From positions 96,001-160,000 of the forward strand of contig CAVRDX010000001.1 in the NCBI GenBank assembly GCA_963719945.1: 64,000 nucleotides of DNA, in the 5' to 3' direction. This document shows, in pieces, positions 1 through 64,000 of this stretch (position 1 is its first letter; the number at the start of each line of letters is the position of its first letter). This DNA is from an uncultured Thermoplasmata archaeon (GTDB lineage: Archaea > Thermoplasmatota > Thermoplasmata > UBA10834). The notes under the pieces are model-generated. The model worked only from the letters and a program-made list of their open reading frames with translations, was not told the DNA's origin and did no database searches. The position numbers and the translations under genes are program-made.

Positions 1-899
1 ATGAAGAAGATCGGCGCGAATGCCCATTCCAAGAAGATGATTCCTTCTCGGAATTGTTTCCTATATTCGCATCTCGAGAAACTCGTGCCTGCGACAAATG
101 CTCCAACGATTGCTGAGATGCCTATCTGGTTGGATACAAAGGCGTAAAGGAACGCGAACGAGAGCGCTAGGATGAATCCGCTCTCGGGTATGCCATGTTT
201 CAATCCCTTTCGCTCGGTCATGCCGATTATCTTCACTATTATCCTCGAACCGACAAACGTGCCACCTACGACGAACAAGATCGCCGCTATGGATATCAGT
301 GCGACATCCGAGAAGTCGATGCCACTGCCGGTCCCAACCCCGATGGAGATGGCGAGTACAATCATCCCCAGCACGTCATCGACGACCGCAGCTCCGAGAA
401 TGGTCTTGGCCATACTAGATGATATGATTCCCATCTCCCTCAGGACGCCTCCCGTGATTGCGACGCTTGTCGCGACGAGGGCGGTTCCGACGAAGATGGA
501 TTGTGCGAAGCTCGTTCCGGGGAGGAGTGTGGATGCAAGCGCGAACCCTCCTATCCAAGGGAGGGTTATGCCACCTATCGCGATGAAGATGTTCTTCTTC
601 GTGTAGATTTCCTTGAAGTCGCACTCCAATCCTATGACGAAGAGCATGATGGTCGCGCCGAAGGTTGCCAATAGTGTGATTATGTCGGTAGTGCCTGCTC
701 CCTCCGTCCCGTTCCCGGACGTAATCGTGATAAGATTGAGAACGCTGGGACCGATTATGATTCCGATCACTATCTGTCCCACGGTCTTCGGAAGCCCCAC
801 CCTGACGAATATCATGCTGGATGCGATTGCGATCGCTAGCAGCATCGCAACCTGGAACCACAGGTCGTTGGATATCTCGGCCCAGATCTCAGATAGCAT
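1..899 (-). CDS. Cation:proton antiporter (CPA2/Kef-type), partial, runs off the left edge
   Basis: Own translation from ATG at 899: MLSEIWAEISNDLWFQVAMLL...GQIVIGIIIGPSVL...LFVIGLECD...ATSVAIT...AAVVDDVLG, which are typical CPA2 motifs. Confidence 0.85.
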   Translation of the reverse strand, partial: MLSEIWAEISNDLWFQVAMLLAIAIASSMIFVRVGLPKTVGQIVIGIIIGPSVLNLITITSGNGTEGAGTTDIITLLATFGATIMLFVIGLECDFKEIYTKKNIFIAIGGITLPWIGGFALASTLLPGTSFAQSIFVGTALVATSVAITGGVLREMGIISSSMAKTILGAAVVDDVLGMIVLAISIGVGTGSGIDFSDVALISIAAILFVVGGTFVGSRIIVKIIGMTERKGLKHGIPESGFILALSFAFLYAFVSNQIGISAIVGAFVAGTSFSRCEYRKQFREGIIFLEWAFAPIFF

Positions 900-953
900 G
901 ACTTCGTCTTGATGACGTAGTCATCTGATAAAGCTTTTCAACCTGGCGGCAGG

Positions 954-2231
954 CTATCTCTTCAGTAGTTGCATGATCGGTGACTTACGGAAATCCCTCT
1001 TTCTGCTTCCTGTCAACAATCTATCCGTTCTGAATATCCAGACCGCGATCGCTATCATCACCACCGCGAATATCGTGACATAGATGATGCCTGATATCAC
1101 GAGGATGTAGTCGTCGAACATCAAGCTCCTCATTGCCATCATCGGATGGGAGAAAGGTATCGCGAACAGGAGGACCTGAGCGGCCAATGGCAGTGTGTTG
1201 TAGTCCTTGAACATCGTGATGAACATGGGGATCATTGCGAGTATGGCCACCGGGCCGGTCAACGTCTGCGCTGATTTGTAATCTCTGGTGAACGTGCCAA
1301 GCACCATGCACAATGACAGTGCTGCCAACAGGCTTACGAAGAGGGATACACCCACGAGAACGAAGTCCAGGGTATTCAGAGCGAGCCCATATTCGGCGAG
1401 GTCGATGTCCACACCCGCGGAGAACGAGGTCATGTAATAGTTGAATCCTAGCATGTATATTCCTGCCATCAGGAGCCCGATGATTGCGCTGGCCACCAGC
1501 TTTCCTGTGACTATAGAACTGCGCTTGACTGGCAGGGTCAGTAGAGTCTCAAGCGTCTTGCTCTCCTTCTCCATGCCCATGGAGCTGATGACCGTTCCTC
1601 CGGCCATCATAATGATCATCATGATTATGATCGGGACGGTCATTGATTGAGATGAGATTATTGTTTCAAGAGTGCCAGGTGAGATGCCTTCCATCTCCTT
1701 GTCTTTGAATAATGTGGTATCCGTCGTGGTAGTTGGATTAAGCACCAATGAAGGGTCGCTTGACGATCCCGTCTCGATCATGTATGCCGATATGCCAGAT
1801 TCGACGCTGTATATCAGATTCTGCACCGAAACAGATGATATGGAGTCCAGAAGTCCCGCGCCTTTCATTATCCAGAATATCTGGATCGTCCCAACGGTTT
1901 CGTTGGATATGTTCTCTGTATAATTCGAAGGGATCACCAAGAGCGCGGTGGCGCCTTCTTCCTTGGCTATAATCAAACCTTCATCGATATCCGTCCCATT
2001 GTAGACGATCTCTGCTCCTTGGGATAACACGTACATTGTGATATCTGAAAACACGCCATCATCCAGGTCCACCACACCGATGACCGGCTCTGAGGTAGCT
2101 TCCTCCTGGACACCGCTCATCATGTTCCCAAGATAGCCGAATAGAATCGCGATCACGATGATCGGGAGTATAGTCGATTTGGTGAGCATTTCCTTGATTT
2201 CCTTCCTGATTATGTTTGTAATAGCCTTCAT
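954..2231 (-). CDS. ABC-2 type transporter permease (NatB-like)
   Basis: N-terminal TM, large loop, EKESKTLETLLTLP motif, multiple C-terminal TMs; overlaps the ATPase gene. Confidence 0.85.
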   Translation of the reverse strand: MKAITNIIRKEIKEMLTKSTILPIIVIAILFGYLGNMMSGVQEEATSEPVIGVVDLDDGVFSDITMYVLSQGAEIVYNGTDIDEGLIIAKEEGATALLVIPSNYTENISNETVGTIQIFWIMKGAGLLDSISSVSVQNLIYSVESGISAYMIETGSSSDPSLVLNPTTTTDTTLFKDKEMEGISPGTLETIISSQSMTVPIIIMMIIMMAGGTVISSMGMEKESKTLETLLTLPVKRSSIVTGKLVASAIIGLLMAGIYMLGFNYYMTSFSAGVDIDLAEYGLALNTLDFVLVGVSLFVSLLAALSLCMVLGTFTRDYKSAQTLTGPVAILAMIPMFITMFKDYNTLPLAAQVLLFAIPFSHPMMAMRSLMFDDYILVISGIIYVTIFAVVMIAIAVWIFRTDRLLTGSRKRDFRKSPIMQLLKR

Positions 2232-2950
2232 GTGACCACCCTCATGAAGACATCCTCGATGTTGGCTGCATCATACTTCTTCTTCAGATCGGCTGGAGTG
2301 CCCAACTCGACTATGACGCCGTCGTTGATCAGGGCAATCCGATCGCACATGTACTCGACCTCGAGCATATTATGGGATGATAGGAGCACAGTTGTGCCCT
2401 TCCTCGCGATGTCCTTTACTATCTTCCTTATCTCCTGCGCATTGACGACATCCAGGCCAGATGTGAGCTCGTCCAGTATCGCAAGTCTCGGATTCGTCAT
2501 GAGTGCTCTTCCCACGAGCAATCTCCTGGTCATGCCCTTGCTGTAGGTATTCACCTTGTCGTCGATACGGTCCCCTAGGTCGGCTATCTCGATTCCTCTA
2601 GCGACGATATCCTTGGCAGCCTTGCCGCTCGCGAAGAAGTTCGCGATGAATCTGAGGTAGTCCCTACCAGTGAGGTTCTTGTAGGCGCCAGCATCCTCTG
2701 GCAGATAGCTCAATATCTTGCGCACCTCATGAGGCTCTTTTGCCAGATCGTGCCCGAACACGTTCACGGAGCCTCCGGAGATCTCCAGAAGCGTGGCGAT
2801 CACTCTCAATGTGGTCGTCTTCCCAGCCCCGTTGGGACCGATGAGTCCGAAGACCTCCCGGTCTTCTACTTCGAAGGAGATACCTTTGACTCCCTTGAAT
2901 GAACCGTAGTTCTTATCCAGGTTCTTCACCTCTACAGCGGGCATTGTCAT
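2228..2950 (-). CDS. ABC transporter ATP-binding protein
   Basis: Walker A GPNGAGKT, YSKGM signature, LDE Walker B, SSH switch. Confidence 0.92.
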   Translation of the reverse strand: MTMPAVEVKNLDKNYGSFKGVKGISFEVEDREVFGLIGPNGAGKTTTLRVIATLLEISGGSVNVFGHDLAKEPHEVRKILSYLPEDAGAYKNLTGRDYLRFIANFFASGKAAKDIVARGIEIADLGDRIDDKVNTYSKGMTRRLLVGRALMTNPRLAILDELTSGLDVVNAQEIRKIVKDIARKGTTVLLSSHNMLEVEYMCDRIALINDGVIVELGTPADLKKKYDAANIEDVFMRVVT

Positions 2951-3062
2951 TCACCTTCTTTCAAGTCGATTATAGGTTACCCATACTTACAGTTGGCGGA
3001 GGACGACCACGGGGATATCCAATGAAAAATAGGAATTACCGCTTCCGCCCTTCACCGGTATC

Positions 3063-3338
3063 ATGGAAGCTTGGACGGTTCTCGGTATTCTCGCTGGCGC
3101 TATGACCTCATCGGGCTATGTCCCTCAGATCGTGAAGGGCTGGCGTTCCAGGAGGATGGATGACCTCTCATTGCTGATGCCTGCGATACTCGGTATAGGC
3201 ATGTTCCTTTGGTTGCTCTACGGCATACATATGCAGGACATCGCAATCATCGTAGCCAATATAACTGGCTGCGCGCTCACTGCCACCATCGTCGCTATGA
3301 AACTCTATTTCGATGCCAGGTCAAGATCCGCATCGTGA
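3063..3338 (+). CDS. SemiSWEET / PQ-loop family transporter
   Basis: 91 aa, three TMs, YVPQ motif, LWLLYG, IVAN. Confidence 0.85.
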   Translation: MEAWTVLGILAGAMTSSGYVPQIVKGWRSRRMDDLSLLMPAILGIGMFLWLLYGIHMQDIAIIVANITGCALTATIVAMKLYFDARSRSAS

Positions 3339-3355
3339 ACCCTCATCGCATGGAA

Positions 3356-4243
3356 TCATTTGAAAAGGAATGGTCGGATCTTCTCGACGATCTCTTCCGA
3401 GGGCTCGTCGGCCGGCACTAGTTCTATGTCGTCCGGGTTCGTCACTCCAAGGCCGAGCTCGACCGCCCTCTTGATCTGATCCTGCTCGAAAACCGCCCTG
3501 TTCTCTATCTTCCTCGTAGTGCCATGCATCTTCAGGGCCGCTACCCCGACTGCGTCCATCGCTATCCTGTCCGTCGATGCGAATGTGAGGTTGGCGGACC
3601 ACTTCTTGCCTTTCATCGGCCCACCCTCATAGAATGCATCGACTCCATCCATCACAAGCAACGCAGGCGTGTACGCCACATTCATCTCGGCTATCATGTT
3701 CCGTTGGTTGATCAGAGCGGTATGAAGCTCGGTCATGTTACTTGCGTGCACCATACCTGTAGTGAGCTTGAGTGACATCGTGAAGTGACCGCCATACTGA
3801 TGCGTCTTCAGACAGCACAGGCCTATCACCGCATCGGCTTCTAGGACTGGCTTGGCAAAGAGGAAGCCGTTCCTCCAGTGACTGCCCGGAGGTTTTATCT
3901 TCACCCATCTGTCCTTTGACATCTTATCGAATATGGTGCACTCAAAACCCATCTTCTTCCCAAGGTCGAAGACGCCCTTCTCCTGGAACACCTTCGTGGT
4001 GTCTGCAGGCCCGCTCCTATCACCTACGCTCAATCCTGATGGGCTTCGTTCCTTCACCAGCTCCACCATCGACATGAGCGTGTCGTTGTGGGTCGACCCG
4101 GGTGTGGGATCGGCTGTGTTGAAGTTGGGCTTTATAAGGACCCGCTTCCCCTCGATATCGGGCATGCCTATGATCTCCACGGCCTTCTTCAGAGCGATAC
4201 TCCTGTCAGGATTATGGACCACGGATACGATCGATGTGGGCAT
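3356..4243 (-). CDS. DUF362 domain protein
   Basis: VLIKPN motif, LKTH, TMSLK, DRIAMD. Confidence 0.8.
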   Translation of the reverse strand: MPTSIVSVVHNPDRSIALKKAVEIIGMPDIEGKRVLIKPNFNTADPTPGSTHNDTLMSMVELVKERSPSGLSVGDRSGPADTTKVFQEKGVFDLGKKMGFECTIFDKMSKDRWVKIKPPGSHWRNGFLFAKPVLEADAVIGLCCLKTHQYGGHFTMSLKLTTGMVHASNMTELHTALINQRNMIAEMNVAYTPALLVMDGVDAFYEGGPMKGKKWSANLTFASTDRIAMDAVGVAALKMHGTTRKIENRAVFEQDQIKRAVELGLGVTNPDDIELVPADEPSEEIVEKIRPFLFK

Positions 4244-4290
4244 GTAGAATACACCTCCTCGGTGCTGATAATATGCCTGCGTGATTTACA

Positions 4291-4776
4291 TTACTCTTTC
4301 GGAGAGATCGCATCCATCGCTAGCGCGACTGCGTGTTCTGGCGTTTCGGCTTCGACCAGATGGGGTATCTTTTTGTGATATGCTCTTTCAAGCTTCCATG
4401 TTCCGAGACCTATCACGGTCTTGCCTAGGTTCAGTGCATGGCCGATCTCCGAGAGCGTACCGAACTCCCCTCCGACAGCGATCACTATGTCTGCAGTCTT
4501 CACGAGCATGACGTTCCTGCCGACCCCCATCCCTGTGACGATCGGTATCTGGACATATGGGTTCGCATCGTTCCGGTCGTCAGAGGGTATTATGCCGATC
4601 GTGAGACCTCCTTCATTCCTCGCGCCCTTGCACACGGCCTCCATCACGCCTCCCAATCCCCCACAGACCACAGCTGCGCCGTGTTTCGCGATTTCGGACC
4701 CCAGCTTCTCGGCCTGACGGTATGTCTCCTCGTCCGGCCTGTTCGCCCCTATAACCCCTATGATCTTGAACGCCAT
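4291..4776 (-). CDS. TIGR00725 / LOG-like Rossmann-fold protein
   Basis: VCGGLGGVMEA, RN, GGEFGTLSEI motifs. Confidence 0.85.
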   Translation of the reverse strand: MAFKIIGVIGANRPDEETYRQAEKLGSEIAKHGAAVVCGGLGGVMEAVCKGARNEGGLTIGIIPSDDRNDANPYVQIPIVTGMGVGRNVMLVKTADIVIAVGGEFGTLSEIGHALNLGKTVIGLGTWKLERAYHKKIPHLVEAETPEHAVALAMDAISPKE

Positions 4777-4890
4777 TTCATTACTACATGGTGCTCTTCC
4801 GACTTAAATTCAATCCAGGGCACTGGCCATCCATCGACATGTTTATTAGGTAACCGACCCGATATTGACGCAAGTATTGGAGGCTCCCCC

Positions 4891-5421
4891 ATGCCAGATA
4901 TTAGGGATAGGATTGAGGAAGACAGGGGTATTCTGAAGAAGATCCAAAATTATGTTCCTGGATTCAGAGGATACAGGCGCAGAGAGGATCTTCGTGACGC
5001 GGACCGCATGCTCAGGGCTCAATTGGCACAGAAACTCAGCGATGAGAGGAGAGGTCTTGAGGAGTGCAGAGGCCTGCTGGTGCAGAGCTATGGCTCAAAG
5101 GAGCGGGAACTGATTGGCGGCCTAATCAATCAATTCAAGAAGACCGAAGGATTGGTCCTTCATGCTGAGACGGGCTATTCTGGATTCGTGGCAGATATCC
5201 AGATCAAGGAGGAGCAGCTCGACAAGCTGTACGAGTACGATGCGAGCATGCTCGACCATCTCACATCGATCACTGCGAGCATAGAGTCACTCAAGAATTC
5301 CCTGATGGCGGCTGATGAGACTACGAGCCACAGGGATATCATGAACATCAGGGCTAGGATCACCGATTTCGAGGACAAGTTCAATCGCAGAATGCGCGTG
5401 ATAGAAGGCACGGAGGTGTGA
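4891..5421 (+). CDS. Conserved helical hypothetical protein, first gene of the SPFH operon
   Basis: Start at MPDIRDRIEE after GGAGG; VPGFRGY..RE..R.AD motif; helical composition. Confidence 0.7.
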   Translation: MPDIRDRIEEDRGILKKIQNYVPGFRGYRRREDLRDADRMLRAQLAQKLSDERRGLEECRGLLVQSYGSKERELIGGLINQFKKTEGLVLHAETGYSGFVADIQIKEEQLDKLYEYDASMLDHLTSITASIESLKNSLMAADETTSHRDIMNIRARITDFEDKFNRRMRVIEGTEV

Positions 5422-5425
5422 TGTA

Positions 5426-6544
5426 ATGAGTGTCATAGGGGCAGCAACTTTCAAGTGGGAAGATGTGGACAAGCGCACGAACATAATGTACCGCATGCCT
5501 CGAAACATCCGATTCAACGACAACATAGTCGTTCGTGAAGACGAGGTGGCGGTGTTCTACAGGGACGGAAAGGCGCTGGCCTACATAGATAGACCAGACA
5601 GATACGCCCTTTCCTCGCTTAACGCGCCGATTGTCGGAGCCATCGTGAAATTCCTTTCAGGCGTCCAGCAGCAGGCTGAAGTCATATATCTTCAGAAGCG
5701 TGCGATCGATGGCAAGTTCGGCAGCAAGCAGCCATACCAGTTCCGGGACAAGGAGTTCGGAATGGTCAATCTGCGCGTGTTCGGGGAGTTCCGATACAAG
5801 GTCGCGTCACCAGCCAACTTCGTGAACGAGTTCGTCGGAACGCTCAACTATTCTGCGAGCGCGGAGATAGAGGAGAGGATCAAGGAACAGATGGTCATAC
5901 TGATCTACGACTCCATCGGCGACATGAAGAACGAGGGTATGGGTGTCGCTGACATGGCGAGCAACCTGACCAGCATCGAGCAGGTCGTCCTGTCACGGAC
6001 AAAGGATCATTTCGACCTCTATGGTATCTCGATCGACAAGATATCTGGATTGTACATTTCATTGCCTGAAGAAGTCCAGAAGGCGGTTGATACGCGTGCA
6101 TCGATGCAGATACTCGGTACCAACTATGTCCAGTACCAATCCGGACAGGCCATGCGCGAGGCAGCTGCGAATCCTGCCGGCGGTGCTGCTGCGGCAGGTG
6201 TTGGCGTCGGGGCTGGGATCGGCATGGGATGGACCATGATGGATTCTATGCGACAACCATCACCTGTGCCTGGGCAGCCGGCTCAGCCACAGTCGATGCC
6301 TGGGGTTGCATGTCCGAAATGTGGCACTCAGAACCCGCCCACGGGCAAGTTCTGCTCATCGTGTGGCGCGAAGCTCGGGGCTGTCACGGTCGAATGTCCG
6401 AAATGCAAGGCGGCTGTTCCAGAGACCTCCAAGTTCTGCCCGGAATGCGGTGGTCCGATCGGAGGGAACAAGAAATGTGCTTCCTGCGGCGCTGAGGTGC
6501 CTGTGAGCGTGAAGTTCTGCCCTGAGTGTGGGAAGACACCTTGA
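5426..6544 (+). CDS. SPFH (band 7) domain protein with C-terminal zinc ribbons
   Basis: SPFH-like N-terminus, Gly/Ala linker AGVGVGAGIGMG, three CxxC..FCxxCG repeats. Confidence 0.85.
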   Translation: MSVIGAATFKWEDVDKRTNIMYRMPRNIRFNDNIVVREDEVAVFYRDGKALAYIDRPDRYALSSLNAPIVGAIVKFLSGVQQQAEVIYLQKRAIDGKFGSKQPYQFRDKEFGMVNLRVFGEFRYKVASPANFVNEFVGTLNYSASAEIEERIKEQMVILIYDSIGDMKNEGMGVADMASNLTSIEQVVLSRTKDHFDLYGISIDKISGLYISLPEEVQKAVDTRASMQILGTNYVQYQSGQAMREAAANPAGGAAAAGVGVGAGIGMGWTMMDSMRQPSPVPGQPAQPQSMPGVACPKCGTQNPPTGKFCSSCGAKLGAVTVECPKCKAAVPETSKFCPECGGPIGGNKKCASCGAEVPVSVKFCPECGKTP

Positions 6545-6576
6545 ATCCAATGGCATGATTGAGGTCTGGTTGATGG

Positions 6577-7332
6577 TTGGGTGGGAAATTGGCATCAATA
6601 AAATGTCCGAAGTGCGCAGCGCCTGTGACGTTCGACGCTGAATCCAAGTTCGTGAAATGTTCGTACTGCACATCGCAGATATTCATCGACAGGAGTGGAG
6701 CGGGTTTCTACTACGCCCTTCCATATGCAGTCAGCGAAACGAGCGCCATCGGCACGTTCCGACGCTGGGCGGCCGGGTCGACCAAGGCAAAAGACCTTGA
6801 CAAGGCTGCTCAGATCGCAGGTGTGAAGAAGCAGTATTTCCCAGTCTACATGTTCAAGCGAGATGTCAATGGCAAGGAGCAGGTCCTGATAGAACCAGCT
6901 GGCTCGACCACACTGCCTGGCCTGCACAGCCTGAAGGTGCCAGCGGGGGATCTCAAGATATACGACGATTCTTTCGATGTCGGTGGCGCCGAGTTGATCA
7001 AACCCGACATCGAGATGCTCTCCTACATGGACAATCTTCCAGGAAAGCCCAAGGAGCAGGCCCTGGTGTTCTTCCCGATCTGGAAACTCGATTACGTGTT
7101 CAATCAGAAGAGGTACGAAGTCATCATCGATGGCTCTGCAGGTGAGGTCTTCTCAGCCGAGTTCCCGACACGGAGCTCGAGCGCCTATGTGGCCGTCGCT
7201 GGGATAGGATTCGTCGCATTCGTTGTCGAAGGTCTCATCGCAGCGTCCTCTCTTCCCCTCGCGCTGGGATTGATGGCGTTGACCGTTGCTGGTGTCTTCG
7301 CAAGTGCTTTGTTCGTCGCAAGGAGGATGTGA
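6577..7332 (+). CDS. Zinc-ribbon membrane protein
   Basis: CPKC/CSYC N-terminus, two C-terminal TMs. Confidence 0.7.
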   Translation: MGGKLASIKCPKCAAPVTFDAESKFVKCSYCTSQIFIDRSGAGFYYALPYAVSETSAIGTFRRWAAGSTKAKDLDKAAQIAGVKKQYFPVYMFKRDVNGKEQVLIEPAGSTTLPGLHSLKVPAGDLKIYDDSFDVGGAELIKPDIEMLSYMDNLPGKPKEQALVFFPIWKLDYVFNQKRYEVIIDGSAGEVFSAEFPTRSSSAYVAVAGIGFVAFVVEGLIAASSLPLALGLMALTVAGVFASALFVARRM

Positions 7333-7336
7333 TGAT

Positions 7337-8338
7337 ATGGCCGGCATATCAGTAGGACTCAACTGCCCCGCATGTGGTGGAGCCATATCTGTCGAAGAGG
7401 GAGAGAACACCGTCATCTGCCAATACTGCGATTCCACTCTCTTCATCGAGGGGGACAAGGGCGTCTCCACGATCGCATTCAGTAACAGGGTCGCGAAGGA
7501 TTCTGCCATGAAGGCGACTCAGACATGGTGGACCCGAGGTTTCAAGGCAAGGGACCTCAAGCACACTGGGCAGGTCACCGAGATCTATCCGATATATCTG
7601 CCGTTCTGGAGGGCATTGACCCGGGTGGCAGGCTGGATATGTGGATACGAGGAACGGAGACACACCGATCAGAAGGGGAATGTCCGGGTCGAGAAGATAC
7701 CGAAGGAAGTGATGGTGCTCCAGGATTACACGTTCTCTGAGATCGCATGCGATCCAGGCGATCTCGGCATCCGGACTCTGAAGAACTTCTCGGGCGCTAC
7801 TGGGTTCGCAGATTTCGATATGATCCCCACATTCGAAGCGACCACGAGCAGGGACGATGCCGTCGTCCGCGCGAAGAACGATGCCCTGGCAAGGGCGAAG
7901 GCTAGCGTGCGAGTACCTCATGTGACCTTCCAGAAACTGCATGTCCTTCCGAAGCGTCTGTCGATGGTCTACTATCCCGTATGGGTCGTCAGATACAACT
8001 ACAGGAACAGGATGTACATGTCCACGGTCGATGGCGTAACTGGCCAGATCATGTCCGGACGCGCTCCTGGCGATCCCATGTTCCAGAGCCTCGCGGTCAC
8101 AGCGGGGACATCCTTGGGCGGGATAATCGCTGCTCTCGGAATCATCTTCGCCGGCGGGAGCGCAGAGATAGCGATTGGCGGGCTCGCCATAGGTATCGGT
8201 CTCCTCTATGTCACATACAGATTCTTCCGACACGGGTCTGAGATAATCGAAGGCGAGTTCAAGGAGAAGAAAGCTTCATCGAAGCAGGCTCTCAGGGAGA
8301 TCCAGGGCATCGCCAAACAGCTACAGGGGAGGTACTGA
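7337..8338 (+). CDS. Zinc-ribbon membrane protein
   Basis: CPACGG/CQYC, YLPFW and YYPVW motifs, VDGVTG, two C-terminal TMs; start moved to MAGIS. Confidence 0.7.
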   Translation: MAGISVGLNCPACGGAISVEEGENTVICQYCDSTLFIEGDKGVSTIAFSNRVAKDSAMKATQTWWTRGFKARDLKHTGQVTEIYPIYLPFWRALTRVAGWICGYEERRHTDQKGNVRVEKIPKEVMVLQDYTFSEIACDPGDLGIRTLKNFSGATGFADFDMIPTFEATTSRDDAVVRAKNDALARAKASVRVPHVTFQKLHVLPKRLSMVYYPVWVVRYNYRNRMYMSTVDGVTGQIMSGRAPGDPMFQSLAVTAGTSLGGIIAALGIIFAGGSAEIAIGGLAIGIGLLYVTYRFFRHGSEIIEGEFKEKKASSKQALREIQGIAKQLQGRY

Positions 8339-8339
8339 G

Positions 8340-8927
8340 ATGAATGTGATCCAAGTGACATGTCCGTCCTGCAACACGCCGATATACTCCAAGGTGCGGG
8401 ATCGGCTTTTCTACTGCAACAGATGCAATACCATGCACGTCCGGGACGGAGGGGTCGAGAAACTGGATTTCGAGATCGCTGAGTTCAATCCATCCGCTCA
8501 GGGAGAGAAGGTGTACCTGCCGTTCTGGAGGATGTATTGCTCATTCACCATACATTCGAAGAGTGTCGAAGGTGGCACTATCTCCCGGCTTGCTTCATGG
8601 CTACGCGGAGGTGGGAATAGCGGAAGCCTCTTCATCTATGTGCCCGCAACGGAGATGGACACGGCCACTTTCAAATATTATTCGACTTTGCTCACCGCGA
8701 ACCCTCCGAGATACAACACGAGGTTGAACTTCGGGGACGTACGGCGGATGCCTGCGGTGATGAAAAGAGATGAAGCTGTTGAGTTGGCTGATTTCGTGGT
8801 CGTCACCATGGAGGCTGAGAAACCAGGCATACTCCAGAAGCTGGATTACTCGCTGACCGTGAACGATTCGAAGGTCGTCTACCTGCCATTCGTACTCTCA
8901 CAGTCCGGCATGGCACCAGCATTCTGA
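8340..8927 (+). CDS. Zinc-ribbon hypothetical protein
   Basis: CPSC/CNRC, YLPFW motif shared with the upstream paralogs. Confidence 0.7.
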   Translation: MNVIQVTCPSCNTPIYSKVRDRLFYCNRCNTMHVRDGGVEKLDFEIAEFNPSAQGEKVYLPFWRMYCSFTIHSKSVEGGTISRLASWLRGGGNSGSLFIYVPATEMDTATFKYYSTLLTANPPRYNTRLNFGDVRRMPAVMKRDEAVELADFVVVTMEAEKPGILQKLDYSLTVNDSKVVYLPFVLSQSGMAPAF

Positions 8928-8932
8928 ATGGC

Positions 8933-9661
8933 TCAATCACTGGGTTTCCGCGGACGCTTCGTGAGGAAATCTCTGATAATATCCGCGTGATCGAAGGCCA
9001 TCTCTGGCAGCTGGTCGATGTCTACCCACTCAGCAGCGCTGGCATCGTCTCCGGCTCTGACGGTCCCCTTCTTCCCGCGAAGATGGTAGACTGCTGTCAC
9101 GAAATGCCCTCTAGGGTCCCTATCCGGCGAGGAATAGACACCGACAAGGTCCATGATCTCAGTCACAAGTCCCGTCTCCTCCTGCACTTCACGGACCACG
9201 CAATCCTCCAGTCTCTCCCCGTGATTCAAGAAACCACCGGGGAGCGCATGGTATCCCATGAATGGGTCGTTCTTTCGCCTGATCAGCAGGATCTTGTCAT
9301 CCCGCATCACGATCCCGTCCGCGGTCACGGAGGGCTTCTTCCAGTTGTTCTCGAACTGACTTCTCAGGTGGACGGACTTGTTCTCGTATTCTCTGAGCAC
9401 CGTCTCGCCGAGTTCAGTGAGTTCCGTCTCGCCCCCATGGCTACCTCCGCGGGTCGAAGCCACGACATCTCCTCCGGCGTTCTCGGATATTCTGTGTATT
9501 ATGCCCCATGCATGACGATACGACATCTCCATTTCCTTGGCGGCTTTCGAGAGTGATTTTGTATCCTTGATGATCCTCAGGAGTTTTGCTCGGCCATCGC
9601 TGATTATGAACCTGTCATCACGAACCAGCCAGAACTTCAATCGAAGGTCGTACACGATCAT
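8933..9661 (-). CDS. ModE-type wHTH fused to a NUDIX hydrolase
   Basis: SLSKAAKEMEMSYRHAW...RGGSHGG (ModE HTH) plus Nudix box GGFLNHGERLEDCVVREVQEETGL and RDPR. Confidence 0.85.
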   Translation of the reverse strand: MIVYDLRLKFWLVRDDRFIISDGRAKLLRIIKDTKSLSKAAKEMEMSYRHAWGIIHRISENAGGDVVASTRGGSHGGETELTELGETVLREYENKSVHLRSQFENNWKKPSVTADGIVMRDDKILLIRRKNDPFMGYHALPGGFLNHGERLEDCVVREVQEETGLVTEIMDLVGVYSSPDRDPRGHFVTAVYHLRGKKGTVRAGDDASAAEWVDIDQLPEMAFDHADIIRDFLTKRPRKPSD

Positions 9662-9674
9662 ACCTCTCCGGACA

Positions 9675-11324
9675 TCACTTCATCATGGGTATCTTGACTT
9701 TGCACTTCTTTGCGACCCTGATTGCCTCTGGGTATCCTGCATCCGCGTGTCTGATGACTCCCATGCCAGGGTCGGCTGTCAACACCCGCTCGATCTTCTC
9801 CTCAGCCTCTTTGGTCCCGTCAGCTATCACGAGCAACCCTGCGTGTGTGGAGTAGCCGATCCCCACACCACCTCCGTTGTGTATGGCGATCAGGTCGGCA
9901 CCAGCGGAGGCGTTCACGAGGGCGTTCAGGAACGGCCAATCGGCAATCGCGTCGCTACCGTCCTTCATGCCTTCGGTCTCTCTGTTCGGGGATGCGACAG
10001 AGCCGCAGTCAAGGTGGTCTCTGGTTATGACGATCGGTCCGGACAGCTCCCCGGAGCCAACCATCCTGTTTATTATCTTGCCGAACCGCGCCCTCTCCCC
10101 ATATCCGAGCCAGCAGACTCTTGCAGGCAATCCCTCGAAGGGCACCTTGTCCTCCGCGAGCTTTATCCAGTTGACGAGCTGCTTGTTCTCCTTGAACTCC
10201 CTCATGACGACCTTGTCCGTCTTGAGTATGTCCTCAGGGTCTCCACTCACCGCGATCCATCTGAACGGTCCTCTGCCCTCGCAGAACATGGGTCGTATGT
10301 AAAGAGGGACGAATCCTTTGAAATCAAAGGCGTTCTCAACGCCTGCTCTCTTGGCCTGAGCCCGGATATTGTTACCGTAATCGAATACTATCGCCCCTTT
10401 CTGCATGAATCCGAGCATCGCTCTGACATGGACTCCCATGCTGTCCAGGGCCCGTTTGATATACTCCTCGGGGTCGCTCTTCCTAAGCTTAGTGGCCTGC
10501 TGTACGCTCAGCCCGCTCGGTATGTAGCCCCCAAGTTCGTCATGTGCGGAGGTCTGGTCCGTCACGACATCGGGGATGATCCCCTTCTCCAGCAAGGCTG
10601 GGTGGGTCTCGGCGCAGTTGCCCAGGAGCCCGATCGAAAGAGGTTTCTTCCGCTTCTTCGCATCGAGAGCCATTTTGACCGCATCGTCCAACCCCTCGAC
10701 CAGCGTGTCGCAATATCCGATCTTGACCCTCCGCTCTATCCTCTTGCGGTCGCACTCGACCGCGATGCACACTCCGCCGTTCATGGTGACGGCGAGAGGT
10801 TGTGCGCCTCCCATCCCGCCAAGGCCGCCTGTAAGGACTAGCCGTCCCTTCAGGTCATCTCTGAAATTCTTCTTGGCACATTCAGCGAATGTCTCGTATG
10901 TGCCTTGGAGTATGCCCTGCGTACCGATGTACGCCCATCCTCCAGCGGTCATCTGGCCATACATGATGAGTCCCTTCGCCTCCAGCTTGTGGAACTCCTC
11001 CCAAGTGGACCATCGGGGTACTAGATGGGCGTTTGCGATGAGCACTCTGGGAGCCAGCTTATGCGTCCTGAAGACGCCGACAGGCTTCCCTGACTGGACT
11101 AGCATTGTCTCGTCGTCTTCCAGTTCCTTCAAGGTGCGGACTATGGCGTCGTAGCAATTCCAGTTCCGGGCGGCCTTCCCGGTGCCTCCGTATATTATGA
11201 GGTCCTCAGGCTTCTCGGCGTTCTCCAGGTTGTTCTGGAGCATCCGGAGTATGGCCTCCTGCCTCCACCCCTTGCAGACCCTGCTATTCCCCCTTCTAGC
11301 CTTCACCTTGGTCATTCGACTCAT
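9675..11324 (-). CDS. hutU: Urocanate hydratase
   Basis: [46 protein letters not shown]. Confidence 0.97.
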
Positions 11325-11406
11325 CTACTACAGACCTTTTCATCGATAATAGGCTTTTCTTGACTTCCATGGCAGGCTTTATCATAGAGGCCGTGTATGC
11401 GAGCGG

Positions 11407-12420
11407 TTGAAGATGTTCAAAATACCCACGGTCCTCACGGCGGACGAGATACTGGATAAGGCCTTCAAGAAGGCCTCCAAAGTCGATCTCAGCAGCGTAA
11501 CCAAGTTGGAGACTGTGAGGGAGATCAACATTGCCAAGCTCAAGAGCTCCAGTGACACCATTGTGAGCACGATGGGGAAGTACGTCAAGGCGTTCCCCAG
11601 CATCGAGCAGCTGAGCCCGTTCTATAACCAGTTGATAGATGTGACGATCGGCAAGGACCAGCTCAGGAAATCATTGGGCGCGATTGACTGGAGCAGGGGC
11701 CAGGTGGCTAGGGTATCCAAGGACGCGGTCCGAAGAGTGGCAGTCGCGAGGAAGATGGGTGAGATCGACGAGATCCGAAGGGGCGCATATGGCCGGATAT
11801 CATCGGTCGTGAAGCAGGTCGGCAAGGATCTGAAGTTCCTCGCCAATGCCAGGAACATCATACGAAAGTTCCCGACGATCGAGCCCGCGGTGCCGACCAT
11901 CGTGATCGCAGGCGCTCCGAATGTGGGGAAGAGTCAACTCATAGGCAGGATATCGACCGCCAAGCCGAGGGTGGCTGTGTATCCGTTCACTACACAGGAG
12001 GTGTCCGTCGGCGCCTTCGAGAAACGGTATATCCGATATCAGGTGATAGACACCCCAGGTCTGCTCGACCGTCCTCTCAACGAGAGGAATCCGATAGAGC
12101 TCAGGGCTGTGCTCGCGCTGAAGTATCTTGCAGATGTGATAGTCTTCATAATGGACCCTTCTGAGACATGTGGATACCGTGTCGATGAGCAGGAGCGCAT
12201 ACTTGAGACCATCAGATCGGAGTTCGGTGACATACCGATCATTATTGCGGAAAACAAATCCGATGTCCTTGTGACCGAGACCGATCGTCCAAAGATATCT
12301 GCCGAAACAGGCGAGGGTGTGCCAGAGCTCGTCGATTCGGTTGTGGATGAATTAAAGAAGAGAAGTGGTTTGGAGGGGCCCTTGACAGGGCACCTCGGTT
12401 CTAAAGGACTTTCATCCTAG
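11407..12420 (+). CDS. NOG1-family GTP-binding protein
   Basis: GAPNVGKS, YPFTT, DTPGLLDR, NKSD. Confidence 0.92.
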   Translation: MKMFKIPTVLTADEILDKAFKKASKVDLSSVTKLETVREINIAKLKSSSDTIVSTMGKYVKAFPSIEQLSPFYNQLIDVTIGKDQLRKSLGAIDWSRGQVARVSKDAVRRVAVARKMGEIDEIRRGAYGRISSVVKQVGKDLKFLANARNIIRKFPTIEPAVPTIVIAGAPNVGKSQLIGRISTAKPRVAVYPFTTQEVSVGAFEKRYIRYQVIDTPGLLDRPLNERNPIELRAVLALKYLADVIVFIMDPSETCGYRVDEQERILETIRSEFGDIPIIIAENKSDVLVTETDRPKISAETGEGVPELVDSVVDELKKRSGLEGPLTGHLGSKGLSS

Positions 12421-12423
12421 CGC

Positions 12424-12894
12424 TCATCTGGCGGAGAATCTCACATTTACTCGGGATCCTTCAGAGACACCGAGCTTCTCTAGATCCGCATGCGACACGT
12501 GGATTTCTTCACGGTCTGCAGACTTCGCTGGCTCGACGCGGACTTCTGTCTTCATGTCTTTGTTTATCAGATGTGCGTGTTGTCCAGATTGGAGACCGTG
12601 CATCTTCAGGAGTTCTTCGTGCAATCGCACGACTCCCGATGAGAGATCCTTTGCTTCTTTTGCACGCAGTCTCCTCGTTGCCATGTAAGCTCCGGAGAGC
12701 GATTCGTTCTCCCTCTTCAGCTCTTGGGAGACCAATCTCCGGAGTTCCTCTGTGGAGAGCCCTTCCGAGGGTGTTATCCTCTCAGTTACCCTGCGGGCAA
12801 CCTCCTCGCTCGCGCCTGCTCTCCTCACGGATTGCTCCAGCTTCCGCTTGTCAAATTCCTGCATCTCGCCAGAACGCTTCCTTATCTTTGCCAA
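12424..12894 (-). CDS. ATP-cone domain protein with a small C-terminal beta domain
   Basis: N-terminus KIRKRSGEMQEFDKRKLEQSV...STEEL is ATP-cone-like. Confidence 0.7.
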   Translation of the reverse strand: MAKIRKRSGEMQEFDKRKLEQSVRRAGASEEVARRVTERITPSEGLSTEELRRLVSQELKRENESLSGAYMATRRLRAKEAKDLSSGVVRLHEELLKMHGLQSGQHAHLINKDMKTEVRVEPAKSADREEIHVSHADLEKLGVSEGSRVNVRFSAR

Positions 12895-13110
12895 TTTCTC
12901 ACCTCCCCATCGTTCTATGCTGCCTCATCTGTATTAATTATTATGACGTTCGGAGGCGTTTCTCGTCAGCAAGGCTTATAGTCAGATGCAATGATTATCG
13001 TCTGGGATCGCACCTAGCCATCCATTCTGCGGAGATGGTTCTTCCAAGCTCCGCACCAGTCATTCAGTAAGGGGGAGCAGCACACGGCTGGAGTCATATG
13101 CAGCGAATCA

Positions 13111-16100
13111 ATGGAGGAGTACTTCTCATCGCTTCAGAAGGCGGTAGACCATTGCTACGACGTCGCTAGGCGCGCGAGGATGAAGGCTTTCGACCCCGAG
13201 CTCGATGTCGAGATACCGCAGGCCTCGGACCTTGCTGCTCGTGTCGAGAAACTCTTATCCGACTGGGATGTCGAAGGAGTCGCCGACCGTATCAGGGAGC
13301 TGGCGAGAGACCACAACAGGGAGGAGATATCCCTCATCATCGCGAAAGAATACGCGAAGATGCCTGCGAAGACGGCCGAGTTCGCGATAGAACGCGCGAT
13401 CAGGGTGGGGTTGGCCGTCCTCACTGAAGGTATACTTGTCGCCCCTCTCGAAGGCATAGCCGAGGTCTCCATAAACAAGAACGCCGACGGGTCGGATTAT
13501 CTGACGGTATTCTTCGCTGGCCCTATCCGATCTGCAGGTGGGACCGGTCAGGCCATGAGCGTTCTCATTGCAGATGTCGTCCGTCGCGAGCTAGGGATCG
13601 GCAGATACCTGCCGACCAACGGTGAAGTCCAGAGGCTAAAGGAGGAGATTCCTCTCTACAAGTCCTGCCAGCATCTCCAATACACCCCTTCCAACGAGGA
13701 GATCGACATCATAACCAAGAACATACCGATCTGCGTCGACGGTGAAGGGACGGAGGACGAGGAGATACAGGGCTTCAGGGACCAACCCCGCATAGCCACC
13801 AACCGGGTTAGGGGCGGAGCGTGTCTCGTCATCGCCGAGGGGATGTGTCTCAAGGCGCCGAAGATCCAGAAACACGTCAAGCGTCTGGCCATCGACGGAT
13901 GGGAGTTCATCGATGAATACGTGAACTTGAGGAAGAAAGGCCAAGAGACCGATGGCTCCGGGATCTCGCCGAGCGTGAAGTTCCTGAAGGACCTCATCGC
14001 CGGGAGGCCGGTCCTGTCATATCCGTCCCGGGTCGGTGGTTTCAGGCTGCGATACGGTCGAACGAGGGCGACGGGGTTGGCCGCAATCGCCATGAATCCT
14101 GCTACCATGATAATGCTGGATGAATTCGTTGCCATAGGCACTCAGATCAAGATCGAACGGCCAGGCAAAGCAGGCGCGATCACCCCATGTTCGGCGATCG
14201 ATGGACCGATAGTCCTGTTATACAATGGTGATGTCGTGTATGTCCCGACCGTCTCCAAAGCCCGCTCCCTGATGGGCCAGGTGAAGGAGATAATCGATGT
14301 TGGGGAGATACTGATACCTTTCGGGGAGTTCGTCGAGAACAACCATCTTCTCATGCCTTCGGGGTACACGATCGATTGGCACGGGGAGGAACTGCGGGAG
14401 AAATGCGGCAAACTCCCGATTGGATGGGAGGTGTTTTCTCTGGATGAGGCCATGCGCATGTGCAGGGAATACAAGGTCCCTCTACATCCCAATTACAACC
14501 TGTTCTGGTATGATCTCCCTCCAACGGACGTGCTCTTCCTTCGCAATCATCTGATGCAGAATTCTGAGTTCACGGATGGAGCGTTGTTCGTGAAGGATGG
14601 GGAGCGGGTGAAGAGCCTCCTCGAGAGCCTGGGCGTGCTCCACAAGGTTGTCGCCGGCGGATACAAGGTGGAGGAATCCACCGGTTCATTGATGCTCGGT
14701 CTCGGACTGGAGGACAAAGGCGGACGATTGGTCGGAAATGGCAATGAAGTGCCATCGAGCGAGAAAACGATGGAGATCGTGTCAGCTCTGGCAGGGGTGG
14801 AGATACGCCCGAAGGCTGTGACACGGATAGGTGCTCGGGTGGCTAGACCTGAGAAGGCGAGGGAGAGACGGATGAAACCGCCACCCCATTGTCTATTCCC
14901 TGTGGGCATAGCTGGCGGCCAGCAACGGATGATAAACGATGCTGCGCAGGCGGGTGAGCTCAGGGTGGAGCTGGGTGAGCGGATCTGTGCCACATGTGGG
15001 GCGAAGGGGTTCATGTCCAAATGCAGGTGTGGGGCCCACACGACCCAGACTGGAGAGACCTCGCTGCAGTCGGTGCCTCTCGCGGATATGCTTCAGAGGG
15101 CCTTCGACGCGGTTCAGATGAAGCGTCCGGTGGATGTGAAAGGCGTCCAAGGCATGATATCGAAGTGCAAGACGCCTGAGTGTCTGGAGAAAGGAGTCCT
15201 GAGGGCAAAGCACGACCTCTTCGTGTTCAAGGACGGAACCATCAGGGTGGATGCCACGGATGTTCCGATCACTCATTTCAGGCTATCTGAGATAGCGCTC
15301 AGCGTGGAAGCGGCCCATATGCTGGGATATGTTAAAGACATCTCAGGGAACGAGATCAAGAGCCCGGACCAGCTGGTCGAGATAAAGGTCCAGGACGTCA
15401 TCATACCCAACTCGTGCGTGGACTACATGATGGCGACAGCACGATTCATAGACGATCTACTGGATCGATTCTACGGCATCGAGCCGTTCTACAGGATATT
15501 CAGGAAGCAGGACATGATAGGCCATCTCGTGGTCGGACTTGCCCCACACACATCTGGTGGAGTCCTGTCCAGGATCATAGGATTCACGGATGCGCACGTA
15601 GGGTACGCGCACCCATTCTTCCATGCTGCCAAGAGGCGCAACTGCGACGGGGACGAGGACTCAATCATCATGCTGATGGATTGCCTCCTCAACTTCTCCC
15701 GCGCCTTCCTTCCGGAGCGACGCGGCGGGCTGATGGATGCCCCGTTGGTCCTTACGACCAAGCTGGACCCGAACGAGATCGACAAGGAGGCCCACAACAT
15801 CGACGTGTCCTCCAGATACCCGCTGGAATTCTTCAGGGCCACTCAGAGATATGCCCACCCGAAGGAGGTGGAGTCCTTCATGGATCTGGTTGGCAGCAGG
15901 ATCGGAACAGTCCTTCAGTACGAGGGCTTGGGGTTCACGCATGATGTCGACGACATCTCCGAAGGGCCGGTCACATCGGCCTATACCTCCTTGGAGACCA
16001 TGGACGAGAAGCTCGATGCCCAGATGGCCCTTGGCGTGAGGATACGCGCAGTCGATGTGAACGATGTGGCTCACAGGGTGATCACACGACATCTCCTGCC

Positions 16101-16392
16101 GGACATACAGGGCAGCTTGAAGAGGTTCACGGGACAGACCCTTCGATGCCCAAAGTGCCATGCCAAGTATCGACGGATACCTTTGAAGGGCACATGCTAC
16201 TGCGGTCACAAACTGACTCTCACGGTCTACGAGGCCGGCGTGAGCAAGTACCTGGAAAAGGCCAAATCGATGGGGGCGACCTTCAATATCCCGCCCTACA
16301 CGCTCCAGAGGATAACCTTGCTGGAGAGCGCGATAAATTCGTTGTTCCAATCAGATAAGGTGAAAAACGCGAAGCTGGACGAGTTCCTGTAG
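13111..16392 (+). CDS. polC: DNA polymerase D large subunit (DP2)
   Basis: GPIRSAGGT, GFRLRYGR, AAKRRNCDGDED, C-terminal zinc finger; no intein apparent. Confidence 0.98.
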   Translation: MEEYFSSLQKAVDHCYDVARRARMKAFDPELDVEIPQASDLAARVEKLLSDWDVEGVADRIRELARDHNREEISLIIAKEYAKMPAKTAEFAIERAIRVGLAVLTEGILVAPLEGIAEVSINKNADGSDYLTVFFAGPIRSAGGTGQAMSVLIADVVRRELGIGRYLPTNGEVQRLKEEIPLYKSCQHLQYTPSNEEIDIITKNIPICVDGEGTEDEEIQGFRDQPRIATNRVRGGACLVIAEGMCLKAPKIQKHVKRLAIDGWEFIDEYVNLRKKGQETDGSGISPSVKFLKDLIAGRPVLSYPSRVGGFRLRYGRTRATGLAAIAMNPATMIMLDEFVAIGTQIKIERPGKAGAITPCSAIDGPIVLLYNGDVVYVPTVSKARSLMGQVKEIIDVGEILIPFGEFVENNHLLMPSGYTIDWHGEELREKCGKLPIGWEVFSLDEAMRMCREYKVPLHPNYNLFWYDLPPTDVLFLRNHLMQNSEFTDGALFVKDGERVKSLLESLGVLHKVVAGGYKVEESTGSLMLGLGLEDKGGRLVGNGNEVPSSEKTMEIVSALAGVEIRPKAVTRIGARVARPEKARERRMKPPPHCLFPVGIAGGQQRMINDAAQAGELRVELGERICATCGAKGFMSKCRCGAHTTQTGETSLQSVPLADMLQRAFDAVQMKRPVDVKGVQGMISKCKTPECLEKGVLRAKHDLFVFKDGTIRVDATDVPITHFRLSEIALSVEAAHMLGYVKDISGNEIKSPDQLVEIKVQDVIIPNSCVDYMMATARFIDDLLDRFYGIEPFYRIFRKQDMIGHLVVGLAPHTSGGVLSRIIGFTDAHVGYAHPFFHAAKRRNCDGDEDSIIMLMDCLLNFSRAFLPERRGGLMDAPLVLTTKLDPNEIDKEAHNIDVSSRYPLEFFRATQRYAHPKEVESFMDLVGSRIGTVLQYEGLGFTHDVDDISEGPVTSAYTSLETMDEKLDAQMALGVRIRAVDVNDVAHRVITRHLLPDIQGSLKRFTGQTLRCPKCHAKYRRIPLKGTCYCGHKLTLTVYEAGVSKYLEKAKSMGATFNIPPYTLQRITLLESAINSLFQSDKVKNAKLDEFL

Positions 16393-16400
16393 GCAGGATC

Positions 16401-17243
16401 TCATTCTTCCAGCTTGGCTATCTGTTCTCTGAGGGTTTCGAAGCGCTCCTCGAGGATCTTCAGACCCTTTATGAGCACTTCCTTCGCGAGAAGCGAACCG
16501 TCCGTCTCGAACCTGAAGATTATCTTGCTGGGATCGCCGGAGACCTTGATAACGCCTGTGTCGCAGACCTCTGTGCATGCGTTGCACAGGTTGCAGTTCT
16601 CCGGGTTCTTGATGACGATCTTCTTGTCCTCCTTCACGAGCACGCCTCTGGGGCATACACTCACGCAAGACATCCCGGTGTCGCACTTCGAGTGGTCTAT
16701 CTCGATCTTAGCGTAATATCTGTAACCAGCACCGAGGGCAGCCTGCCACCTGGCGTGCTGTCTACCGGTCCCGAGCTCAGCCGTTGCGTATATCAGCAAG
16801 GCCTGGTCGTCTGCGAGCTTGACGATCGGTATGAGGTCGTCCTTTACTCTGTACTTCTCGCTGCCTATCGGCTCAAGGTCGCCACTGTACACGGTGCATG
16901 GCCCCTTCTTGTTCAGGGAGTACATTACCGTGCAGCTCGGACAGCCTTCTCCGTTGCAGCTGCACTTGGACCTGTATATGAACATATCCAGATCGGTCGG
17001 TACCGGTACGAGGGACAACCTGTGTGCCAATATCTCATCGAAAAGCGGGGATATGCTCTCGTAAGCCGTCCCACCCTCGTCCATGATCGGTCCAAGGTGG
17101 AATTCGACATTGTCTATCGCCATCTTGGGGACATCGGATACGATCGTCCTTCTGAGCGCGTTCACGAACATCGGGTTCGTGTCGCTTATCACGAGTTGCG
17201 CCTTTGTCGGCGTCATCTCAAGTATATCGATCTTCATCTGCAA
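16401..17243 (-). CDS. rpoD: RNA polymerase subunit D (Rpo3) with ferredoxin-like domain
   Basis: NALRRT, DEILAHRLSLVP, HARWQ, CxxCxxCxxxC. Confidence 0.95.
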   Translation of the reverse strand: MQMKIDILEMTPTKAQLVISDTNPMFVNALRRTIVSDVPKMAIDNVEFHLGPIMDEGGTAYESISPLFDEILAHRLSLVPVPTDLDMFIYRSKCSCNGEGCPSCTVMYSLNKKGPCTVYSGDLEPIGSEKYRVKDDLIPIVKLADDQALLIYATAELGTGRQHARWQAALGAGYRYYAKIEIDHSKCDTGMSCVSVCPRGVLVKEDKKIVIKNPENCNLCNACTEVCDTGVIKVSGDPSKIIFRFETDGSLLAKEVLIKGLKILEERFETLREQIAKLEE

Positions 17244-17246
17244 CCA

Positions 17247-17630
17247 CTATACCCTTCGGCCCCTTCTTCCGCCTTTCTTCTTGGTTCCATCGTGCGGAAC
17301 GGGTGTGACATCCTCTATCCTGCCTATGCGCAGGCCGGCCCTCGCTAGCCCTCTTATCGCCGCCTGTGCGCCAGGTCCAGGGGAAGTCGATCTGTTCCCT
17401 CCAGGTGCCCTGACTTTGACATGGATGCTATCGATGCCCTTCTCCTTGGCTATGTCGGCCACCTTCTCGGCTGCCTTCATGGCGGCGTATGGTGACGCTT
17501 CATCCTTTGCGGCCTTGACGACCATTCCTCCGGTCGCCTTGGTTATGGTCTCGGCACCGGTGATGTCCGTGACCGTGATTATGATGTTATTGTAGCTCGC
17601 ATAGACATGAGCTATTCCCCATTTGCCCAT
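17247..17630 (-). CDS. rps11: 30S ribosomal protein S11 (uS11)
   Basis: [15 protein letters not shown]...[10 protein letters not shown]...GGRRGRRV. Confidence 0.97.
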
Positions 17631-17634
17631 CGAT

Positions 17635-18339
17635 TCACTTCTCCTCTTCTGCGGGTTCATCGGCCTCAACGGCATCGATGTCCGCGCCTTCCTTCTCCTT
17701 CTCCTCCTTCAGCTCTTCCTTGAGGATCTTCTTGAGCTTAGGCTTGGCTACCTTGATCTCGTCCTTCGCCTCTTCCCTCTTGGCCATGGCGGCCTCTCTG
17801 ATCCTCGGGAGGTCTTCCTCCTTTGGTCTGACGGGGTGAAGTTCGTTGGCGATCGGGGAGGTTTCATGATATGTCATCTGGTCCTCCTCGTTCCTCTTGA
17901 CCATGTATCCTGGTATGGTGACCTTCCTGCCGGCGATGGACGCGTGCCCGTGCACGATGAACTGCCTCGCCTGCTTGGGGGTGTACGCCAGCCCCTTCCT
18001 GTATATCAGGGTCTGGAAGCGCCTCGAAAGCACTTCCTCGGTGTTGAGCGCAAGAACGTCATTGAGTGTGGCCTCGGGTGGAAGCAACGCCAACCTCGCG
18101 CATCGCGCAAGCAGCTGCTTCGTCTCTATCTCGGCCTGTTTGTCCCCGGTCCTCAGCCTCGCCTGGAGATCCCTGCTCTGAGTCCTGAGCCTCCTCACGA
18201 GTGACTGGGCACGCCAGAGCTCCCTCTTGTTTTTGAGGCCGTACTTCATGATCAAGTCGTTTTCCGCCTTGATCCGCTCCCCTTCCCATGGATGGGATGG
18301 GGTTTCATACTTCTTCTTTGAAAATTTAGGATCGCCCAT
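17635..18339 (-). CDS. rps4: 30S ribosomal protein S4 (uS4)
   Basis: [25 protein letters not shown]. Confidence 0.97.
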
Positions 18340-18347
18340 CAGTCACA

Positions 18348-18924
18348 CTACTCCTTAGCTGGAGCCGCGGCGGGGCTCTCCTTCTTTCTCATGACACCCA
18401 TGGTCATTCCGGTCCTGCCATTCGCTCTCGACCTCTGGCCCCGGACTTTCTGACCCTGTTCATGTCTTATGCCCTTGTAGCATCTGATCATTCTCATGAC
18501 ATTGATGTCGTCCCTTCTGTAGAGGTCGACGTCGATTCCAACCAGGTGTAGGTCCGCGCCCGAGGACCAGTCGTTCTGTCTGTTGGTCATCCAGTGCGGT
18601 ACCTTCTCCGAGTATTCGGTTATGAGCTTCTCGAGTTCGGCCGTCTTCTCCTCTGGGAGATCGCCGATCTTGACAGTTCTTCGGTATGCCTGCCATCCTG
18701 GCGATGATCTCAGCCGTTCTAAGGCCAATGCCCTTGACGGCTGTCAGCGCGATGACGATGTCCTTCCTGCCATCCGCGTCGGTGTTCACCAGTCTAACTA
18801 TGTACCTGAAATTCTCGTCCCTCTTCTCCTTGTCAACTGAGGGCTTCTTTTCGGCCTTAGACTCGGCCTGCTTACTCTTCTCCTTCTTTTCACCCTTCTG
18901 CTTGGGTTCTTTCTGTTCTGGCAA
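18348..18924 (-). CDS. rps13: 30S ribosomal protein S13 (uS13), with an apparent +1 frameshift at ~18680
   Basis: N-half (FRYIVRLVNTD..GIG) and C-half (YKGIRH..KVRGQR) lie in different frames; removing one base gives GIPRTVKIGDL; TTG start at 18924 after GGAGGT. Confidence 0.9.
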
Positions 18925-19098
18925 ACAGCGACCTCCACGGTAGCATGGCTCTAAACCGGCTGTTCCGGTCCCCAGACCAATCAATATGCATAGTCTGGAG
19001 AGCAAATCCCCCACACACTAAGGTGTATAAAACATTTATGCTCGCGCACTCTGGCCGGTTAGGTACTTGCGCAGACATGCCAGCATATCCTTGACGGG

Positions 19099-19933
19099 TC
19101 ATCGTTCCTGCCTTTTCCTTCCCGCTTCGTCGATGGCCCTCGCCGCCTCCGATGTCGCATGGTCCAAACTGACTGGTATGGATCGGAAGTCATAGCCCAT
19201 GCCCTTTAGCCTGGAGAACAGTTTCGAGAGTGGCGGCAACTCTATGCCTGCATGCTCGAGCATGTCCTTCCTGTGTGCCAGGTCTGTCAAGGTCCCATCG
19301 AACATGACCGATCTATTTATGACTATCACACGGTCCGCGAGGTCCGCCACAGCTTCCAGGTCGTGTGTGGCCATCAGCATCGTTCTCTTCATGCCCTTCA
19401 GGAGACCTATCAGGTCAGATCTGGCTTTTGGGTCCAATCCCGAGGTGGGCTCGTCCAGGAGGAGTATGGCCGGCTCCATCGCCAATACCCCGGCGATCGC
19501 CACCCTCTTCTTCATGCCATGGCTGAGCCTGTGTGGCACCCGCTTCCCTAGGTCCTCTGTGCCAGTGCTCCTAAGAGCCTTCGTCACTCTTCCTTGTATA
19601 TCGCCGAGGCCCAGGTTCTGGGGACCGAAAGCGACGTCTTCCTCGACCGTGGGCATGAATATCTGATCATCTGGATCCTGGAACAGCATGCCTAAATGCC
19701 TTCTCACTCTGTCCTCGTTTCTATCCTCCAGAACATCACCGTTCACGACGACCTTTCCTGTGAACGGGGTTCTGAAGCCTGCAATCAGGCTGAACAGCGT
19801 CGATTTCCCCGCACCGTTGGGGCCTATTATTGCCACCTTCTCGCCGGGCTCGACCTTGAATGATATCTCCTTCAATCGCCGGGGTTCCGTCCTCGTATGA
19901 GAACGACAGTCCGTCTATCTCAAGTATGTTCAT
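19099..19933 (-). CDS. cbiO: Ni/Co ECF transporter ATPase (CbiO/NikO), with an apparent +1 frameshift at ~19876
   Basis: MNILEIDGLSFSYEDGTPA then LKEISF in a shifted frame; GPNGAGKS, FQDPDDQ, LSHG, LDEPT. Confidence 0.88.
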
Positions 19934-20685
19934 GTGAACGCCCCCAGCTGGAATGTCATTAGAAGGCCGGAAACGACCGCGAACCATGCGATGAATGCGA
20001 GGTCTGCCGCTGCGAGCCTGGTCCGCTTCCATGTCTTCAGATCGAAATTAAAGCCCCTCATCTTCAATCCTTCATATCCCTTCTCTGCCCTGTCGGATGC
20101 CCTGACGAACACCATCCCTGCGGTGTAGCCGATTATCTTCAGGCCTCTCAGGTCGAATAGGCTCTTTCCGCCCGAGAAACCCCTCGCCTTCCTGGCCGTC
20201 TTCATCCTGCCGAGCTCATCGGCCATCAGCACTATGTACTTGTATGTCAGCATCAACAGGGTCGAGATGATCTTCGGAACACCCAGCCTCCTCAGCCCCG
20301 CGAACAGTTGGAGGCTCTCGGTGGCGCTGGCAAGCACCAGGAGCGCGATGACGCAGGCGCTCGTCCTCGCCCACATGCCTATTCCACGGTCGATCCCGGC
20401 AAATAGGAATACGGATACTGAAGCTATCAGGATGAACGGCAAGGCTCCGGCATATGCTTTGATCAGGTGTCTGGCGGGGACCTGGCTGAATGCTGCGAAT
20501 ATGATCGAGAGCGCAAGAGCTGCGAATATCAGCTCCGTGACTGTCAGCATAGCTGAGACCGTCACGAACACGACTACGCCGATTATCTTCGCGCGCGCAT
20601 CGAGTTTCCCCATCCAGCTGGCTCTCGCATGCTCGTCGAGCTCATCGGTCCGTGTATGGTGTCCTCGAACATGCCCTACGATCAT
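19930..20685 (-). CDS. cbiQ: Ni/Co ECF transporter T component (CbiQ/NikQ)
   Basis: LDARAK, ARKARG and MRG motifs, multiple TMs, operon context. Confidence 0.88.
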   Translation of the reverse strand: MIVGHVRGHHTRTDELDEHARASWMGKLDARAKIIGVVVFVTVSAMLTVTELIFAALALSIIFAAFSQVPARHLIKAYAGALPFILIASVSVFLFAGIDRGIGMWARTSACVIALLVLASATESLQLFAGLRRLGVPKIISTLLMLTYKYIVLMADELGRMKTARKARGFSGGKSLFDLRGLKIIGYTAGMVFVRASDRAEKGYEGLKMRGFNFDLKTWKRTRLAAADLAFIAWFAVVSGLLMTFQLGAFT

Positions 20686-20691
20686 CTGTGC

Positions 20692-21687
20692 TCATTCCGC
20701 CGCTCTGCCGATTTTGAATATGTTCAGCAATCCTAAGCCGACCAATGCTGTCGCCACGAAGCCCAGGATGCCTGCGAACAGGGCAGCGAAATAGGTCTCG
20801 CCGTATTCGAAAGGTGAGGTCAGCACGGCATCTCCCTCGTCCACGCCCGCGTCCTCCATCGTCTTCTCGAGCCCATCCGCACCCTCGCTCGAGTACATGA
20901 AGTACAGTGGGAGTGCCAGAGCGAACACTATCAGCACCGCTACGGTCGCTTGGGCTATCTTGGATGTCATGATGCCTTTGAGTCCGGGTACAGCCACCTT
21001 CTTTTCAGATAATGATCTGAACGCGTTGGGGGATACGCTGAGCACATAGGCCGCGACAGCTACGGTTATTATTGCCTCGCCTATCGCTATTATCACATGG
21101 TAGCCGAGCATCGCGGGGATGGAAACAGTCGCGGCTATGCCGTATGCGCCATCGGATATCGCATAGCTGACTGCCAGCTCAGCAGCGCAGGCAGATGCGG
21201 AGACAAATACGGACGCCCATGCGCCCACGCCTATAGCGATGGCTGTGCCGAGGTTCATCTTTCCATGTTTGGTAGCGCCCTTGAGACCGGCCAGGAATGG
21301 CTGGACAAGTGTGTAGACTCCCCATCCCGTCAATGGAGCTATGATGGCCATATTGGTGGCGTTGAGCCCGAAAGCAGTGATGCCTCCATCTCCGAACATC
21401 AGAGCCTGTATCAACAGGATGACCGTCATGCCGACCATCGCGATGACTGGTCCTGCCAGGATCGCGAACAGAGCAGCGCCCACCAAGTGGCCGGTTGTGC
21501 CGCCACCTATCGGGAAGTTGAGCATCTGAGCCACGAATATCCCTGCCGAGAGGACTGCTATCCTCGGGAGGTCCTTCTCTTTGAATTTCTTCCCGGATAT
21601 CAGTAGTGCGACTGCGATCACGACCATGAATTCAATCCAGCCGATGGCTGAAACCATCGGATCCATCAAACCGTCTGGTATGTGCAT
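20692..21687 (-). CDS. cbiM: Ni/Co ECF substrate-binding component, CbiM/NikM fused to an N-like (DGLE) domain
   Basis: MHIPDG N-terminus, GTTGH, QALMFGDGG, DGLE. Confidence 0.9.
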   Translation of the reverse strand: MHIPDGLMDPMVSAIGWIEFMVVIAVALLISGKKFKEKDLPRIAVLSAGIFVAQMLNFPIGGGTTGHLVGAALFAILAGPVIAMVGMTVILLIQALMFGDGGITAFGLNATNMAIIAPLTGWGVYTLVQPFLAGLKGATKHGKMNLGTAIAIGVGAWASVFVSASACAAELAVSYAISDGAYGIAATVSIPAMLGYHVIIAIGEAIITVAVAAYVLSVSPNAFRSLSEKKVAVPGLKGIMTSKIAQATVAVLIVFALALPLYFMYSSEGADGLEKTMEDAGVDEGDAVLTSPFEYGETYFAALFAGILGFVATALVGLGLLNIFKIGRAAE

Positions 21688-21700
21688 CTCATCTTCTCCC

Positions 21701-21749
21701 GTAATACATTTTGTTAATTTCGTAATACCGAATTGCGACGAAGTATTTA
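21701..21749. promoter_or_regulatory. Candidate NikR operator
   Basis: GTAATAC-N14-GTAATAC-N14-GTATTTA (21-bp period) between the divergent cbiM and nikR genes. Confidence 0.6.
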
Positions 21750-21815
21750 TCTGTTCGCAAGCGCGCGCATCCACGCAGGCGAATCATTATGTCGCACCTT
21801 CCCAATCCAAGGGCG

Positions 21816-22229
21816 ATGGCCAGGAAGGAAAGGGTGTCTCTCAGCATAGAAAGCGATCTGATCAAGGAGTTCGATTCGATAGCCAACGGTCTGGGCCATC
21901 CGACGCGCTCAAAAGCCGTTGGCGAAGCCATGAGGGAGTTCGTCGCAAAGAAGAAGTGGGACATGGCTGGGAAAGGCATCGTGCCAGGGGTCATACTGGT
22001 GACATACGATCATCACTCTCGAGGAGTCAACAACGCCCTGACCGAACTCCAGCACGACTATCCTGATGTCGTAAACGCGACGATGCACGTCCACCTGTCG
22101 AAGCACACATGCCTCGAGGTGATAGCCTTCAAGGGGGAGGCCGACCGTGTCCGGTCTTTGGCGAGGACTCTGCAGTCTCAGAAGGGTGTCCTCGATCTCA
22201 AATTGATTTCCGCCCCATCATCTAGATGA
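21816..22229 (+). CDS. nikR: Nickel-responsive regulator NikR
   Basis: RHH N-terminus RVSLSI..RSKA, YDHH, QH, HVHL, CLE. Confidence 0.95.
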   Translation: MARKERVSLSIESDLIKEFDSIANGLGHPTRSKAVGEAMREFVAKKKWDMAGKGIVPGVILVTYDHHSRGVNNALTELQHDYPDVVNATMHVHLSKHTCLEVIAFKGEADRVRSLARTLQSQKGVLDLKLISAPSSR

Positions 22230-22324
22230 ATTACATGGGTTGAACTAAAACGGTGCAACTGATTGCATACTGACCATGTTCTGTTCAATCATCGTTGAAT
22301 CAAATAGTGGATGGGCTTCGGTCC

Positions 22325-22918
22325 TCAATGGCCCCCTATGAGTATGAGTACGATAGCCGTCCCAAGCCCTGCTATCACGAACCTCAAGCCTGTGTAGACA
22401 ATCATCTCTTTGATCAGGCTGCCGAGGTATGCGCCGAGGAAGAACAGGAAGCAGAGCGTGACGATCGTTCCGGTCACGACCGCTTCATCGAGGGTCATGA
22501 AGAAGAACGGAATCAGAGGGACGAAAGCGGCCAAGAGCGGGGCGATCCCATGCACCAACGCGCTCACGGCTATGCTCACGTTCATCGCATCCTTCCTCGT
22601 GCCCTCCACATTGCTGAGCATGGCCTTCTCAAGGTTCTTGTGGCTGAGCATATGCTCGACCCTCTCAGCCTCATAGGCCCCCACCGCGCTTGACACGGCA
22701 AGCGCGACACCGGCCGCCAGGCCAGTGGCCAATATCAGTTGCTGCGCGATCTCCGGATGCACGCCTGTCTCAGCAGCATACGCCCCCAAGATGACCCCTA
22801 GAATAGTCAAAGCGCCATCGAACGCACCTATGACGAAGTATCTCCTGGCGATAGAGCCTGACTTCGTCAGCTCGAAATGGAACCTCATCCTTTTCAGCGA
22901 TTCAGAGAATCTTGACAT
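22325..22918 (-). CDS. VIT1/CCC1-like membrane protein
   Basis: RRYFVIGAFDGALT, GAYEAE, PLIPF. Confidence 0.75.
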   Translation of the reverse strand: MSRFSESLKRMRFHFELTKSGSIARRYFVIGAFDGALTILGVILGAYAAETGVHPEIAQQLILATGLAAGVALAVSSAVGAYEAERVEHMLSHKNLEKAMLSNVEGTRKDAMNVSIAVSALVHGIAPLLAAFVPLIPFFFMTLDEAVVTGTIVTLCFLFFLGAYLGSLIKEMIVYTGLRFVIAGLGTAIVLILIGGH

Positions 22919-22925
22919 CTGTCAC

Positions 22926-25622
22926 TCACTCTTTCTCCAGGGCTTCCTTGGCCGAAGCGACCGCAGAATCGAGCGCCTCCTCGATCCTGGTCGTCTCAGG
23001 TCCACCACCCTGGGCGAAATCTGGTTTGCCCCCTCCGGAGCCGCCGACCATCTCCATGGTCTTCTTTATCAGAGGTCTGCAGTCCATGGCCACGTCCTCG
23101 CTCCTGGCTATCACGATCTTCGCGCCACCCTGGTCCGATCCCAACACAGCAACCGTCTTGGGTTGTGCGATCAACTGCTTCGCCAGACTGACCAGGTGCT
23201 TCATGTCCTCCGACTGCAGGTGTCTGATGATCCTGATCCCATTGACCTGTAATGCCTTCTTGACAAGGTCCTCGACCGTCTCGCCGACGAGCCCCTTCTT
23301 TACGGAATCCAACTCCTTCCTCAGCTCCTTCCAATCGGCTACGAGCTTGTCTACCGCCTCGGACATGTTCTCTGGGCTGGAGTTGAGTTTGACGCTGACA
23401 TCTCTGACCTCGTTCCAGACGGACATCATCTTCTCGATCGATGCCATGCCCGCAGTGAACTCCACCCTCACGACGCCATCCTGGATGCGTTTCGTGCCCA
23501 GGATCTTGATCGCTCCTACCTCGAGCGTATTCTTGCAGTGTATGCCGCCGCACGCCTCGACGTCGAAGTCTCCGATCTTCACAACTCTGAGCTCCTTGCC
23601 GGGAACAGCACCTCCCTGGTACAGCCTGAACCCGTGCCTCTTCTCCGCAAGCGTCCTTTCCATGAACGAGCTCTGGACCTTGGTCCCCGATAGGACGGTC
23701 TCGTTGGCTATCGTCTCGATCTTCTCGAGCTCATCCTTTGTAAGGTCGGCGTAGTGTGTGATGTCCAGTCTGGCTGCGTCAGAAGCTTTGTGCGCTCCTG
23801 TCTGCCATATATGGTTGCCGAGAACGCTCCTCGCTGCACCGTTTATTATGTGCGTGGCGGTGTGATGGCGCTGGAGTCGTCTCCTCCTTTTCTCGTCTAT
23901 CGTGCATGTGATCAGCTTGCCTACCTTGGCCTGCATCTCGCCTTCGACCTTGTGGACGACTACGTTGCCTATCTTGTCGACATGGACGACCTTCATGTCC
24001 TTCATGGTGCCAGTATCGCTTTCCTGGCCCCCGCTCTCCGCGTAGAAACAGGTCTTGTCGAGTACGACGAGATCGTTCACTATCGCGAGGACCTTCGCCC
24101 TGAACTTGTATTTGTACGGATCCTTGAAGAACAGCTGCTTGGTTGCAGGAAGGTCCTTGGGAAGCTGCACCCCGGCAATTACCTCCTCAATATCCTTCGT
24201 CTTGGCGTGTCTAGCTGCCACACGCTTGTAGAAGTCGTCTGGGACGTCCACCTTGGAGTTGGCAAATTCTGCCACCACCTCGGGATTGAGTCCATGTGAG
24301 TCGTATAGCTCGATCAGTTCCGCATCGGAGATCCCTTTGCCTTCCTTATGGAGCGATTCCTCGAGCCGTTTGACGATGCTCTTCCCCTTGACCAGCGTCT
24401 CATGATACTTGTCTTGCTCGACATCCACCAACTTCAGTATCTCGTCCTTGTTCTCCTTGAGGTCTGGGAAGTCCTTGGAGAAATAATCCACTTGTAGTGC
24501 CACTATCTCGGACAGCTTCTCCTCGATGCCCAGCTGAGACATCTCACGGAGCGCGCGTCTCACGAGCAACCGTCCGAAGTATCCCTGCCTAACATTCGAG
24601 GGCACGACGCCGTCGCTGAGCATGAACATGAGCGCCCTGGTATGGTCGCATATCACGTACATGCTCTCGAAGGGTTTGATGAACCTCATGAAATCGTCAA
24701 CGTTCATACCTAGTCTGGCCGCGGTGTCAGCTCTGAGTTCCCTCACATCGGCTGCGGTCTCGATCTTCAGAGATCCCGCGACCTTCGAGTACTCGGCCAA
24801 TGCCTTGTCATCCACTTTTGTGCCAGAGAGTTCCTTGAGCTTGCCGAGCACGGATCCGAAAACGGCCTCGTACGCGGATGGTGTACCCTGGGACATCCAG
24901 GTGAGTCTCTCAAGACCGTATCCTGTGTCTACCACTTGCATGTCGAGTGGTTTCAGATTACCGTTCTCTGTGGCGTAAGCCATGAACACGAGCGTGGCGA
25001 CCTCCACTCCGCCGAGAAGGACTTCAAGGCATGGTCCGGCATTGCCTCCTCCCTCCCACCAGGCCTCAGAATAGTTGACCGCCTTGGGATCGAGTCCCTG
25101 GACCTTTGTGAGGAACTCGTGGCAGAGCTCCGTCGTACGGTCCTTCCAGTAGACTTCTTTCCCCTTCTTGTTGAAGACGTGGTGTGCCATCATCTCGAAC
25201 ATGGTGAGATGAGAGCCCGTCTTGCCCACATTGTCGATATCGTTGAATCTGACGCAGGTCTGTGATATGCCCAAGGGGTTCGCTGGCGGCTCGACCACTC
25301 CCTGTATGACCCACGGCTGGAACCCATAGATGCTCGCCTGTGTGAAGAATACATCATCTCTCCATCTGGCAGTGATCGGATACCTGCCGATTCTCGTGTG
25401 CCCCTCCTTCTCTAGGAAAGACAGGAAGCTCTCCCGCATCTCATGGACGCTGAGCTTCTCCTTGAAGAGAGGTTTGCCGATGAATGTGTATTCGACGCAA
25501 GGCGCCTCGCCGCATGTCTCGCTGTCCCCCAGGGTCCAGTAGAACTTGCCACACTTCTTGCATTGCTTCCGCTGGAAGCCGTTGCTCTTGAAGAACTCGA
25601 GCTCGTAATCCTTGGGTTCCAT
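22926..25622 (-). CDS. alaS: Alanine--tRNA ligase (archaeal type)
   Basis: RWRDD, HLTMFEM, DTGYGLER, HTATH, ACGGIH, GGGKPDFAQGGG. Confidence 0.98.
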   Translation of the reverse strand: MEPKDYELEFFKSNGFQRKQCKKCGKFYWTLGDSETCGEAPCVEYTFIGKPLFKEKLSVHEMRESFLSFLEKEGHTRIGRYPITARWRDDVFFTQASIYGFQPWVIQGVVEPPANPLGISQTCVRFNDIDNVGKTGSHLTMFEMMAHHVFNKKGKEVYWKDRTTELCHEFLTKVQGLDPKAVNYSEAWWEGGGNAGPCLEVLLGGVEVATLVFMAYATENGNLKPLDMQVVDTGYGLERLTWMSQGTPSAYEAVFGSVLGKLKELSGTKVDDKALAEYSKVAGSLKIETAADVRELRADTAARLGMNVDDFMRFIKPFESMYVICDHTRALMFMLSDGVVPSNVRQGYFGRLLVRRALREMSQLGIEEKLSEIVALQVDYFSKDFPDLKENKDEILKLVDVEQDKYHETLVKGKSIVKRLEESLHKEGKGISDAELIELYDSHGLNPEVVAEFANSKVDVPDDFYKRVAARHAKTKDIEEVIAGVQLPKDLPATKQLFFKDPYKYKFRAKVLAIVNDLVVLDKTCFYAESGGQESDTGTMKDMKVVHVDKIGNVVVHKVEGEMQAKVGKLITCTIDEKRRRRLQRHHTATHIINGAARSVLGNHIWQTGAHKASDAARLDITHYADLTKDELEKIETIANETVLSGTKVQSSFMERTLAEKRHGFRLYQGGAVPGKELRVVKIGDFDVEACGGIHCKNTLEVGAIKILGTKRIQDGVVRVEFTAGMASIEKMMSVWNEVRDVSVKLNSSPENMSEAVDKLVADWKELRKELDSVKKGLVGETVEDLVKKALQVNGIRIIRHLQSEDMKHLVSLAKQLIAQPKTVAVLGSDQGGAKIVIARSEDVAMDCRPLIKKTMEMVGGSGGGKPDFAQGGGPETTRIEEALDSAVASAKEALEKE

Positions 25623-25753
25623 CCAGGTTCTGGATGAGTCTTCAGAATATAACGGTTTTCGTCCTGGGATGCGCAGGGGGGCCTTCGATCAATTATTGGG
25701 CAACCCAGACGGGGTTATATAGCGATGAGTTGTTCGATTCGATTGGTTTGTGG

Positions 25754-27736
25754 ATGGAGTCGAAATCTGTTCGTATTGAGGTGCTCCCAATTCTGGGAGC
25801 TACATTATGTCTGGTCGCACTCGCATTCTTCAAATGGGAGGAGCGAGGGGAATTCTATGACGGAACGGGTTTCTCCGTACTTTACTCGGATTTCCTCCCT
25901 TCAATCGTATTGATTGTGCTTGCTGGAGCCGTGATTTCGTATGTCAATTCCGTCGGCTGGATAGCGATATGCGGCGGCGTTTCGATCTATTACATCCACG
26001 CGACATCGGTTTCCGATTGGCTGATCACAAACTCTTATGAAAATCACATGTCTCCAACGAGCCTCGGCCCTCTTCTGGCGACATTGGCTGGATTCACCGT
26101 GCTGATAGGGTTTTTCAGGCCAGTATCACTGTGTCTGCCTATTCGCTACCATGAGATTCGCTTCAGGATCCTTTCAATCATTCCACATGATACCCATCGA
26201 GATACGTCTCGAGGCCCAGGTAGCCATAGGTTTCATCATCTCGTCGAAAGGGTGAACCTCCTTAGCATTGCTGGCGCCTTCATTGGATTGCTATCACTGA
26301 CGTTCATATGGGCCAGATATCGCATAATTGAAGATGGGAGGGATATGACACAATGGTTTGTCTTGAAGTCAGATACTGACCTATACTCGTCTTTGGGCAA
26401 TCTATTATTCAATTCAATGGGCTCGTATGATTCGATTTGGTTGCATGTCAGTGGATGGTGTGTTCTGGTTGGGTCGTTGATGGCACTATTCACAATCATT
26501 GGTGGAACCGTTCAGCTGCTCGGAGCATCGATATTTGCATTGGATTTTGCGAATTCTCAATCCATTTATCCTATCCCAGACAGCACTCGCTATGTTGGTG
26601 ATCCCGCATTCGGCCTGGGGCTGTATCTCTGCTACATCGGAGGCATACTCGTGATATCTTCCGCCGTGCTAATGTGGGTTGGTCGATCTCACAACCAGTC
26701 TCTCTCACGCAGTCCTTTGACCTTTGCCATCATCCCTAGAAACGAACCTTCTCAATTACAGACAGGACCCTCTATCCGTGGAGTGCGTGCCCCTGTGAAT
26801 GTCAATATTCTATGTCTTCTTGGGGCCGCCCTGGCCATCTCGTCCTTGTTTCAGGCATGGATTGTGCGAAACGACATTTCATACATCCCACTTTCTATCT
26901 TCCATCTACCACTTGTTCTATTTGGCCTGGATTTTCTCATACCATTTGTGATACTCTTCATGATCGGTGCAGCATTCTCCTTGCTTTCTCCTATCGGAGG
27001 TTTCGTGCAATTAATTGGGTTGATCGGATTCGCGATGATGATGTCTTCTGGATACGATGACGCTGATTTGCACATCGGATATGGCTTCCTGATCGCGATA
27101 TTCGCCTGCGCATTCACCATAATGAGCGGGTTCGTTGTCCTCGAGAAACAGATTCCAAATTCGAAGATCCCGTTGTTGTCATCTCTTGCCACTGTAGGCG
27201 CGTCCGACCTCAAATCTGAGGCTGGAAGGACTGTATCGAGGGTGAAGTTGCATATGTCCAGATACTCTATGAGAGGTCTAAGAGTCAATGCCCTCTGTCT
27301 CATTGGTGCAATCATCGGTCTTCTCGCGCTCTCTCTGGATTGGTCATCCCTGTCCCTTGGCAACGTTGGATTCAGCGATAGCCCACTTTGGGTGTTTGAA
27401 AGCTCACTACGCTCGTATTCGATTACCGTATTCTTATCCCATTTCTGGTTCGCAATACCATTTGCCATGGGCGTGTTGATCGCATTCTACTCTCCTATCG
27501 GAGGACTTTTGGAGGGAGCAGGATTGCTTCTATTCCTTGAAGAATTCCGATTTCATTCATATGCATATTCAGGTATACCGACCTACACTACATTCTCCAT
27601 CGGGTTCACACTTGCTGTGATGTCATTCATACTAGTGATATCCTCAATCGTGTTCCCGTACGGCCTAGCCAAGAAGGATACTCATCCATGGTTCCTTGAC
27701 CGATTATTCGTGTGGAGGATTTCGAATGTGGGATGA
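25754..27736 (+). CDS. Polytopic membrane protein with four internal repeats
   Basis: Long hydrophobic ORF; recurring (R/N)VN.L...GA...L.L...W and SPIGG motifs. Confidence 0.65.
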   Translation: MESKSVRIEVLPILGATLCLVALAFFKWEERGEFYDGTGFSVLYSDFLPSIVLIVLAGAVISYVNSVGWIAICGGVSIYYIHATSVSDWLITNSYENHMSPTSLGPLLATLAGFTVLIGFFRPVSLCLPIRYHEIRFRILSIIPHDTHRDTSRGPGSHRFHHLVERVNLLSIAGAFIGLLSLTFIWARYRIIEDGRDMTQWFVLKSDTDLYSSLGNLLFNSMGSYDSIWLHVSGWCVLVGSLMALFTIIGGTVQLLGASIFALDFANSQSIYPIPDSTRYVGDPAFGLGLYLCYIGGILVISSAVLMWVGRSHNQSLSRSPLTFAIIPRNEPSQLQTGPSIRGVRAPVNVNILCLLGAALAISSLFQAWIVRNDISYIPLSIFHLPLVLFGLDFLIPFVILFMIGAAFSLLSPIGGFVQLIGLIGFAMMMSSGYDDADLHIGYGFLIAIFACAFTIMSGFVVLEKQIPNSKIPLLSSLATVGASDLKSEAGRTVSRVKLHMSRYSMRGLRVNALCLIGAIIGLLALSLDWSSLSLGNVGFSDSPLWVFESSLRSYSITVFLSHFWFAIPFAMGVLIAFYSPIGGLLEGAGLLLFLEEFRFHSYAYSGIPTYTTFSIGFTLAVMSFILVISSIVFPYGLAKKDTHPWFLDRLFVWRISNVG

Positions 27737-27764
27737 TTGCCGCCTTATCTCGCCAGGGGGACCG

Positions 27765-28448
27765 ATGATGCCACGATTCGTGTCGCTTCTTGCTATATGG
27801 CTGACGTCGACACTCCTCCTCATCGCCACTCCGTCGCTTGGGAATCCCGGTGTCCCTTCGATCAATCCCCCAGATGATGGATTCCTGCTCCTAGTCAATC
27901 CGAGCGCGACCGCAATCCTTGCACTCATCAATTTCTCAACGGACTTGCTCTGGTTCTCTTCCCTGCTGTTGCTTGCTGGTTATTTCTTCGGTCAAGGTAT
28001 CGGACGGGTGAACAGGGATACTAGGTCATTCGGAGCACTAGTATTGCTTGGCGCATTCATCATCTGCATTGCTGGCGCAATAATCGATGTCTACTTGCTG
28101 ATGGACACGGTCGAAGATCCCTATACCTCGTCAATCAGATACTATGTCCTAACTGAGAATTTGATGTCGTGGGCCATCTCATCGATCCTGATATTTGCCA
28201 GCGTCTATGTGGTGTCAGTATTGATGCTCAAGATCGACTTTCTTTGTGCGCTTGTTCCCTCAGTCGGAATCGGTGTTTTGAATCTGTGTTGGTGGTTCTT
28301 GTGCATGCAGTATCATTTGTCAATCGTGCAGATAACGGTTATAGTTTCGATGATTCTCTGCCCAATCGTGTTGATCCTGCTCTCTCTATGGCACCGAAAG
28401 ACATTCCCTACGAATGATATTGAACGACCCGTCAACATGTCAGAATGA
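27765..28448 (+). CDS. Hypothetical membrane protein
   Basis: Signal-like N-terminus, about five TMs. Confidence 0.55.
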   Translation: MMPRFVSLLAIWLTSTLLLIATPSLGNPGVPSINPPDDGFLLLVNPSATAILALINFSTDLLWFSSLLLLAGYFFGQGIGRVNRDTRSFGALVLLGAFIICIAGAIIDVYLLMDTVEDPYTSSIRYYVLTENLMSWAISSILIFASVYVVSVLMLKIDFLCALVPSVGIGVLNLCWWFLCMQYHLSIVQITVIVSMILCPIVLILLSLWHRKTFPTNDIERPVNMSE

Positions 28449-28464
28449 TGGATGCTATGAGTGA

Positions 28465-29676
28465 TTATGGGCTAAATTCAGGGCCCTTCAGCCTATCCTT
28501 CATGTCAATGACGGAAGTCCCCTCTTTGATCATCTTGGATATCTTCGGCACCCCTTGCTTCGTGCCCAGGATGATAGCGCCAATGATCTTTCCGTCCTGG
28601 ATGACATACTTCTTGTAGATGCTCCCGTCCTCGGTCTGAGCCCTGATCTCTTCAAATCCAGACTCGGGTGTTTCATGCTCGCTCCTCACCTTTCCTATCG
28701 AGGTGAGGTCTAGTCCCATGACCTTGAGCGTGTTGGACGGGACAGTTCCTGTATAATCCGGTGCATTCTGGCCACTTATCTTTCTAGCGGCTATTCGGGC
28801 CTCCTCAAGAGCAGGCGGTATTATCCCCCATACCTTGCCATCGAACTCAGCGACATCCCCGATCGCGTAGATATCTGGATCCGAGGTCCTCAGCGAAGAA
28901 TCCACGACGATCCCTCTGTTGATATCAAGGCCTGCATCTTTCGCGAGTTCGAGGTTCGGTCTCGCTCCTGCGGATACAACGACCATATCACAATCGATGA
29001 TCCTTCCATCCTTGAGTCTCACACCAGTCACCGTCTCTTCACCGAGTATCTCTTCCGTCTCGGCTTTCGTCAGCACGGTCGTACCGAGTTTCTCGATCCA
29101 TCTCTGGAGTATCTGCGCACCTTCGTGGTCCAACTGTCTCATCAACAGATGCTCCGCATACTCAAGTACCGTTATCTTCAATCCAGGAAATCCTGTTGCC
29201 AGAGCCCTTGCTCCCTCCAGACCGAGCAGGCCACCTCCGATCATCACTGCGTTCTTGGAAGTCGCTGCGGCTTCTCTTATCATTATCGCATCGTCCAATG
29301 TCCTCAGAGAGAACACTCTCTTCTTAGGGAGGCCTTTGAATGGTGGAACGAAAGCGCTGGAACCATTTGCAAGTACGAGTTTGTCATAATCGATCCATTC
29401 GTCGTTGACCAAGATCTTCTTGGCTCCTCGATCGATCTTGTCCACCTTCGAATCCAGGATGAGTGTGATGCGGTTCTTGTCATACCATTCGAGTGGATAG
29501 AATTGCATCGCATCTTCGTTCACCTCTCCCGCTACGAAGTCTATCAGTTTCGGGCGAGGATAGTACGACCTACTCTCCTCGGTGAATATTCTGATATCTG
29601 CTTCTTGATCTGCATCACGCAGGGTCTTTGCGAAGTTGGTCCCCGCGACATTGTTCCCTACAACCAGTATCCTCAT
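28465..29676 (-). CDS. FAD-dependent NAD(P)H oxidoreductase (rubredoxin reductase / NirB-N-like)
   Basis: YPRPKL, GGGLLGLE, TSDPDIYAIGD. Confidence 0.9.
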   Translation of the reverse strand: MRILVVGNNVAGTNFAKTLRDADQEADIRIFTEESRSYYPRPKLIDFVAGEVNEDAMQFYPLEWYDKNRITLILDSKVDKIDRGAKKILVNDEWIDYDKLVLANGSSAFVPPFKGLPKKRVFSLRTLDDAIMIREAAATSKNAVMIGGGLLGLEGARALATGFPGLKITVLEYAEHLLMRQLDHEGAQILQRWIEKLGTTVLTKAETEEILGEETVTGVRLKDGRIIDCDMVVVSAGARPNLELAKDAGLDINRGIVVDSSLRTSDPDIYAIGDVAEFDGKVWGIIPPALEEARIAARKISGQNAPDYTGTVPSNTLKVMGLDLTSIGKVRSEHETPESGFEEIRAQTEDGSIYKKYVIQDGKIIGAIILGTKQGVPKISKMIKEGTSVIDMKDRLKGPEFSP

Positions 29677-29837
29677 GCAACCACTACCTCTGGCATCTTG
29701 TCTGCATTTATGGTATTCTCATCCATTAATCTTGTGCCGGCTTGAAAACGGATGATTATTTGTGTTGTCAATCGCCCTGGAAATTCTCAATAAGATTATT
29801 ATTCATGCAATTCTATTCCTGCCCAGAGGAATTGGGC

Positions 29838-30482
29838 ATGAAGTGTGCGAAGTGCGGGTCCGACAATCCAGATTATGCGGTCTTCTGTGGAAAATGCGGA
29901 AATGATTTGCCCAAGGCATCACCGAGCGTGTCCCGTCCACAAGGGACTGATTCAGCGTCCGCGGCGGAACCTCGAGCAGTAGCTCAGTGGGCGAAGACCG
30001 AGACGAAGTTCTGCAGCAAATGCGGGAAGGAGATAAGCGCAAGTTCGTACACCTGCGAATTCTGTGGCCAGCGTCCATGGAGTGATATTGCGACCAAGTG
30101 GGAGCAAGTGTACGACTCACAGTATACATATTCAGACTCAGAATCGTCTTCATCCAGATCTGACTCCAATGGCCCTGTGATCGGTGGGATAATGGCGATA
30201 CTTGCGGGGCTTTTCGCAATAGGTCAGGGATTGCTCTATATTGCTGGCGCTACGATGATTGATGTTCCAGGAGTCGGGTCGCTCTGCTTCTGTGGCGGTG
30301 TCGATTTCGTGTTCGGAATTGCATCAACCATTGGCGGAGCCTTGGCCCTAAAGCGAAGTAATTTCGGGATTGCCATGCTTGGAGCAGTCCTGGGAATGCT
30401 GGGCGTGGGTTTCATAATCGGGTTCTTGTTCGGATTGATTGCGGTGATACTCTTGGCAACATCACACAATGATTTCGATTGA
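29838..30482 (+). CDS. Zinc-ribbon membrane protein
   Basis: CAKCG..FCGKCG, FCSKCG..CEFCG, three to four C-terminal TMs. Confidence 0.7.
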   Translation: MKCAKCGSDNPDYAVFCGKCGNDLPKASPSVSRPQGTDSASAAEPRAVAQWAKTETKFCSKCGKEISASSYTCEFCGQRPWSDIATKWEQVYDSQYTYSDSESSSSRSDSNGPVIGGIMAILAGLFAIGQGLLYIAGATMIDVPGVGSLCFCGGVDFVFGIASTIGGALALKRSNFGIAMLGAVLGMLGVGFIIGFLFGLIAVILLATSHNDFD

Positions 30483-30513
30483 CGCAATGATCCATGAGGG
30501 TTTGTGTAGAGGC

Positions 30514-31188
30514 ATGATAATCTGTGGCAAATGCGGCAAGAATAACCCCGAGGATTCGAGGTTCTGCAACTCGTGTGGTTCCCGGTTTGAGCTACATGAA
30601 GTGCGTCCGGCTATCGAGATGATTCCGGGGGAACAGCCGTGCCCACGATGCGGTAGTGGTGTACCTCCGTACATGGATTTCTGTCCCAAATGCGCTACAT
30701 CATTGACACCGCTGAGACAGCTGCATGAACCAGAACGCAGATGCTCTAAATGCGGAAGAATCCTTGAGCTTGGATCGGATGGATCGACGGTATGCCCCGT
30801 ATGCATATGGGATCGTGCAGATTCGGAAAACGTTACCCAAGAACCAAAGAGCGGCGACAGGCCAATAATCGTTGGGGTCCTGCTTTCAGCGGTGTTCATC
30901 CTGTCGATGATTTCCAGCATCCCCCTGCTACTGGTTTCAGGGAATTTGGAGGATACATCTCCTATCGATGTCTCTGGTTTCGTGACTTGTTGTCTCGTGA
31001 TCATCTGGTTCGCATCGATATCCGCCCTGCTTGGCGCCATACTGTCCTTCAGACGGTCGAATTATACTCTCGTGGTCTTGGCAGCGGCCTTCGGCATGCT
31101 GAGCATCGGTCCGTTCTATCTCGCGTCGTTGTTGAGTCTGATAGCGATGATCATCGCGGCCCTCTCGAAGGATGATTACAGGTCCTGA
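30514..31188 (+). CDS. Zinc-ribbon membrane protein (paralog of the upstream gene)
   Basis: Three CxxC pairs; C-terminal TMs similar to 29838 (RSNY/RSNF, GML). Confidence 0.7.
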   Translation: MIICGKCGKNNPEDSRFCNSCGSRFELHEVRPAIEMIPGEQPCPRCGSGVPPYMDFCPKCATSLTPLRQLHEPERRCSKCGRILELGSDGSTVCPVCIWDRADSENVTQEPKSGDRPIIVGVLLSAVFILSMISSIPLLLVSGNLEDTSPIDVSGFVTCCLVIIWFASISALLGAILSFRRSNYTLVVLAAAFGMLSIGPFYLASLLSLIAMIIAALSKDDYRS

Positions 31189-31270
31189 AGAACGCGGAGC
31201 CATTCACTCGCTGGCATGGCTCACGCTAACTCATAAAAAATGAGAAGCTTGGAAGGAAACAGCAGATATC

Positions 31271-34286
<3,016 letters not shown>

Positions 34287-34603
34287 TCGGTATTCACCGG
34301 GGCCCGCAGGTCCTTCCGTCCCGTTGCCCCTCAACCATCTTCCCCGGTCCATAAATGGCCGAGTGCACGATTCCCCATCCTTATACAAGACGACGATTCC
34401 ATACATAGGAATTGTGCCTCGCCATAGGCTGGGGTATCCCGCTATGTTTGGTCCTGTATAAAAGCGTTGCCGTGCCTGTTTGAAACCCCATAATCGACGA
34501 TGGCAAACGGGTCGGCATCGCTATCGTTTATCGACATCGACCGAAACACCGAAATGTTGATTTGTCCAGTCGTTCATGGCGCATTAGGATGGGGTGAGAT
34601 TTA

Positions 34604-35344
34604 TTGACTTCTGAACAACCAGAGACCCGCGCAGATGAAGTGGTAGAAGCTTCCGAAGGGCCCAAGGCTTCTGAGCCCGCACCTTCGCCTCCCACGGATG
34701 CTGGCATCAGCCAAACCGACCCTACATCGACCCATGGTGAGGAATGGATGGAGGAATATGAGGCCGAGAAGAAGCCGCGGAGGAAGATACCTCATCTCCT
34801 TGGCATCAGCATCGCTGTGGCAATCGTGCTCATGCTGGTCATCTGGACGTTGCTCAGTCCTCAGGTCCTCCCCGTTTCCGGAGAGACCTACCTGCGCTCT
34901 TCCACGTACGCAAGCCTTGGGAACTACAGCGGGGACCTGGATATCAAATGGTTGTTGAACGCGGTCCATGTCGCCGACACCACTTGGGGCGTTTCGATAG
35001 CTGGTGATCCACAAGCCGCATCAGGGGCTGTCGTGACGTTCAATGTGCTCATCACCAAGGTGAGCGAGGAGATGAAGAACCCGTGGTTCGTCGGGACTTC
35101 CATAAAGCTCAAGGATGCTGCACTCTTCACGGAGGACGGAACAGAGGTCGGGACCATGGTCAGCCGGTCGAGCGAAAGGTTCGGGACCATCGCGGAGATT
35201 GAGGCGACATTCGATTCGCCCGGGAATTACACCTGTTACGTATACACGGAGATCACAATATACGGCAAGATGCTGGTCGGTTACGTCCCGGTGAAGGTTC
35301 TGCGCATGACCGCATATCTTGACGCGGATATGATCGTCACATAG
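34604..35344 (+). CDS. Membrane-anchored hypothetical protein
   Basis: Acidic disordered N-terminus, one TM, beta-rich C-terminal domain. Confidence 0.65.
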   Translation: MTSEQPETRADEVVEASEGPKASEPAPSPPTDAGISQTDPTSTHGEEWMEEYEAEKKPRRKIPHLLGISIAVAIVLMLVIWTLLSPQVLPVSGETYLRSSTYASLGNYSGDLDIKWLLNAVHVADTTWGVSIAGDPQAASGAVVTFNVLITKVSEEMKNPWFVGTSIKLKDAALFTEDGTEVGTMVSRSSERFGTIAEIEATFDSPGNYTCYVYTEITIYGKMLVGYVPVKVLRMTAYLDADMIVT

Positions 35345-35411
35345 GCGTGCGTCGCGCTCATCCTACGTTAATAGTTGATATATAGTGTAGCGGGCATCGG
35401 AGCTGATAGCC

Positions 35412-36053
35412 ATGACTATGGAACTGATACTCATCCGACACGGCGAGACCGAATGGAACAAGGATAAGGTCTTCCGAGGTCAGATGGACATGCGATTGAA
35501 CGCTACAGGCATCGTCCAGGCGGATGCGGTCGCAGACCTGTTGAAAGACAGGGTTTTCGATGCGATATACACGAGCCCGTTGAAACGCGCCGTCGTGACT
35601 GCTCGCAGGATTGCAAAACCCCATGGCATCGAGGCCCGGGAGGCACCGGGTCTGACCGACATGCACTTCGGTAGGTGGCAGGGGCTCACCGAGACCCAGG
35701 TGAACGAGAAATTTTCCTCGGCCTACAGGAAATGGAACACCAACCCTGCCTGGATGAAAGTTCCTGGAGGGGAGAGCACCAGGAGAGCCTGGAAGAGGAT
35801 AAACAGCCAGCTGAGGGAGATCCTGTTCATGCACGGTACTGGGACCGTGGTCATCGTGTCCCACAGGGTACCTCTGAAGATGATGACCGCTTACCTCCTC
35901 AAGATGAAGAGAGGTGAGATAACGAAGATAAAGCACGACCCTTGTGCGATATCGGTCTTCGATGTGCCCGACCGATACAGTGTCAAGGCGGTGACTCTCA
36001 ACGAATCTAGCCACCTGAAGAAATTGGAGCTGCCACCAGCCGAAGACTTCTGA
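35412..36053 (+). CDS. Histidine phosphatase family protein
   Basis: LIRHGETEWN, SPLKRA, FGRWQG, PGGES, VSH. Confidence 0.92.
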   Translation: MTMELILIRHGETEWNKDKVFRGQMDMRLNATGIVQADAVADLLKDRVFDAIYTSPLKRAVVTARRIAKPHGIEAREAPGLTDMHFGRWQGLTETQVNEKFSSAYRKWNTNPAWMKVPGGESTRRAWKRINSQLREILFMHGTGTVVIVSHRVPLKMMTAYLLKMKRGEITKIKHDPCAISVFDVPDRYSVKAVTLNESSHLKKLELPPAEDF

Positions 36054-36061
36054 AGGACATC

Positions 36062-36760
36062 TCAGAGATATCTCGCAAGTGAATCCAAGTTCGTTATGCG
36101 CTGGTATTGCGAATCGGGGAACGCCTCGTTCCTATCGACCAGGATTGCCTTCATGCCTGCGCCAATCGCACCCACTATGTCGATGGACGGCTTGTCGCCC
36201 AGGAAGAGCGACCTGTGCGCCTTGGTCCCCGCCATCTCGAGCGCGATCTCGAATATCCTTTTGTCCGGTTTCCTCACACCGACCTCGTCGGATATCACGA
36301 TGAAATCGAAGTACTTCTCCATGTCCAGGTTCGCGAGAACCCTTCTTGCGAGCTCGGTCGCGTTGGACACGAGGCCGACCATGAGTCCCCTCTTCTTCGT
36401 TGCGATGAGCGTCGGTATCGCGTCTGGGTATGGCACCCAGCTCTCTACTTTCATCGCGTGGGTCCTGAACTCCTTGGATATGTCCTTCGAGAAAGTCTCC
36501 AGGTCGATGGCCGACCCTATCTCATCCAGCACTATCCTGTCGTAATCGTTCCAGAATGATGTTTCATCCTTTCCATGGAGCTTGGAGAAAGCCAGGTCAG
36601 TAACTCTTTCGGCCTTGCGCATGGCAAGAATCAGTCTGGTATCATCGATGTCTTCGCCATTGGATGAGAGCACTGTTGAGATCAGATCCTTATGTGTGGG
36701 GTTGAGGTCCCAGAGGACTCCCCCCGCATCGAACATGACTGCATCGTACTCTTCAGTCAT
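36062..36760 (-). CDS. HAD-superfamily hydrolase
   Basis: FDAGGVL, VSN, KPD, GD...D. Confidence 0.88.
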   Translation of the reverse strand: MTEEYDAVMFDAGGVLWDLNPTHKDLISTVLSSNGEDIDDTRLILAMRKAERVTDLAFSKLHGKDETSFWNDYDRIVLDEIGSAIDLETFSKDISKEFRTHAMKVESWVPYPDAIPTLIATKKRGLMVGLVSNATELARRVLANLDMEKYFDFIVISDEVGVRKPDKRIFEIALEMAGTKAHRSLFLGDKPSIDIVGAIGAGMKAILVDRNEAFPDSQYQRITNLDSLARYL

Positions 36761-36815
36761 GGCTATCTCGAGGGTATCTCATCGTATGTAATGGTGTTGC
36801 CCTCTTGACCCAAGT

Positions 36816-37673
36816 TCATCTGATCAGTTCTGGCACATCCGTCGGGATCCTGGCGACTTTCACTCCAGCGGCTTCGAGTGCGGTGATCTTGCTCTCCGCG
36901 GTCCCTCTGCCTCTGGCGATTATTGCGCCTGCATGTCCCATCCTCTTGCCTGGAGGCGCAGTCCTTCCGGCGATGTATGCGACTACGGGCTTGGTCACGT
37001 TCTTCTTGATGAACTCCGCGGCCTCCTCCTCGGCGGTGCCTCCGATCTCGCCGACCATCACGATCTTCTTGGTCAACGGATCGTTCTGGAACTTTGCCAG
37101 CACATCCACGAAGTTCGTTCCCGGGACCCTGTCCCCTCCTATGCCGACACAGGTCGATTGTCCGATGCCTTGCTCGGTCATCGCGTTGACGATCTCGTAT
37201 GTCAAGGTGCCTGATCTGGAGACCACGCCCACGTCGCCTTTCATGAATATCTTGCTGGGCAGGATGCCTACTTTCCCAAGTCCAGGCGATGCCAAGCCTG
37301 GACAGTTGGGTCCTATCAGCACGACCCCTCTGCTTCTGGCCACTGCGACGAAATGTATCGCATCATGGACCGGTACATGTTCGGTGACCGCGACGATGGT
37401 CTTGATGCCAGCGTCAATCGCTTCCATCACGGAATCGCGTGTGAAAGGCGCGGGGACGAATATGCAGGAAGTATTGGCTCCAGTCTTGGCGACTGCATCG
37501 GCGACCGAGTCGAAGACCGGTATGTCATTGACCATCTGGCCTGCCTTCCCTGGGGTGACCCCAGCGACCACCTTCGTTCCGAAATCCTTCATCGCTTTCG
37601 AGTGATATGTTCCCTGGTAGCCAGTTATGCCCTGGACTACCACCTTGGTGTTGGAATCTACAATGACTGCCAT
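36816..37673 (-). CDS. sucD: Succinyl-CoA ligase (ADP-forming) alpha subunit
   Basis: QGITG, GPNCPG, SRSGTL, RMGHAGA. Confidence 0.96.
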   Translation of the reverse strand: MAVIVDSNTKVVVQGITGYQGTYHSKAMKDFGTKVVAGVTPGKAGQMVNDIPVFDSVADAVAKTGANTSCIFVPAPFTRDSVMEAIDAGIKTIVAVTEHVPVHDAIHFVAVARSRGVVLIGPNCPGLASPGLGKVGILPSKIFMKGDVGVVSRSGTLTYEIVNAMTEQGIGQSTCVGIGGDRVPGTNFVDVLAKFQNDPLTKKIVMVGEIGGTAEEEAAEFIKKNVTKPVVAYIAGRTAPPGKRMGHAGAIIARGRGTAESKITALEAAGVKVARIPTDVPELIR

Positions 37674-37677
37674 AGTA

Positions 37678-38781
37678 TCACCTCAGTGACTCCTTCGAGG
37701 CCTTCTCAGCGGCCTCGCTCAGCCCAGATGCAGGTATCATCCCAGCGTTCCTGAGCATATCTCGCGCCAGCTCCTCGTTCACTCCCTTGATACGCGCGAC
37801 TATGGGTACCTTGGTCTTGATGTCCTTGATAGCTTCAAGCACACCTTTGGCGACCGTGTCGCACTTCGTGATCCCGCCGAATATGTTCAGCAGGATGACC
37901 TTCGGCTTCGCCTCTCCCATGAGCTGCATGGCCTCCCTGACCTTCTCTGGGTCGTCGGTGCCTCCGAGGTCAAGGAACACGCCTGCCTTGCCCCCGAACA
38001 TATTGATGCTGTCCAATGTGGCCATCGTGAGTCCAGCACCGTTGGCGATAACACCTATGTTTCCGTCCAATTGCACGAATGCGATGTCGAGCTTCTTCGC
38101 CTTCGCTTCCAAAGGCGTGAGGTCTTCCTCCAGCTCGTCATATTCCTTGTGCCTGAACATGGCATCGGAATCGATGGTTATCTTGGCGTCACCGGCGACG
38201 ACCTTGCCGTCCTTCGTGATAACGAGCGGATTGATCTCGACCAACTCCGCATCCTCGCTCTCGGCCAGCTCATAGATCTTGGATACGATGCCCATAACCT
38301 GGACTCCCTGCTCTTTTGGCAGTCCAAGGAAGCTGGCGACCCGTCTGCCGATGAATTGCTGATATCCCATCAGCGGGTCGATCGGAAGCATCAGCAGCTT
38401 GTCATCGGGAACGGATTCGATATCCATCCCTCCACTTGCGGATGCCATCAGAAGCATGCCACGGCGGCTTCTATCAATTGTCATTCCCAGATACAGCTCT
38501 TTGTCGACATCGAGCCGCTGCTCCAGGAGCACCTGCTTCGTGATGTATCCCTTGATGTTCATGCCTAGGATTGCGGAGGCGACCTTCTTCGCTTCGGCGA
38601 CGGTCTTCGCGGGCTTTATGCCGCCCGCCTTGCCTCTTCCTCCTATCAATACCTGAGCCTTCACCATGACGGGACCTGGCAATGCCTTGATCTCGTCCGG
38701 CGAGGACACGACCTGTCCGATCGGGATCGGTATGCCGTGCTTCCTCATCAGCTCCTTGGCTTTGAACTCATACAGTTTCAT
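37678..38781 (-). CDS. sucC: Succinyl-CoA ligase (ADP-forming) beta subunit
   Basis: MKLYE, KAQVLIGGRGKAGG, EINPL, NGAGL, NIFGGI. Confidence 0.96.
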   Translation of the reverse strand: MKLYEFKAKELMRKHGIPIPIGQVVSSPDEIKALPGPVMVKAQVLIGGRGKAGGIKPAKTVAEAKKVASAILGMNIKGYITKQVLLEQRLDVDKELYLGMTIDRSRRGMLLMASASGGMDIESVPDDKLLMLPIDPLMGYQQFIGRRVASFLGLPKEQGVQVMGIVSKIYELAESEDAELVEINPLVITKDGKVVAGDAKITIDSDAMFRHKEYDELEEDLTPLEAKAKKLDIAFVQLDGNIGVIANGAGLTMATLDSINMFGGKAGVFLDLGGTDDPEKVREAMQLMGEAKPKVILLNIFGGITKCDTVAKGVLEAIKDIKTKVPIVARIKGVNEELARDMLRNAGMIPASGLSEAAEKASKESLR

Positions 38782-38918
38782 CTCAGATTCGCCTTCGCTC
38801 GTAAGCGGGAACAACTGTATTTAGCAATTATCACGAGACAGATATTCATGTTCCTATGGCCATGATTGTGCAACCTCGTCGAAAGGCTTATCAGACATCC
38901 ATCCAATCAACCAGCCCT

Positions 38919-39509
38919 ATGCAGCGAGATGTGAAGATTGAAACTTTGATCGTGTTGTCTGCGTTGGTGTTCGCCACTCTCGCTGTGACCATGTTCCTCG
39001 TGCCTTTCGAGGACAATAATACCAGGATATTCTTCGTGAGCCTCGCCGCGATCCTCGTTTCGATTAACATAGCCGGGTTCTTCATGGTCTGGAGCTCCTC
39101 CCCAACCATAGTGGACGAGATATTCCTGATGACGCCTGACGGACGTCTTTTGAAGCATTACACCCGCCGGCTGAGGCCCGACCAGGATGAGGACATCCTC
39201 GCAGGTATGCTCACAGCCGTGCAGAACTTCATACGTGAGAGTTTCGATGAGAGCGGCGGGCGGCTGAAGGAAATACGTTTCGAACACTACGATATCGTGA
39301 TATCCCACTCGAAGAACGTCGTCATCGCAGCGATAATATCCACCAAGAAGCCAGAGAAGCTCAGGCTGCAGCTGACCATGGTCACGGACGACCTCGAGAA
39401 GCACTTCGGAAGCAAGCTCAAGAACTGGGGAGGCGACAAGGCGGATCTGACCGGTGTGGATATCATAATGAAGAAGCTTCTGAGTGGGAAGTATCGAAAG
39501 CCCCTCTGA
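38919..39509 (+). CDS. Two-TM protein with a C-terminal longin/roadblock-like domain
   Basis: DEIFLM..DGRLL..Y...DEDILAGMLTAVQNF..ESF...LKEIRF pattern; the fold call is an inference. Confidence 0.65.
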   Translation: MQRDVKIETLIVLSALVFATLAVTMFLVPFEDNNTRIFFVSLAAILVSINIAGFFMVWSSSPTIVDEIFLMTPDGRLLKHYTRRLRPDQDEDILAGMLTAVQNFIRESFDESGGRLKEIRFEHYDIVISHSKNVVIAAIISTKKPEKLRLQLTMVTDDLEKHFGSKLKNWGGDKADLTGVDIIMKKLLSGKYRKPL

Positions 39510-39553
39510 TGATAAAAAGCTTTTAAGCCATCCACTGCCTATTGCGCTCCTGG

Positions 39554-40370
39554 ATGGAGCTTAAGGAGCTTCTGATGAAAGTCGTCCTCCTGGGCGACGG
39601 CGCAGTAGGCAAGACATCCCTTATAGCCAGGTATGTCGTCAACAAGTTCGATGACAAGTACATCGCTACAATTGGTACCAAAGTGTCCAAGAAGGACATG
39701 CAGCTGACGAAGCCCAACCTTATAATCAACCTCAGATTGATGATATGGGACATCCTGGGTCAGAAGGAATATGCCAAGATCCGGAGTGCGAGCTTGAGCG
39801 GTGCCCAGGGAGTCATCGTCGTGGGAGACCTCACTCGGCCCGAGACCGTCCAGGCGATCGAGACTTTTTGGCTCCGAGAGGTCGGGAGCATCGTGGGCAA
39901 GGTTCCGACCATACTCCTCGGGAACAAGGCGGACATTGCGGACATGACATCGATGTCCATCACCACCCTCGAGTCTATGGGGCAGAAGCTCGGATGCCCG
40001 ATATTCCTCACGAGCGCCAGGACTGGCGAGAACTGTCGAGGCTGCGTTCGACGCGCTTGCGCAGATGTTGGTCGAGGACGTGGTGGCCCGCAGGATGAAG
40101 GCTGAAGAGGACGCACCCCAATCGCTCGCAGAGGTTGTGGATTTTATCATTCAGGATTTTTGTGCCCAATACGGTGATCTCGAGAAGGCTATGCTGATAG
40201 TCCAACACCAGTTCGAGGAGGCGGAAGTGGACATAAGGAAGCCGAACAAGGATGCGGTCCTCCAGGCGCTGGAAGGCCTTGCGAAGGCAGAGGAGCTCTC
40301 GCTCACCAAGACCGTCGCCCTCGTGAACCTGGAAGAGCGCCAGAAGCTCGTAGTGCTGGCGAAAGGCTAG
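39554..40370 (+). CDS. Ras/Rab-like small GTPase with a C-terminal helical extension, apparent +1 frameshift at ~40034
   Basis: GDGAVGKTS, YIATIG, WDILGQ, GNKAD, TSARTGEN; deleting one base gives ENVEAAFDALAQMLVED, which runs into the 40065-40370 frame. Confidence 0.85.
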
Positions 40371-40456
40371 GATATCTGGATTCGCTGTCGAAAATAGGAA
40401 GCCCAACCAAGTCGGAGGCCAAGGTTTTATAAGGCTCGAGCCATCCGGATTCTGGA

Positions 40457-41104
40457 ATGAAGGTCCACTACATAGCAGGGGTGGCGTACGACAGCAACGT
40501 GTACCTTCTGGAAGATGACGACCCGATCCTCGTGGATGCGGGCACCGGCATGAATGTCGATACGACTCTGGAGGAGGTGTCTAGGATAGTTCCTCTGAAG
40601 GATATCGGCCGTGTGGTGCTCACGCACAGTCACTACGACCATATGGGCGGGGCCGAGGCGATCCAGAAGGCGACGGGCGCGAAGCTATACCTGCACGAGA
40701 TAGAATCGGATCTGATATCGGCTGGAGATACCTCTCTGACCGTGTCACAGATGTTCGGCATGAAATTCGCCAATCTAGATGTCGAGCCGCTCAAGACCGG
40801 CCAGAAACTCAAGTGCGGTTCTGCTGAGCTGGAGGTCCTTCACACCCCTGGTCATTCGCCAGGTTCCATAACGCTCCTTGACCGGACAGGCATGTCTGCG
40901 ATCGTGGGTGACACCGTGTTCTGCGACGGAGGAGTCGGTCGGTGGGACCTTCCGGGCGGGGACCTGTCTGAGCTCAGATCTTCCCTGATTCGATTGAAAG
41001 GGCTGGGACTGAAGAACATGTACCCTGGTCATGGGTCATACGCCGAGGGTGATGCGCAATATCATCTCAAGCTCTCGACGGAGTACATATCGGAGGCATA
41101 CTGA
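40457..41104 (+). CDS. MBL-fold metallo-hydrolase
   Basis: THSHYDH, TPGHSPG, GD, PGHG. Confidence 0.9.
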   Translation: MKVHYIAGVAYDSNVYLLEDDDPILVDAGTGMNVDTTLEEVSRIVPLKDIGRVVLTHSHYDHMGGAEAIQKATGAKLYLHEIESDLISAGDTSLTVSQMFGMKFANLDVEPLKTGQKLKCGSAELEVLHTPGHSPGSITLLDRTGMSAIVGDTVFCDGGVGRWDLPGGDLSELRSSLIRLKGLGLKNMYPGHGSYAEGDAQYHLKLSTEYISEAY

Positions 41105-41748
41105 TGAAAGTGCTGAAGTGCACGGGGCACAAGGAAGTCTGCAAGAAGTGCGATCTGCCAGAGAAGGATGTGGACGAGCTCATAGCGGTGCTCAAAGCCG
41201 GTGAGCTGATCGTCTTCCCGACGGACACCCTATATGGCATAGGTGCTGATCCGTTCAAGGAATCTTCCGTGAAGAAGGTCTTCATCGCGAAGAACAGGCC
41301 TTTCGACATGCCTCTTTCCATCGCTGTGAGCAACGAGAAGATGATGGAGAGCGTCGCCGTTCTGAACGAGAAGGCGAGGGCTGTCATCAGGAAGTACATG
41401 CCCGGACCGATCACTATAATGCTTGCGAAGAAACCCAGCATACCGGATATCCTTACATCAGGTTCGAACCTCGTGGGTATCAGGATACCGGATCATCCCT
41501 TGGCAATCCGTCTGATAGACAGGTTCGGTCCGATCACCGCGACCAGCGCCAACCTCCACTCTCAGAAGGACCCGGTGGACGCTTCGATATCGAAGAAGGA
41601 TCTGAAGGACCATATCAAGATCTGCGTCGATTGCGGCAAGACCAAGTACGCCGCCCCATCTACCATCGTAGACGTATCGGATGGCGAGGTGGACGTCATC
41701 CGGAAGGGCGTAATACCTCAGGAGGAGATTGAGAACGCCCTCCGTTAA
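41104..41748 (+). CDS. Threonylcarbamoyl-AMP synthase (Sua5/TsaC)
   Basis: PTDTLYG, KNR, PGP, TSAN, PSTIVD. Confidence 0.92.
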   Translation: MKVLKCTGHKEVCKKCDLPEKDVDELIAVLKAGELIVFPTDTLYGIGADPFKESSVKKVFIAKNRPFDMPLSIAVSNEKMMESVAVLNEKARAVIRKYMPGPITIMLAKKPSIPDILTSGSNLVGIRIPDHPLAIRLIDRFGPITATSANLHSQKDPVDASISKKDLKDHIKICVDCGKTKYAAPSTIVDVSDGEVDVIRKGVIPQEEIENALR

Positions 41749-42628
41749 TGACGATATGCTGAAGAAATACAAGCTCGCCGGGGCCATCGCCCGCGAGGCG
41801 AGGGAGTTCGGTGTTTCCCACGCCAAGGCTGGAGTCAGCGCACTGGAGCTTGCCAACGCAATGGAATCATTGATTCGCTCTAAAGGTGGCGAGTGTGCAT
41901 TCCCTGTCAATATCGGGATCAACGAGGTAGCTGCGCATTATACCCCTTCCAAAGCAGACGATGTCCTACTCAAGATCGGAGACGTCGTCAAGCTCGATGT
42001 GGGCTCCCACATAGACGGTTATCCCGCGGATACATCCGCAACCGTGGAGATCGGCACCAGGAACAACCAGTCACTCATCACGTCAGCCGAGGACGCTCTC
42101 AAGATGTGCGTGGAGATGATCGCACCTGGAACCACTCTATCTGCCATCGGAGAGGCGGTGGACCGAGCGATATCATCTGCAGGGTTCAAACCGATCGAGA
42201 ACCTCACAGGTCATAGCATGGAACGTTTCAATCTCCACGCGGGCCTGAGCATTCCGAATGTAAAGACAAAGGACAGGGCTTTTGTCGAAGAAGGCATGAT
42301 CCTTGCGATCGAGCCGTTCTCAACGACGGGTTCCGGAAGGGTGAAGGGTGCGTGCAGGGGGAACATCTACAGGATAATGAGGGACCGCCGCGCACCCGCG
42401 GAGATATCCACGATGTTCTCACGGATGCAGAGCAAATTCGGATCGTTCCCTTTCGCGTCCAGGTGGTGTGACGATCTTCATCCGAACGCCCAGACTCTTC
42501 TTCCAAAGATGTTGCGTATGGGCATGGTGATGAACTACCCCGTGCTGTCCGAGGTTCGCGGAGGCGTAGTCGCCCAGGCGGAACACTCGGTGCTGGTCAC
42601 CAAGAATAGCTGCATTGTTTTGACTTGA
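41729..42628 (+). CDS. map: Type II methionine aminopeptidase
   Basis: AFPVN, AAHYT, D..D, NLTGH, LHAG, EPF, QAEH. Confidence 0.95.
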   Translation: MRTPSVNDDMLKKYKLAGAIAREAREFGVSHAKAGVSALELANAMESLIRSKGGECAFPVNIGINEVAAHYTPSKADDVLLKIGDVVKLDVGSHIDGYPADTSATVEIGTRNNQSLITSAEDALKMCVEMIAPGTTLSAIGEAVDRAISSAGFKPIENLTGHSMERFNLHAGLSIPNVKTKDRAFVEEGMILAIEPFSTTGSGRVKGACRGNIYRIMRDRRAPAEISTMFSRMQSKFGSFPFASRWCDDLHPNAQTLLPKMLRMGMVMNYPVLSEVRGGVVAQAEHSVLVTKNSCIVLT

Positions 42629-43109
42629 CGGAAGAAATTCTGAGCAAGCCTATCGTTGCATCGTCTACCCAAAATCGATTCTTTTCAAGCTGATGCAAAT
42701 GACGCTTGTTCCTCGCCGATGCCTCCCCACCCAGGCCCTTAAAGGGCACAGGTGGAGAGGCATGACGAACACCTCTTTTGTGAAAAAGTTGTGGGTGGTT
42801 CGAAATTCTGGAGGAAATGGCGAGGTGTGTTGGTGATGCCTCTCCTTTTTGGAGTTTTGCAGACTTCCTCCGAGTCTGTCAGAGGTTAATAAGTTCCCAT
42901 TATTTTAATCCTTTTCGCTTTCACCACATGTCGTTGGTTCATTTCTAGAAGGGGTTTTGGTCGATTGAATACATGATTGTGCCAGAACGCACCCCTTTGA
43001 GTAGGTGGTTTCCCATTTTGCTAGCATCTCCATTGTTGATATGCTAATCCGAATCGTGCTCGCGGACTGCGAATCTTTAATAGATATGTGACGCTAACCG
43101 TTGAGCTAA

Positions 43110-43194
43110 GCGAGGGTAGCCAAGCCCGGTCAAAGGCGACAGACTCAAGATCTGTTCTCGCAGGGGTTCCCCGGTTCAAATCCGGGCCCTCGCA
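43110..43194 (+). tRNA. tRNA-Leu(CAA), intronless, CCA not encoded
   Basis: Acceptor GCGAGGG/CCCTCGC-A, anticodon arm ACAGA-CTCAAGA-TCTGT, long variable arm, T-arm CCCGG-TTCAAAT-CCGGG; TATA-like TTTAATA about 30 nt upstream. Confidence 0.96.
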
Positions 43195-43283
43195 CATTAT
43201 TATTCTAAATGCGTAAATTATATTGTGTCACAGTTCAAATCAGGATCATGTAATGGTCCCGAACTCTGCAGCAGAAGTTCTAA

Positions 43284-43832
43284 GTGATGGCGATTCAATT
43301 CCCTGTTTGGTCGGGTGGCTGCCTGCGCATTGGGCATTTGGATGGTAAGAACAGGATATACGATTCTGATGGAGAGCTGATTCTCAAGGAGAGCGAGAGG
43401 CTTCTTGGCAGATATGTCAAAGTGGAATTAGACATCAAGAAAGGGTGGCGCATGTGGATGGTGGAGAGTGTCTTCACGAGAGAAGCAGGCGCCGTTACTT
43501 GCTACATTACAGACCGGAGAATTGTGTGCATAAGGCGTCCGGATGTCCACAAGGCCGGCGCCTATCTGATGACTCCCTATGGCGCTGCGGAAGGGATCGC
43601 AGATATGTACAAGGCTCGCAAGATTCTCGAAGCAGGCGGATTTGAGTTCTGTGAGTTCATGCCGGATGAGATTCGATTCTACAAGAAGTATCCTGCGGTG
43701 ATGAGTCTCAGGATGATGGATGGTGGAAAGAAATACAGTGCAGACTTCACGATAAAGGGCAAAGCCTTGTCACCTCATTTCCGTCCCGCTCTGATGTCTT
43801 GGGTGGAGAGTAAAGGGATTTCACCAGCGTGA
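43284..43832 (+). CDS. Hypothetical protein (cassette 1)
   Basis: 182-aa ORF with no recognised motif. Confidence 0.6.
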   Translation: MMAIQFPVWSGGCLRIGHLDGKNRIYDSDGELILKESERLLGRYVKVELDIKKGWRMWMVESVFTREAGAVTCYITDRRIVCIRRPDVHKAGAYLMTPYGAAEGIADMYKARKILEAGGFEFCEFMPDEIRFYKKYPAVMSLRMMDGGKKYSADFTIKGKALSPHFRPALMSWVESKGISPA

Positions 43833-43913
43833 TGCTTCAATCTCCTATGGCCTTCTCTCCACAGTTCAAATCAGCATCATGCGTAACCACTCGATTCATA
43901 AGGACTGAGTTCA

Positions 43914-44420
43914 ATGCGCCTGCGATGTCTGACTCGGAGGAGAATGCATGTGTCTTTCGCAGGAGGTGAGACTCTGAGTTTGCTCGCGGAGAGATTTGCT
44001 AGATGGGAAGAAAAGCAAAAGAAATCCAACAGACAGTTGAGATCTGTTCCAGGCCTTAGGAATATCTTCCTTTTCCTGTCATTTGGCTTGATTCCAGCAT
44101 TCTTGCTCTATGCGTGGTTCGATTCCAATGCAAACAATCTGCAATATACATGGTTGTCAGTTGCCGCATTCGTGTGTATGTATTCCTATGGGATGATAGC
44201 TATACTTGACCTTGGCTATCGACGCGACGCTGCTTATCTTGCGTCGGGTTTTCTCATTATTGCATTTGCCAATAAACTCATTGGAAATAATTTCGAGCAT
44301 AGCCTGATTATATGGGGGATGCTGATTGGTTGGTTTAGCGGCGTTGCTTCCATATCATGCATAATGTGGCTTAGGCTTCGAAAAGAATGGAACGAGAAGA
44401 ATCCTGAAAAGAGATGTTGA
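43914..44420 (+). CDS. Hypothetical four-TM membrane protein (cassette 1)
   Basis: Hydrophobic segments; likely start TTG 43980 after GGAGGTGA; stop lies 22 bp before R1. Confidence 0.6.
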   Translation: MRLRCLTRRRMHVSFAGGETLSLLAERFARWEEKQKKSNRQLRSVPGLRNIFLFLSFGLIPAFLLYAWFDSNANNLQYTWLSVAAFVCMYSYGMIAILDLGYRRDAAYLASGFLIIAFANKLIGNNFEHSLIIWGMLIGWFSGVASISCIMWLRLRKEWNEKNPEKRC

Positions 44421-44442
44421 TTCAGCGCTCAGATTCTCTCGA

Positions 44443-44555
44443 TTTTTTACCATCAAAGAATTCGGAGAATCAAGAATCGTGTTTGGCTTTTAGGATTATA
44501 GCTGGCAGTTTTAATTAGGGGTAAATTTGGGGTGATAATCCGGGCCCTCGCACAT
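44443..44555 (+). repeat. att-like repeat R1
   Basis: TTTACCATCAAAGAATTCGG...AGCTGGCAGTTTTAATTAGGGGTAAAT...AATCCGGGCCCTCGCACAT. Confidence 0.95.
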
Positions 44556-44645
44556 ATTTATTATGTGCATATTATTCAAATATGCGGCCGGCTATTGATT
44601 CGTGATGGTCATTGAAATGCATCGTTGCTTCACAGGTACTCTATG

Positions 44646-46118
44646 TTATGAGTTCGCGGGGGTCATCAGAGGATAATCGTCCTGGACTCTCCATGCTATC
44701 AAATATGGGGTGTCGCCGATTCCGTCTTCATCTTCGTCTAAGCCCTCATAATCTGACCAGTAGTTGCCTCTGCCAATCGTCTCATTGCTGAATGATGAGG
44801 TATAGAGATATGCACTACAATCTGCAGAATCCGCGTTGTCAATGAAGTCATTGAGGAATACTTCTAGTCTGTCGGTAGCAGACCCCATGGACGCCATGAT
44901 TCCGTATCCATTACCTCGAAGAGTGTTTCCTGTGACCGTGATATTCCCCCCAAGTGCCATGATACCTGCTCCATTGTCCCGCAGAGTGTTCCCATTGATT
45001 ACGATACGCTCTCCGTCAGTCATAAGGCCAGAGGCGCAATCACAAATCGAATTCTCCATTATTGTCACGTTCGCAGAATCATCCACATTCACCCCATCGA
45101 TGCAGGATGTGATCTGGTTATGTTTGATGGCAACGTTCGTGCATCCGTGTATAAAAACGCGGGCGTTTTCTATCATGCTGGATTCAATCGTGACACGGGT
45201 CGACTCCCTAGCTATGATGCCACCGGTGAACACAGCATTGGAGAGGGCACATTCAACGATTTCACAGTCACGAACCTTCATCAAATAGATGCATGTTGAG
45301 ACACTAGATATCTCCAATCCTGATATGCTCGCATTATTGCAGTTGAGCAGAATCAATTGCCCCACTTGTTCGCTGTAGAGTCTGAATTGAGAATGATTCT
45401 CGAAGAAGTATAGGGGCCTTCCATTTACGGTATTGTCTAGGGGTATATTCAATCCAGAAGAATTAGGCCCTATAGGTATCTCATATTCGTCAAATTCGAG
45501 GCCGCTGCCTTCAAATCTATTCCCAGAAATCGTGACATTCGCAAAATCGGATCCAATGATTCTTATCCCGATCTTCATTGATATCGATGGCAAGTACTCT
45601 ACGCTCCCGTTATCGAAGCTGTTCTCCTCGATGAGTACCGAATCAATGTTGCTGATCGACATGCCCGTGAAGCATGATGTCACCCTGTTTCTTATGATGG
45701 AGCACCTGATGCTATCATGCACGCCAATCCCCTCATAATGACCGATTATCATCGAATTCTCTACCCTTCCATTAGATACATTCTTGAGCAGTATCCCCGC
45801 AATGTTGAGCCCCTCTAATGAAACGTTTCTCACAACGAAGTGCGCCAAAGTTTCCTTTATTAAAATACCTGCTGCTTCAAGGCCGTATTCAATTCCGGAG
45901 GAGTCGATTCTCCACCCTTCAATGATGTACGGGTCTTTCTCAGTTCCCGATCCAGTTGTTACTCCGTTCTCTTCTGTGAATTCTTCATCGCTCGTAATGA
46001 TGATTGGGTCATGCTTGCGCTCGGAGTCAAAATAGCCCGAATAGAGAAGGACCGAGAAAACTGAAACTGAGGAAACTGCGATGACTAGAATCAGGGCGAC
46101 AAGCTTCCTCCGCTCCAT
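44646..46118 (-). CDS. Membrane-anchored NosD/CASH parallel beta-helix protein (cassette 2)
   Basis: N-terminal TM, GSGTEKDPYIIEGW, Asn-ladder repeats, GNYWSDY..D.DGIGDTPY. Confidence 0.85.
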   Translation of the reverse strand: MERRKLVALILVIAVSSVSVFSVLLYSGYFDSERKHDPIIITSDEEFTEENGVTTGSGTEKDPYIIEGWRIDSSGIEYGLEAAGILIKETLAHFVVRNVSLEGLNIAGILLKNVSNGRVENSMIIGHYEGIGVHDSIRCSIIRNRVTSCFTGMSISNIDSVLIEENSFDNGSVEYLPSISMKIGIRIIGSDFANVTISGNRFEGSGLEFDEYEIPIGPNSSGLNIPLDNTVNGRPLYFFENHSQFRLYSEQVGQLILLNCNNASISGLEISSVSTCIYLMKVRDCEIVECALSNAVFTGGIIARESTRVTIESSMIENARVFIHGCTNVAIKHNQITSCIDGVNVDDSANVTIMENSICDCASGLMTDGERIVINGNTLRDNGAGIMALGGNITVTGNTLRGNGYGIMASMGSATDRLEVFLNDFIDNADSADCSAYLYTSSFSNETIGRGNYWSDYEGLDEDEDGIGDTPYLIAWRVQDDYPLMTPANS

Positions 46119-46209
46119 CCTGGGTCCACCATGAGCCTTAAGACAGCACTGTGATATCAATATTATCTCTATCTCAGGGGAATCTTGTCAGCTAGTCACC
46201 CCCGTGTAA

Positions 46210-46323
46210 TTCTTTACCATCAACGAATTCAGGAAACTCATGATTCGCGTTTAGCTTTGAAGTTTATAGCTGGCAGTATTAATTAGGGGTAAATTCCAGG
46301 CTGAAATCCGGGCCCTCGCACAT
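46210..46323 (+). repeat. att-like repeat R2
   Basis: 114-bp copy; 46304-46331 is identical to tRNA end plus flank 43178-43205. Confidence 0.95.
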
Positions 46324-46348
46324 TATTATTCATAATGATGGATGATTG

Positions 46349-47209
46349 TCAAGTTGTTCGATGGCTCGCTGCACCGTGTGCTCGCTTGGGTGATTTGATC
46401 CGATGGGGTCGCACCTTTCTGTCGACCACTATCTGATTGTTCTTTTCGAGATAGTCTAGGCACTCTCTGATAAATGCAGGGGTTTCCCTCAATTCGGTTG
46501 AGAGTCCATCGACCGAGTTCATCCCCTTGTCAATTAGTGTGAGCAACCGCTGGGCACCCATCTTCAATTCCGCTCTTGTCTTCAGTGCTCGTTTCCAGGG
46601 GACTTTCACACCGTATCTCCTTTCCATCTCATCGAGCTTCGTGAGAAGGAACGCCTCCCAGATGCTGCTCTTTCTCAGCCCTTCGGGATCAGTCTGATTA
46701 TCGCACTCCTCTAGGATGATATCGCGGCTCAATCCTTTTCTGAACAACGCGATCATGTCGTCAAGGTCTCTTGATCTCTCAGTTACGCTCTTGAGCAGGA
46801 ATATATCTTCTCGCGAACAAATATACAGAACAAGTTCTCCCCATTCGTCAACCCGCTCTGCTCTTCGAATCATCCCTTCGGAGAGCCTTAGTTTGTTACA
46901 GATCCTTTCGGCGAAGATGTCGGCTCGCACCCCTCCTGAAGCGGACAATATTGTCGCGTCTACAAGTGCGTGACATTCCTGTGGATGCCTGGTATTGACA
47001 TCGAATCCTAGCGATTCGAAAGCTCTCTTGAGTTCCTGCGCTTCAAGCGATGATCGCACTATCAGATCCAAGTCCTTGGTAGCATCCTTCTCGCCTCTGA
47101 GCGCCATTGCTCCACCTCCCACCAAGTAGACTTGGATTCTCATGCTGCAGATATTCCCGACCTTCTCCATTATTGAAAGGACCTCTGATTTGCTGATTTG
47201 GGCCGGCAT
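46349..47209 (-). CDS. Nucleotidyltransferase (DUF6036/AbiEii-like) with C-terminal HTH (cassette 3)
   Basis: VGGGAM...KDATKDLD, LLK...R.RDLDD. Confidence 0.7.
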   Translation of the reverse strand: MPAQISKSEVLSIMEKVGNICSMRIQVYLVGGGAMALRGEKDATKDLDLIVRSSLEAQELKRAFESLGFDVNTRHPQECHALVDATILSASGGVRADIFAERICNKLRLSEGMIRRAERVDEWGELVLYICSREDIFLLKSVTERSRDLDDMIALFRKGLSRDIILEECDNQTDPEGLRKSSIWEAFLLTKLDEMERRYGVKVPWKRALKTRAELKMGAQRLLTLIDKGMNSVDGLSTELRETPAFIRECLDYLEKNNQIVVDRKVRPHRIKSPKRAHGAASHRTT

Positions 47210-47212
47210 CGT

Positions 47213-48133
47213 TCACTTCACCCCATATTGTATTCGTAATTCCTGCATATCCGACCTGCTAGGGAATAGCAGGTTCTCGACGTCTTCACCATCGAGGTAT
47301 TTTATCATCAGTTCGGATAGTTCCCCCACCCCCATCGCATCTCCTTGTCTACGTAGGTATCCTGACCTGTAGCCACTCTTGAACAGGAAGAGCAAGCTGT
47401 ATGCGATGCCTCTTGAGCTGCTTGGATCTATCAGGATGTTGTGGAGGGCGATATCCTCTGGTTTCAGACTCGGTCGCCAGTATGCATAGTGGTAATACTT
47501 CGTATCCGAAATGAACTGAAGTCCGCGTTGCGACATTGCTGTTACCCCAGTGCTGCGAATTCCAGATGTGTCTTTCAACTCTCGGGACGCGAATATAAAC
47601 TGAAGCCCTTCGCACCAGAGTATCCTCCCTGCCGAGGTGATGTCATCGAGGACCGCGGCGCACGCTCCTCTGGAGAAGTCCTGTAGAAATCGTGTTAGTA
47701 TCTTGTCTGATTGAGGAATCGAAATCACATCGCCATCCTGGACAACTGCTGCAAATCCTTTCAATGCCCAGACGATTCTGCGAACAGATTCTGGAGCAAG
47801 TCGCGTTTCAGTTGCGATTCTTCCGAGCGTCTTTTGATTACTTGAGGCCGAGAGCATGACGAGGAGCCTGGAACCAATCAGTGGTTCGATTGCACGAGAA
47901 TTTCCTTCTAGATATGTTGCCAGTGCTTTTGAGTGACCATGCGAGCTTATGAAGATTATATTGATCTTCCCTTCTCTCCGACTTGTCACAAGCTTCTTTG
48001 ACGATAGAGACTGGATTATTCTGTAGATTGAGATATTCGATAGGCCCGTATCTTCTATTAATGCAGCTGCTGATACATGACCATCGCATACTGACTTGAA
48101 TACTCGGAGTTCATTCTTGTTTAGAATATACAT
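47213..48133 (-). CDS. wHTH transcriptional regulator / putative antitoxin (cassette 3)
   Basis: HTH pattern TGLSNISIYRIIQSL..KKLV; likely start MYILNK at 48133; palindrome TCAATATTGA at 48172-81 upstream. Confidence 0.65.
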   Translation of the reverse strand: MYILNKNELRVFKSVCDGHVSAAALIEDTGLSNISIYRIIQSLSSKKLVTSRREGKINIIFISSHGHSKALATYLEGNSRAIEPLIGSRLLVMLSASSNQKTLGRIATETRLAPESVRRIVWALKGFAAVVQDGDVISIPQSDKILTRFLQDFSRGACAAVLDDITSAGRILWCEGLQFIFASRELKDTSGIRSTGVTAMSQRGLQFISDTKYYHYAYWRPSLKPEDIALHNILIDPSSSRGIAYSLLFLFKSGYRSGYLRRQGDAMGVGELSELMIKYLDGEDVENLLFPSRSDMQELRIQYGVK

Positions 48134-48327
48134 TGTGTGCAATAATTGATTGTTCATATATATAGAATTTATCAATATTGACACAAATGTTGCGGTTCAA
48201 TGAATATCAAAGCGTCGTGATATCCCTTCATCTTCTGCCGCTAGAGTACCAGGGTAGCAATCATCAAGGTCCATTCCATTTTGAACTCAGCTTGACAATA
48301 TGACTCTGGAATAATCTGATATCCTAT

Positions 48328-48441
48328 TTCTTTGCCATCAAAAAATTCGGAGAAATCAAGGATCGCATTTGGCTTCGAAGATTCTAGCTGGCAGTTTTAA
48401 TTAGGGGTAAATTCCGGGTCATAATCCGGGCCCTCGCACAT
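48328..48441 (+). repeat. att-like repeat R3
   Basis: 114-bp copy with intact core. Confidence 0.95.
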
Positions 48442-48697
48442 TTTAATTTCAAAGATGGGATTTATGTGCAAATCAACACCCTGCACTTCGGTATTCTCAC
48501 AAGCCCATTGACATGCCACCTTGTTTGAAGGATGTTGACCATCTATCTCTCTGAGGTTGCGTACCTGATCAGAGGTATTGGACAGTGGAGCGAGCAATCT
48601 CGGGCGGTATAGTCCATATGATGTGCCTGCGGCGTTTGACATGTCGCGGAAAATCTTCTATAGCTGCAAGAGCCATTGGGTTGAGGGAGGTTCGTCT

Positions 48698-49333
48698 GTG
48701 AATGCTGAACGCGCTTCGCCAGTTGAGGGACCGGAACGCAATTGGTCGACTCGGAAGAAGATATATGTGATTGTGATTGTCACAGCAGTCATAGCGTCCT
48801 TCTCAATGTGGTCTTTCTACGAATTCTACCTGGAGGAGCAAAGAGTTGCAGGGTTCGACTCTTATGTGAAGATCAGCTACACCGTTTCTATCGCATGCAA
48901 TTCCTCCGATCAATACAGGGTTCTCTGCCCGTTGCCTGTCGATTCAGAGGGGTGTGTTTGGCCCCTAACTCAGGGATATCTATATGTCACTGGAAATTCG
49001 ACCACGAGTATTGCGATGACAGAGTATGGTGAAGCCCTTGAAATCACAGGCAGTGGCGTCACAATAATCACCATGAATATTCGCTCGACGCTCACTGATC
49101 CTTTTGAGAACCTGACTCGCTACTGGCACCTCAGCTTGATGGAATCCAACACGGAATTGGGGTTTCGTGCGAATCTGTATTCTGACCACGAAGATGTGTT
49201 GTTTGGGCTGGTGTTCGACTATGACTTTGTCTACGGCAACTGTGGAGCGAACTTCATCGGTGATGAGTGCATAGGCAGTCTGAACAATGGGTGGAACACA
49301 TTATCTGTTGATCATAGTGGGGGAGTCGCCTGA
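48698..49333 (+). CDS. Membrane-anchored exported hypothetical protein (cassette 4)
   Basis: GTG start after GGAGG; RKK then one TM; beta-rich ectodomain. Confidence 0.6.
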   Translation: MNAERASPVEGPERNWSTRKKIYVIVIVTAVIASFSMWSFYEFYLEEQRVAGFDSYVKISYTVSIACNSSDQYRVLCPLPVDSEGCVWPLTQGYLYVTGNSTTSIAMTEYGEALEITGSGVTIITMNIRSTLTDPFENLTRYWHLSLMESNTELGFRANLYSDHEDVLFGLVFDYDFVYGNCGANFIGDECIGSLNNGWNTLSVDHSGGVA

Positions 49334-49417
49334 TCATTGAATTCTAGGTCTATGTCCATGAACTCCAAGGGAGTTCCGAAGAAGTAATATCTCTCCGCCT
49401 ATGTTCTCGCCTGTCGA

Positions 49418-49531
49418 TTTTCTACCATCAAAGAATTCGGAGAATTCACGGATCGCATTCGGTTTTGAAGATTATAGCTGGCAGTTTTAATTAGGGGTAA
49501 ATTCTGGGCTATAATCCGGGCCCTCGCACAT
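49418..49531 (+). repeat. att-like repeat R4
   Basis: 114-bp copy with intact core. Confidence 0.95.
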
Positions 49532-49753
49532 TATTATTTATGAACCGGGATTCAAAGGTGGCCCAAAACTGCGTATTCGTTACGATTATTTCCAGGACCA
49601 GCTAATCTGGCGTGGTCGATTAGGTGACAATGGCATGATAAATATGCTTACAACAGTCTTCTGATGGTCTGAAATATTTATTTAGTATGATATGTTACGA
49701 TGCCTGCCCAGCAGTGATGGGGGGTTTTGCTTCACTGCTAAAGGAGAGATTCT

Positions 49754-50953
49754 ATGGAGCCTGGAAGTACAGGATTTATGCTTGTGGCAACGAGCCTTGT
49801 CATGCTGATGACGCCTGGCTTGGCTTTTTTCTATGGTGGACTTGTTGGACGAAAGAATGTGCTCACAATAATGATGCAGAGCTTTGTATCGATGGGGGTT
49901 ACGACAATCATCTGGGTCACAGTCGGATTCTCGCTGTGTTTCAGTGGTGATGTAGGCGGGATTATCGGGAATCTCGATAATGCGTTTCTAATGGGGCTTG
50001 ACTTGAACACTCCGTTCACTGCAGATATCCCGGTATTCGTCTTTATCGCATACCAAATGATGTTTGCTGTCATTACGCCTGCTCTGATCACTGGCGCGTT
50101 CGCTAACAGGGTCAAATTCCCAGCTTATCTCATATTCCTGGTGGCATGGTTGCTACTGGTCTACTTCCCAATGGCCCACATGATATGGGGCGGTGGTATC
50201 CTTGCTCAATGGGGCGTTCTCGATTTCGCAGGTGGTATCGCAGTCCACGCCATCGCGGGTATGGCCGCTCTCGCATCCGTTTTCTTTGTCGGCGCGAGAA
50301 AGGACAAGCCTTCTGGTCCTCATAGCATCCCATTGGTTGCGCTCGGCACGGGGCTTCTGTGGTTCGGCTGGTATGGATTCAATGCTGGTAGCGAGCTGAG
50401 AGTGGATGAGGTAACGGTCACTGCATTCCTGAACACCGATATCGCAGCGTCCTTCGCAGCGATATCATGGCTTATCTTGGCTTGGACTCTTGAGAAGAAG
50501 CCGAAATTCCTTGGGCTGCTCACGGGCGCGGTCGCAGGGCTGGCGACGATAACTCCTGCTGCGGGGTTCGTGACTCCGCAGGCTGCGATGGTCATCGGTC
50601 TTTTGGCGGGTGTGATATGCTACTTTGCTGTGGCGCTGAAGAACAAGAGGCATTGGGATGATGCTCTCGATGTATGGGGCGTTCACGGTGTCGGTGGCAT
50701 TGTCGGAGTGGTCTGTCTAGGATTATTCGCAACGCTGGAAGTCAACAGCGCGGGTGCGAACGGTCTGTTCTATGGCGACGCTCGCTTCTTCGCGGTCGAG
50801 ATAGTCGCGGTTGTCATCGCTTCCGTGTATGCCTTCGTATTCACATACATAATGCTGCACGTGATTAACAAGATCACGCCTGTCAGAGTGAGCGATGCGG
50901 ATGAACTGACTGGTCTGGACCAGACGGAGCACGGTGAGGAAGCGTACGTGTGA
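49754..50953 (+). CDS. amt: Ammonium transporter (cassette 5)
   Basis: MTPGLAFFYGG, DFAGG..VH, WFGWYGFNAGS, DDALDV..VHG. Confidence 0.97.
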   Translation: MEPGSTGFMLVATSLVMLMTPGLAFFYGGLVGRKNVLTIMMQSFVSMGVTTIIWVTVGFSLCFSGDVGGIIGNLDNAFLMGLDLNTPFTADIPVFVFIAYQMMFAVITPALITGAFANRVKFPAYLIFLVAWLLLVYFPMAHMIWGGGILAQWGVLDFAGGIAVHAIAGMAALASVFFVGARKDKPSGPHSIPLVALGTGLLWFGWYGFNAGSELRVDEVTVTAFLNTDIAASFAAISWLILAWTLEKKPKFLGLLTGAVAGLATITPAAGFVTPQAAMVIGLLAGVICYFAVALKNKRHWDDALDVWGVHGVGGIVGVVCLGLFATLEVNSAGANGLFYGDARFFAVEIVAVVIASVYAFVFTYIMLHVINKITPVRVSDADELTGLDQTEHGEEAYV

Positions 50954-51105
50954 AACCGTGCGGAACCAGCGTAGTGGGCGAGGCCAAATCTGGTTCAACA
51001 AACCTTTTTCGCTGTTTCAATTGCTCCTCGAGTTTGAATGGGGATCACTAGTTCTATTTTTGATGGCGGTCCAGGAGAAAGCATGAGTTACTACATTGCA
51101 TCGTG

Positions 51106-51765
51106 TCACTTCTCTACCCTTTCTCCGGTCTTCATATAGACCGTCCGTTCAGCGATGTTACATGCATGATCAGCTATCCTCTCAAGATATCTCGCAACGA
51201 ACTGATAGTTCATCCCCATCGTGATGTTCGCAGAGTTCTCCATCATGTATATCAGAACTTCTCGGAATATCTCATCGTACAGAGAGTCGACCCTGTCTTC
51301 AAGGATGAAGACCTCTTCTGTCTTATCCAGGTCTCCCTCGAGGAATGATTCGACGGCTAGGTCGACCATGGATACGGCCATCTCTGATATCCTGGGTATG
51401 CTTACGAGCACTTTGAAATGGCGAAGGTTAGATGCCTTTGCTCTCTCCGTTATCTCTGCGATATCTTTCGCGTACCTCACGATCCTGTCGAAGTCGGTGG
51501 TGATCTTCAGGCTCGTGGTCACATATCTGAGATCACCGGCAACTGGTGCGTGCAAGGCGATTATCTTGACAATCTCCTTCTCAGTCTTGACGAGAATCTC
51601 ATACGCCTTTTCGTCCAACTCTCTGACCCTCTCAACGAGCGAGAGGTCCAGATCCTCAAAGGATTTAGCAGCCAGGGTTATGGCCTCTCGGGCCATGGAT
51701 CCCATCATGTTCATTCTCTCTCCGAGCTCATTCAGCTCATCTTGATATGCTTTCCTCGGCGACAT
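51106..51765 (-). CDS. phoU: Phosphate signalling protein PhoU (cassette 5)
   Basis: PVAGDLR, LERIADHA.NIAE. Confidence 0.92.
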   Translation of the reverse strand: MSPRKAYQDELNELGERMNMMGSMAREAITLAAKSFEDLDLSLVERVRELDEKAYEILVKTEKEIVKIIALHAPVAGDLRYVTTSLKITTDFDRIVRYAKDIAEITERAKASNLRHFKVLVSIPRISEMAVSMVDLAVESFLEGDLDKTEEVFILEDRVDSLYDEIFREVLIYMMENSANITMGMNYQFVARYLERIADHACNIAERTVYMKTGERVEK

Positions 51766-51769
51766 GTTA

Positions 51770-52537
51770 TCACCCGAACCTCCCTGTAATGTATCTCTCT
51801 GTCAACTCTTCTTCTGGATTCTCGAATAGTCTCTTTGTCTTGTTGAACTCTATCAGTTCTCCAAGATACATGAATGCCGTCCAATCGGCCACACGTGCTG
51901 CCTGTTGCATGTTGTGTGTGACTATGATGACCGTGTAATCATTCTTCAAGTCGAATATGAGATCCTCTATCTTGGAAGTGGCAATGGGATCCAACGCGGA
52001 GCACGGCTCGTCCATGAGAAGTACCTCTGGTTCTATTGCCATGGCGCGCGCAATGCACAATCTCTGCTGTTGTCCCCCCGATATGCTAACACCTGAAGCG
52101 TCCAAGTTATTCTTCACCTCGTCCCAAAGAGCCGCTTGCTTTAAACTTCTCTCGACCTGCTCCTCTATGAACGCCTTATCTCTGATGCCGTTCATTCTCA
52201 GTCCGTAGGCGACATTATCGAATATCGATGCGTTGGGGAACGGGTTCGGTTTCTGGAAAACCATTCCGACTCGTCTCCTGACATCGACTGGATTGGTCCC
52301 TCTCGAATAGATATCCTCTCCATCGAGCAACACCTCTCCGGTCACCCTCGCCCCTGGAACGATCTCATGCATCCTATTCAAGCATCTGATGAACGTCGAC
52401 TTGCCGCACCCCGACGGTCCTATGATTGCTGTTGCACGGTTTGCCTTGACCTTGATGTTGATTCCTTTGACTGCCTTGTTCGAGCCGAAGTATGCGTCGA
52501 GTTCTCTTGTCTCTATCTTCGCTGACGATTCTCCCAT
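51770..52537 (-). CDS. pstB: Phosphate ABC transporter ATPase
   Basis: [32 protein letters not shown]. Confidence 0.97.
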
Positions 52538-52540
52538 GTG

Positions 52541-53404
52541 TCAATGCCTCCTCTTAAACAGATGTCTGCCTCCATGGGCAATTATCCTCACTGTGATGTT
52601 CAGACCAAGTACGAGCAATATCAGGAATGCGCTCGCTCCCCACGCTAGATCGTGCCAGTTATCGAAAGGAGATATTGCGAATTGGTAGATCAGCACGGGC
52701 ATCGATGCCATCGGCTGGGACAAGGTCGTTGGGTAGAACACGGTCCATCCGACAGTGAGCAGCAATGGTGCAGATTCTCCCGTTATCCGTGCAATGGACA
52801 GCATTATGCCAGTTATGATGCCTGGTTTGCCATTCGAAAGAACAACCTTCCTTATCGTTGCGGAACGGCTAACTCCCAGGGATAGCGATGCTTCCCTGAG
52901 CGATGTCGGCACAAGCTTGAGCGCCTCCTCGGTCGTCCTTGCGACGACTGGTATCATAATGATCGAGAGTGCCAATCCTCCTGCGAATGCATTCGGGCCT
53001 CCGAGGGAAACCACCAGGACGAGATAGGCGAATATACCGATGATTATGGATGGGAAACCAGCAAGCACATCCATGACGAAACGGACGATCCTTCCGAACA
53101 AGTTGTCTCCATATTCTGACACGAATATACCAGATACGATTCCGATTGGGATTCCAATCAACGAACCGATTCCAATGGCTGCCAAGGTGCCGACAATGGC
53201 CGGTCCTATCCCTCCGACCTCATCGCTCCCTGGTGGTGGTATGGTTCCTGTCAGAAACTCGAATGAGAACTGCGGCAACCCTTTGATCAGCACATCCACG
53301 AGTATGCTTACTAGCGGGACCAGAGCAGCGATGACGCACGCGACCGCTGCGAGCGTTGCCAGTCTGTCCTTTATCATCCTCTTTCGGAAGCCCTTGGAGT
53401 TCAT
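52541..53404 (-). CDS. pstA: Phosphate ABC transporter permease PstA
   Basis: PSIIIG, ARITGESAPLL; ATGA overlap with pstC. Confidence 0.95.
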   Translation of the reverse strand: MNSKGFRKRMIKDRLATLAAVACVIAALVPLVSILVDVLIKGLPQFSFEFLTGTIPPPGSDEVGGIGPAIVGTLAAIGIGSLIGIPIGIVSGIFVSEYGDNLFGRIVRFVMDVLAGFPSIIIGIFAYLVLVVSLGGPNAFAGGLALSIIMIPVVARTTEEALKLVPTSLREASLSLGVSRSATIRKVVLSNGKPGIITGIMLSIARITGESAPLLLTVGWTVFYPTTLSQPMASMPVLIYQFAISPFDNWHDLAWGASAFLILLVLGLNITVRIIAHGGRHLFKRRH

Positions 53405-54420
53405 TCGACTCTGACCCTCCCCACCTTCGTCACTCGACTGAGCAAGATTCGACCAGCCACATTTATCGCTAGCATGAGTACAAACAGTACAAGCCCTACT
53501 CCAATCAGTGCGGATTGTTGAACTGTTCCGGATGGTGCCTCCCACCAGTTGGTCGCGATGAGGCTGGATAGGGTCTGTCCTGGATCGAGAAGTGACCACG
53601 AGAATGAATTCACATTTCCTATGACCATGGTGACCGCCATGGTCTCTCCGACTGCTCTTCCAAGCCCCAGTACGGCAGCTCCGAATATTCCTGATCGTGC
53701 ATAGCTAATAGCGACTGTTCCGATCATCTCGTATCTTGTCGCTCCCAATGCCAATGCAGCTTCCTTCTGGGATGTTGGCACTGCCTTGAGTGCATCCCTT
53801 GAAATCGCTGAGATGGTAGGTATTATCATTATTGCCAGAATCACGGCTGCGCTCAGCTTGTCTATCCCGAAAGTCCTTCCTTCGAAGAACGGCAGGAAGC
53901 CCAAGCTTCCTTGGAGGAACGGTTCCACCTGACCCCTCATGAACCCTCTTAGCGTGAATATCCCCCAGATGCCGAAGACGACGCTGGGAACGGCTGCGAG
54001 CATCTCTACGAGGAATCCCAATGGCGTGCCGATCCATTTGGGTGCGATCTCGGAGATGAATATTGCAATCCCCACGCTGATGGGGACTGCTATCATCATC
54101 GCCACAGCGGATGTGTAGAGTGTCCCACCGATGAACGGAAGCGCTCCAAATACCCCTTGATTAAAACTCCATGTGCTCCCTGTGAAGAATTTGTACCCCA
54201 TCGAATCCAGCACCGGAAAGGCTCCCTCGATGAGGTAGCCTACGACCCAAGCGAATATCGCGACAGCTGAGAATGCGAGGATCCCACAGAATAGCTGGAA
54301 CCGGCCGTCCGAGGTCAGGATGAGCTGGTTCAATGTCTCCTTCAACCCATCCATTCTAGCAGACGGAGGATTCCGGCCATTATGGGCTGAATCATTGGGG
54401 CCGCCTTCTTCACTATTCAT
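53401..54420 (-). CDS. pstC: Phosphate ABC transporter permease PstC
   Basis: PSVVFGIWG, GRAVGETMAV. Confidence 0.95.
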   Translation of the reverse strand: MNSEEGGPNDSAHNGRNPPSARMDGLKETLNQLILTSDGRFQLFCGILAFSAVAIFAWVVGYLIEGAFPVLDSMGYKFFTGSTWSFNQGVFGALPFIGGTLYTSAVAMMIAVPISVGIAIFISEIAPKWIGTPLGFLVEMLAAVPSVVFGIWGIFTLRGFMRGQVEPFLQGSLGFLPFFEGRTFGIDKLSAAVILAIMIIPTISAISRDALKAVPTSQKEAALALGATRYEMIGTVAISYARSGIFGAAVLGLGRAVGETMAVTMVIGNVNSFSWSLLDPGQTLSSLIATNWWEAPSGTVQQSALIGVGLVLFVLMLAINVAGRILLSRVTKVGRVRVE

Positions 54421-55564
54421 TGTACAAAGGCTCCCCGTCACATACTATGGATCTCAGAGTCTCCTCGTTGAGCTCGACTACTTCAGAGGGTAATGGCGCA
54501 TAGTAGAGACTGTCTGAATACTCCTGTCCATCATGCACCATCCACCACAGGAAATCCACAAGCGCCTTTCCTTTCTGGTTGTCCGCTTGTTCCTTGTATA
54601 CGAGTATGTATGTGAAGCTGGCTATCGGATACGAATCATCTCCAGGTGCATTCAAAATCTCAACGCCGTCCCAGCTCTCATCCCCAGCCGGCAGAGTGGC
54701 CGCGCTTGCTGCAGCGGCTGCAACAGTGGATTCAGTTGACGGAAGCACGAAGAGCCCCTCCAAATTCTGAATGGCTGCGTAATCGATTTCGTTCTCAATC
54801 GCATACGAGAGCTCGAGGTACCCTATGCTGTATGGTGTCGTGGACATCGCGCCTGCGACTCCTCCGTTTCCGGTACCCCCTATGGTCTCAGTTGGCCAGT
54901 CGATGGTCTTCGATGCTCCATATAACTCCATCCAAGTCTCGTTCACCTTCGAAAGATAGGAACTCCAGATGAATGTCGTTCCACTGCCATCCGCTCTCCT
55001 GACTACGGTTATCGGTTCGTCCGGAATGGTCAGGCCAGGGTTGATTGAAGCAATCTCGGGATCGTTCCAGTTCGTGATGTTGAGCATGAATATCCCGGCA
55101 ATCACATCTCCAGTAAGGTTCAGGCCATTGTCCAGCTCGGGAACATTGTATGCACATACCACTGCGCCCAATGTCTCCGGTATGTGAAGTAGTCCAAGAT
55201 CATCCTTGTCGGTCGTGAGCGGAGCATCCGTTCCGGCGAAATCCACGAGATTATCGACTATTCTGCTTATTCCTCCACTGCTTCCAACCCCTTCATAGCT
55301 CACCCTCACAGAGGTCTCATTTTCGTAGACCTGTACCCACTTCGAAATCAATGGAAATGGGAAGGTCGCTCCCGCACCAGATAATGTGACGTTATCATTT
55401 TCATGGGAGTTTAGAATCTGCAGAGCAAAAACCACTCCGATTAGTAGAGCAACGATGGCGGTTGCCATCACCAACTTCATCGGCTTTATTTTTCCGCGAT
55501 TCTTCTGGGCTGCAGCAATTCTTCCACGGACATCAGTTGAATCTTTATTCGTTTCTTCGCTCAT
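54413..55564 (-). CDS. pstS: Phosphate-binding protein PstS
   Basis: GAGATFP, GSSGG, DFAGTD, RADGSGTT, YPI. Confidence 0.96.
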   Translation of the reverse strand: MSEETNKDSTDVRGRIAAAQKNRGKIKPMKLVMATAIVALLIGVVFALQILNSHENDNVTLSGAGATFPFPLISKWVQVYENETSVRVSYEGVGSSGGISRIVDNLVDFAGTDAPLTTDKDDLGLLHIPETLGAVVCAYNVPELDNGLNLTGDVIAGIFMLNITNWNDPEIASINPGLTIPDEPITVVRRADGSGTTFIWSSYLSKVNETWMELYGASKTIDWPTETIGGTGNGGVAGAMSTTPYSIGYLELSYAIENEIDYAAIQNLEGLFVLPSTESTVAAAAASAATLPAGDESWDGVEILNAPGDDSYPIASFTYILVYKEQADNQKGKALVDFLWWMVHDGQEYSDSLYYAPLPSEVVELNEETLRSIVCDGEPLYNE

Positions 55565-55679
55565 TGTATCACCTGCGGTCTTCTTGCTTTCTCTGTCTCT
55601 TCAATGATCAGCAGGCGACCATTGGCGCTTGAATGTTCAGAGCCTAGATGTCATTGTCAAACTGTGTCAAGCCATCGCA

Positions 55680-55745
55680 TATATAGAAGTATAGTCTCTA
55701 TATAGAAAGCAATAATATCACCTCGTGCCAATGTGTGTATATAGA
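55680..55745. promoter_or_regulatory. Triple TATATAGA motif in the divergent pstS/regulator promoter
   Basis: Copies at 55680-87, 55699-706, 55738-45. Confidence 0.5.
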
Positions 55746-55755
55746 GTCCAATTAA

Positions 55756-56775
55756 TTGGTGTTGATACCTTTGCAGGAATCTAGGCGAATTCAAAAGACC
55801 GGAGGGTCGACCTACACGATCTCCCTCCCGAAGAGATGGGTGGTGGACTCCGGTCTGAAAAAGGGCGATTTTCTATTAATGACGATAGGCAGTGATGGAT
55901 CACTTTCGATAGATTCTGTTTCTCCCCGAGAGACCGAGAAGTTGACGAAAGAGATATCAGTCGATAGCAAGACTGATCCACGAACATTGCTGAGACAGCT
56001 TATCGGTGCATATGTCACGGGTCATGACGTGATTCATGTGAGATCCAATTCCAGAATTCTCCCTGAGATTAGAAGGGCTGTTCAGGATTTCTCAAGAAGG
56101 GTGATTGGCCCTGAGATTATCGAAGAGAGTTCCAACCATATTGTTGTGCAAGATGTCGCTGACCATGCTGACCTGGCCATGCGGAAGGTCGTCCGCCGAA
56201 TGCACCTGATGGTGAAGAACATGTTCGAGGAGGCAGTGAGGGCAGTCGATAGTATGGACGTCACTCTTGCTGATGAGGTCATCGCAAGGGATGATGAGGT
56301 TGATCGACTTCATTGGTTCGTGGAGAAACAGCATGCGACTATCCGTCGTAATGTATCATTTGCGGTCAAGATGAAGATGAGCTGGTTGGAGTCCGACGTA
56401 CTGCTTTCCACGGCGAAATCGTTAGAGAGGATAGCGGACCACGCTGTTCGAGTCGCGCACAGCGTTCGATTGCTCAAGACATCGAAGGTGGATCGCGTGG
56501 TGATATCAGACCTCGAGCGATTGAGTAGTGGTGCGGTCTCAATCCTCGATGACAGTATCGAAGCCTTGTTCAAGAGCGATTCTATCCTTGCCAACAAGTG
56601 TCTGGATCGGTCATCCAGTCTTCAAGACGAGATAAACAAGTTCCTTGAGGGTGCGATGACCCGACGGGGGAAGGTTGCAGTCGGGCTGGCATTTGCAGCT
56701 GAGAGTGTATCACGAGCTTGTGGGTATTCATCGGATATCGCAGAGACTGCTATCAACCTCGCAGAAGGGCAATAA
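55756..56775 (+). CDS. Archaeal phosphate uptake regulator (AbrB-like N-terminus plus PhoU domains)
   Basis: RRIQKTGGSTYTISLPKRW, DDEVDRL, LERIADHA. Confidence 0.9.
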   Translation: MVLIPLQESRRIQKTGGSTYTISLPKRWVVDSGLKKGDFLLMTIGSDGSLSIDSVSPRETEKLTKEISVDSKTDPRTLLRQLIGAYVTGHDVIHVRSNSRILPEIRRAVQDFSRRVIGPEIIEESSNHIVVQDVADHADLAMRKVVRRMHLMVKNMFEEAVRAVDSMDVTLADEVIARDDEVDRLHWFVEKQHATIRRNVSFAVKMKMSWLESDVLLSTAKSLERIADHAVRVAHSVRLLKTSKVDRVVISDLERLSSGAVSILDDSIEALFKSDSILANKCLDRSSSLQDEINKFLEGAMTRRGKVAVGLAFAAESVSRACGYSSDIAETAINLAEGQ

Positions 56776-56917
56776 TCATCAGCAACTTTCCTGTCTTCGC
56801 TTCACATTTTGATCCCTATGTAACGCCAGCTCTCATCTCTGCAGATTCGACCCTGATGACTGAGGCTGTTTCTAATGGCAGTTCTCTACAGCGCAATGAA
56901 TCGGCTTTATCGTTCAT

Positions 56918-57031
56918 TTCTTTACAATCAAAGAAATCGATGAATTCATGATTCGCAATTAGCTTTGAAGATTATAGCTGGCAGTTTTAATTGGGGGTAA
57001 ATTCCGGGCTATAATCCGGGCCCTCGCACAT
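56918..57031 (+). repeat. att-like repeat R5
   Basis: 114-bp copy with intact core. Confidence 0.95.
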
Positions 57032-57231
57032 TTTAATATTTGCGAAAAGATTTACGTTCATGCAGATGCCGGATCGAGAGCAAGCCCGTATCGGCATCAT
57101 TCGGTGCCCCCGAAGTGATTATATTCAGCAATTATATCTCATCACTGCTGAGCGTCGGAGAGGCCTTTCAACATTGGGATTGGAATCATGGATGAGTCGC
57201 TCTTATCGTTCTAAGTAGGCCAACTGGTGAA

Positions 57232-57786
57232 ATGATGGATTTCGTCACGGTGATTCTAATTGCGATTGGGCTATCCATGGATGCTTTTGCAGTTTCAATT
57301 GCCAAAGGAATATCTGTAAATAAGAACAGAAGAAGATCCGCAATCCTATTGGCTTCTCTTTTTGGAGGGTTTCAAGCGCTGATGCCCGTAATCGGTTGGT
57401 TTGCAGGTCTGGGCCTAAGGGACATAATCATGGGAGTCGACCATTGGATTGCATTTGGGCTACTCGGGCTCATTGGCGCAAAGATGATCTACGACTCAAC
57501 GAACGGTGAAGATGGTAAGGAGGAAGATGTTACAATATTCGCGGCACTCGTCCTCGCAGTTGCGACCAGCATCGATGCTTTGATGGTTGGTCTCAGTTTC
57601 GCATTCTTGGAGACACCTATCTTGATCCCCGTCCTGATCATTGGAGCAGTAACCTTTGTGCTATCTTATCTGGGATTCATATTCGGCTCAAGGATGGGAA
57701 GCATCTTCGGCAAGAAGGTAAAGATTCTTGGCGGCCTTATCCTCATATTAATCGGGATACGGATCTTGATAGAGCACTTACTATAG
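57232..57786 (+). CDS. mntP: Manganese efflux pump MntP (cassette 6)
   Basis: LSMDAFAVS, FQALMP, DHWIAF, ATSIDAL. Confidence 0.95.
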   Translation: MMDFVTVILIAIGLSMDAFAVSIAKGISVNKNRRRSAILLASLFGGFQALMPVIGWFAGLGLRDIIMGVDHWIAFGLLGLIGAKMIYDSTNGEDGKEEDVTIFAALVLAVATSIDALMVGLSFAFLETPILIPVLIIGAVTFVLSYLGFIFGSRMGSIFGKKVKILGGLILILIGIRILIEHLL

Positions 57787-57886
57787 ACAACCGGGAGTTC
57801 AAGGGCTACATCCATTGTCATCGATTGATTGATATTGATCGTGGGGGTCGAATCCCATCAACATTGCCCCTTGATGACTGGTTCAT

Positions 57887-58000
57887 TTCTTTACCATCAA
57901 AGAATTCGGAGAATTCAAGAACCACATTTGGCATTGAAGATTATAGCTGACAGTTTTAATTGGGGGTAAATTCCGGGCTATAATCCGGGCCCTCGCACAT
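57887..58000 (+). repeat. att-like repeat R6
   Basis: 114-bp copy with intact core. Confidence 0.95.
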
Positions 58001-58054
58001 TTTAATAATCTGGCGTGAATTAATGTGTGGGTGTTGTCTGCTCCGAATGCTTTA

Positions 58055-59476
58055 CTACCTCTTTCCTCCAATCGATTCTTGCGTCGAGAGGAGGAGTCTC
58101 CACAGAGGAAAAAGGGTGATAGCGACATCGCCCAACTCCATGGTCCCCTCTCTGTCTTTCGTGACAAGGTAGGCTTTGTTGCAGCCATGCACTTCACAGA
58201 ACCTCGCAAGTCCCTTCGCGTCAGATTTGTAGATGCTGGTCTGGTACTTGAGTTCGATTGGAACAGGACCGTGTCTTGATGGCAGCACTATGTCAACCTC
58301 GTTCCCCTGCGGGTCTCTCCAGAAGAAGACCTGTGACGTCCTTGAGAGGTGGTTGTACGCGGCGGTTTCCGCCAACCTTCCGAGTTCCTGACTTCCAGTC
58401 ATATCATCCAGTCCAAGAAGGGCACTGATCAATCCAGTGTCCGTGAGATATGCCCGTTTCGAGGATCGCGCCTGTTTGACCATGCTCTTGGTGTAGTTGT
58501 AGCAGGTCGAGAAGAGCATCGCCCGCTCCAGGATAGAAAGGTACTTCGAGGCCGTTTGTGCCTTCATTCCTATGTCCGGTGCGATGTTGGCGATCTCGAA
58601 CATTTGAGAACTCATGGAGGCGAGTATCTTCAGGAGGTGCATCATGCTCGCAGGGTTCGCGATGCTCTCAGTCTCGGGAAGGTCGTGATACACCACTCTG
58701 TCCAAGACGGATTGCCGGATGTATCTGTGTACCTTTGTGATGGGTTGCATGCCGACCGTCTCCGGATATCCCCCTCTGACCAGGTAGTTGGTCAATGCGT
58801 TCGTGACCTCGTTCTGAATGAGCATGAATGACTCCGGGACCGGAGCGCCCGACCCTATGGGTGGGATTCGTGGCACCTCAATCCCTTTGAACGCCAGATA
58901 TTCTCGGAAAGACAAAGTCGGAATGGTGATATCGAACGCCCTTCCCGCAAGGCTCTCGCCCATGCCCTTCCTCAACCCGAGCGACGACGATCCTGATGCG
59001 AATATCTTCACGTTCGGTTTCGTCTCATAGATGCGCTTGAGGATGGTAGGCCATTCATTAATGAACTGTATCTCGTCGAGGAACAGGAATACCGGGTTCT
59101 TCTTCGAAGGCTTGGTTGGAACTACGTTCTCAAGGAAGTATGATACGACATCCTCGAGGATTGTGTGTTCCCTCGATAGGACTTCGTCAAAGGAGAAGTA
59201 CATAGTGTTCTTGGAATTGACGCCCCTGTCGAGCAAATCCTGCATCGTCTTGGTGATTGCCGTGGTCTTCCCCGACCTCCTCGGCCCCGTGACAAGGACA
59301 ATCTGTCGGTCATCGGCGAAGCTTGTCAACTCCTCAATCGATTCCCTCTGGATGATTTCTTCAACGTGCTCAGCGAGGGATTCACCTCTCCACTGTGGAT
59401 TCGAGATCACTATCTGTCTCACGAGCCTTTCGTTCACGGTGAATCGATATAATTGTGAGTTTATAATGATTTCCAA
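58055..59476 (-). CDS. AAA+ ATPase (AAA_14) with DUF4143 / PD-(D/E)xK C-terminus (cassette 7)
   Basis: NPQW, GPRRSGKT, LDEIQ, SGSS, GGYP, DTGL, EVD...IELK; start uncertain. Confidence 0.88.
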   Translation of the reverse strand: MEIIINSQLYRFTVNERLVRQIVISNPQWRGESLAEHVEEIIQRESIEELTSFADDRQIVLVTGPRRSGKTTAITKTMQDLLDRGVNSKNTMYFSFDEVLSREHTILEDVVSYFLENVVPTKPSKKNPVFLFLDEIQFINEWPTILKRIYETKPNVKIFASGSSSLGLRKGMGESLAGRAFDITIPTLSFREYLAFKGIEVPRIPPIGSGAPVPESFMLIQNEVTNALTNYLVRGGYPETVGMQPITKVHRYIRQSVLDRVVYHDLPETESIANPASMMHLLKILASMSSQMFEIANIAPDIGMKAQTASKYLSILERAMLFSTCYNYTKSMVKQARSSKRAYLTDTGLISALLGLDDMTGSQELGRLAETAAYNHLSRTSQVFFWRDPQGNEVDIVLPSRHGPVPIELKYQTSIYKSDAKGLARFCEVHGCNKAYLVTKDREGTMELGDVAITLFPLWRLLLSTQESIGGKR

Positions 59477-59625
59477 TATATCTAAATGTGTTATTGGGCT
59501 TCAACTGCTCCACAGACAGCACCTGCAACGCTACCAGCTCGACCCTTAGTTCGGCAGCCGATCTCGCTGGCGATGCCCTCGAGATCGCCGAGACAGCGGT
59601 CGACACTGTCGAGAAGCTCGCCTCG

Positions 59626-59739
59626 TTTTTTACCATCAAATAATTCGGAGAATTCACGGATCGCATTCGGTTTTGAAGATTATAGCTGGCAGTTTTAATT
59701 AGGGGTAAATTCCGGGCTATAATCCGGGCCCTCGCACAT
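59626..59739 (+). repeat. att-like repeat R7
   Basis: 114-bp copy with intact core. Confidence 0.95.
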
Positions 59740-59764
59740 TATTATTCATAATGATGGATGATTG

Positions 59765-60625
59765 TCAAGTTGTTCGATGGCTCGCTGCACCGTGTGCTCG
59801 CTTGGGTGATTTGATCCGATGGGGTCGCACCTTTCTGTCGACCACTATCTGATTGTTCTTTTCGAGATAGTCTAGGCACTCTCTGATAAATGCAGGGGTT
59901 TCCCTCAATTCGGTTGAGAGTCCATCGACCGAGTTCATCCCCTTGTCAATTAGTGTGAGCAACCGCTGGGCACCCATCTTCAATTCCGCTCTTGTCTTCA
60001 GTGCTCGTTTCCAGGGGACTTTCACACCGTATCTCCTTTCCATCTCATCGAGCTTCGTGAGAAGGAACGCCTCCCAGATGCTGCTCTTTCTCAGCCCTTC
60101 GGGATCAGTCTGATTATCGCACTCCTCTAGGATGATATCGCGGCTCAATCCTTTTCTGAACAACGCGATCATGTCGTCAAGGTCTCTTGATCTCTCAGTT
60201 ACGCTCTTGAGCAGGAATATATCTTCTCGCGAACAAATATACAGAACAAGTTCTCCCCATTCGTCAACCCGCTCTGCTCTTCGAATCATCCCTTCGGAGA
60301 GCCTTAGTTTGTTACAGATCCTTTCGGCGAAGATGTCGGCTCGCACCCCTCCTGAAGCGGACAATATTGTCGCGTCTACAAGTGCGTGACATTCCTGTGG
60401 ATGCCTGGTATTGACATCGAATCCTAGCGATTCGAAAGCTCTCTTGAGTTCCTGCGCTTCAAGCGATGATCGCACTATCAGATCCAAGTCCTTGGTAGCA
60501 TCCTTCTCGCCTCTGAGAGCCATTGCTCCACCTCCCACCAAGTAGACTTGGATTCTCATGCTACAGATATTCCCGACCTTCTCCATTATTGAAAGGACCT
60601 CTGATTTGCTGATTTGGGCCGGCAT
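59765..60625 (-). CDS. Nucleotidyltransferase, second copy (cassette 8)
   Basis: Protein identical to 46349-47209. Confidence 0.7.
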   Translation of the reverse strand: MPAQISKSEVLSIMEKVGNICSMRIQVYLVGGGAMALRGEKDATKDLDLIVRSSLEAQELKRAFESLGFDVNTRHPQECHALVDATILSASGGVRADIFAERICNKLRLSEGMIRRAERVDEWGELVLYICSREDIFLLKSVTERSRDLDDMIALFRKGLSRDIILEECDNQTDPEGLRKSSIWEAFLLTKLDEMERRYGVKVPWKRALKTRAELKMGAQRLLTLIDKGMNSVDGLSTELRETPAFIRECLDYLEKNNQIVVDRKVRPHRIKSPKRAHGAASHRTT

Positions 60626-60628
60626 CGT

Positions 60629-61549
60629 TCACTTCACCCCATATTGTATTCGTAATTCCTGCATATCCGACCTGCTAGGGAATAGCAGGTTCTCGACGTC
60701 TTCACCATCGAGGTATTTTATCATCAGTTCGGATAGTTCCCCCACCCCCATCGCATCTCCTTGTCTACGTAGGTATCCTGACCTGTAGCCACTCTTGAAC
60801 AGGAAGAGCAAGCTGTATGCGATGCCTCTTGAGCTGCTTGGATCTATCAGGATGTTGTGGAGGGCGATATCCTCTGGTTTCAGACTCGGTCGCCAGTATG
60901 CATAGTGGTAATACTTCGTATCCGAAATGAACTGAAGTCCGCGTTGCGACATTGCTGTTACCCCAGTGCTGCGAATTCCAGATGTGTCTTTCAACTCTCT
61001 GGACGCGAATATAAACTGAAGCCCTTCGCACCAGAGTATCCTCCCTGCCGAGGTGATGTCATCGAGGACCGCGGCGCACGCTCCTCTGGAGAAGTCCTGT
61101 AGAAATCGTGTTAGTATCTTGTCTGATTGAGGAATCGAAATCACATCGCCATCCTGGGCAACTGCTGCAAATCCTTTCAATGCCCAGACGATTCTGCGAA
61201 CAGATTCTGGAGCAAGTCGCGTTTCAGTTGCGATTCTTCCGAGCGTCTTTTGATTACTGGAGGCCGAGAGCATGACGAGGAGCCTGGAACCAATCAGTGG
61301 TTCGATTGCACGAGAATTTCCTTCTAGATATGTTGCCAGTGCTTTTGAGTGACCATGCGAGTTTATGAAGATTATATTGATCTTCCCATCTCTCCGACTT
61401 GTCACAAGCTTCTTTGACGATAGAGACTGGATTATTCTGTAGATTGAGATATTCGATAGGCCCGTATCTTCTATTAATGCAGCTGCTGATACATGACCAT
61501 CGCATACTGACTTGAATACTCGGAGTTCATTCTTGTTTAGAATATACAT
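60629..61549 (-). CDS. wHTH regulator, second copy (cassette 8)
   Basis: Differs from the first copy at three residues (E/D, S/N, V/A). Confidence 0.65.
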   Translation of the reverse strand: MYILNKNELRVFKSVCDGHVSAAALIEDTGLSNISIYRIIQSLSSKKLVTSRRDGKINIIFINSHGHSKALATYLEGNSRAIEPLIGSRLLVMLSASSNQKTLGRIATETRLAPESVRRIVWALKGFAAVAQDGDVISIPQSDKILTRFLQDFSRGACAAVLDDITSAGRILWCEGLQFIFASRELKDTSGIRSTGVTAMSQRGLQFISDTKYYHYAYWRPSLKPEDIALHNILIDPSSSRGIAYSLLFLFKSGYRSGYLRRQGDAMGVGELSELMIKYLDGEDVENLLFPSRSDMQELRIQYGVK

Positions 61550-61743
61550 TGTGTGCAATAATTGATTGTTCATATATATAGAATTTATCAATATTGACAC
61601 AAATGTTGCGGTTCAATGAATATCAAAGCGTCGTGATATCCCTTCATCTTCTGCCGCTAGAGTACCAGGGTAGCAATCATCAAGGTCCATTCCATTTTGA
61701 ACTCAGCTTGACAATATGACCCTGGAATAATCTGATATCCTAT

Positions 61744-61857
61744 TTCTTTGCCATCAAAAAATTCGGAGAAATCAAGGATCGCATTTGGCTTCGAAGATTC
61801 TAGCTGGCAGTTTTAATTAGGGGTAAATTCCGGGTCATAATCCGGGCCCTCACACAT
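61744..61857 (+). repeat. att-like repeat R8 (arm identical to R3; core G>A)
   Basis: Core reads CCCTCACACAT. Confidence 0.93.
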
Positions 61858-61937
61858 TTCAATTCTTGATTCCAAATATCCATTGTGGCACCGTCTATGC
61901 CATCATCTTCTATCCTCCGTTCAAGGGTGCTTTCTCC

Positions 61938-61987
61938 TACCCTTACATATTGCATGCATTAGAAAACTATATGCATATGTAAGGGTA
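61938..61987. promoter_or_regulatory. 13-bp perfect inverted repeat upstream of the Fic gene
   Basis: TACCCTTACATAT-N24-ATATGTAAGGGTA with a TATA-like AACTATAT inside. Confidence 0.6.
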
Positions 61988-61996
61988 TGAGATGTC

Positions 61997-62893
61997 ATGG
62001 TCGTCATTAGGAAGAAGACGGTCGATGGTCGGGAGTACTTTTATCTCCAGCACACTATCAGAACTCCCTCGGGCGTTCAAACCCGTGAGAAGTATCTTGG
62101 AGCGAAATTGCCTCACGATGTCGAGGCTTCAAAGAGGGACTTCCTTACAGAGATTTACAGAGAGCGATGGTATCCACTTCTGGATCAGGTTCGTTCGAAC
62201 TACCAGAAGGAGAAGCGTGCACTACCACCTAGCACCCTCCAGAAGCGTGATCGCCAATTCTCAATCAAGTTCACATATGATACGAATCGCATCGAAGGTT
62301 CGAGACTCACTTATCGTGAAACGGCTGATTTGCTCGAGAGAGGACTGAGTCCAAGCCAGAAACCGATTGAGGACATCAAGGAAGCCGAGGCCCACGACAG
62401 AGTCTTCCGGGAAGCGCTGCGATACAAGAAAGACCTGTCACTGCAGACGATCTTGATGTGGCACAAGAAGCTGTTCGAGGAGACGAAGCCAGATATAGCA
62501 GGGAGAGTCAGGACTTACCAGGTGGCAATCTCTGGGAGCCGATTCATGCCTCCTAGCCCCGTCGAAATCCAACCATTGCTCAGAGAATTCTTCCGATGGT
62601 ATAATCGGAACAAACCTTCCATGCACCCAGCCGAGTTGGCTGCTGGAGTTCATCTGAGATTCGTGACAATACATCCGTTTGCCGATGGAAACGGCAGGAT
62701 GAGCCGTCTCCTAATGAACTTCGTATTGCATCGAAACGGATATCCTCCTCTGAATATTCCGTATGAGGGTCGTCGGGGCTACTACAATGCGCTTGAGCGG
62801 TCCCAGGTGAAGGAGAGCGACAGCACCTTCATTCAGTGGTTCTTCAAGAGGTATCTCAAGGAATACTCAACATACACCATGACCACGAAGTGA
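61997..62893 (+). CDS. Fic family protein (cassette 9)
   Basis: HPFADGNGRMSR catalytic motif; TNRIEG inhibitory-type motif. Confidence 0.93.
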   Translation: MVVIRKKTVDGREYFYLQHTIRTPSGVQTREKYLGAKLPHDVEASKRDFLTEIYRERWYPLLDQVRSNYQKEKRALPPSTLQKRDRQFSIKFTYDTNRIEGSRLTYRETADLLERGLSPSQKPIEDIKEAEAHDRVFREALRYKKDLSLQTILMWHKKLFEETKPDIAGRVRTYQVAISGSRFMPPSPVEIQPLLREFFRWYNRNKPSMHPAELAAGVHLRFVTIHPFADGNGRMSRLLMNFVLHRNGYPPLNIPYEGRRGYYNALERSQVKESDSTFIQWFFKRYLKEYSTYTMTTK

Positions 62894-62907
62894 TTTCTTC
62901 AGGACCG

Positions 62908-62997
62908 TTTCTTACCATCAAAAGAATTCAAGAATCACATTTAGCTTTGAAGAATATAGTTGGCAGTTTCAATTAGGGGTAAATTCCAGGCCAATCC
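62908..62997 (+). repeat. Degenerate terminal repeat R9
   Basis: Arm recognisable with an internal deletion; ends AAATTCCAGGCCAATCC and lacks GGGCCCTCGCA. Confidence 0.88.
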
Positions 62998-63074
62998 CTG
63001 GAACGTCAAGGGCCTTCAATTCGTCTCAGTGTGAGATGTGAAGTCATTCTAGATGGCGATGCTCTTCGGTCTGT

Positions 63075-63971
63075 CTATCTTCGTCCCGCGGTTTCGTGGT
63101 ACAGCCGGATGGCTCGTCTGCTGGTATGCCAGTCCCCTGATATCTTCAGTGCGGGGAGTTCCCCCTGTCCCGCGCGTAGACGCAGATACTTCGCGGAGTG
63201 TCCCGACTTTCCATCCAACTGCTTCAGAGGTTTCAGCTCGTCTTCTGCTGTGCCCAGTTGATTCAGCAGATCGAGAATCGAACGACTCATGAGCTCCTTT
63301 ACCAAGTTCACAAGGTGTGACAAGTCACCGGAGTGACCCTGATCCATGCAGTCAAGATACCTCTCCCTTTCTGGCGGGAGAATATGTACAGGTGGCCAGT
63401 TGTGTTTGAGGAAGTGTTGGTTCAGGAGCAGTCTGCCGACTCTGCCGTTCCCGTCGCTGAATGGATGTATCGATTCGAAAGTGTAATGGAACCATGCCCC
63501 GAGTGTGAACACATCCTCTCCTTTGATGTCCCTGCCTTCGTAGTCCTTCAGCATCCTCCCCATCTCGTCAACGACCTTCTCCATTCTCGGAGGTATGTGC
63601 CTTGAGCCTGTGATACGGACATTCACGCGTCTCCACATTCCCGCATCCCCTTTCACCCCTCTGAACACGTTCTCATGCAACTCGAGAGTCGTTTCGAGTG
63701 TGATGGGTTGTGCTCTTAGCTGAGGGATTTCATGGAAGACCTTCTCATGTTGCAGAGTCTCTAGAACATCTCTGATTGGCCTGTTCCCGACGCTGCGCTG
63801 CTCGATGAGCAATACCTCGACATCGTGCCAGGTGAGCGTGTTCCCTTCAATGGCATTGGTTCCCCAGGTGTTCAGAGCGCTCGTCCGCTTCCAGACCTCT
63901 TCGGGAAGGCTGTCCAGGGAAGTCCTGGTGAGGAGGCAATCGCGGAGCGCAGCAAGTATGCTTTCACGCAT
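63075..63971 (-). CDS. Fic family protein with C-terminal HTH-like region
   Basis: HPFSDGNGRVGR, TNAIEGN. Confidence 0.92.
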   Translation of the reverse strand: MRESILAALRDCLLTRTSLDSLPEEVWKRTSALNTWGTNAIEGNTLTWHDVEVLLIEQRSVGNRPIRDVLETLQHEKVFHEIPQLRAQPITLETTLELHENVFRGVKGDAGMWRRVNVRITGSRHIPPRMEKVVDEMGRMLKDYEGRDIKGEDVFTLGAWFHYTFESIHPFSDGNGRVGRLLLNQHFLKHNWPPVHILPPERERYLDCMDQGHSGDLSHLVNLVKELMSRSILDLLNQLGTAEDELKPLKQLDGKSGHSAKYLRLRAGQGELPALKISGDWHTSRRAIRLYHETAGRR

Positions 63972-64000
63972 GTATTGTTTATGAAGGCATATATGATATA

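Follow-up and report, generated by a model that had tools for sequence, protein, structure and literature searches.

What process could have placed nine copies of one repeat, all in the same orientation, behind a single archaeal tRNA gene, with whole and unrelated genes between them? The window, i.e. the whole 64-kb stretch of DNA analysed here, belongs to a metagenome-assembled genome (MAG; 87% complete, 1.78 Mb in four contigs), and the order of its cassettes is taken as assembled. An initial annotation had proposed that the segments between the repeats are non-autonomous cassettes, inserted serially at the tRNA by a recombinase that acts in trans on a shared attP. We consider it likely that small site-specific integrative elements, non-autonomous cassettes, have accumulated in tandem at the 3′-end of tRNA-Leu(CAA), the cassettes probably being mobilised in trans. 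The features of the locus are:

43110..43195, + strand: tRNA-Leu(CAA), intact, single (ARAGORN; Rfam RF00005, 56.8 bits)
43179-43197, + strand: 19-nt core in the putative role of attB (last 17 nt of the tRNA plus 2 nt of flank)
43198..44555, + strand: K1, 1358 nt, closed by arm and core R1 (44442-44555)
43284-43832 and 43914-44420, both + strand: two familyless ORFs of K1
44556..46323, + strand: K2, 1768 nt, closed by R2 (46210-46323)
44646-46160, - strand: NosD/beta-helix protein of K2, 504 aa (Pfam PF05048, 1.4e-26)
46324..48441, + strand: K3, 2118 nt, closed by R3 (48328-48441)
46349-47209, - strand: DUF6036 nucleotidyltransferase of K3
47213-48184, - strand: HTH/HVO_2833_C protein of K3
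48442..49531, + strand: K4, 1090 nt, closed by R4 (49418-49531)
48578-49333, + strand: familyless 251-aa ORF of K4
49532..57031, + strand: K5, 7500 nt, closed by R5 (56918-57031)
49754-50953, + strand: ammonium transporter (amt) of K5 (Pfam)
51106-55564, - strand: phoU, pstB, pstA/pstC and pstS of K5 (Pfam)
55756-56775, + strand: PhoU/MazE-like regulator of K5 (Pfam)
57032..58000, + strand: K6, 969 nt, closed by R6 (57887-58000)
57232-57786, + strand: MntP manganese efflux pump of K6 (Pfam PF02659, 5e-49)
58001..59739, + strand: K7, 1739 nt, closed by R7 (59626-59739)
58055-59476, - strand: AAA_14/DUF4143 ATPase of K7 (PADLOC PDC-S01 candidate defence protein)
59740..61857, + strand: K8, 2118 nt, a second copy of K3, closed by R8 (61744-61857)
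59765-60625 and 60629-61600, - strand: ORFs of K8
61858..63013, + strand: K9, ~1156 nt, closed by R9, an arm only (~62908-63008)
61997-62893, + strand: Fic/DOC protein of K9
63014..64000, + strand: start of K10, which extends off the window
63075-63971, - strand: second Fic protein, in K10

All nine co-oriented repeats (R1-R9) that had been reported behind the tRNA were recovered, each with an arm of ~95 nt. The 19-nt core, AATCCGGGCCCTCGCACAT, stands at the tRNA 3′-end (43179) and recurs exactly at 44537, 46305, 48423, 49513, 57013, 57982 and 59721, while the eighth repeat core, that of R8 at 61839, carries one substitution; every copy lies on the + strand, with 0 expected by chance. The arm precedes all eight downstream cores, and the ninth arm, at the end of K9, has lost its core. 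The count of seven repeats of exactly 114 bp also held (R2-R8), with R1 being 113 nt long and R9 truncated; the start-to-start spacings are 1768, 2118, 1090, 7500, 969, 1739, 2118 and 1156 nt, and on the right side of every core ~35 nt are conserved as well. Nine complete cassettes of 1.0-7.5 kb are so delimited. The array overruns the window by ~1.7 kb, to window coordinate ~65700, in a part where degenerate arms precede at least three further units, and the conserved chromosomal flank returns near 65711. Its G+C content (0.43-0.53) is lower than that of the upstream chromosome (0.51-0.57).

Neither BLAST nor an nhmmer profile of the repeat found a copy elsewhere in this genome, so that the repeat, confined to one locus, is not a MITE, and no Rfam family matched it. 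The best sequencing run for this genome contained 35% of the sampled words; since the Logan short-read contigs of four sediment and groundwater runs all end at arms, they give no confirmation of the cassette order of this genome.

As initially described, the repeats bracket whole genes: each cassette holds one to six complete ORFs, on either strand, and no recombinase, replication or transfer family was matched in the K1-K10 ORFs by Pfam, NCBIfam or PADLOC, three ORFs having no match at all in these collections. The cargo overall comprises ammonium and phosphate uptake, manganese efflux, Fic and ATPase defence candidates, and surface proteins. K5 is a composite, as its amt part (49532 to ~51057) is absent from the versions in genome G037 and in metagenomes; K5 occurs whole in G042 (94.5% identical) and in a pst-only form in G037:C2, and Logan contigs join the tRNA or R1 core to 51077/51078 inside it.

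Alignment of 133 unique junctions with unrelated cargo placed the conservation of the att region from about -100 to +35, with a sharp drop at both limits. Within the arm a palindromic motif, TACCGGTA with one mismatch allowed, recurs at -90, -50/-70 and -25, 20 times as often as in shuffled sequence; its form depends on the genus, being ACCATCAAA/TTTGATGGT in g1 (this genus) and TACCGGTA in g3. The cassette left end of ~35 nt reads T[TA]T[AT]AT, ~11 nt, then GATT[TA]ATGT. The absence of attC palindromes, asserted from the outset, was borne out, in that 45 diverse junctions gave an alifold consensus of only -1.6 kcal/mol with a single 3-bp stem and no attC-like hairpin. Single-sequence folding of junctions yielded a mean z of about -1 on both strands, and a 9-bp inverted repeat, present in some of the local copies, is not conserved among the other classes of arm.

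Several independent comparisons agree with cassettes that move as units. The K3/K8 pair shows 99.6% identity over a segment that starts with the first base of the core before the cassette and stops with the last base of the core that closes it; outside these cores the sequence is unrelated, and the left-hand arms differ. The arms show a mean pairwise identity of 85%, yet seven of the eight cores equal the tRNA core, although at arm-level divergence such identity would be expected in only ~4% of copies; by this sequence comparison the cores appear homogenised relative to the arms, which supports the proposed trans-acting recombinase with its shared attP. An occupied site in G037:C9, the second chromosomal site at which K9 is inserted, consists of left flank, core, a 1164-nt Fic cassette, arm plus core, and right flank, while its empty counterpart in G036:C121 has the same flanks and a single core; the core was duplicated upon insertion and is all that the cassette shares with its target. 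The comparison across relatives, which the initial annotation had called for, found cassette content and order to differ among sister species (G000, G037, G042, G039 and G040). K7, the seventh cassette here, is the first after the tRNA in G039 and present in two copies in G037; the Fic unit with its gene on the - strand (K10), tenth here, is second behind the tRNA in G040 and lies between arms in G042. In G037 the K7, K3 and pst units are adjacent; the K7-K3 adjacency of the present array thus recurs in G037:C2, where the K3 copy is 98% identical and lies between arms. These order differences, the K3/K8 duplicate and the occupied/empty pair together support serial insertion of non-autonomous cassettes.

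The same cassettes circulate widely. The family has 46 genomes, at least 27 of which contain the repeat, as do 118 metagenome stretches, and 93 complete cassettes sorted into 54 types, some being common to several species and to both sediment and groundwater metagenomes. Arrays stand at tRNA-Leu(CAA) in the independent assemblies of every genus member with that contig. K6 recurs as a 969-nt cassette in metagenome locus L144, the left end of K1 is preceded by another arm instead of the tRNA in locus L179, and in Logan contigs of the four runs K9, the pst unit or an integrase module adjoins the tRNA core. The arm pattern had no match in IMG/VR. Circular junctions, by which excision was to be recognised, did not appear: despite many arm/core joints, the Logan contigs of the four runs showed no clean circle or excision junction, and the 80 metagenome loci showed no terminal repeat or self-following cassette. 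A backward joint from 49539 to 48469 (runs X2 and X5) was rejected as a circle, because 30 letters of it are identical to an arrangement in G036:C65 and it therefore reflects another neighbour order.

We infer the following course for the accretion of the array. Each cassette would consist of a ~35-nt left end, cargo of one to six genes, a ~95-nt right arm and the 19-nt core, and circularisation would fuse both ends into a single attP of ~150 bp. The attP core would then be recombined with the tRNA core, presumably the preferred insertion site, or with an array core, by a tyrosine recombinase whose gene would lie elsewhere; each insertion would regenerate the tRNA and leave an arm-plus-core junction behind the cassette, while distal junctions would shed their cores and become fixed.

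The likeliest enzyme would be an Xer-like tyrosine integrase encoded 3′ of tRNA-Leu(CAA) in sister species (325 aa; PF00589, 86 bits; SAM-like N domain). The integrase and a partner ORF begin 5 nt past the tRNA core in G037, G042 (truncated), G036, G019 and G017, whereas both are absent from this genome. The best matches of the integrase are XerA, XerC and XerD, including the XerA structure PDB 5hxy; a 48% identical relative occurs on a 4.8-kb viral contig with a partner-like ORF, and identity to GenBank phages is at most 28%. The 215-aa partner has an AT-hook, an RHH-like N-terminus, a coiled coil and a probable winged helix; since the Foldseek winged-helix matches of its AF2 model (mean pLDDT 74) are weak (E 0.06-0.25), the RHH and winged-helix assignment is tentative. 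The proposed binding site of the partner is the palindromic arm motif (TACCGGTA, or ACCATCAAA/TTTGATGGT in this genus). In G037 the integrase heads a 30-kb unit that terminates in a recognisable family arm and core; ten large ORFs scanned there encode radical SAM enzymes, ThrRS, an MFS transporter, an IS and others, with no plasmid or virus backbone recognised among them, and only the integrase module is common to this unit and that of G019. A listing of the tyrosine recombinases of this genome, as had been suggested, returned two PF00589 proteins only, XerA (C1:430395) and an integrase on C2. The latter, a member of a multi-copy family, lies next to a fragment of tRNA-Leu(CAG); it thus has another target and was rejected as the array enzyme. 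An SSV-type split integrase was likewise rejected, because the integrase gene is intact in the integrated state. As this genome lacks the integrase, its array is currently an orphan, like an integrase-less cluster of integron cassettes.

It is unlikely, though several observations speak for it, that another enzyme, the host XerA or the integrase of an unassembled virus or plasmid, moves the cassettes and that the integrase with its partner (RHH-Int) merely shares the tRNA as target. The left-end motif of the cassettes (GATTAATGTTCAAAC type) differs from that beside the integrase module, for which reason the cassettes may, judged on motifs, answer to a recombinase other than RHH-Int; RHH-Int is rare (~7 of 49 genomes of the order, against arrays in at least 27 of the 46 family genomes), every genome has XerA, and the IMEX elements offer a precedent, an account by Das et al. 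of 2013, cited in PMC6563490, reportedly describing arrays built by host Xer enzymes. Against this, each lineage has the same motif variant in its arms as on the right side of the core in its integrase module (ACCATCAAA/TTTGATGGT in g1, TACCGGTA in g3), a co-variation which suggests a link between integrase and arm; moreover the integrase-headed unit closes with a family arm, the core is a tRNA end rather than a dif-like site, G037, with its secondary-site insertion and duplicated K7, has an intact integrase, and the sole other integrase of this genome targets elsewhere.

Improbable, too, is that the units are fossil scars, i.e. once-autonomous elements that lost the integrase and most genes, with the array as their graveyard. 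Decay by deletion does occur, as seen in G042, where the 2.07-kb unit beside the tRNA has its integrase truncated after residue ~223; distal arms have lost their cores at varied points, and tycheposon islands contain such remnants (bioRxiv 10.1101/2020.12.28.424599). Random deletions, however, would not yield the sharp -100/+35 limits of the 133 junctions, nor do they fit the Fic-only cassette at a second site with its duplicated core, the core-to-core K3/K8 duplicate, or the identical-ended integrase-less units of several species. In 570 kb of metagenome arrays (11 loci headed by the tRNA), no tyrosine recombinase of the three types tested and not one integrase fragment was found. Least credible is unequal crossing-over or strain-chimera assembly across the repeats, for although 114-nt repeats at 80-97% identity can sustain RecA/RadA-type exchange and could by homologous recombination explain part of the reshuffling, and although short-read contigs break at the arms and a 99.6% duplicate of 2.1 kb in a MAG is a typical assembly hazard, the arrays recur at the tRNA in independent assemblies of the genus and in the metagenome stretches, K7 and K3 are neighbours again in G037:C2, the secondary-site insertion shares only the core with its target, and the K3/K8 breakpoints fall at the cores though the left-hand arms differ.

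Taken as an array of trans-mobilised cassettes, the locus resembles integrons, sedentary chromosomal ones included, in having an ordered, co-oriented series of small, recombinase-less cassettes, mostly of one or two genes, at one chromosomal site, differing in close relatives and taken from a large common pool (54 types among 93), with cargo rich in toxin- or defence-like and adaptive genes and an integrase that is Xer-like, of simple type. The frequent lack of an integrase in the arrays recalls integrase-less attC clusters (CALINs). A typical integron cassette is one promoterless ORF, oriented like its neighbours and dependent on Pc for expression. Here, by contrast, the cassettes carry genes on either strand, up to six ORFs each, and must therefore bring promoters of their own; a ~150-bp double-strand attP with putative protein-binding motifs takes the place of attC hairpins, and a tRNA 3′-end that of attI as the target. 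The integrase scores 53.9 bits on the integron-integrase model TIGR02249, below its cut-off of 265, and is not a fixed part of a platform. Thus, of the features that define an integron, the variable array with a shared pool is present, while the IntI/attI platform, attC sites and promoterless ORFs of one orientation are not. The integron analogy of the initial annotation stands as one of function, and not of membership.

Other tRNA-linked and recombinase-less elements come closer in some respects. As in Islander-type islands, a direct repeat of the tRNA 3′-end marks each boundary (nine cores in one orientation) and the tRNA is regenerated, but an own integrase is found only in the head units of G037, G019, G042, G036 and G017. 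The CIMEs (cis-mobilisable elements) of streptococci, which accrete site-specifically with ICESt1/ICESt3, and integrase-less att-flanked islands in general are likewise bounded by att sites and free of recombination and transfer genes, stand in tandem with an autonomous element, and are proposed to be mobilised by the integrase of a relative; the cassettes here share these traits, their att sites being akin to those of an element at this target that does carry an integrase, and differ in forming arrays of at least 12 far smaller units with a sharply limited attP at both ends, in an archaeal host with no conjugation machinery in sight and with the autonomous partner usually absent. Prochlorococcus tycheposons and tRNA islands are similar in that integration at the tRNA pushes older elements outward, leaving partial tRNA copies between units, and in nutrient-uptake (here amt, pstSCAB-phoU and MntP) and defence cargo. 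A tycheposon brings along a tyrosine or large serine integrase and, in most cases, a replication module (bioRxiv 10.1101/2020.12.28.424599), whereas the cassettes here have neither, and a long conserved arm extends beyond their tRNA-derived core. IMEX elements (CTX, TLC, VGJ and GGI, at dif by XerCD) also form recombinase-less tandem arrays with an Xer-type enzyme encoded elsewhere, but here the site is a tRNA end without a dif-like dyad, and instead of the housekeeping XerA the candidate is an integrase of a mobile element, accompanied by an accessory protein. Bacteria thus offer precedents, in CIMEs, IMEX and tycheposon islands, both for tandem accretion and for att-flanked elements that lack an integrase, so the suggestion that the system is of no described kind went too far.

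In Archaea, tyrosine recombinases target tRNA 3′-ends, and tandem integration with later loss of the integrase is documented (PMC8371274, PMC6563490). The tandem archaeal proviruses and plasmids share these traits with the present array, but are full-size and few per site, where small cassettes are found here; the 'suicidal' integrase of SSV differs in that the gene here stays intact upon integration. Neither of these two reviews describes arrays of a dozen single-gene units that have an attP in common, and no description of such arrays in archaea was found in the open-access literature.

How accessory genes are gained and reordered is poorly understood in small-genome uncultured archaea without known conjugation or competence, and the locus shows a concrete route, with gene- to operon-size modules, a portable recombination site and an expandable array behind a tRNA. 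The parts list comprises a 325-aa integrase, a 215-aa partner, a ~150-bp attP with a palindromic motif and a 19-bp attB; if these work as proposed, they would provide a compact site-specific integration toolkit for archaea, and an independent second answer, besides the bacterial integron, to the problem of building cassette arrays. We advance only tentatively, as the less probable view, that this is a dedicated archaeal gene-capture system, an independently evolved counterpart of integrons rather than a by-product of element decay. If so, minimal cassettes with a double-strand attP would be pooled across species, stored at tRNA genes and served by a sporadic Xer-like integrase with a DNA-binding partner; a further step would give arbitrary genes precise att ends, and sister systems with different arms would occupy other tRNAs, the second array of this genome, at tRNA-Arg(TCG), being a case in point.

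One intact tRNA-Leu(CAA) gene was identified at 43110-43195 by both ARAGORN and Rfam, and the 19-mer AATCCGGGCCCTCGCACAT, i.e. the final tRNA bases plus two flanking bases (the core), recurs downstream of it in eight same-strand copies, seven exact and one (61839) with one substitution, where zero are expected by chance. Each of the eight downstream cores is preceded by a conserved arm of ~95 nt, and a ninth arm that has lost its core lies at about 62908-63008; the repeats (R1-R9) are 114 nt long in seven cases. The tRNA-anchored, co-oriented repeats claimed in the initial annotation were thus confirmed, with eight cores and nine arms on one strand behind an intact tRNA. Neither BLAST nor an nhmmer profile matched the repeat elsewhere in the 1.78-Mb, four-contig genome of this Thermoplasmata MAG, so that it is not a dispersed MITE, and the genome-wide scatter that had been raised as an alternative is excluded. 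The array has a lower G+C content (0.43-0.53) than the upstream chromosome (0.51-0.57) and extends past the window: right-flank homology to sister genomes does not begin until near window coordinate 65711, and the sequence between the window's end and this point matches units lying between arms in other genomes.

The repeats close the cassettes K1-K9, numbered in order after the tRNA, with the following contents.

Cargo of the cassettes behind tRNA-Leu(CAA) in the window
K1: two ORFs, no family
K2: NosD/beta-helix protein
K3: DUF6036 nucleotidyltransferase and HTH partner
K4: one ORF, no family
K5: ammonium transporter, complete pstSCAB-phoU operon and PhoU/MazE-like regulator
K6: MntP manganese efflux pump
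K7: AAA_14/DUF4143 ATPase (PADLOC PDC-S01)
K8: second K3 copy
K9: Fic protein (PDC-S04/SoFic-like)
After R9: further Fic gene

Family searches of the window ORFs gave no match to recombinase, replication or transfer families among these cassettes, as had been claimed from the sequence. K5 is composite: its amt segment (window 49532-51078) is missing from the versions in the relative G037 and in metagenomes, and on G037:C2 and metagenome contigs the pst unit occurs by itself and begins about 45 nt ahead of window position 51058. Between amt and pst, K5 shows neither an arm nor a core remnant, and these comparisons indicate that the amt segment is an add-on.

Five lines of sequence evidence indicate that the units are discrete and mobile. 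From the preceding core's first base to the closing core's last base, 8 of about 2130 positions distinguish K3 from K8; outside this span the two are unrelated, and the left-hand arms, owned by K2 and K7, differ. The 95-nt arms average 85% identity, while seven of eight cores equal the tRNA core, although at the arm divergence 19-mer identity is expected in about 4% of copies only; this fits a resetting of cores by recombination. Cassettes retain their ends and change position: compared with the order in the window, which is that assembled in a MAG, K7 moves in G039 from position seven to the place right behind the tRNA, the Fic(-) unit moves from tenth to second in G040 and is flanked by arms in G042, G037:C2 reads K7-K3-pst, and the entire K5 is present in G042. 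Content and order are thus not the same in all relatives; had they been identical, this would have spoken against mobility. In contigs of four sediment and groundwater runs, the tRNA core directly abuts K9, the pst unit (at 51078) or an integrase module, and the R1 core is also linked to the pst unit. An empty site, a lone core-like site with its flank, was found downstream of a TATA-binding protein (TBP) gene on G036:C121, and in the occupied counterpart on G037:C9 the left and right flanks of G036:C121 enclose a perfect core followed by a 1164-nt Fic cassette and an arm. This cassette encodes Fic only, is 94% identical to K9 and has a slightly degenerate closing core; the window's own genome carries a degenerate, empty version of the site (C1:420535-420567). 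Across 133 unique junctions, conservation is confined to the span from about -100 to about +35 around the core, with a flat profile beyond, and such sharp bounds would hardly arise if larger elements had been deleted at random. The Logan contigs of the four runs and 80 metagenome loci showed no circle and no excision junction.

TBP paralogues recur beside the family's sites. One (G000:C1:419647-420567, own genome) precedes the degenerate arm and core of the secondary insertion site, and others adjoin family arms in distal arrays (G037:C4:143573-144170 and G036:C17:23837-24480), there as if they were cassette cargo.

Of the family's 46 species-level genomes, 27 gave matches to the repeat; these come from all four genera and are mostly clustered, the shortest spanning only its tRNA-like 3′ part. 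An array stands behind tRNA-Leu(CAA) in every genus member whose tRNA contig is available. An exact-pattern scan gave 118 metagenome stretches, and in 11 of the 80 loci returned the tRNA heads the array. Metagenome and genome loci together yielded 93 complete cassettes of 54 sequence types. Their lengths range between 534 nt and 30 kb around a median of about 2.1 kb, and each holds 1-6 ORFs in either orientation. The pooled cargo includes beta-helix surface proteins, GNAT acetyltransferases, winged-helix regulators, ammonium and ABC transporters, AAA_14/DUF4143 ATPases, IS110 transposases and assorted enzymes. At distal junctions the arm is kept and the core lost at varied points, consistent with units entering close to the tRNA and fossilising farther out, and position is not a simple clock because orders differ between species. 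One locked junction, in which the arm breaks off within the core (AATCC followed by ATGTTGTCCCC) before a common downstream unit, is shared by G036 (C65:7960-8059) and two metagenome runs (window 46309, loose ends in X1 and X5), and a diverged version lies at G037:C4:143337-143441.

Two tyrosine recombinases are encoded in the own genome, XerA (C1:430395) and a 365-aa integrase on C2. The latter (C2:21651-22830) was rejected as the array enzyme since it belongs to a multi-copy family and is followed by a tRNA-Leu(CAG) 3′ end copy, hence has another target. The intact tRNA-Leu(CAG) lies at C1:900492-900577, 5.6 kb from the C1 end, and an element integrated there probably links C1 and C2. By querying with a truncated integrase from the first unit behind tRNA-Leu(CAA) in G042, full-length or contig-cut homologues were found directly 3′ of this tRNA in G037 (325 aa), G019 (74% identical), G036 and G017, and further homologues in G012 and G047; about 7 of the order's 49 genomes carry this integrase. 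It combines a SAM-like N domain with a catalytic domain (PF00589, 86 bits). Its nearest matches in NCBIfam and the PDB are archaeal XerA and XerC/D, and its score falls far under the integron-integrase cut-off; the SSV split type was rejected because integration leaves the gene whole. A 215-aa partner ORF always precedes it and begins 5 nt past the core (G037: partner L060:948-1595, integrase L060:1531-2508). The partner shows an AT-hook-like GRP motif, a beta-alpha-alpha start resembling RHH, a long helix and probably a winged helix; its model has pLDDT 74 and gave only weak winged-helix fold matches. G037 and G019 have only this two-gene module in common, and the unrelated 30-41 kb that follow look like cargo. 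The 30-kb integrase-headed unit (G037:C8:71577-99769; L079, L080, L047) carries a second threonyl-tRNA synthetase, several radical SAM enzymes, an MFS transporter, a succinyl-CoA-synthetase-like ATP-grasp protein and an rve/Mu-type IS; among its ten large ORFs scanned, none was recognised as viral or plasmid-derived. A paralogous partner-integrase module follows a tRNA-Ser-like gene with an apparent intron, missed by ARAGORN, at L084:11750-11890 (G012:C36) and L085:3300-3440 (G017:C5), so the integrase family has lineages with different tRNA targets. An IMG/VR contig encodes a 48%-identical integrase with a distant partner homologue ahead, and none of three tested tyrosine recombinase types was found in 570 kb of metagenome arrays.

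On the reading that the cassettes are small non-autonomous units, probably mobilised in trans, this module is the candidate enzyme. In the arms, the palindrome TACCGGTA, one mismatch allowed, occurs at about -90, -50 (-70 in short arms) and -25, at 20 times the shuffled frequency. In the window's genus its distal copy is TTTACCATCAAAG in 9/9 arms, and the integrase module opens with TTTGATGGTAAAG, the exact inverse of TTTACCATCAAAG; in G019 the arms bear TACCGGTA and the module opens with GTTACCGGTAAC. The integrase-headed G037 unit also closes with a recognisable arm and core. With this motif co-variation as the main argument, we infer that the integrase module serves the arm sites; the cassette left-end motif (TTTAAT, about 11 nt, GATTAATGTTCAAAC), which differs from the module left end, and the rarity of the integrase count against the link.

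A second, smaller array lies in the window's own genome at C4:316095-318650, where copies of the terminal 15 nt of tRNA-Arg(TCG) stand at 316972 and 318634. Its two units (about 0.8 and 1.7 kb) have a ~75-nt conserved arm before each repeat, unrelated to the tRNA-Leu arm.

The initial annotation had likened the locus to an integron without attC palindromes. Their absence held on folding (alifold consensus -1.6 kcal/mol, z about -1, both strands); a 9-bp inverted repeat present in some of the local copies is lacking from other arm classes, and Rfam gave no RNA family in the repeats. Failing these defining tests, the locus shares only the functional logic of an integron and is not a member. CIMEs are integrase-less att-flanked elements, and IMEX are Xer-dependent arrays. 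Both archaea and bacteria are known to carry elements integrated in tandem at tRNA genes (PMC8371274, PMC6563490), and tycheposons are cargo islands seeded at tRNAs (bioRxiv 10.1101/2020.12.28.424599). The earlier impression of an unrecognised system stands in that no description of such arrays was found in the open-access literature searched, and is tempered by these known kinds. The locus differs from them in several ways: each site holds at least a dozen very small units, a ~150-bp attP with sharp limits accompanies unrelated cargo, the cassettes form a large pool that is shared, the helper is mostly missing and the host is an archaeon.

Follow-up and report, generated by a model that had tools for sequence, protein, structure and literature searches.

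At a tRNA gene followed by a row of small gene cassettes, what is the unit that moves, and where exactly is one unit joined to the next? These questions are raised by a 64,000-nt stretch of DNA (hereafter the window; positions 96,001 to 160,000 of contig CAVRDX010000001.1, assembly GCA_963719945.1) from an uncultured Methanomassiliicoccales-type archaeon, labelled G000 in the cross-species comparisons below. Its genome is a metagenome-assembled genome (MAG) of four contigs that is 87% complete, with the locus on a 906-kb contig. Downstream of an intact tRNA-Leu(CAA) gene lies an array of nine cassettes, the smallest of about 1 kb, whose genes occupy both strands and whose nine junction cores are all direct repeats (Table 1); arm plus core is absent from the rest of the genome. 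One cassette, here termed X, is present twice. We propose, with a rough probability of 0.6, that X is a real non-autonomous integrative cassette, and that such cassettes stack behind tRNA-Leu by site-specific recombination with an integrase supplied in trans.

Table 1. Coordinates within the window of the tRNA anchor, the two copies of cassette X and the intervening cassettes
Feature	Position	Strand	Remarks
tRNA-Leu(CAA)	43110-43195	+	ARAGORN; Rfam tRNA 56.8 bits
attB-like core in tRNA-Leu	43179-43196	+	18 nt: the last 17 nt of the tRNA plus 1 nt; found in every junction by core search
Arm R2	46210-46304	+	Part of the preceding NosD cassette
Cassette X, copy 1	46305-48422	+	Core 46305-46322; 3' flank (P' side) to ~46360; cargo; arm R3 48328-48422
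X gene 2, DUF6036 nucleotidyltransferase-like, 286 aa	46349-47209	-	Pfam PF19502, 24 bits (cut-off 23.6)
X gene 1, winged-HTH + HVO_2833_C, 323 aa	47213-48184	-	Pfam PF24271, E 3.8e-11
Core closing copy 1	48423-48440	+	Intact; start of the 251-aa unknown ORF cassette
Four cassettes between the X copies	48423-59720	+	With copy 1, the 13,416-bp repeat period
251-aa unknown ORF cassette	48423-49512		
amt + pstSCAB-phoU cassette	49513-57012		
MntP cassette	57013-57981		
AAA_14/DUF4143 ATPase cassette	57982-59720		
Arm R7	59626-59720	+	Part of the ATPase cassette; nearly identical to arm R4 (49418-49512)
Cassette X, copy 2	59721-61838	+	Core 59721-59738; genes 59765-60625 (-) and 60629-61600 (-); arm R8 61744-61838
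Core closing copy 2	61839-61856	+	One substitution, G to A, at core position 14

The edges of the duplicated cassette

A first-pass annotation had described a cassette that recurs with about nine differences across four other cassettes, with identity beginning at the core, including the downstream arm and ending just past the next core, and had placed the crossover in the core. Position-by-position comparison bears out this description: 46305-48443 matches 59721-61859 at an offset of 13416 with exactly nine mismatches (47102, 47147, 47584, 47742, 47843, 47946, 47972, 48305 and 48436), and each copy measures 2118 bp from core to core. The differences amount to a divergence of 0.42% (99.6% identity) and comprise four synonymous, three non-synonymous (all in the HTH gene) and two non-coding changes; both open reading frames are intact in both copies. 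Such a match over 2.1 kb cannot have arisen by chance, and outside 46200-48449 identity at the same offset is at the random level of about 25%.

The left edge is sharp. The arms upstream of the two copies, R2 and R7, differ at 17 positions, so that identity does not extend through them, and these positions include 46298, 46303 and 46304 (-7, -2 and -1 relative to the core); hence, the identity begins exactly where the 18-nt core does, at 46305. On the right, the downstream arms R3 and R8 are identical at 100 of 100 positions and carry variants found in no other arm of the genome, the closing cores differ only at 48436 (G versus A), and the copies part at 48444/48449, 5-10 nt beyond the closing core. 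From the edges of the duplicated X it follows that the junction between blocks lies in the 18 bases at the 3' end of the tRNA, in agreement with the earlier placement of the crossover; the exchange point can be placed no more closely than to the roughly 25 nt made up of the core and up to 7 nt on its 3' side.

Copy 1 lies between the NosD and unknown ORF cassettes and copy 2 between the ATPase and Fic cassettes. The copies might come from two strains with X at different array positions, joined either by the assembler or by a natural inter-strain crossover within shared cassettes, the nine SNPs being strain differences. A divergence of 0.42% is typical of strain-level variation, the genome is an incomplete MAG, and in the array of the sister species G006 these cassettes form an ambiguous, branching part of the assembly graph. 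We nevertheless regard this explanation as quite improbable, given that both copies occupy unique, continuous contexts on the 906-kb contig and that no switch point is marked in the sequence. Furthermore, X would have held two core-bounded positions even if strains were mixed, and the inference of the unit therefore survives.

Architecture of the recombination site

Each unit reads in the order core, conserved 3' flank of about 40 nt, cargo and arm of about 95 nt. The flank beyond the core is conserved across cassettes and genera, and the site is therefore longer than the arm plus core of the first-pass annotation; together, arm, 18-nt core and 3' flank span about 150 nt and form an attP-like site. 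As direct repeats, the arms are 76-92% identical, form with the core a repeat of about 124 nt, and contain a perfect tract of about 29 nt, as long as the core window. Nor are they strictly private to a cassette, as had been supposed: R4 and R7 differ at only three positions despite unrelated cargo, and between G000 and G006 the arm of X shows about 8 differences in 95 positions, as against about 1.5% in the cargo. The near-identity of R4 and R7 and the greater divergence of the X arm than of its cargo show exchange or conversion among arms, a pattern that homologous recombination would also yield.

An analysis of 26 sites with RNAalifold recovered no conserved hairpin in the arms, predicting four pairs with neither covariation nor compensatory change, and a 9-bp inverted repeat is broken in R1, R3, R8 and other arm types. 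Consequently the arms are not attC-like, and folding of that kind can be ruled out; so can a known RNA family within the repeats, where Rfam matches the tRNA alone.

Cassette reshuffling among related genomes

Of 36 family genomes searched for arm-plus-core repeats, 28 carry them. A search for X itself, as the first-pass annotation had suggested, recovered it at 98.3-98.6% identity in G006, whose chromosomal flank is only 93% identical, and there it has different neighbors, lying between the ATPase and pst cassettes. More generally, the neighbors of the X, amt-pst and ATPase cassettes vary among G000, G005 and G006, with the amt-pst cassette following a different upstream neighbor in each and breaking at the core: between G000 and G005 it is identical at 160 of 160 positions from the core onward, while the upstream arms are only about 80% alike. 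Together with the retention by X of its downstream but not its upstream arm, this upholds the earlier reading of the unit as core, cargo and arm. More distant homologs of X (51-74%) mostly lack flanking cores, and a metagenome scan for X in further contexts returned only a contig arranged as G006 contig 2. No other duplicated cassette of at least 250 bp was found in the array stretches of G005, G010, G013, G018, G020 and G036, and the assemblies yielded neither a circular junction nor an empty site for X.

The two copies share 41 sites against G006, and at seven of their nine variable sites copy 2 has the G006 allele. To judge from these alleles and the ATPase-X adjacency common to G006, X has probably been longer at the position of copy 2. 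The pattern of divergence contradicts a tandem duplication inherited from a common ancestor with G006: the ATPase of G000 is nearer to ATPase-a of G006 (95.2%) than to ATPase-b (92.0%), and it is X2 rather than X1 that is nearer to the G006 X.

It could be asked whether homologous recombination alone, with no dedicated recombinase, would suffice: unequal crossing-over or Campbell-type insertion between arm-plus-core repeats or whole shared cassettes could have duplicated the 13,416-bp block from X to the ATPase, with all but X subsequently deleted from one copy. The similarity of the directly repeated arms, the apparent homogenization of R4 and R7 within G000 and the lack of an integrase there favor such a route, as does the repeated cassette that in both G000 and G006 brackets a block in the same cyclic order of X, pst and ATPase. 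Yet it requires at least two events, and both edges of X fall in the 18-25-nt core window and not in the arms with their equally long perfect tract; the same core-exact edge recurs in the amt-pst cassette between species. On these grounds we consider homologous recombination alone rather unlikely. The order of SNPs along X shows no clean switch point and so cannot distinguish a Campbell-type crossover from mutations that arose independently.

A candidate integrase acting in trans

Under the proposed site-specific mechanism, a circular form of X would consist of the attP-like site and a two-gene cargo, and cassettes would stack behind tRNA-Leu(CAA) via conservative recombination with strand exchange inside the shared core. 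Exchange at that point would make the integrated unit read core, cargo, arm and would regenerate the tRNA. The likely enzyme would be a Xer-like tyrosine integrase provided in trans by a transient element inserting at the same tRNA, an element that the sister species G006 and G018 carry and G000 lacks.

A 325-aa tyrosine recombinase is indeed encoded about 600 bp 3' of tRNA-Leu(CAA) in G005, G006 and G018, being truncated in G005, and for its archaeal relatives 19 of 33 loci show this same spacing from a tRNA gene, the tRNA varying. The enzyme is Xer-like, and its sequence shows motifs resembling the catalytic residues R, H-x-x-R and Y. In the integrase-bearing element, the opening motif of the arms stands just past the core as its reverse complement. 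A 215-aa ORF lies upstream of the integrase; its first likely ATG follows a TATA-like tract and stands about 50 nt beyond the core. The integrase frame is wholly downstream, and on inspection by eye the integrase is unlikely to be of the SSV type that is split upon integration.

Several observations weigh against this mechanism, among them the failure to find a circular junction or empty site and the exchange among arms noted above. No cognate integrase was found in the window, at the array or elsewhere in the 87%-complete G000, whose only recombinases are the product of a XerA-like gene, 31% identical to the G006 integrase, and, on contig 2, an unrelated integrase of 365 aa; the family of integrases adjoining tRNA-Leu is itself confined to 5 of 46 family genomes and appears full-length in only two. 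In addition, a random hop of a single cassette would not predict the cyclic order shared by G000 and G006. The duplication might have arisen either by the hop of a single X circle or by insertion or duplication of the 13.4-kb X1-to-ATPase block beside a resident X, and we hold the two to be about equally likely. The re-acquisition, or excision and reinsertion, proposed in the first-pass annotation is thus one possible route, to be set beside a block event, inter-strain homologous recombination and chimeric assembly, which fit equally well.

An integron-like platform, in which an IntI-type enzyme acts on folded single strands, or a Xer/dif-like one, with short dif-like sites served by the host XerA, would also produce small integrase-free cassettes parted by a conserved repeat. 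XerA-like genes occur in 6 of 6 genomes checked, and the linked integrase is Xer-like. We give these platforms very little credence: the arms show no conserved hairpin or covariation, genes lie on both strands, the site is about 150 nt long with all copies direct, the linked integrase of the relatives scores 53.9 bits on the integron-integrase model (cut-off 265), and no integrase gene flanks the G000 array.

Cargo of cassette X

The two genes of X possibly constitute an AbiE-like toxin-antitoxin pair, composed of a wHTH regulator and a DUF6036 nucleotidyltransferase. Gene order and the wHTH domain fit this type IV comparison, in which the DUF6036 match reaches only 24 bits and AbiEii/DUF1814 appear only as weak leads from the ESM Atlas, whose DUF6036 clusters match at 0.97-0.98. 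The transferase is identical between the copies and the HTH protein differs at three amino acids; PADLOC returned no match for this cargo, and exact-protein look-ups with both HTH alleles and the transferase returned no record.

Significance

The duplicate of X is a natural experiment that, without sequencing reads, reveals the movable unit and confines the point of exchange to some 25 nt in the tRNA tail. Combined with the species comparisons, it defines a testable system: a substrate of arm, core and 3' flank, a candidate enzyme in the G006/G018 integrase with its 215-aa upstream ORF, and a target in the tRNA-Leu(CAA) 3' end. Little is known of the trade in accessory genes among uncultured Thermoplasmatota of soil and peat; the genes traded here concern ammonium and phosphate uptake and manganese export, along with genes akin to those of defense and toxin-antitoxin systems. 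In archaea, the stacking of cassettes that lack an integrase may be a common route for such trade.

More tentatively, and at somewhat less than even odds, we suggest that this family of Methanomassiliicoccales-related archaea keeps a true cassette-exchange system whose miniature, integrase-free units, each with a full attP-like site of about 150 nt that derives from a tRNA-targeting Xer-like integrase element, are mobilized in trans and exchanged between species. Mobilization might be single or as multi-cassette circles, for which a 9.9-kb G006 contig (ATPase, X, pst) with abutting ends is a candidate. If true, these archaea would in effect possess a counterpart of the integron that works on double-stranded DNA and depends on the arms.

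Comparison with known systems

In the accretion of ICEs, IMEs and CIMEs, att-bounded units that lack a recombinase lie beside an integrase-bearing element and can excise, in cis or trans, either singly or as composites. These elements are bacterial and linked to conjugation, and nine short cassettes sharing one long conserved site would be atypical there. Elements that target tRNAs with tyrosine integrases share with the G000 array the direct repeats of the tRNA 3' end, the intact tRNA and the variable order with breakpoints at the core, but have the integrase within the element or beside the tRNA, which holds for G006 and G018, in truncated form for G005, and not for G000.

Additive flexible genomic islands of Alteromonas are hotspots behind tRNA genes in which the number and order of cassettes vary by strain, partial tRNA repeats lie downstream of inserts and near-identical cassettes occur across species (PMC4898812). 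The X array resembles them in its site-directed tRNA hotspot, variable cassette order and cross-species sharing, but is archaeal, has a conserved site of about 150 nt at every junction and not mere tRNA scrap, contains cassettes down to 1 kb and has an identified candidate for a trans-acting integrase. The tycheposons of Prochlorococcus use tRNA-targeting, Xer-like tyrosine recombinases, form tandem stacks with partial tRNAs between them in which newcomers push older elements outward, and carry N and P uptake genes (bioRxiv 10.1101/2020.12.28.424599). One G000 cassette likewise carries nutrient uptake genes, amt and pstSCAB-phoU; however, tycheposons have their own integrase and replication module, whereas none of the nine G000 units encodes an integrase, primase or helicase. 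Archaeal viruses and plasmids at tRNA genes re-use a site through tyrosine recombinases, form arrays and, once integrated, often lack an integrase (PMC8371274, PMC6563490), but those arrays are of multi-gene elements in twos or threes, unlike the family-wide stacks of one- or two-gene cassettes described here.

The likeness to integrons lies in the outcome: small exchangeable cassettes, some of them toxin-antitoxin-like, are stacked in order, and multi-cassette excision is plausible. The X array differs in having no IntI, attC hairpin or attI/Pc platform, in its tRNA anchor and in its mixed gene orientation, integron cassettes being mostly co-oriented and promoterless. Xer/dif modules (IMEX, pdif) have dif-like sites of about 28 bp with two inverted half-sites, whereas the G000 site is long and direct and has no conserved dyad. 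The general principle of additive islands at tRNA genes is already known, and the G000 locus belongs to a recognized class of gene-capture sites, of which it is a compact form with no integrase of its own.

Limits of the movable unit

Self-comparison of the window at an offset of 13416 reveals that 46305-48443 matches 59721-61859 near-perfectly, with 9 mismatches, while outside these intervals identity falls to the random level. This bears out the first-pass annotation, which had seen a cassette (hereafter X, copies X1 and X2) recurring at this offset with about 9 differences, several of them synonymous: the HTH gene holds all three non-synonymous changes, four others are synonymous and the remaining two are non-coding, with all four ORFs of the two copies intact. 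At the left edge, 17 differences separate the ~95-nt arms preceding the copies (R2 and R7), among them those at -1, -2 and -7 from the 18-nt core; since the arms differ up to -1, the identity begins at the first base of the core. At the right edge, the downstream arms R3 and R8 are identical (100/100) and contain variants private to the pair, a privacy not to be over-read; the cores closing X1 and X2 have one difference, at core position 14, and the copies diverge 5-10 nt past the closing core. The limits proposed at first reading, namely a start at the core below unlike upstream arms, inclusion of the downstream arm and breakdown just past the next core, hold at each point, and cassette annotation agrees that four cassettes keep the copies apart. 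The natural duplicate X delimits the movable unit. The edge of the amt-pst cassette independently provides another core-exact boundary: there, the studied genome and the family genome G005 are identical from the core on (160/160), while their upstream arms are only about 80% alike.

Only three positions separate arm R4 from arm R7, which have in common a 22-nt variant absent elsewhere among the loci examined; the cargo on both sides of the one is unrelated to that of the other. Further, the X arm differs from its counterpart in G006, another species of the genus, at about 8/95 positions, whereas the X cargo differs by only about 1.5%. Together these observations suggest that arms have been exchanged or converted among cassettes.

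The array behind tRNA-Leu(CAA) and its cargo

The studied genome is a MAG in four contigs (87% complete, 1.78-Mb assembly), and the window covers 96001-160000 of contig 1. Its named relatives, Thermoplasmatota MAGs of the Methanomassiliicoccales type, come from soil and peat. The core is constituted from the final 17 nt of tRNA-Leu(CAA) and one additional base, and nine units of ~1 to 7.5 kb each are arrayed behind this gene (see table). One substitution is seen in the core copy at 61839, and no further copies of core or arm were found outside the array in the whole assembly. Unit 9 is followed by a decayed repeat and then by a second Fic gene, which also flanks the array in G005.

Features of the array and related loci (window positions unless another contig or locus is named)
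Feature	Position	Content or remark
tRNA-Leu(CAA)	43110-43195	array anchor
Core, 9 copies	43179, 44537, 46305, 48423, 49513, 57013, 57982, 59721, 61839	all direct orientation
Unit 1		two unknown ORFs
Unit 2		NosD-like protein
Unit 3		X, copy 1
Unit 4		251-aa unknown ORF
Unit 5 (amt-pst cassette)	49513-57012; L040 5365-12878; L037 3794-9776	amt + pstSCAB-phoU
Unit 6		MntP
Unit 7	57982-59720	AAA_14/DUF4143 ATPase
Unit 8		X, copy 2
Unit 9	first Fic gene 61997-62893	Fic protein
Arm R4	49418-49512
Arm R7	59626-59720
Second arm type	L042, G020 contig 1, 1386000-1405999	other genera
Second arm type	L038, about 7945	closes G006 element
Arm of second G006 ATPase cassette	L045, about 1500-1640, contig 3	tRNA-Val/Ile-like tail
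tRNA-Arg(TCG) stack	contig 4, 316095-318650	extra tail copies at 316970 and 318632
tRNA-Val-like tail copy	contig 1, 863865	studied genome

In the X cargo, the gene of a wHTH/HVO_2833_C protein precedes that of a DUF6036 nucleotidyltransferase, a layout that tentatively recalls AbiE-type toxin-antitoxin pairs. Defence-like cargo occurs in several cassettes (57982-59720; 61839-63971): the ATPase of unit 7 hits PDC-S01, a candidate defence family of PADLOC (E 5e-69), two Fic-domain proteins are recognized by Pfam within 61839-63971, and the first of these matches PADLOC PDC-S04 and SoFic (E about 1e-30). The 7.5-kb amt-pst cassette codes for Amt, PstSCAB, PhoU and a PhoU/MazE-domain regulator and is common to the studied genome and G005 (94%). 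Its G006 version (92%) is without the 1.5-kb amt part and has a different 3' flank; no site remnant is visible in the amt-phoU interval.

Architecture of the site

An alignment of 26 junctions from four genera showed that conserved sequence flanks the core on both sides. On the 5' side lies the ~95-nt arm, with a TTTACC-type motif at its start and a GGTAAA-type motif ~25 nt from the core; on the 3' side there is an A/T-rich octamer followed ~10 nt on by a GATTTATGT-like tract. No conserved hairpin was found in the arms of these junctions (4 predicted pairs, 0 compensatory changes), their 9-bp inverted repeat is disrupted in several arms, and in the region Rfam recognizes the tRNA alone and no other RNA family. 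An attC-type site was rejected on account of the lacking conserved hairpin. Given the two-sided conservation and this lack, the site, as read from the alignment, resembles a classical attP, double-stranded and about 150 nt long.

Other genera have a second arm type, ~23 nt shorter, which contains two ACCGGTAAA-like motifs; this type also closes the ~30-kb element of G006 that bears the integrase. ARAGORN found no tRNA-Leu gene adjoining the seven-unit stack of the complete genome G020; a tRNA-Leu-like tail lies ~360 kb from the stack. In G006, the second ATPase cassette has its arm joined to a tRNA-Val/Ile-like tail and not to the tRNA-Leu core, which hints that arms can combine with different tRNA tails. 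The studied genome also has a tRNA-Val-like tail copy and a second small stack behind tRNA-Arg(TCG), with two extra tail copies each preceded by an arm; these arms are conserved between the two copies and show no relation to those at tRNA-Leu.

A candidate trans-acting integrase

As to candidate recombinases, the studied genome has only one XerA-like gene and, on contig 2, an integrase that is unrelated. In contrast, G006 and a further family genome, G018, encode a 325-aa Xer-like tyrosine recombinase ~600 bp 3' of tRNA-Leu(CAA), preceded by a 215-aa coiled-coil ORF, and G005 has a truncated copy. The protein contains motifs resembling the catalytic R, H-x-x-R and Y. At 19 of 33 archaeal loci (L056-L088), relatives from Methanothrix, Bathyarchaeia, Methanomassiliicoccales, Methanomethylophilaceae and others lie ~600 bp 3' of tRNA-Leu, -Glu, -Ser, -Arg or -Gly, and most tRNA-linked loci have a TTACC-N-GGTAA-like palindrome past the tRNA end. 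Within 6-kb flanks of the 33 loci there are no additional tRNA tails, and so no multi-cassette stacks were seen there. In G005 and G006, the core is directly followed by the arm-opening motif in reverse complement, which links the sites of the cassettes with this family of integrases. Such an integrase occurs in 5/46 family genomes, apparently full-length in only two, whereas arm-plus-core repeats occur in 28 of the 36 searched; therefore, the cassettes are non-autonomous. If still mobile, they would need an enzyme that is present only at times.

History of the two copies

A search of related genomes for the same cassette recovered X in G006 in another setting, between the ATPase and pst cassettes, at 98.3-98.6% identity, while the chromosomal flank is only 93% and neighbouring cassettes are 92-95% identical. 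The amt-pst cassette likewise has a different preceding cassette in each of the studied genome, G005 and G006. Thus, the earlier claim that units move stands in that X occupies different settings across species, but the re-acquisition or reinsertion of X invoked for the duplicate is only one fitting route.

Relative to the G006 X, 41 differences are common to X1 and X2, so the two copies separated after the split from the G006 lineage. The pattern of identities between the two genomes contradicts descent from one ancestral tandem duplication. As X2 has the G006 state at 7/9 variable sites and the ATPase-X adjacency is common to X2 and G006, X2 is probably the older position. The repeat period of 13,416 bp comprises X, the unknown ORF, amt-pst, MntP and ATPase before X again. 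In G006, the same 141-mer ends contig 8 (L038) and begins contigs 2 (L037) and 3 (L045), and contig 2 (9877 bp), the end of which abuts this node, closes on itself in the order ATPase-a, X, pst, arm, ATPase start. This implies either a chromosomal path (contig 8, contig 2, contig 3) through ATPase-a, X, pst and a second, 8% diverged ATPase (91.9% identity), or a free 9.9-kb three-cassette circle. The IMG contig L089 has nearly the same length as contig 2 and an almost identical start point.

In both genomes, a repeated cassette thus brackets a block in which X, pst and ATPase follow in one and the same cyclic order. This pattern would follow from a multi-cassette circle that entered a resident homologous cassette by Campbell-type insertion, or from block duplication and later deletion, at least as well as from a hop of X alone to a second position. 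The pair may also stem from inter-strain recombination or chimeric assembly.

Comparison with known systems

Units with att sites but without a recombinase are known to accrete. Several systems already show the array principle: additive flexible genomic islands are sited at tRNA genes (PMC4898812), tycheposons with nutrient-uptake cargo stack at tRNAs (bioRxiv 10.1101/2020.12.28.424599), and tandem integration occurs in archaea (PMC8371274, PMC6563490). The tRNA-Leu array differs from integrons, Xer/dif modules and tycheposons in the features by which each is defined. Particular to it are a long site at every junction that is conserved family-wide, very small cassettes, an identifiable candidate trans-acting integrase family, and a natural duplicate that marks the limits of the unit.
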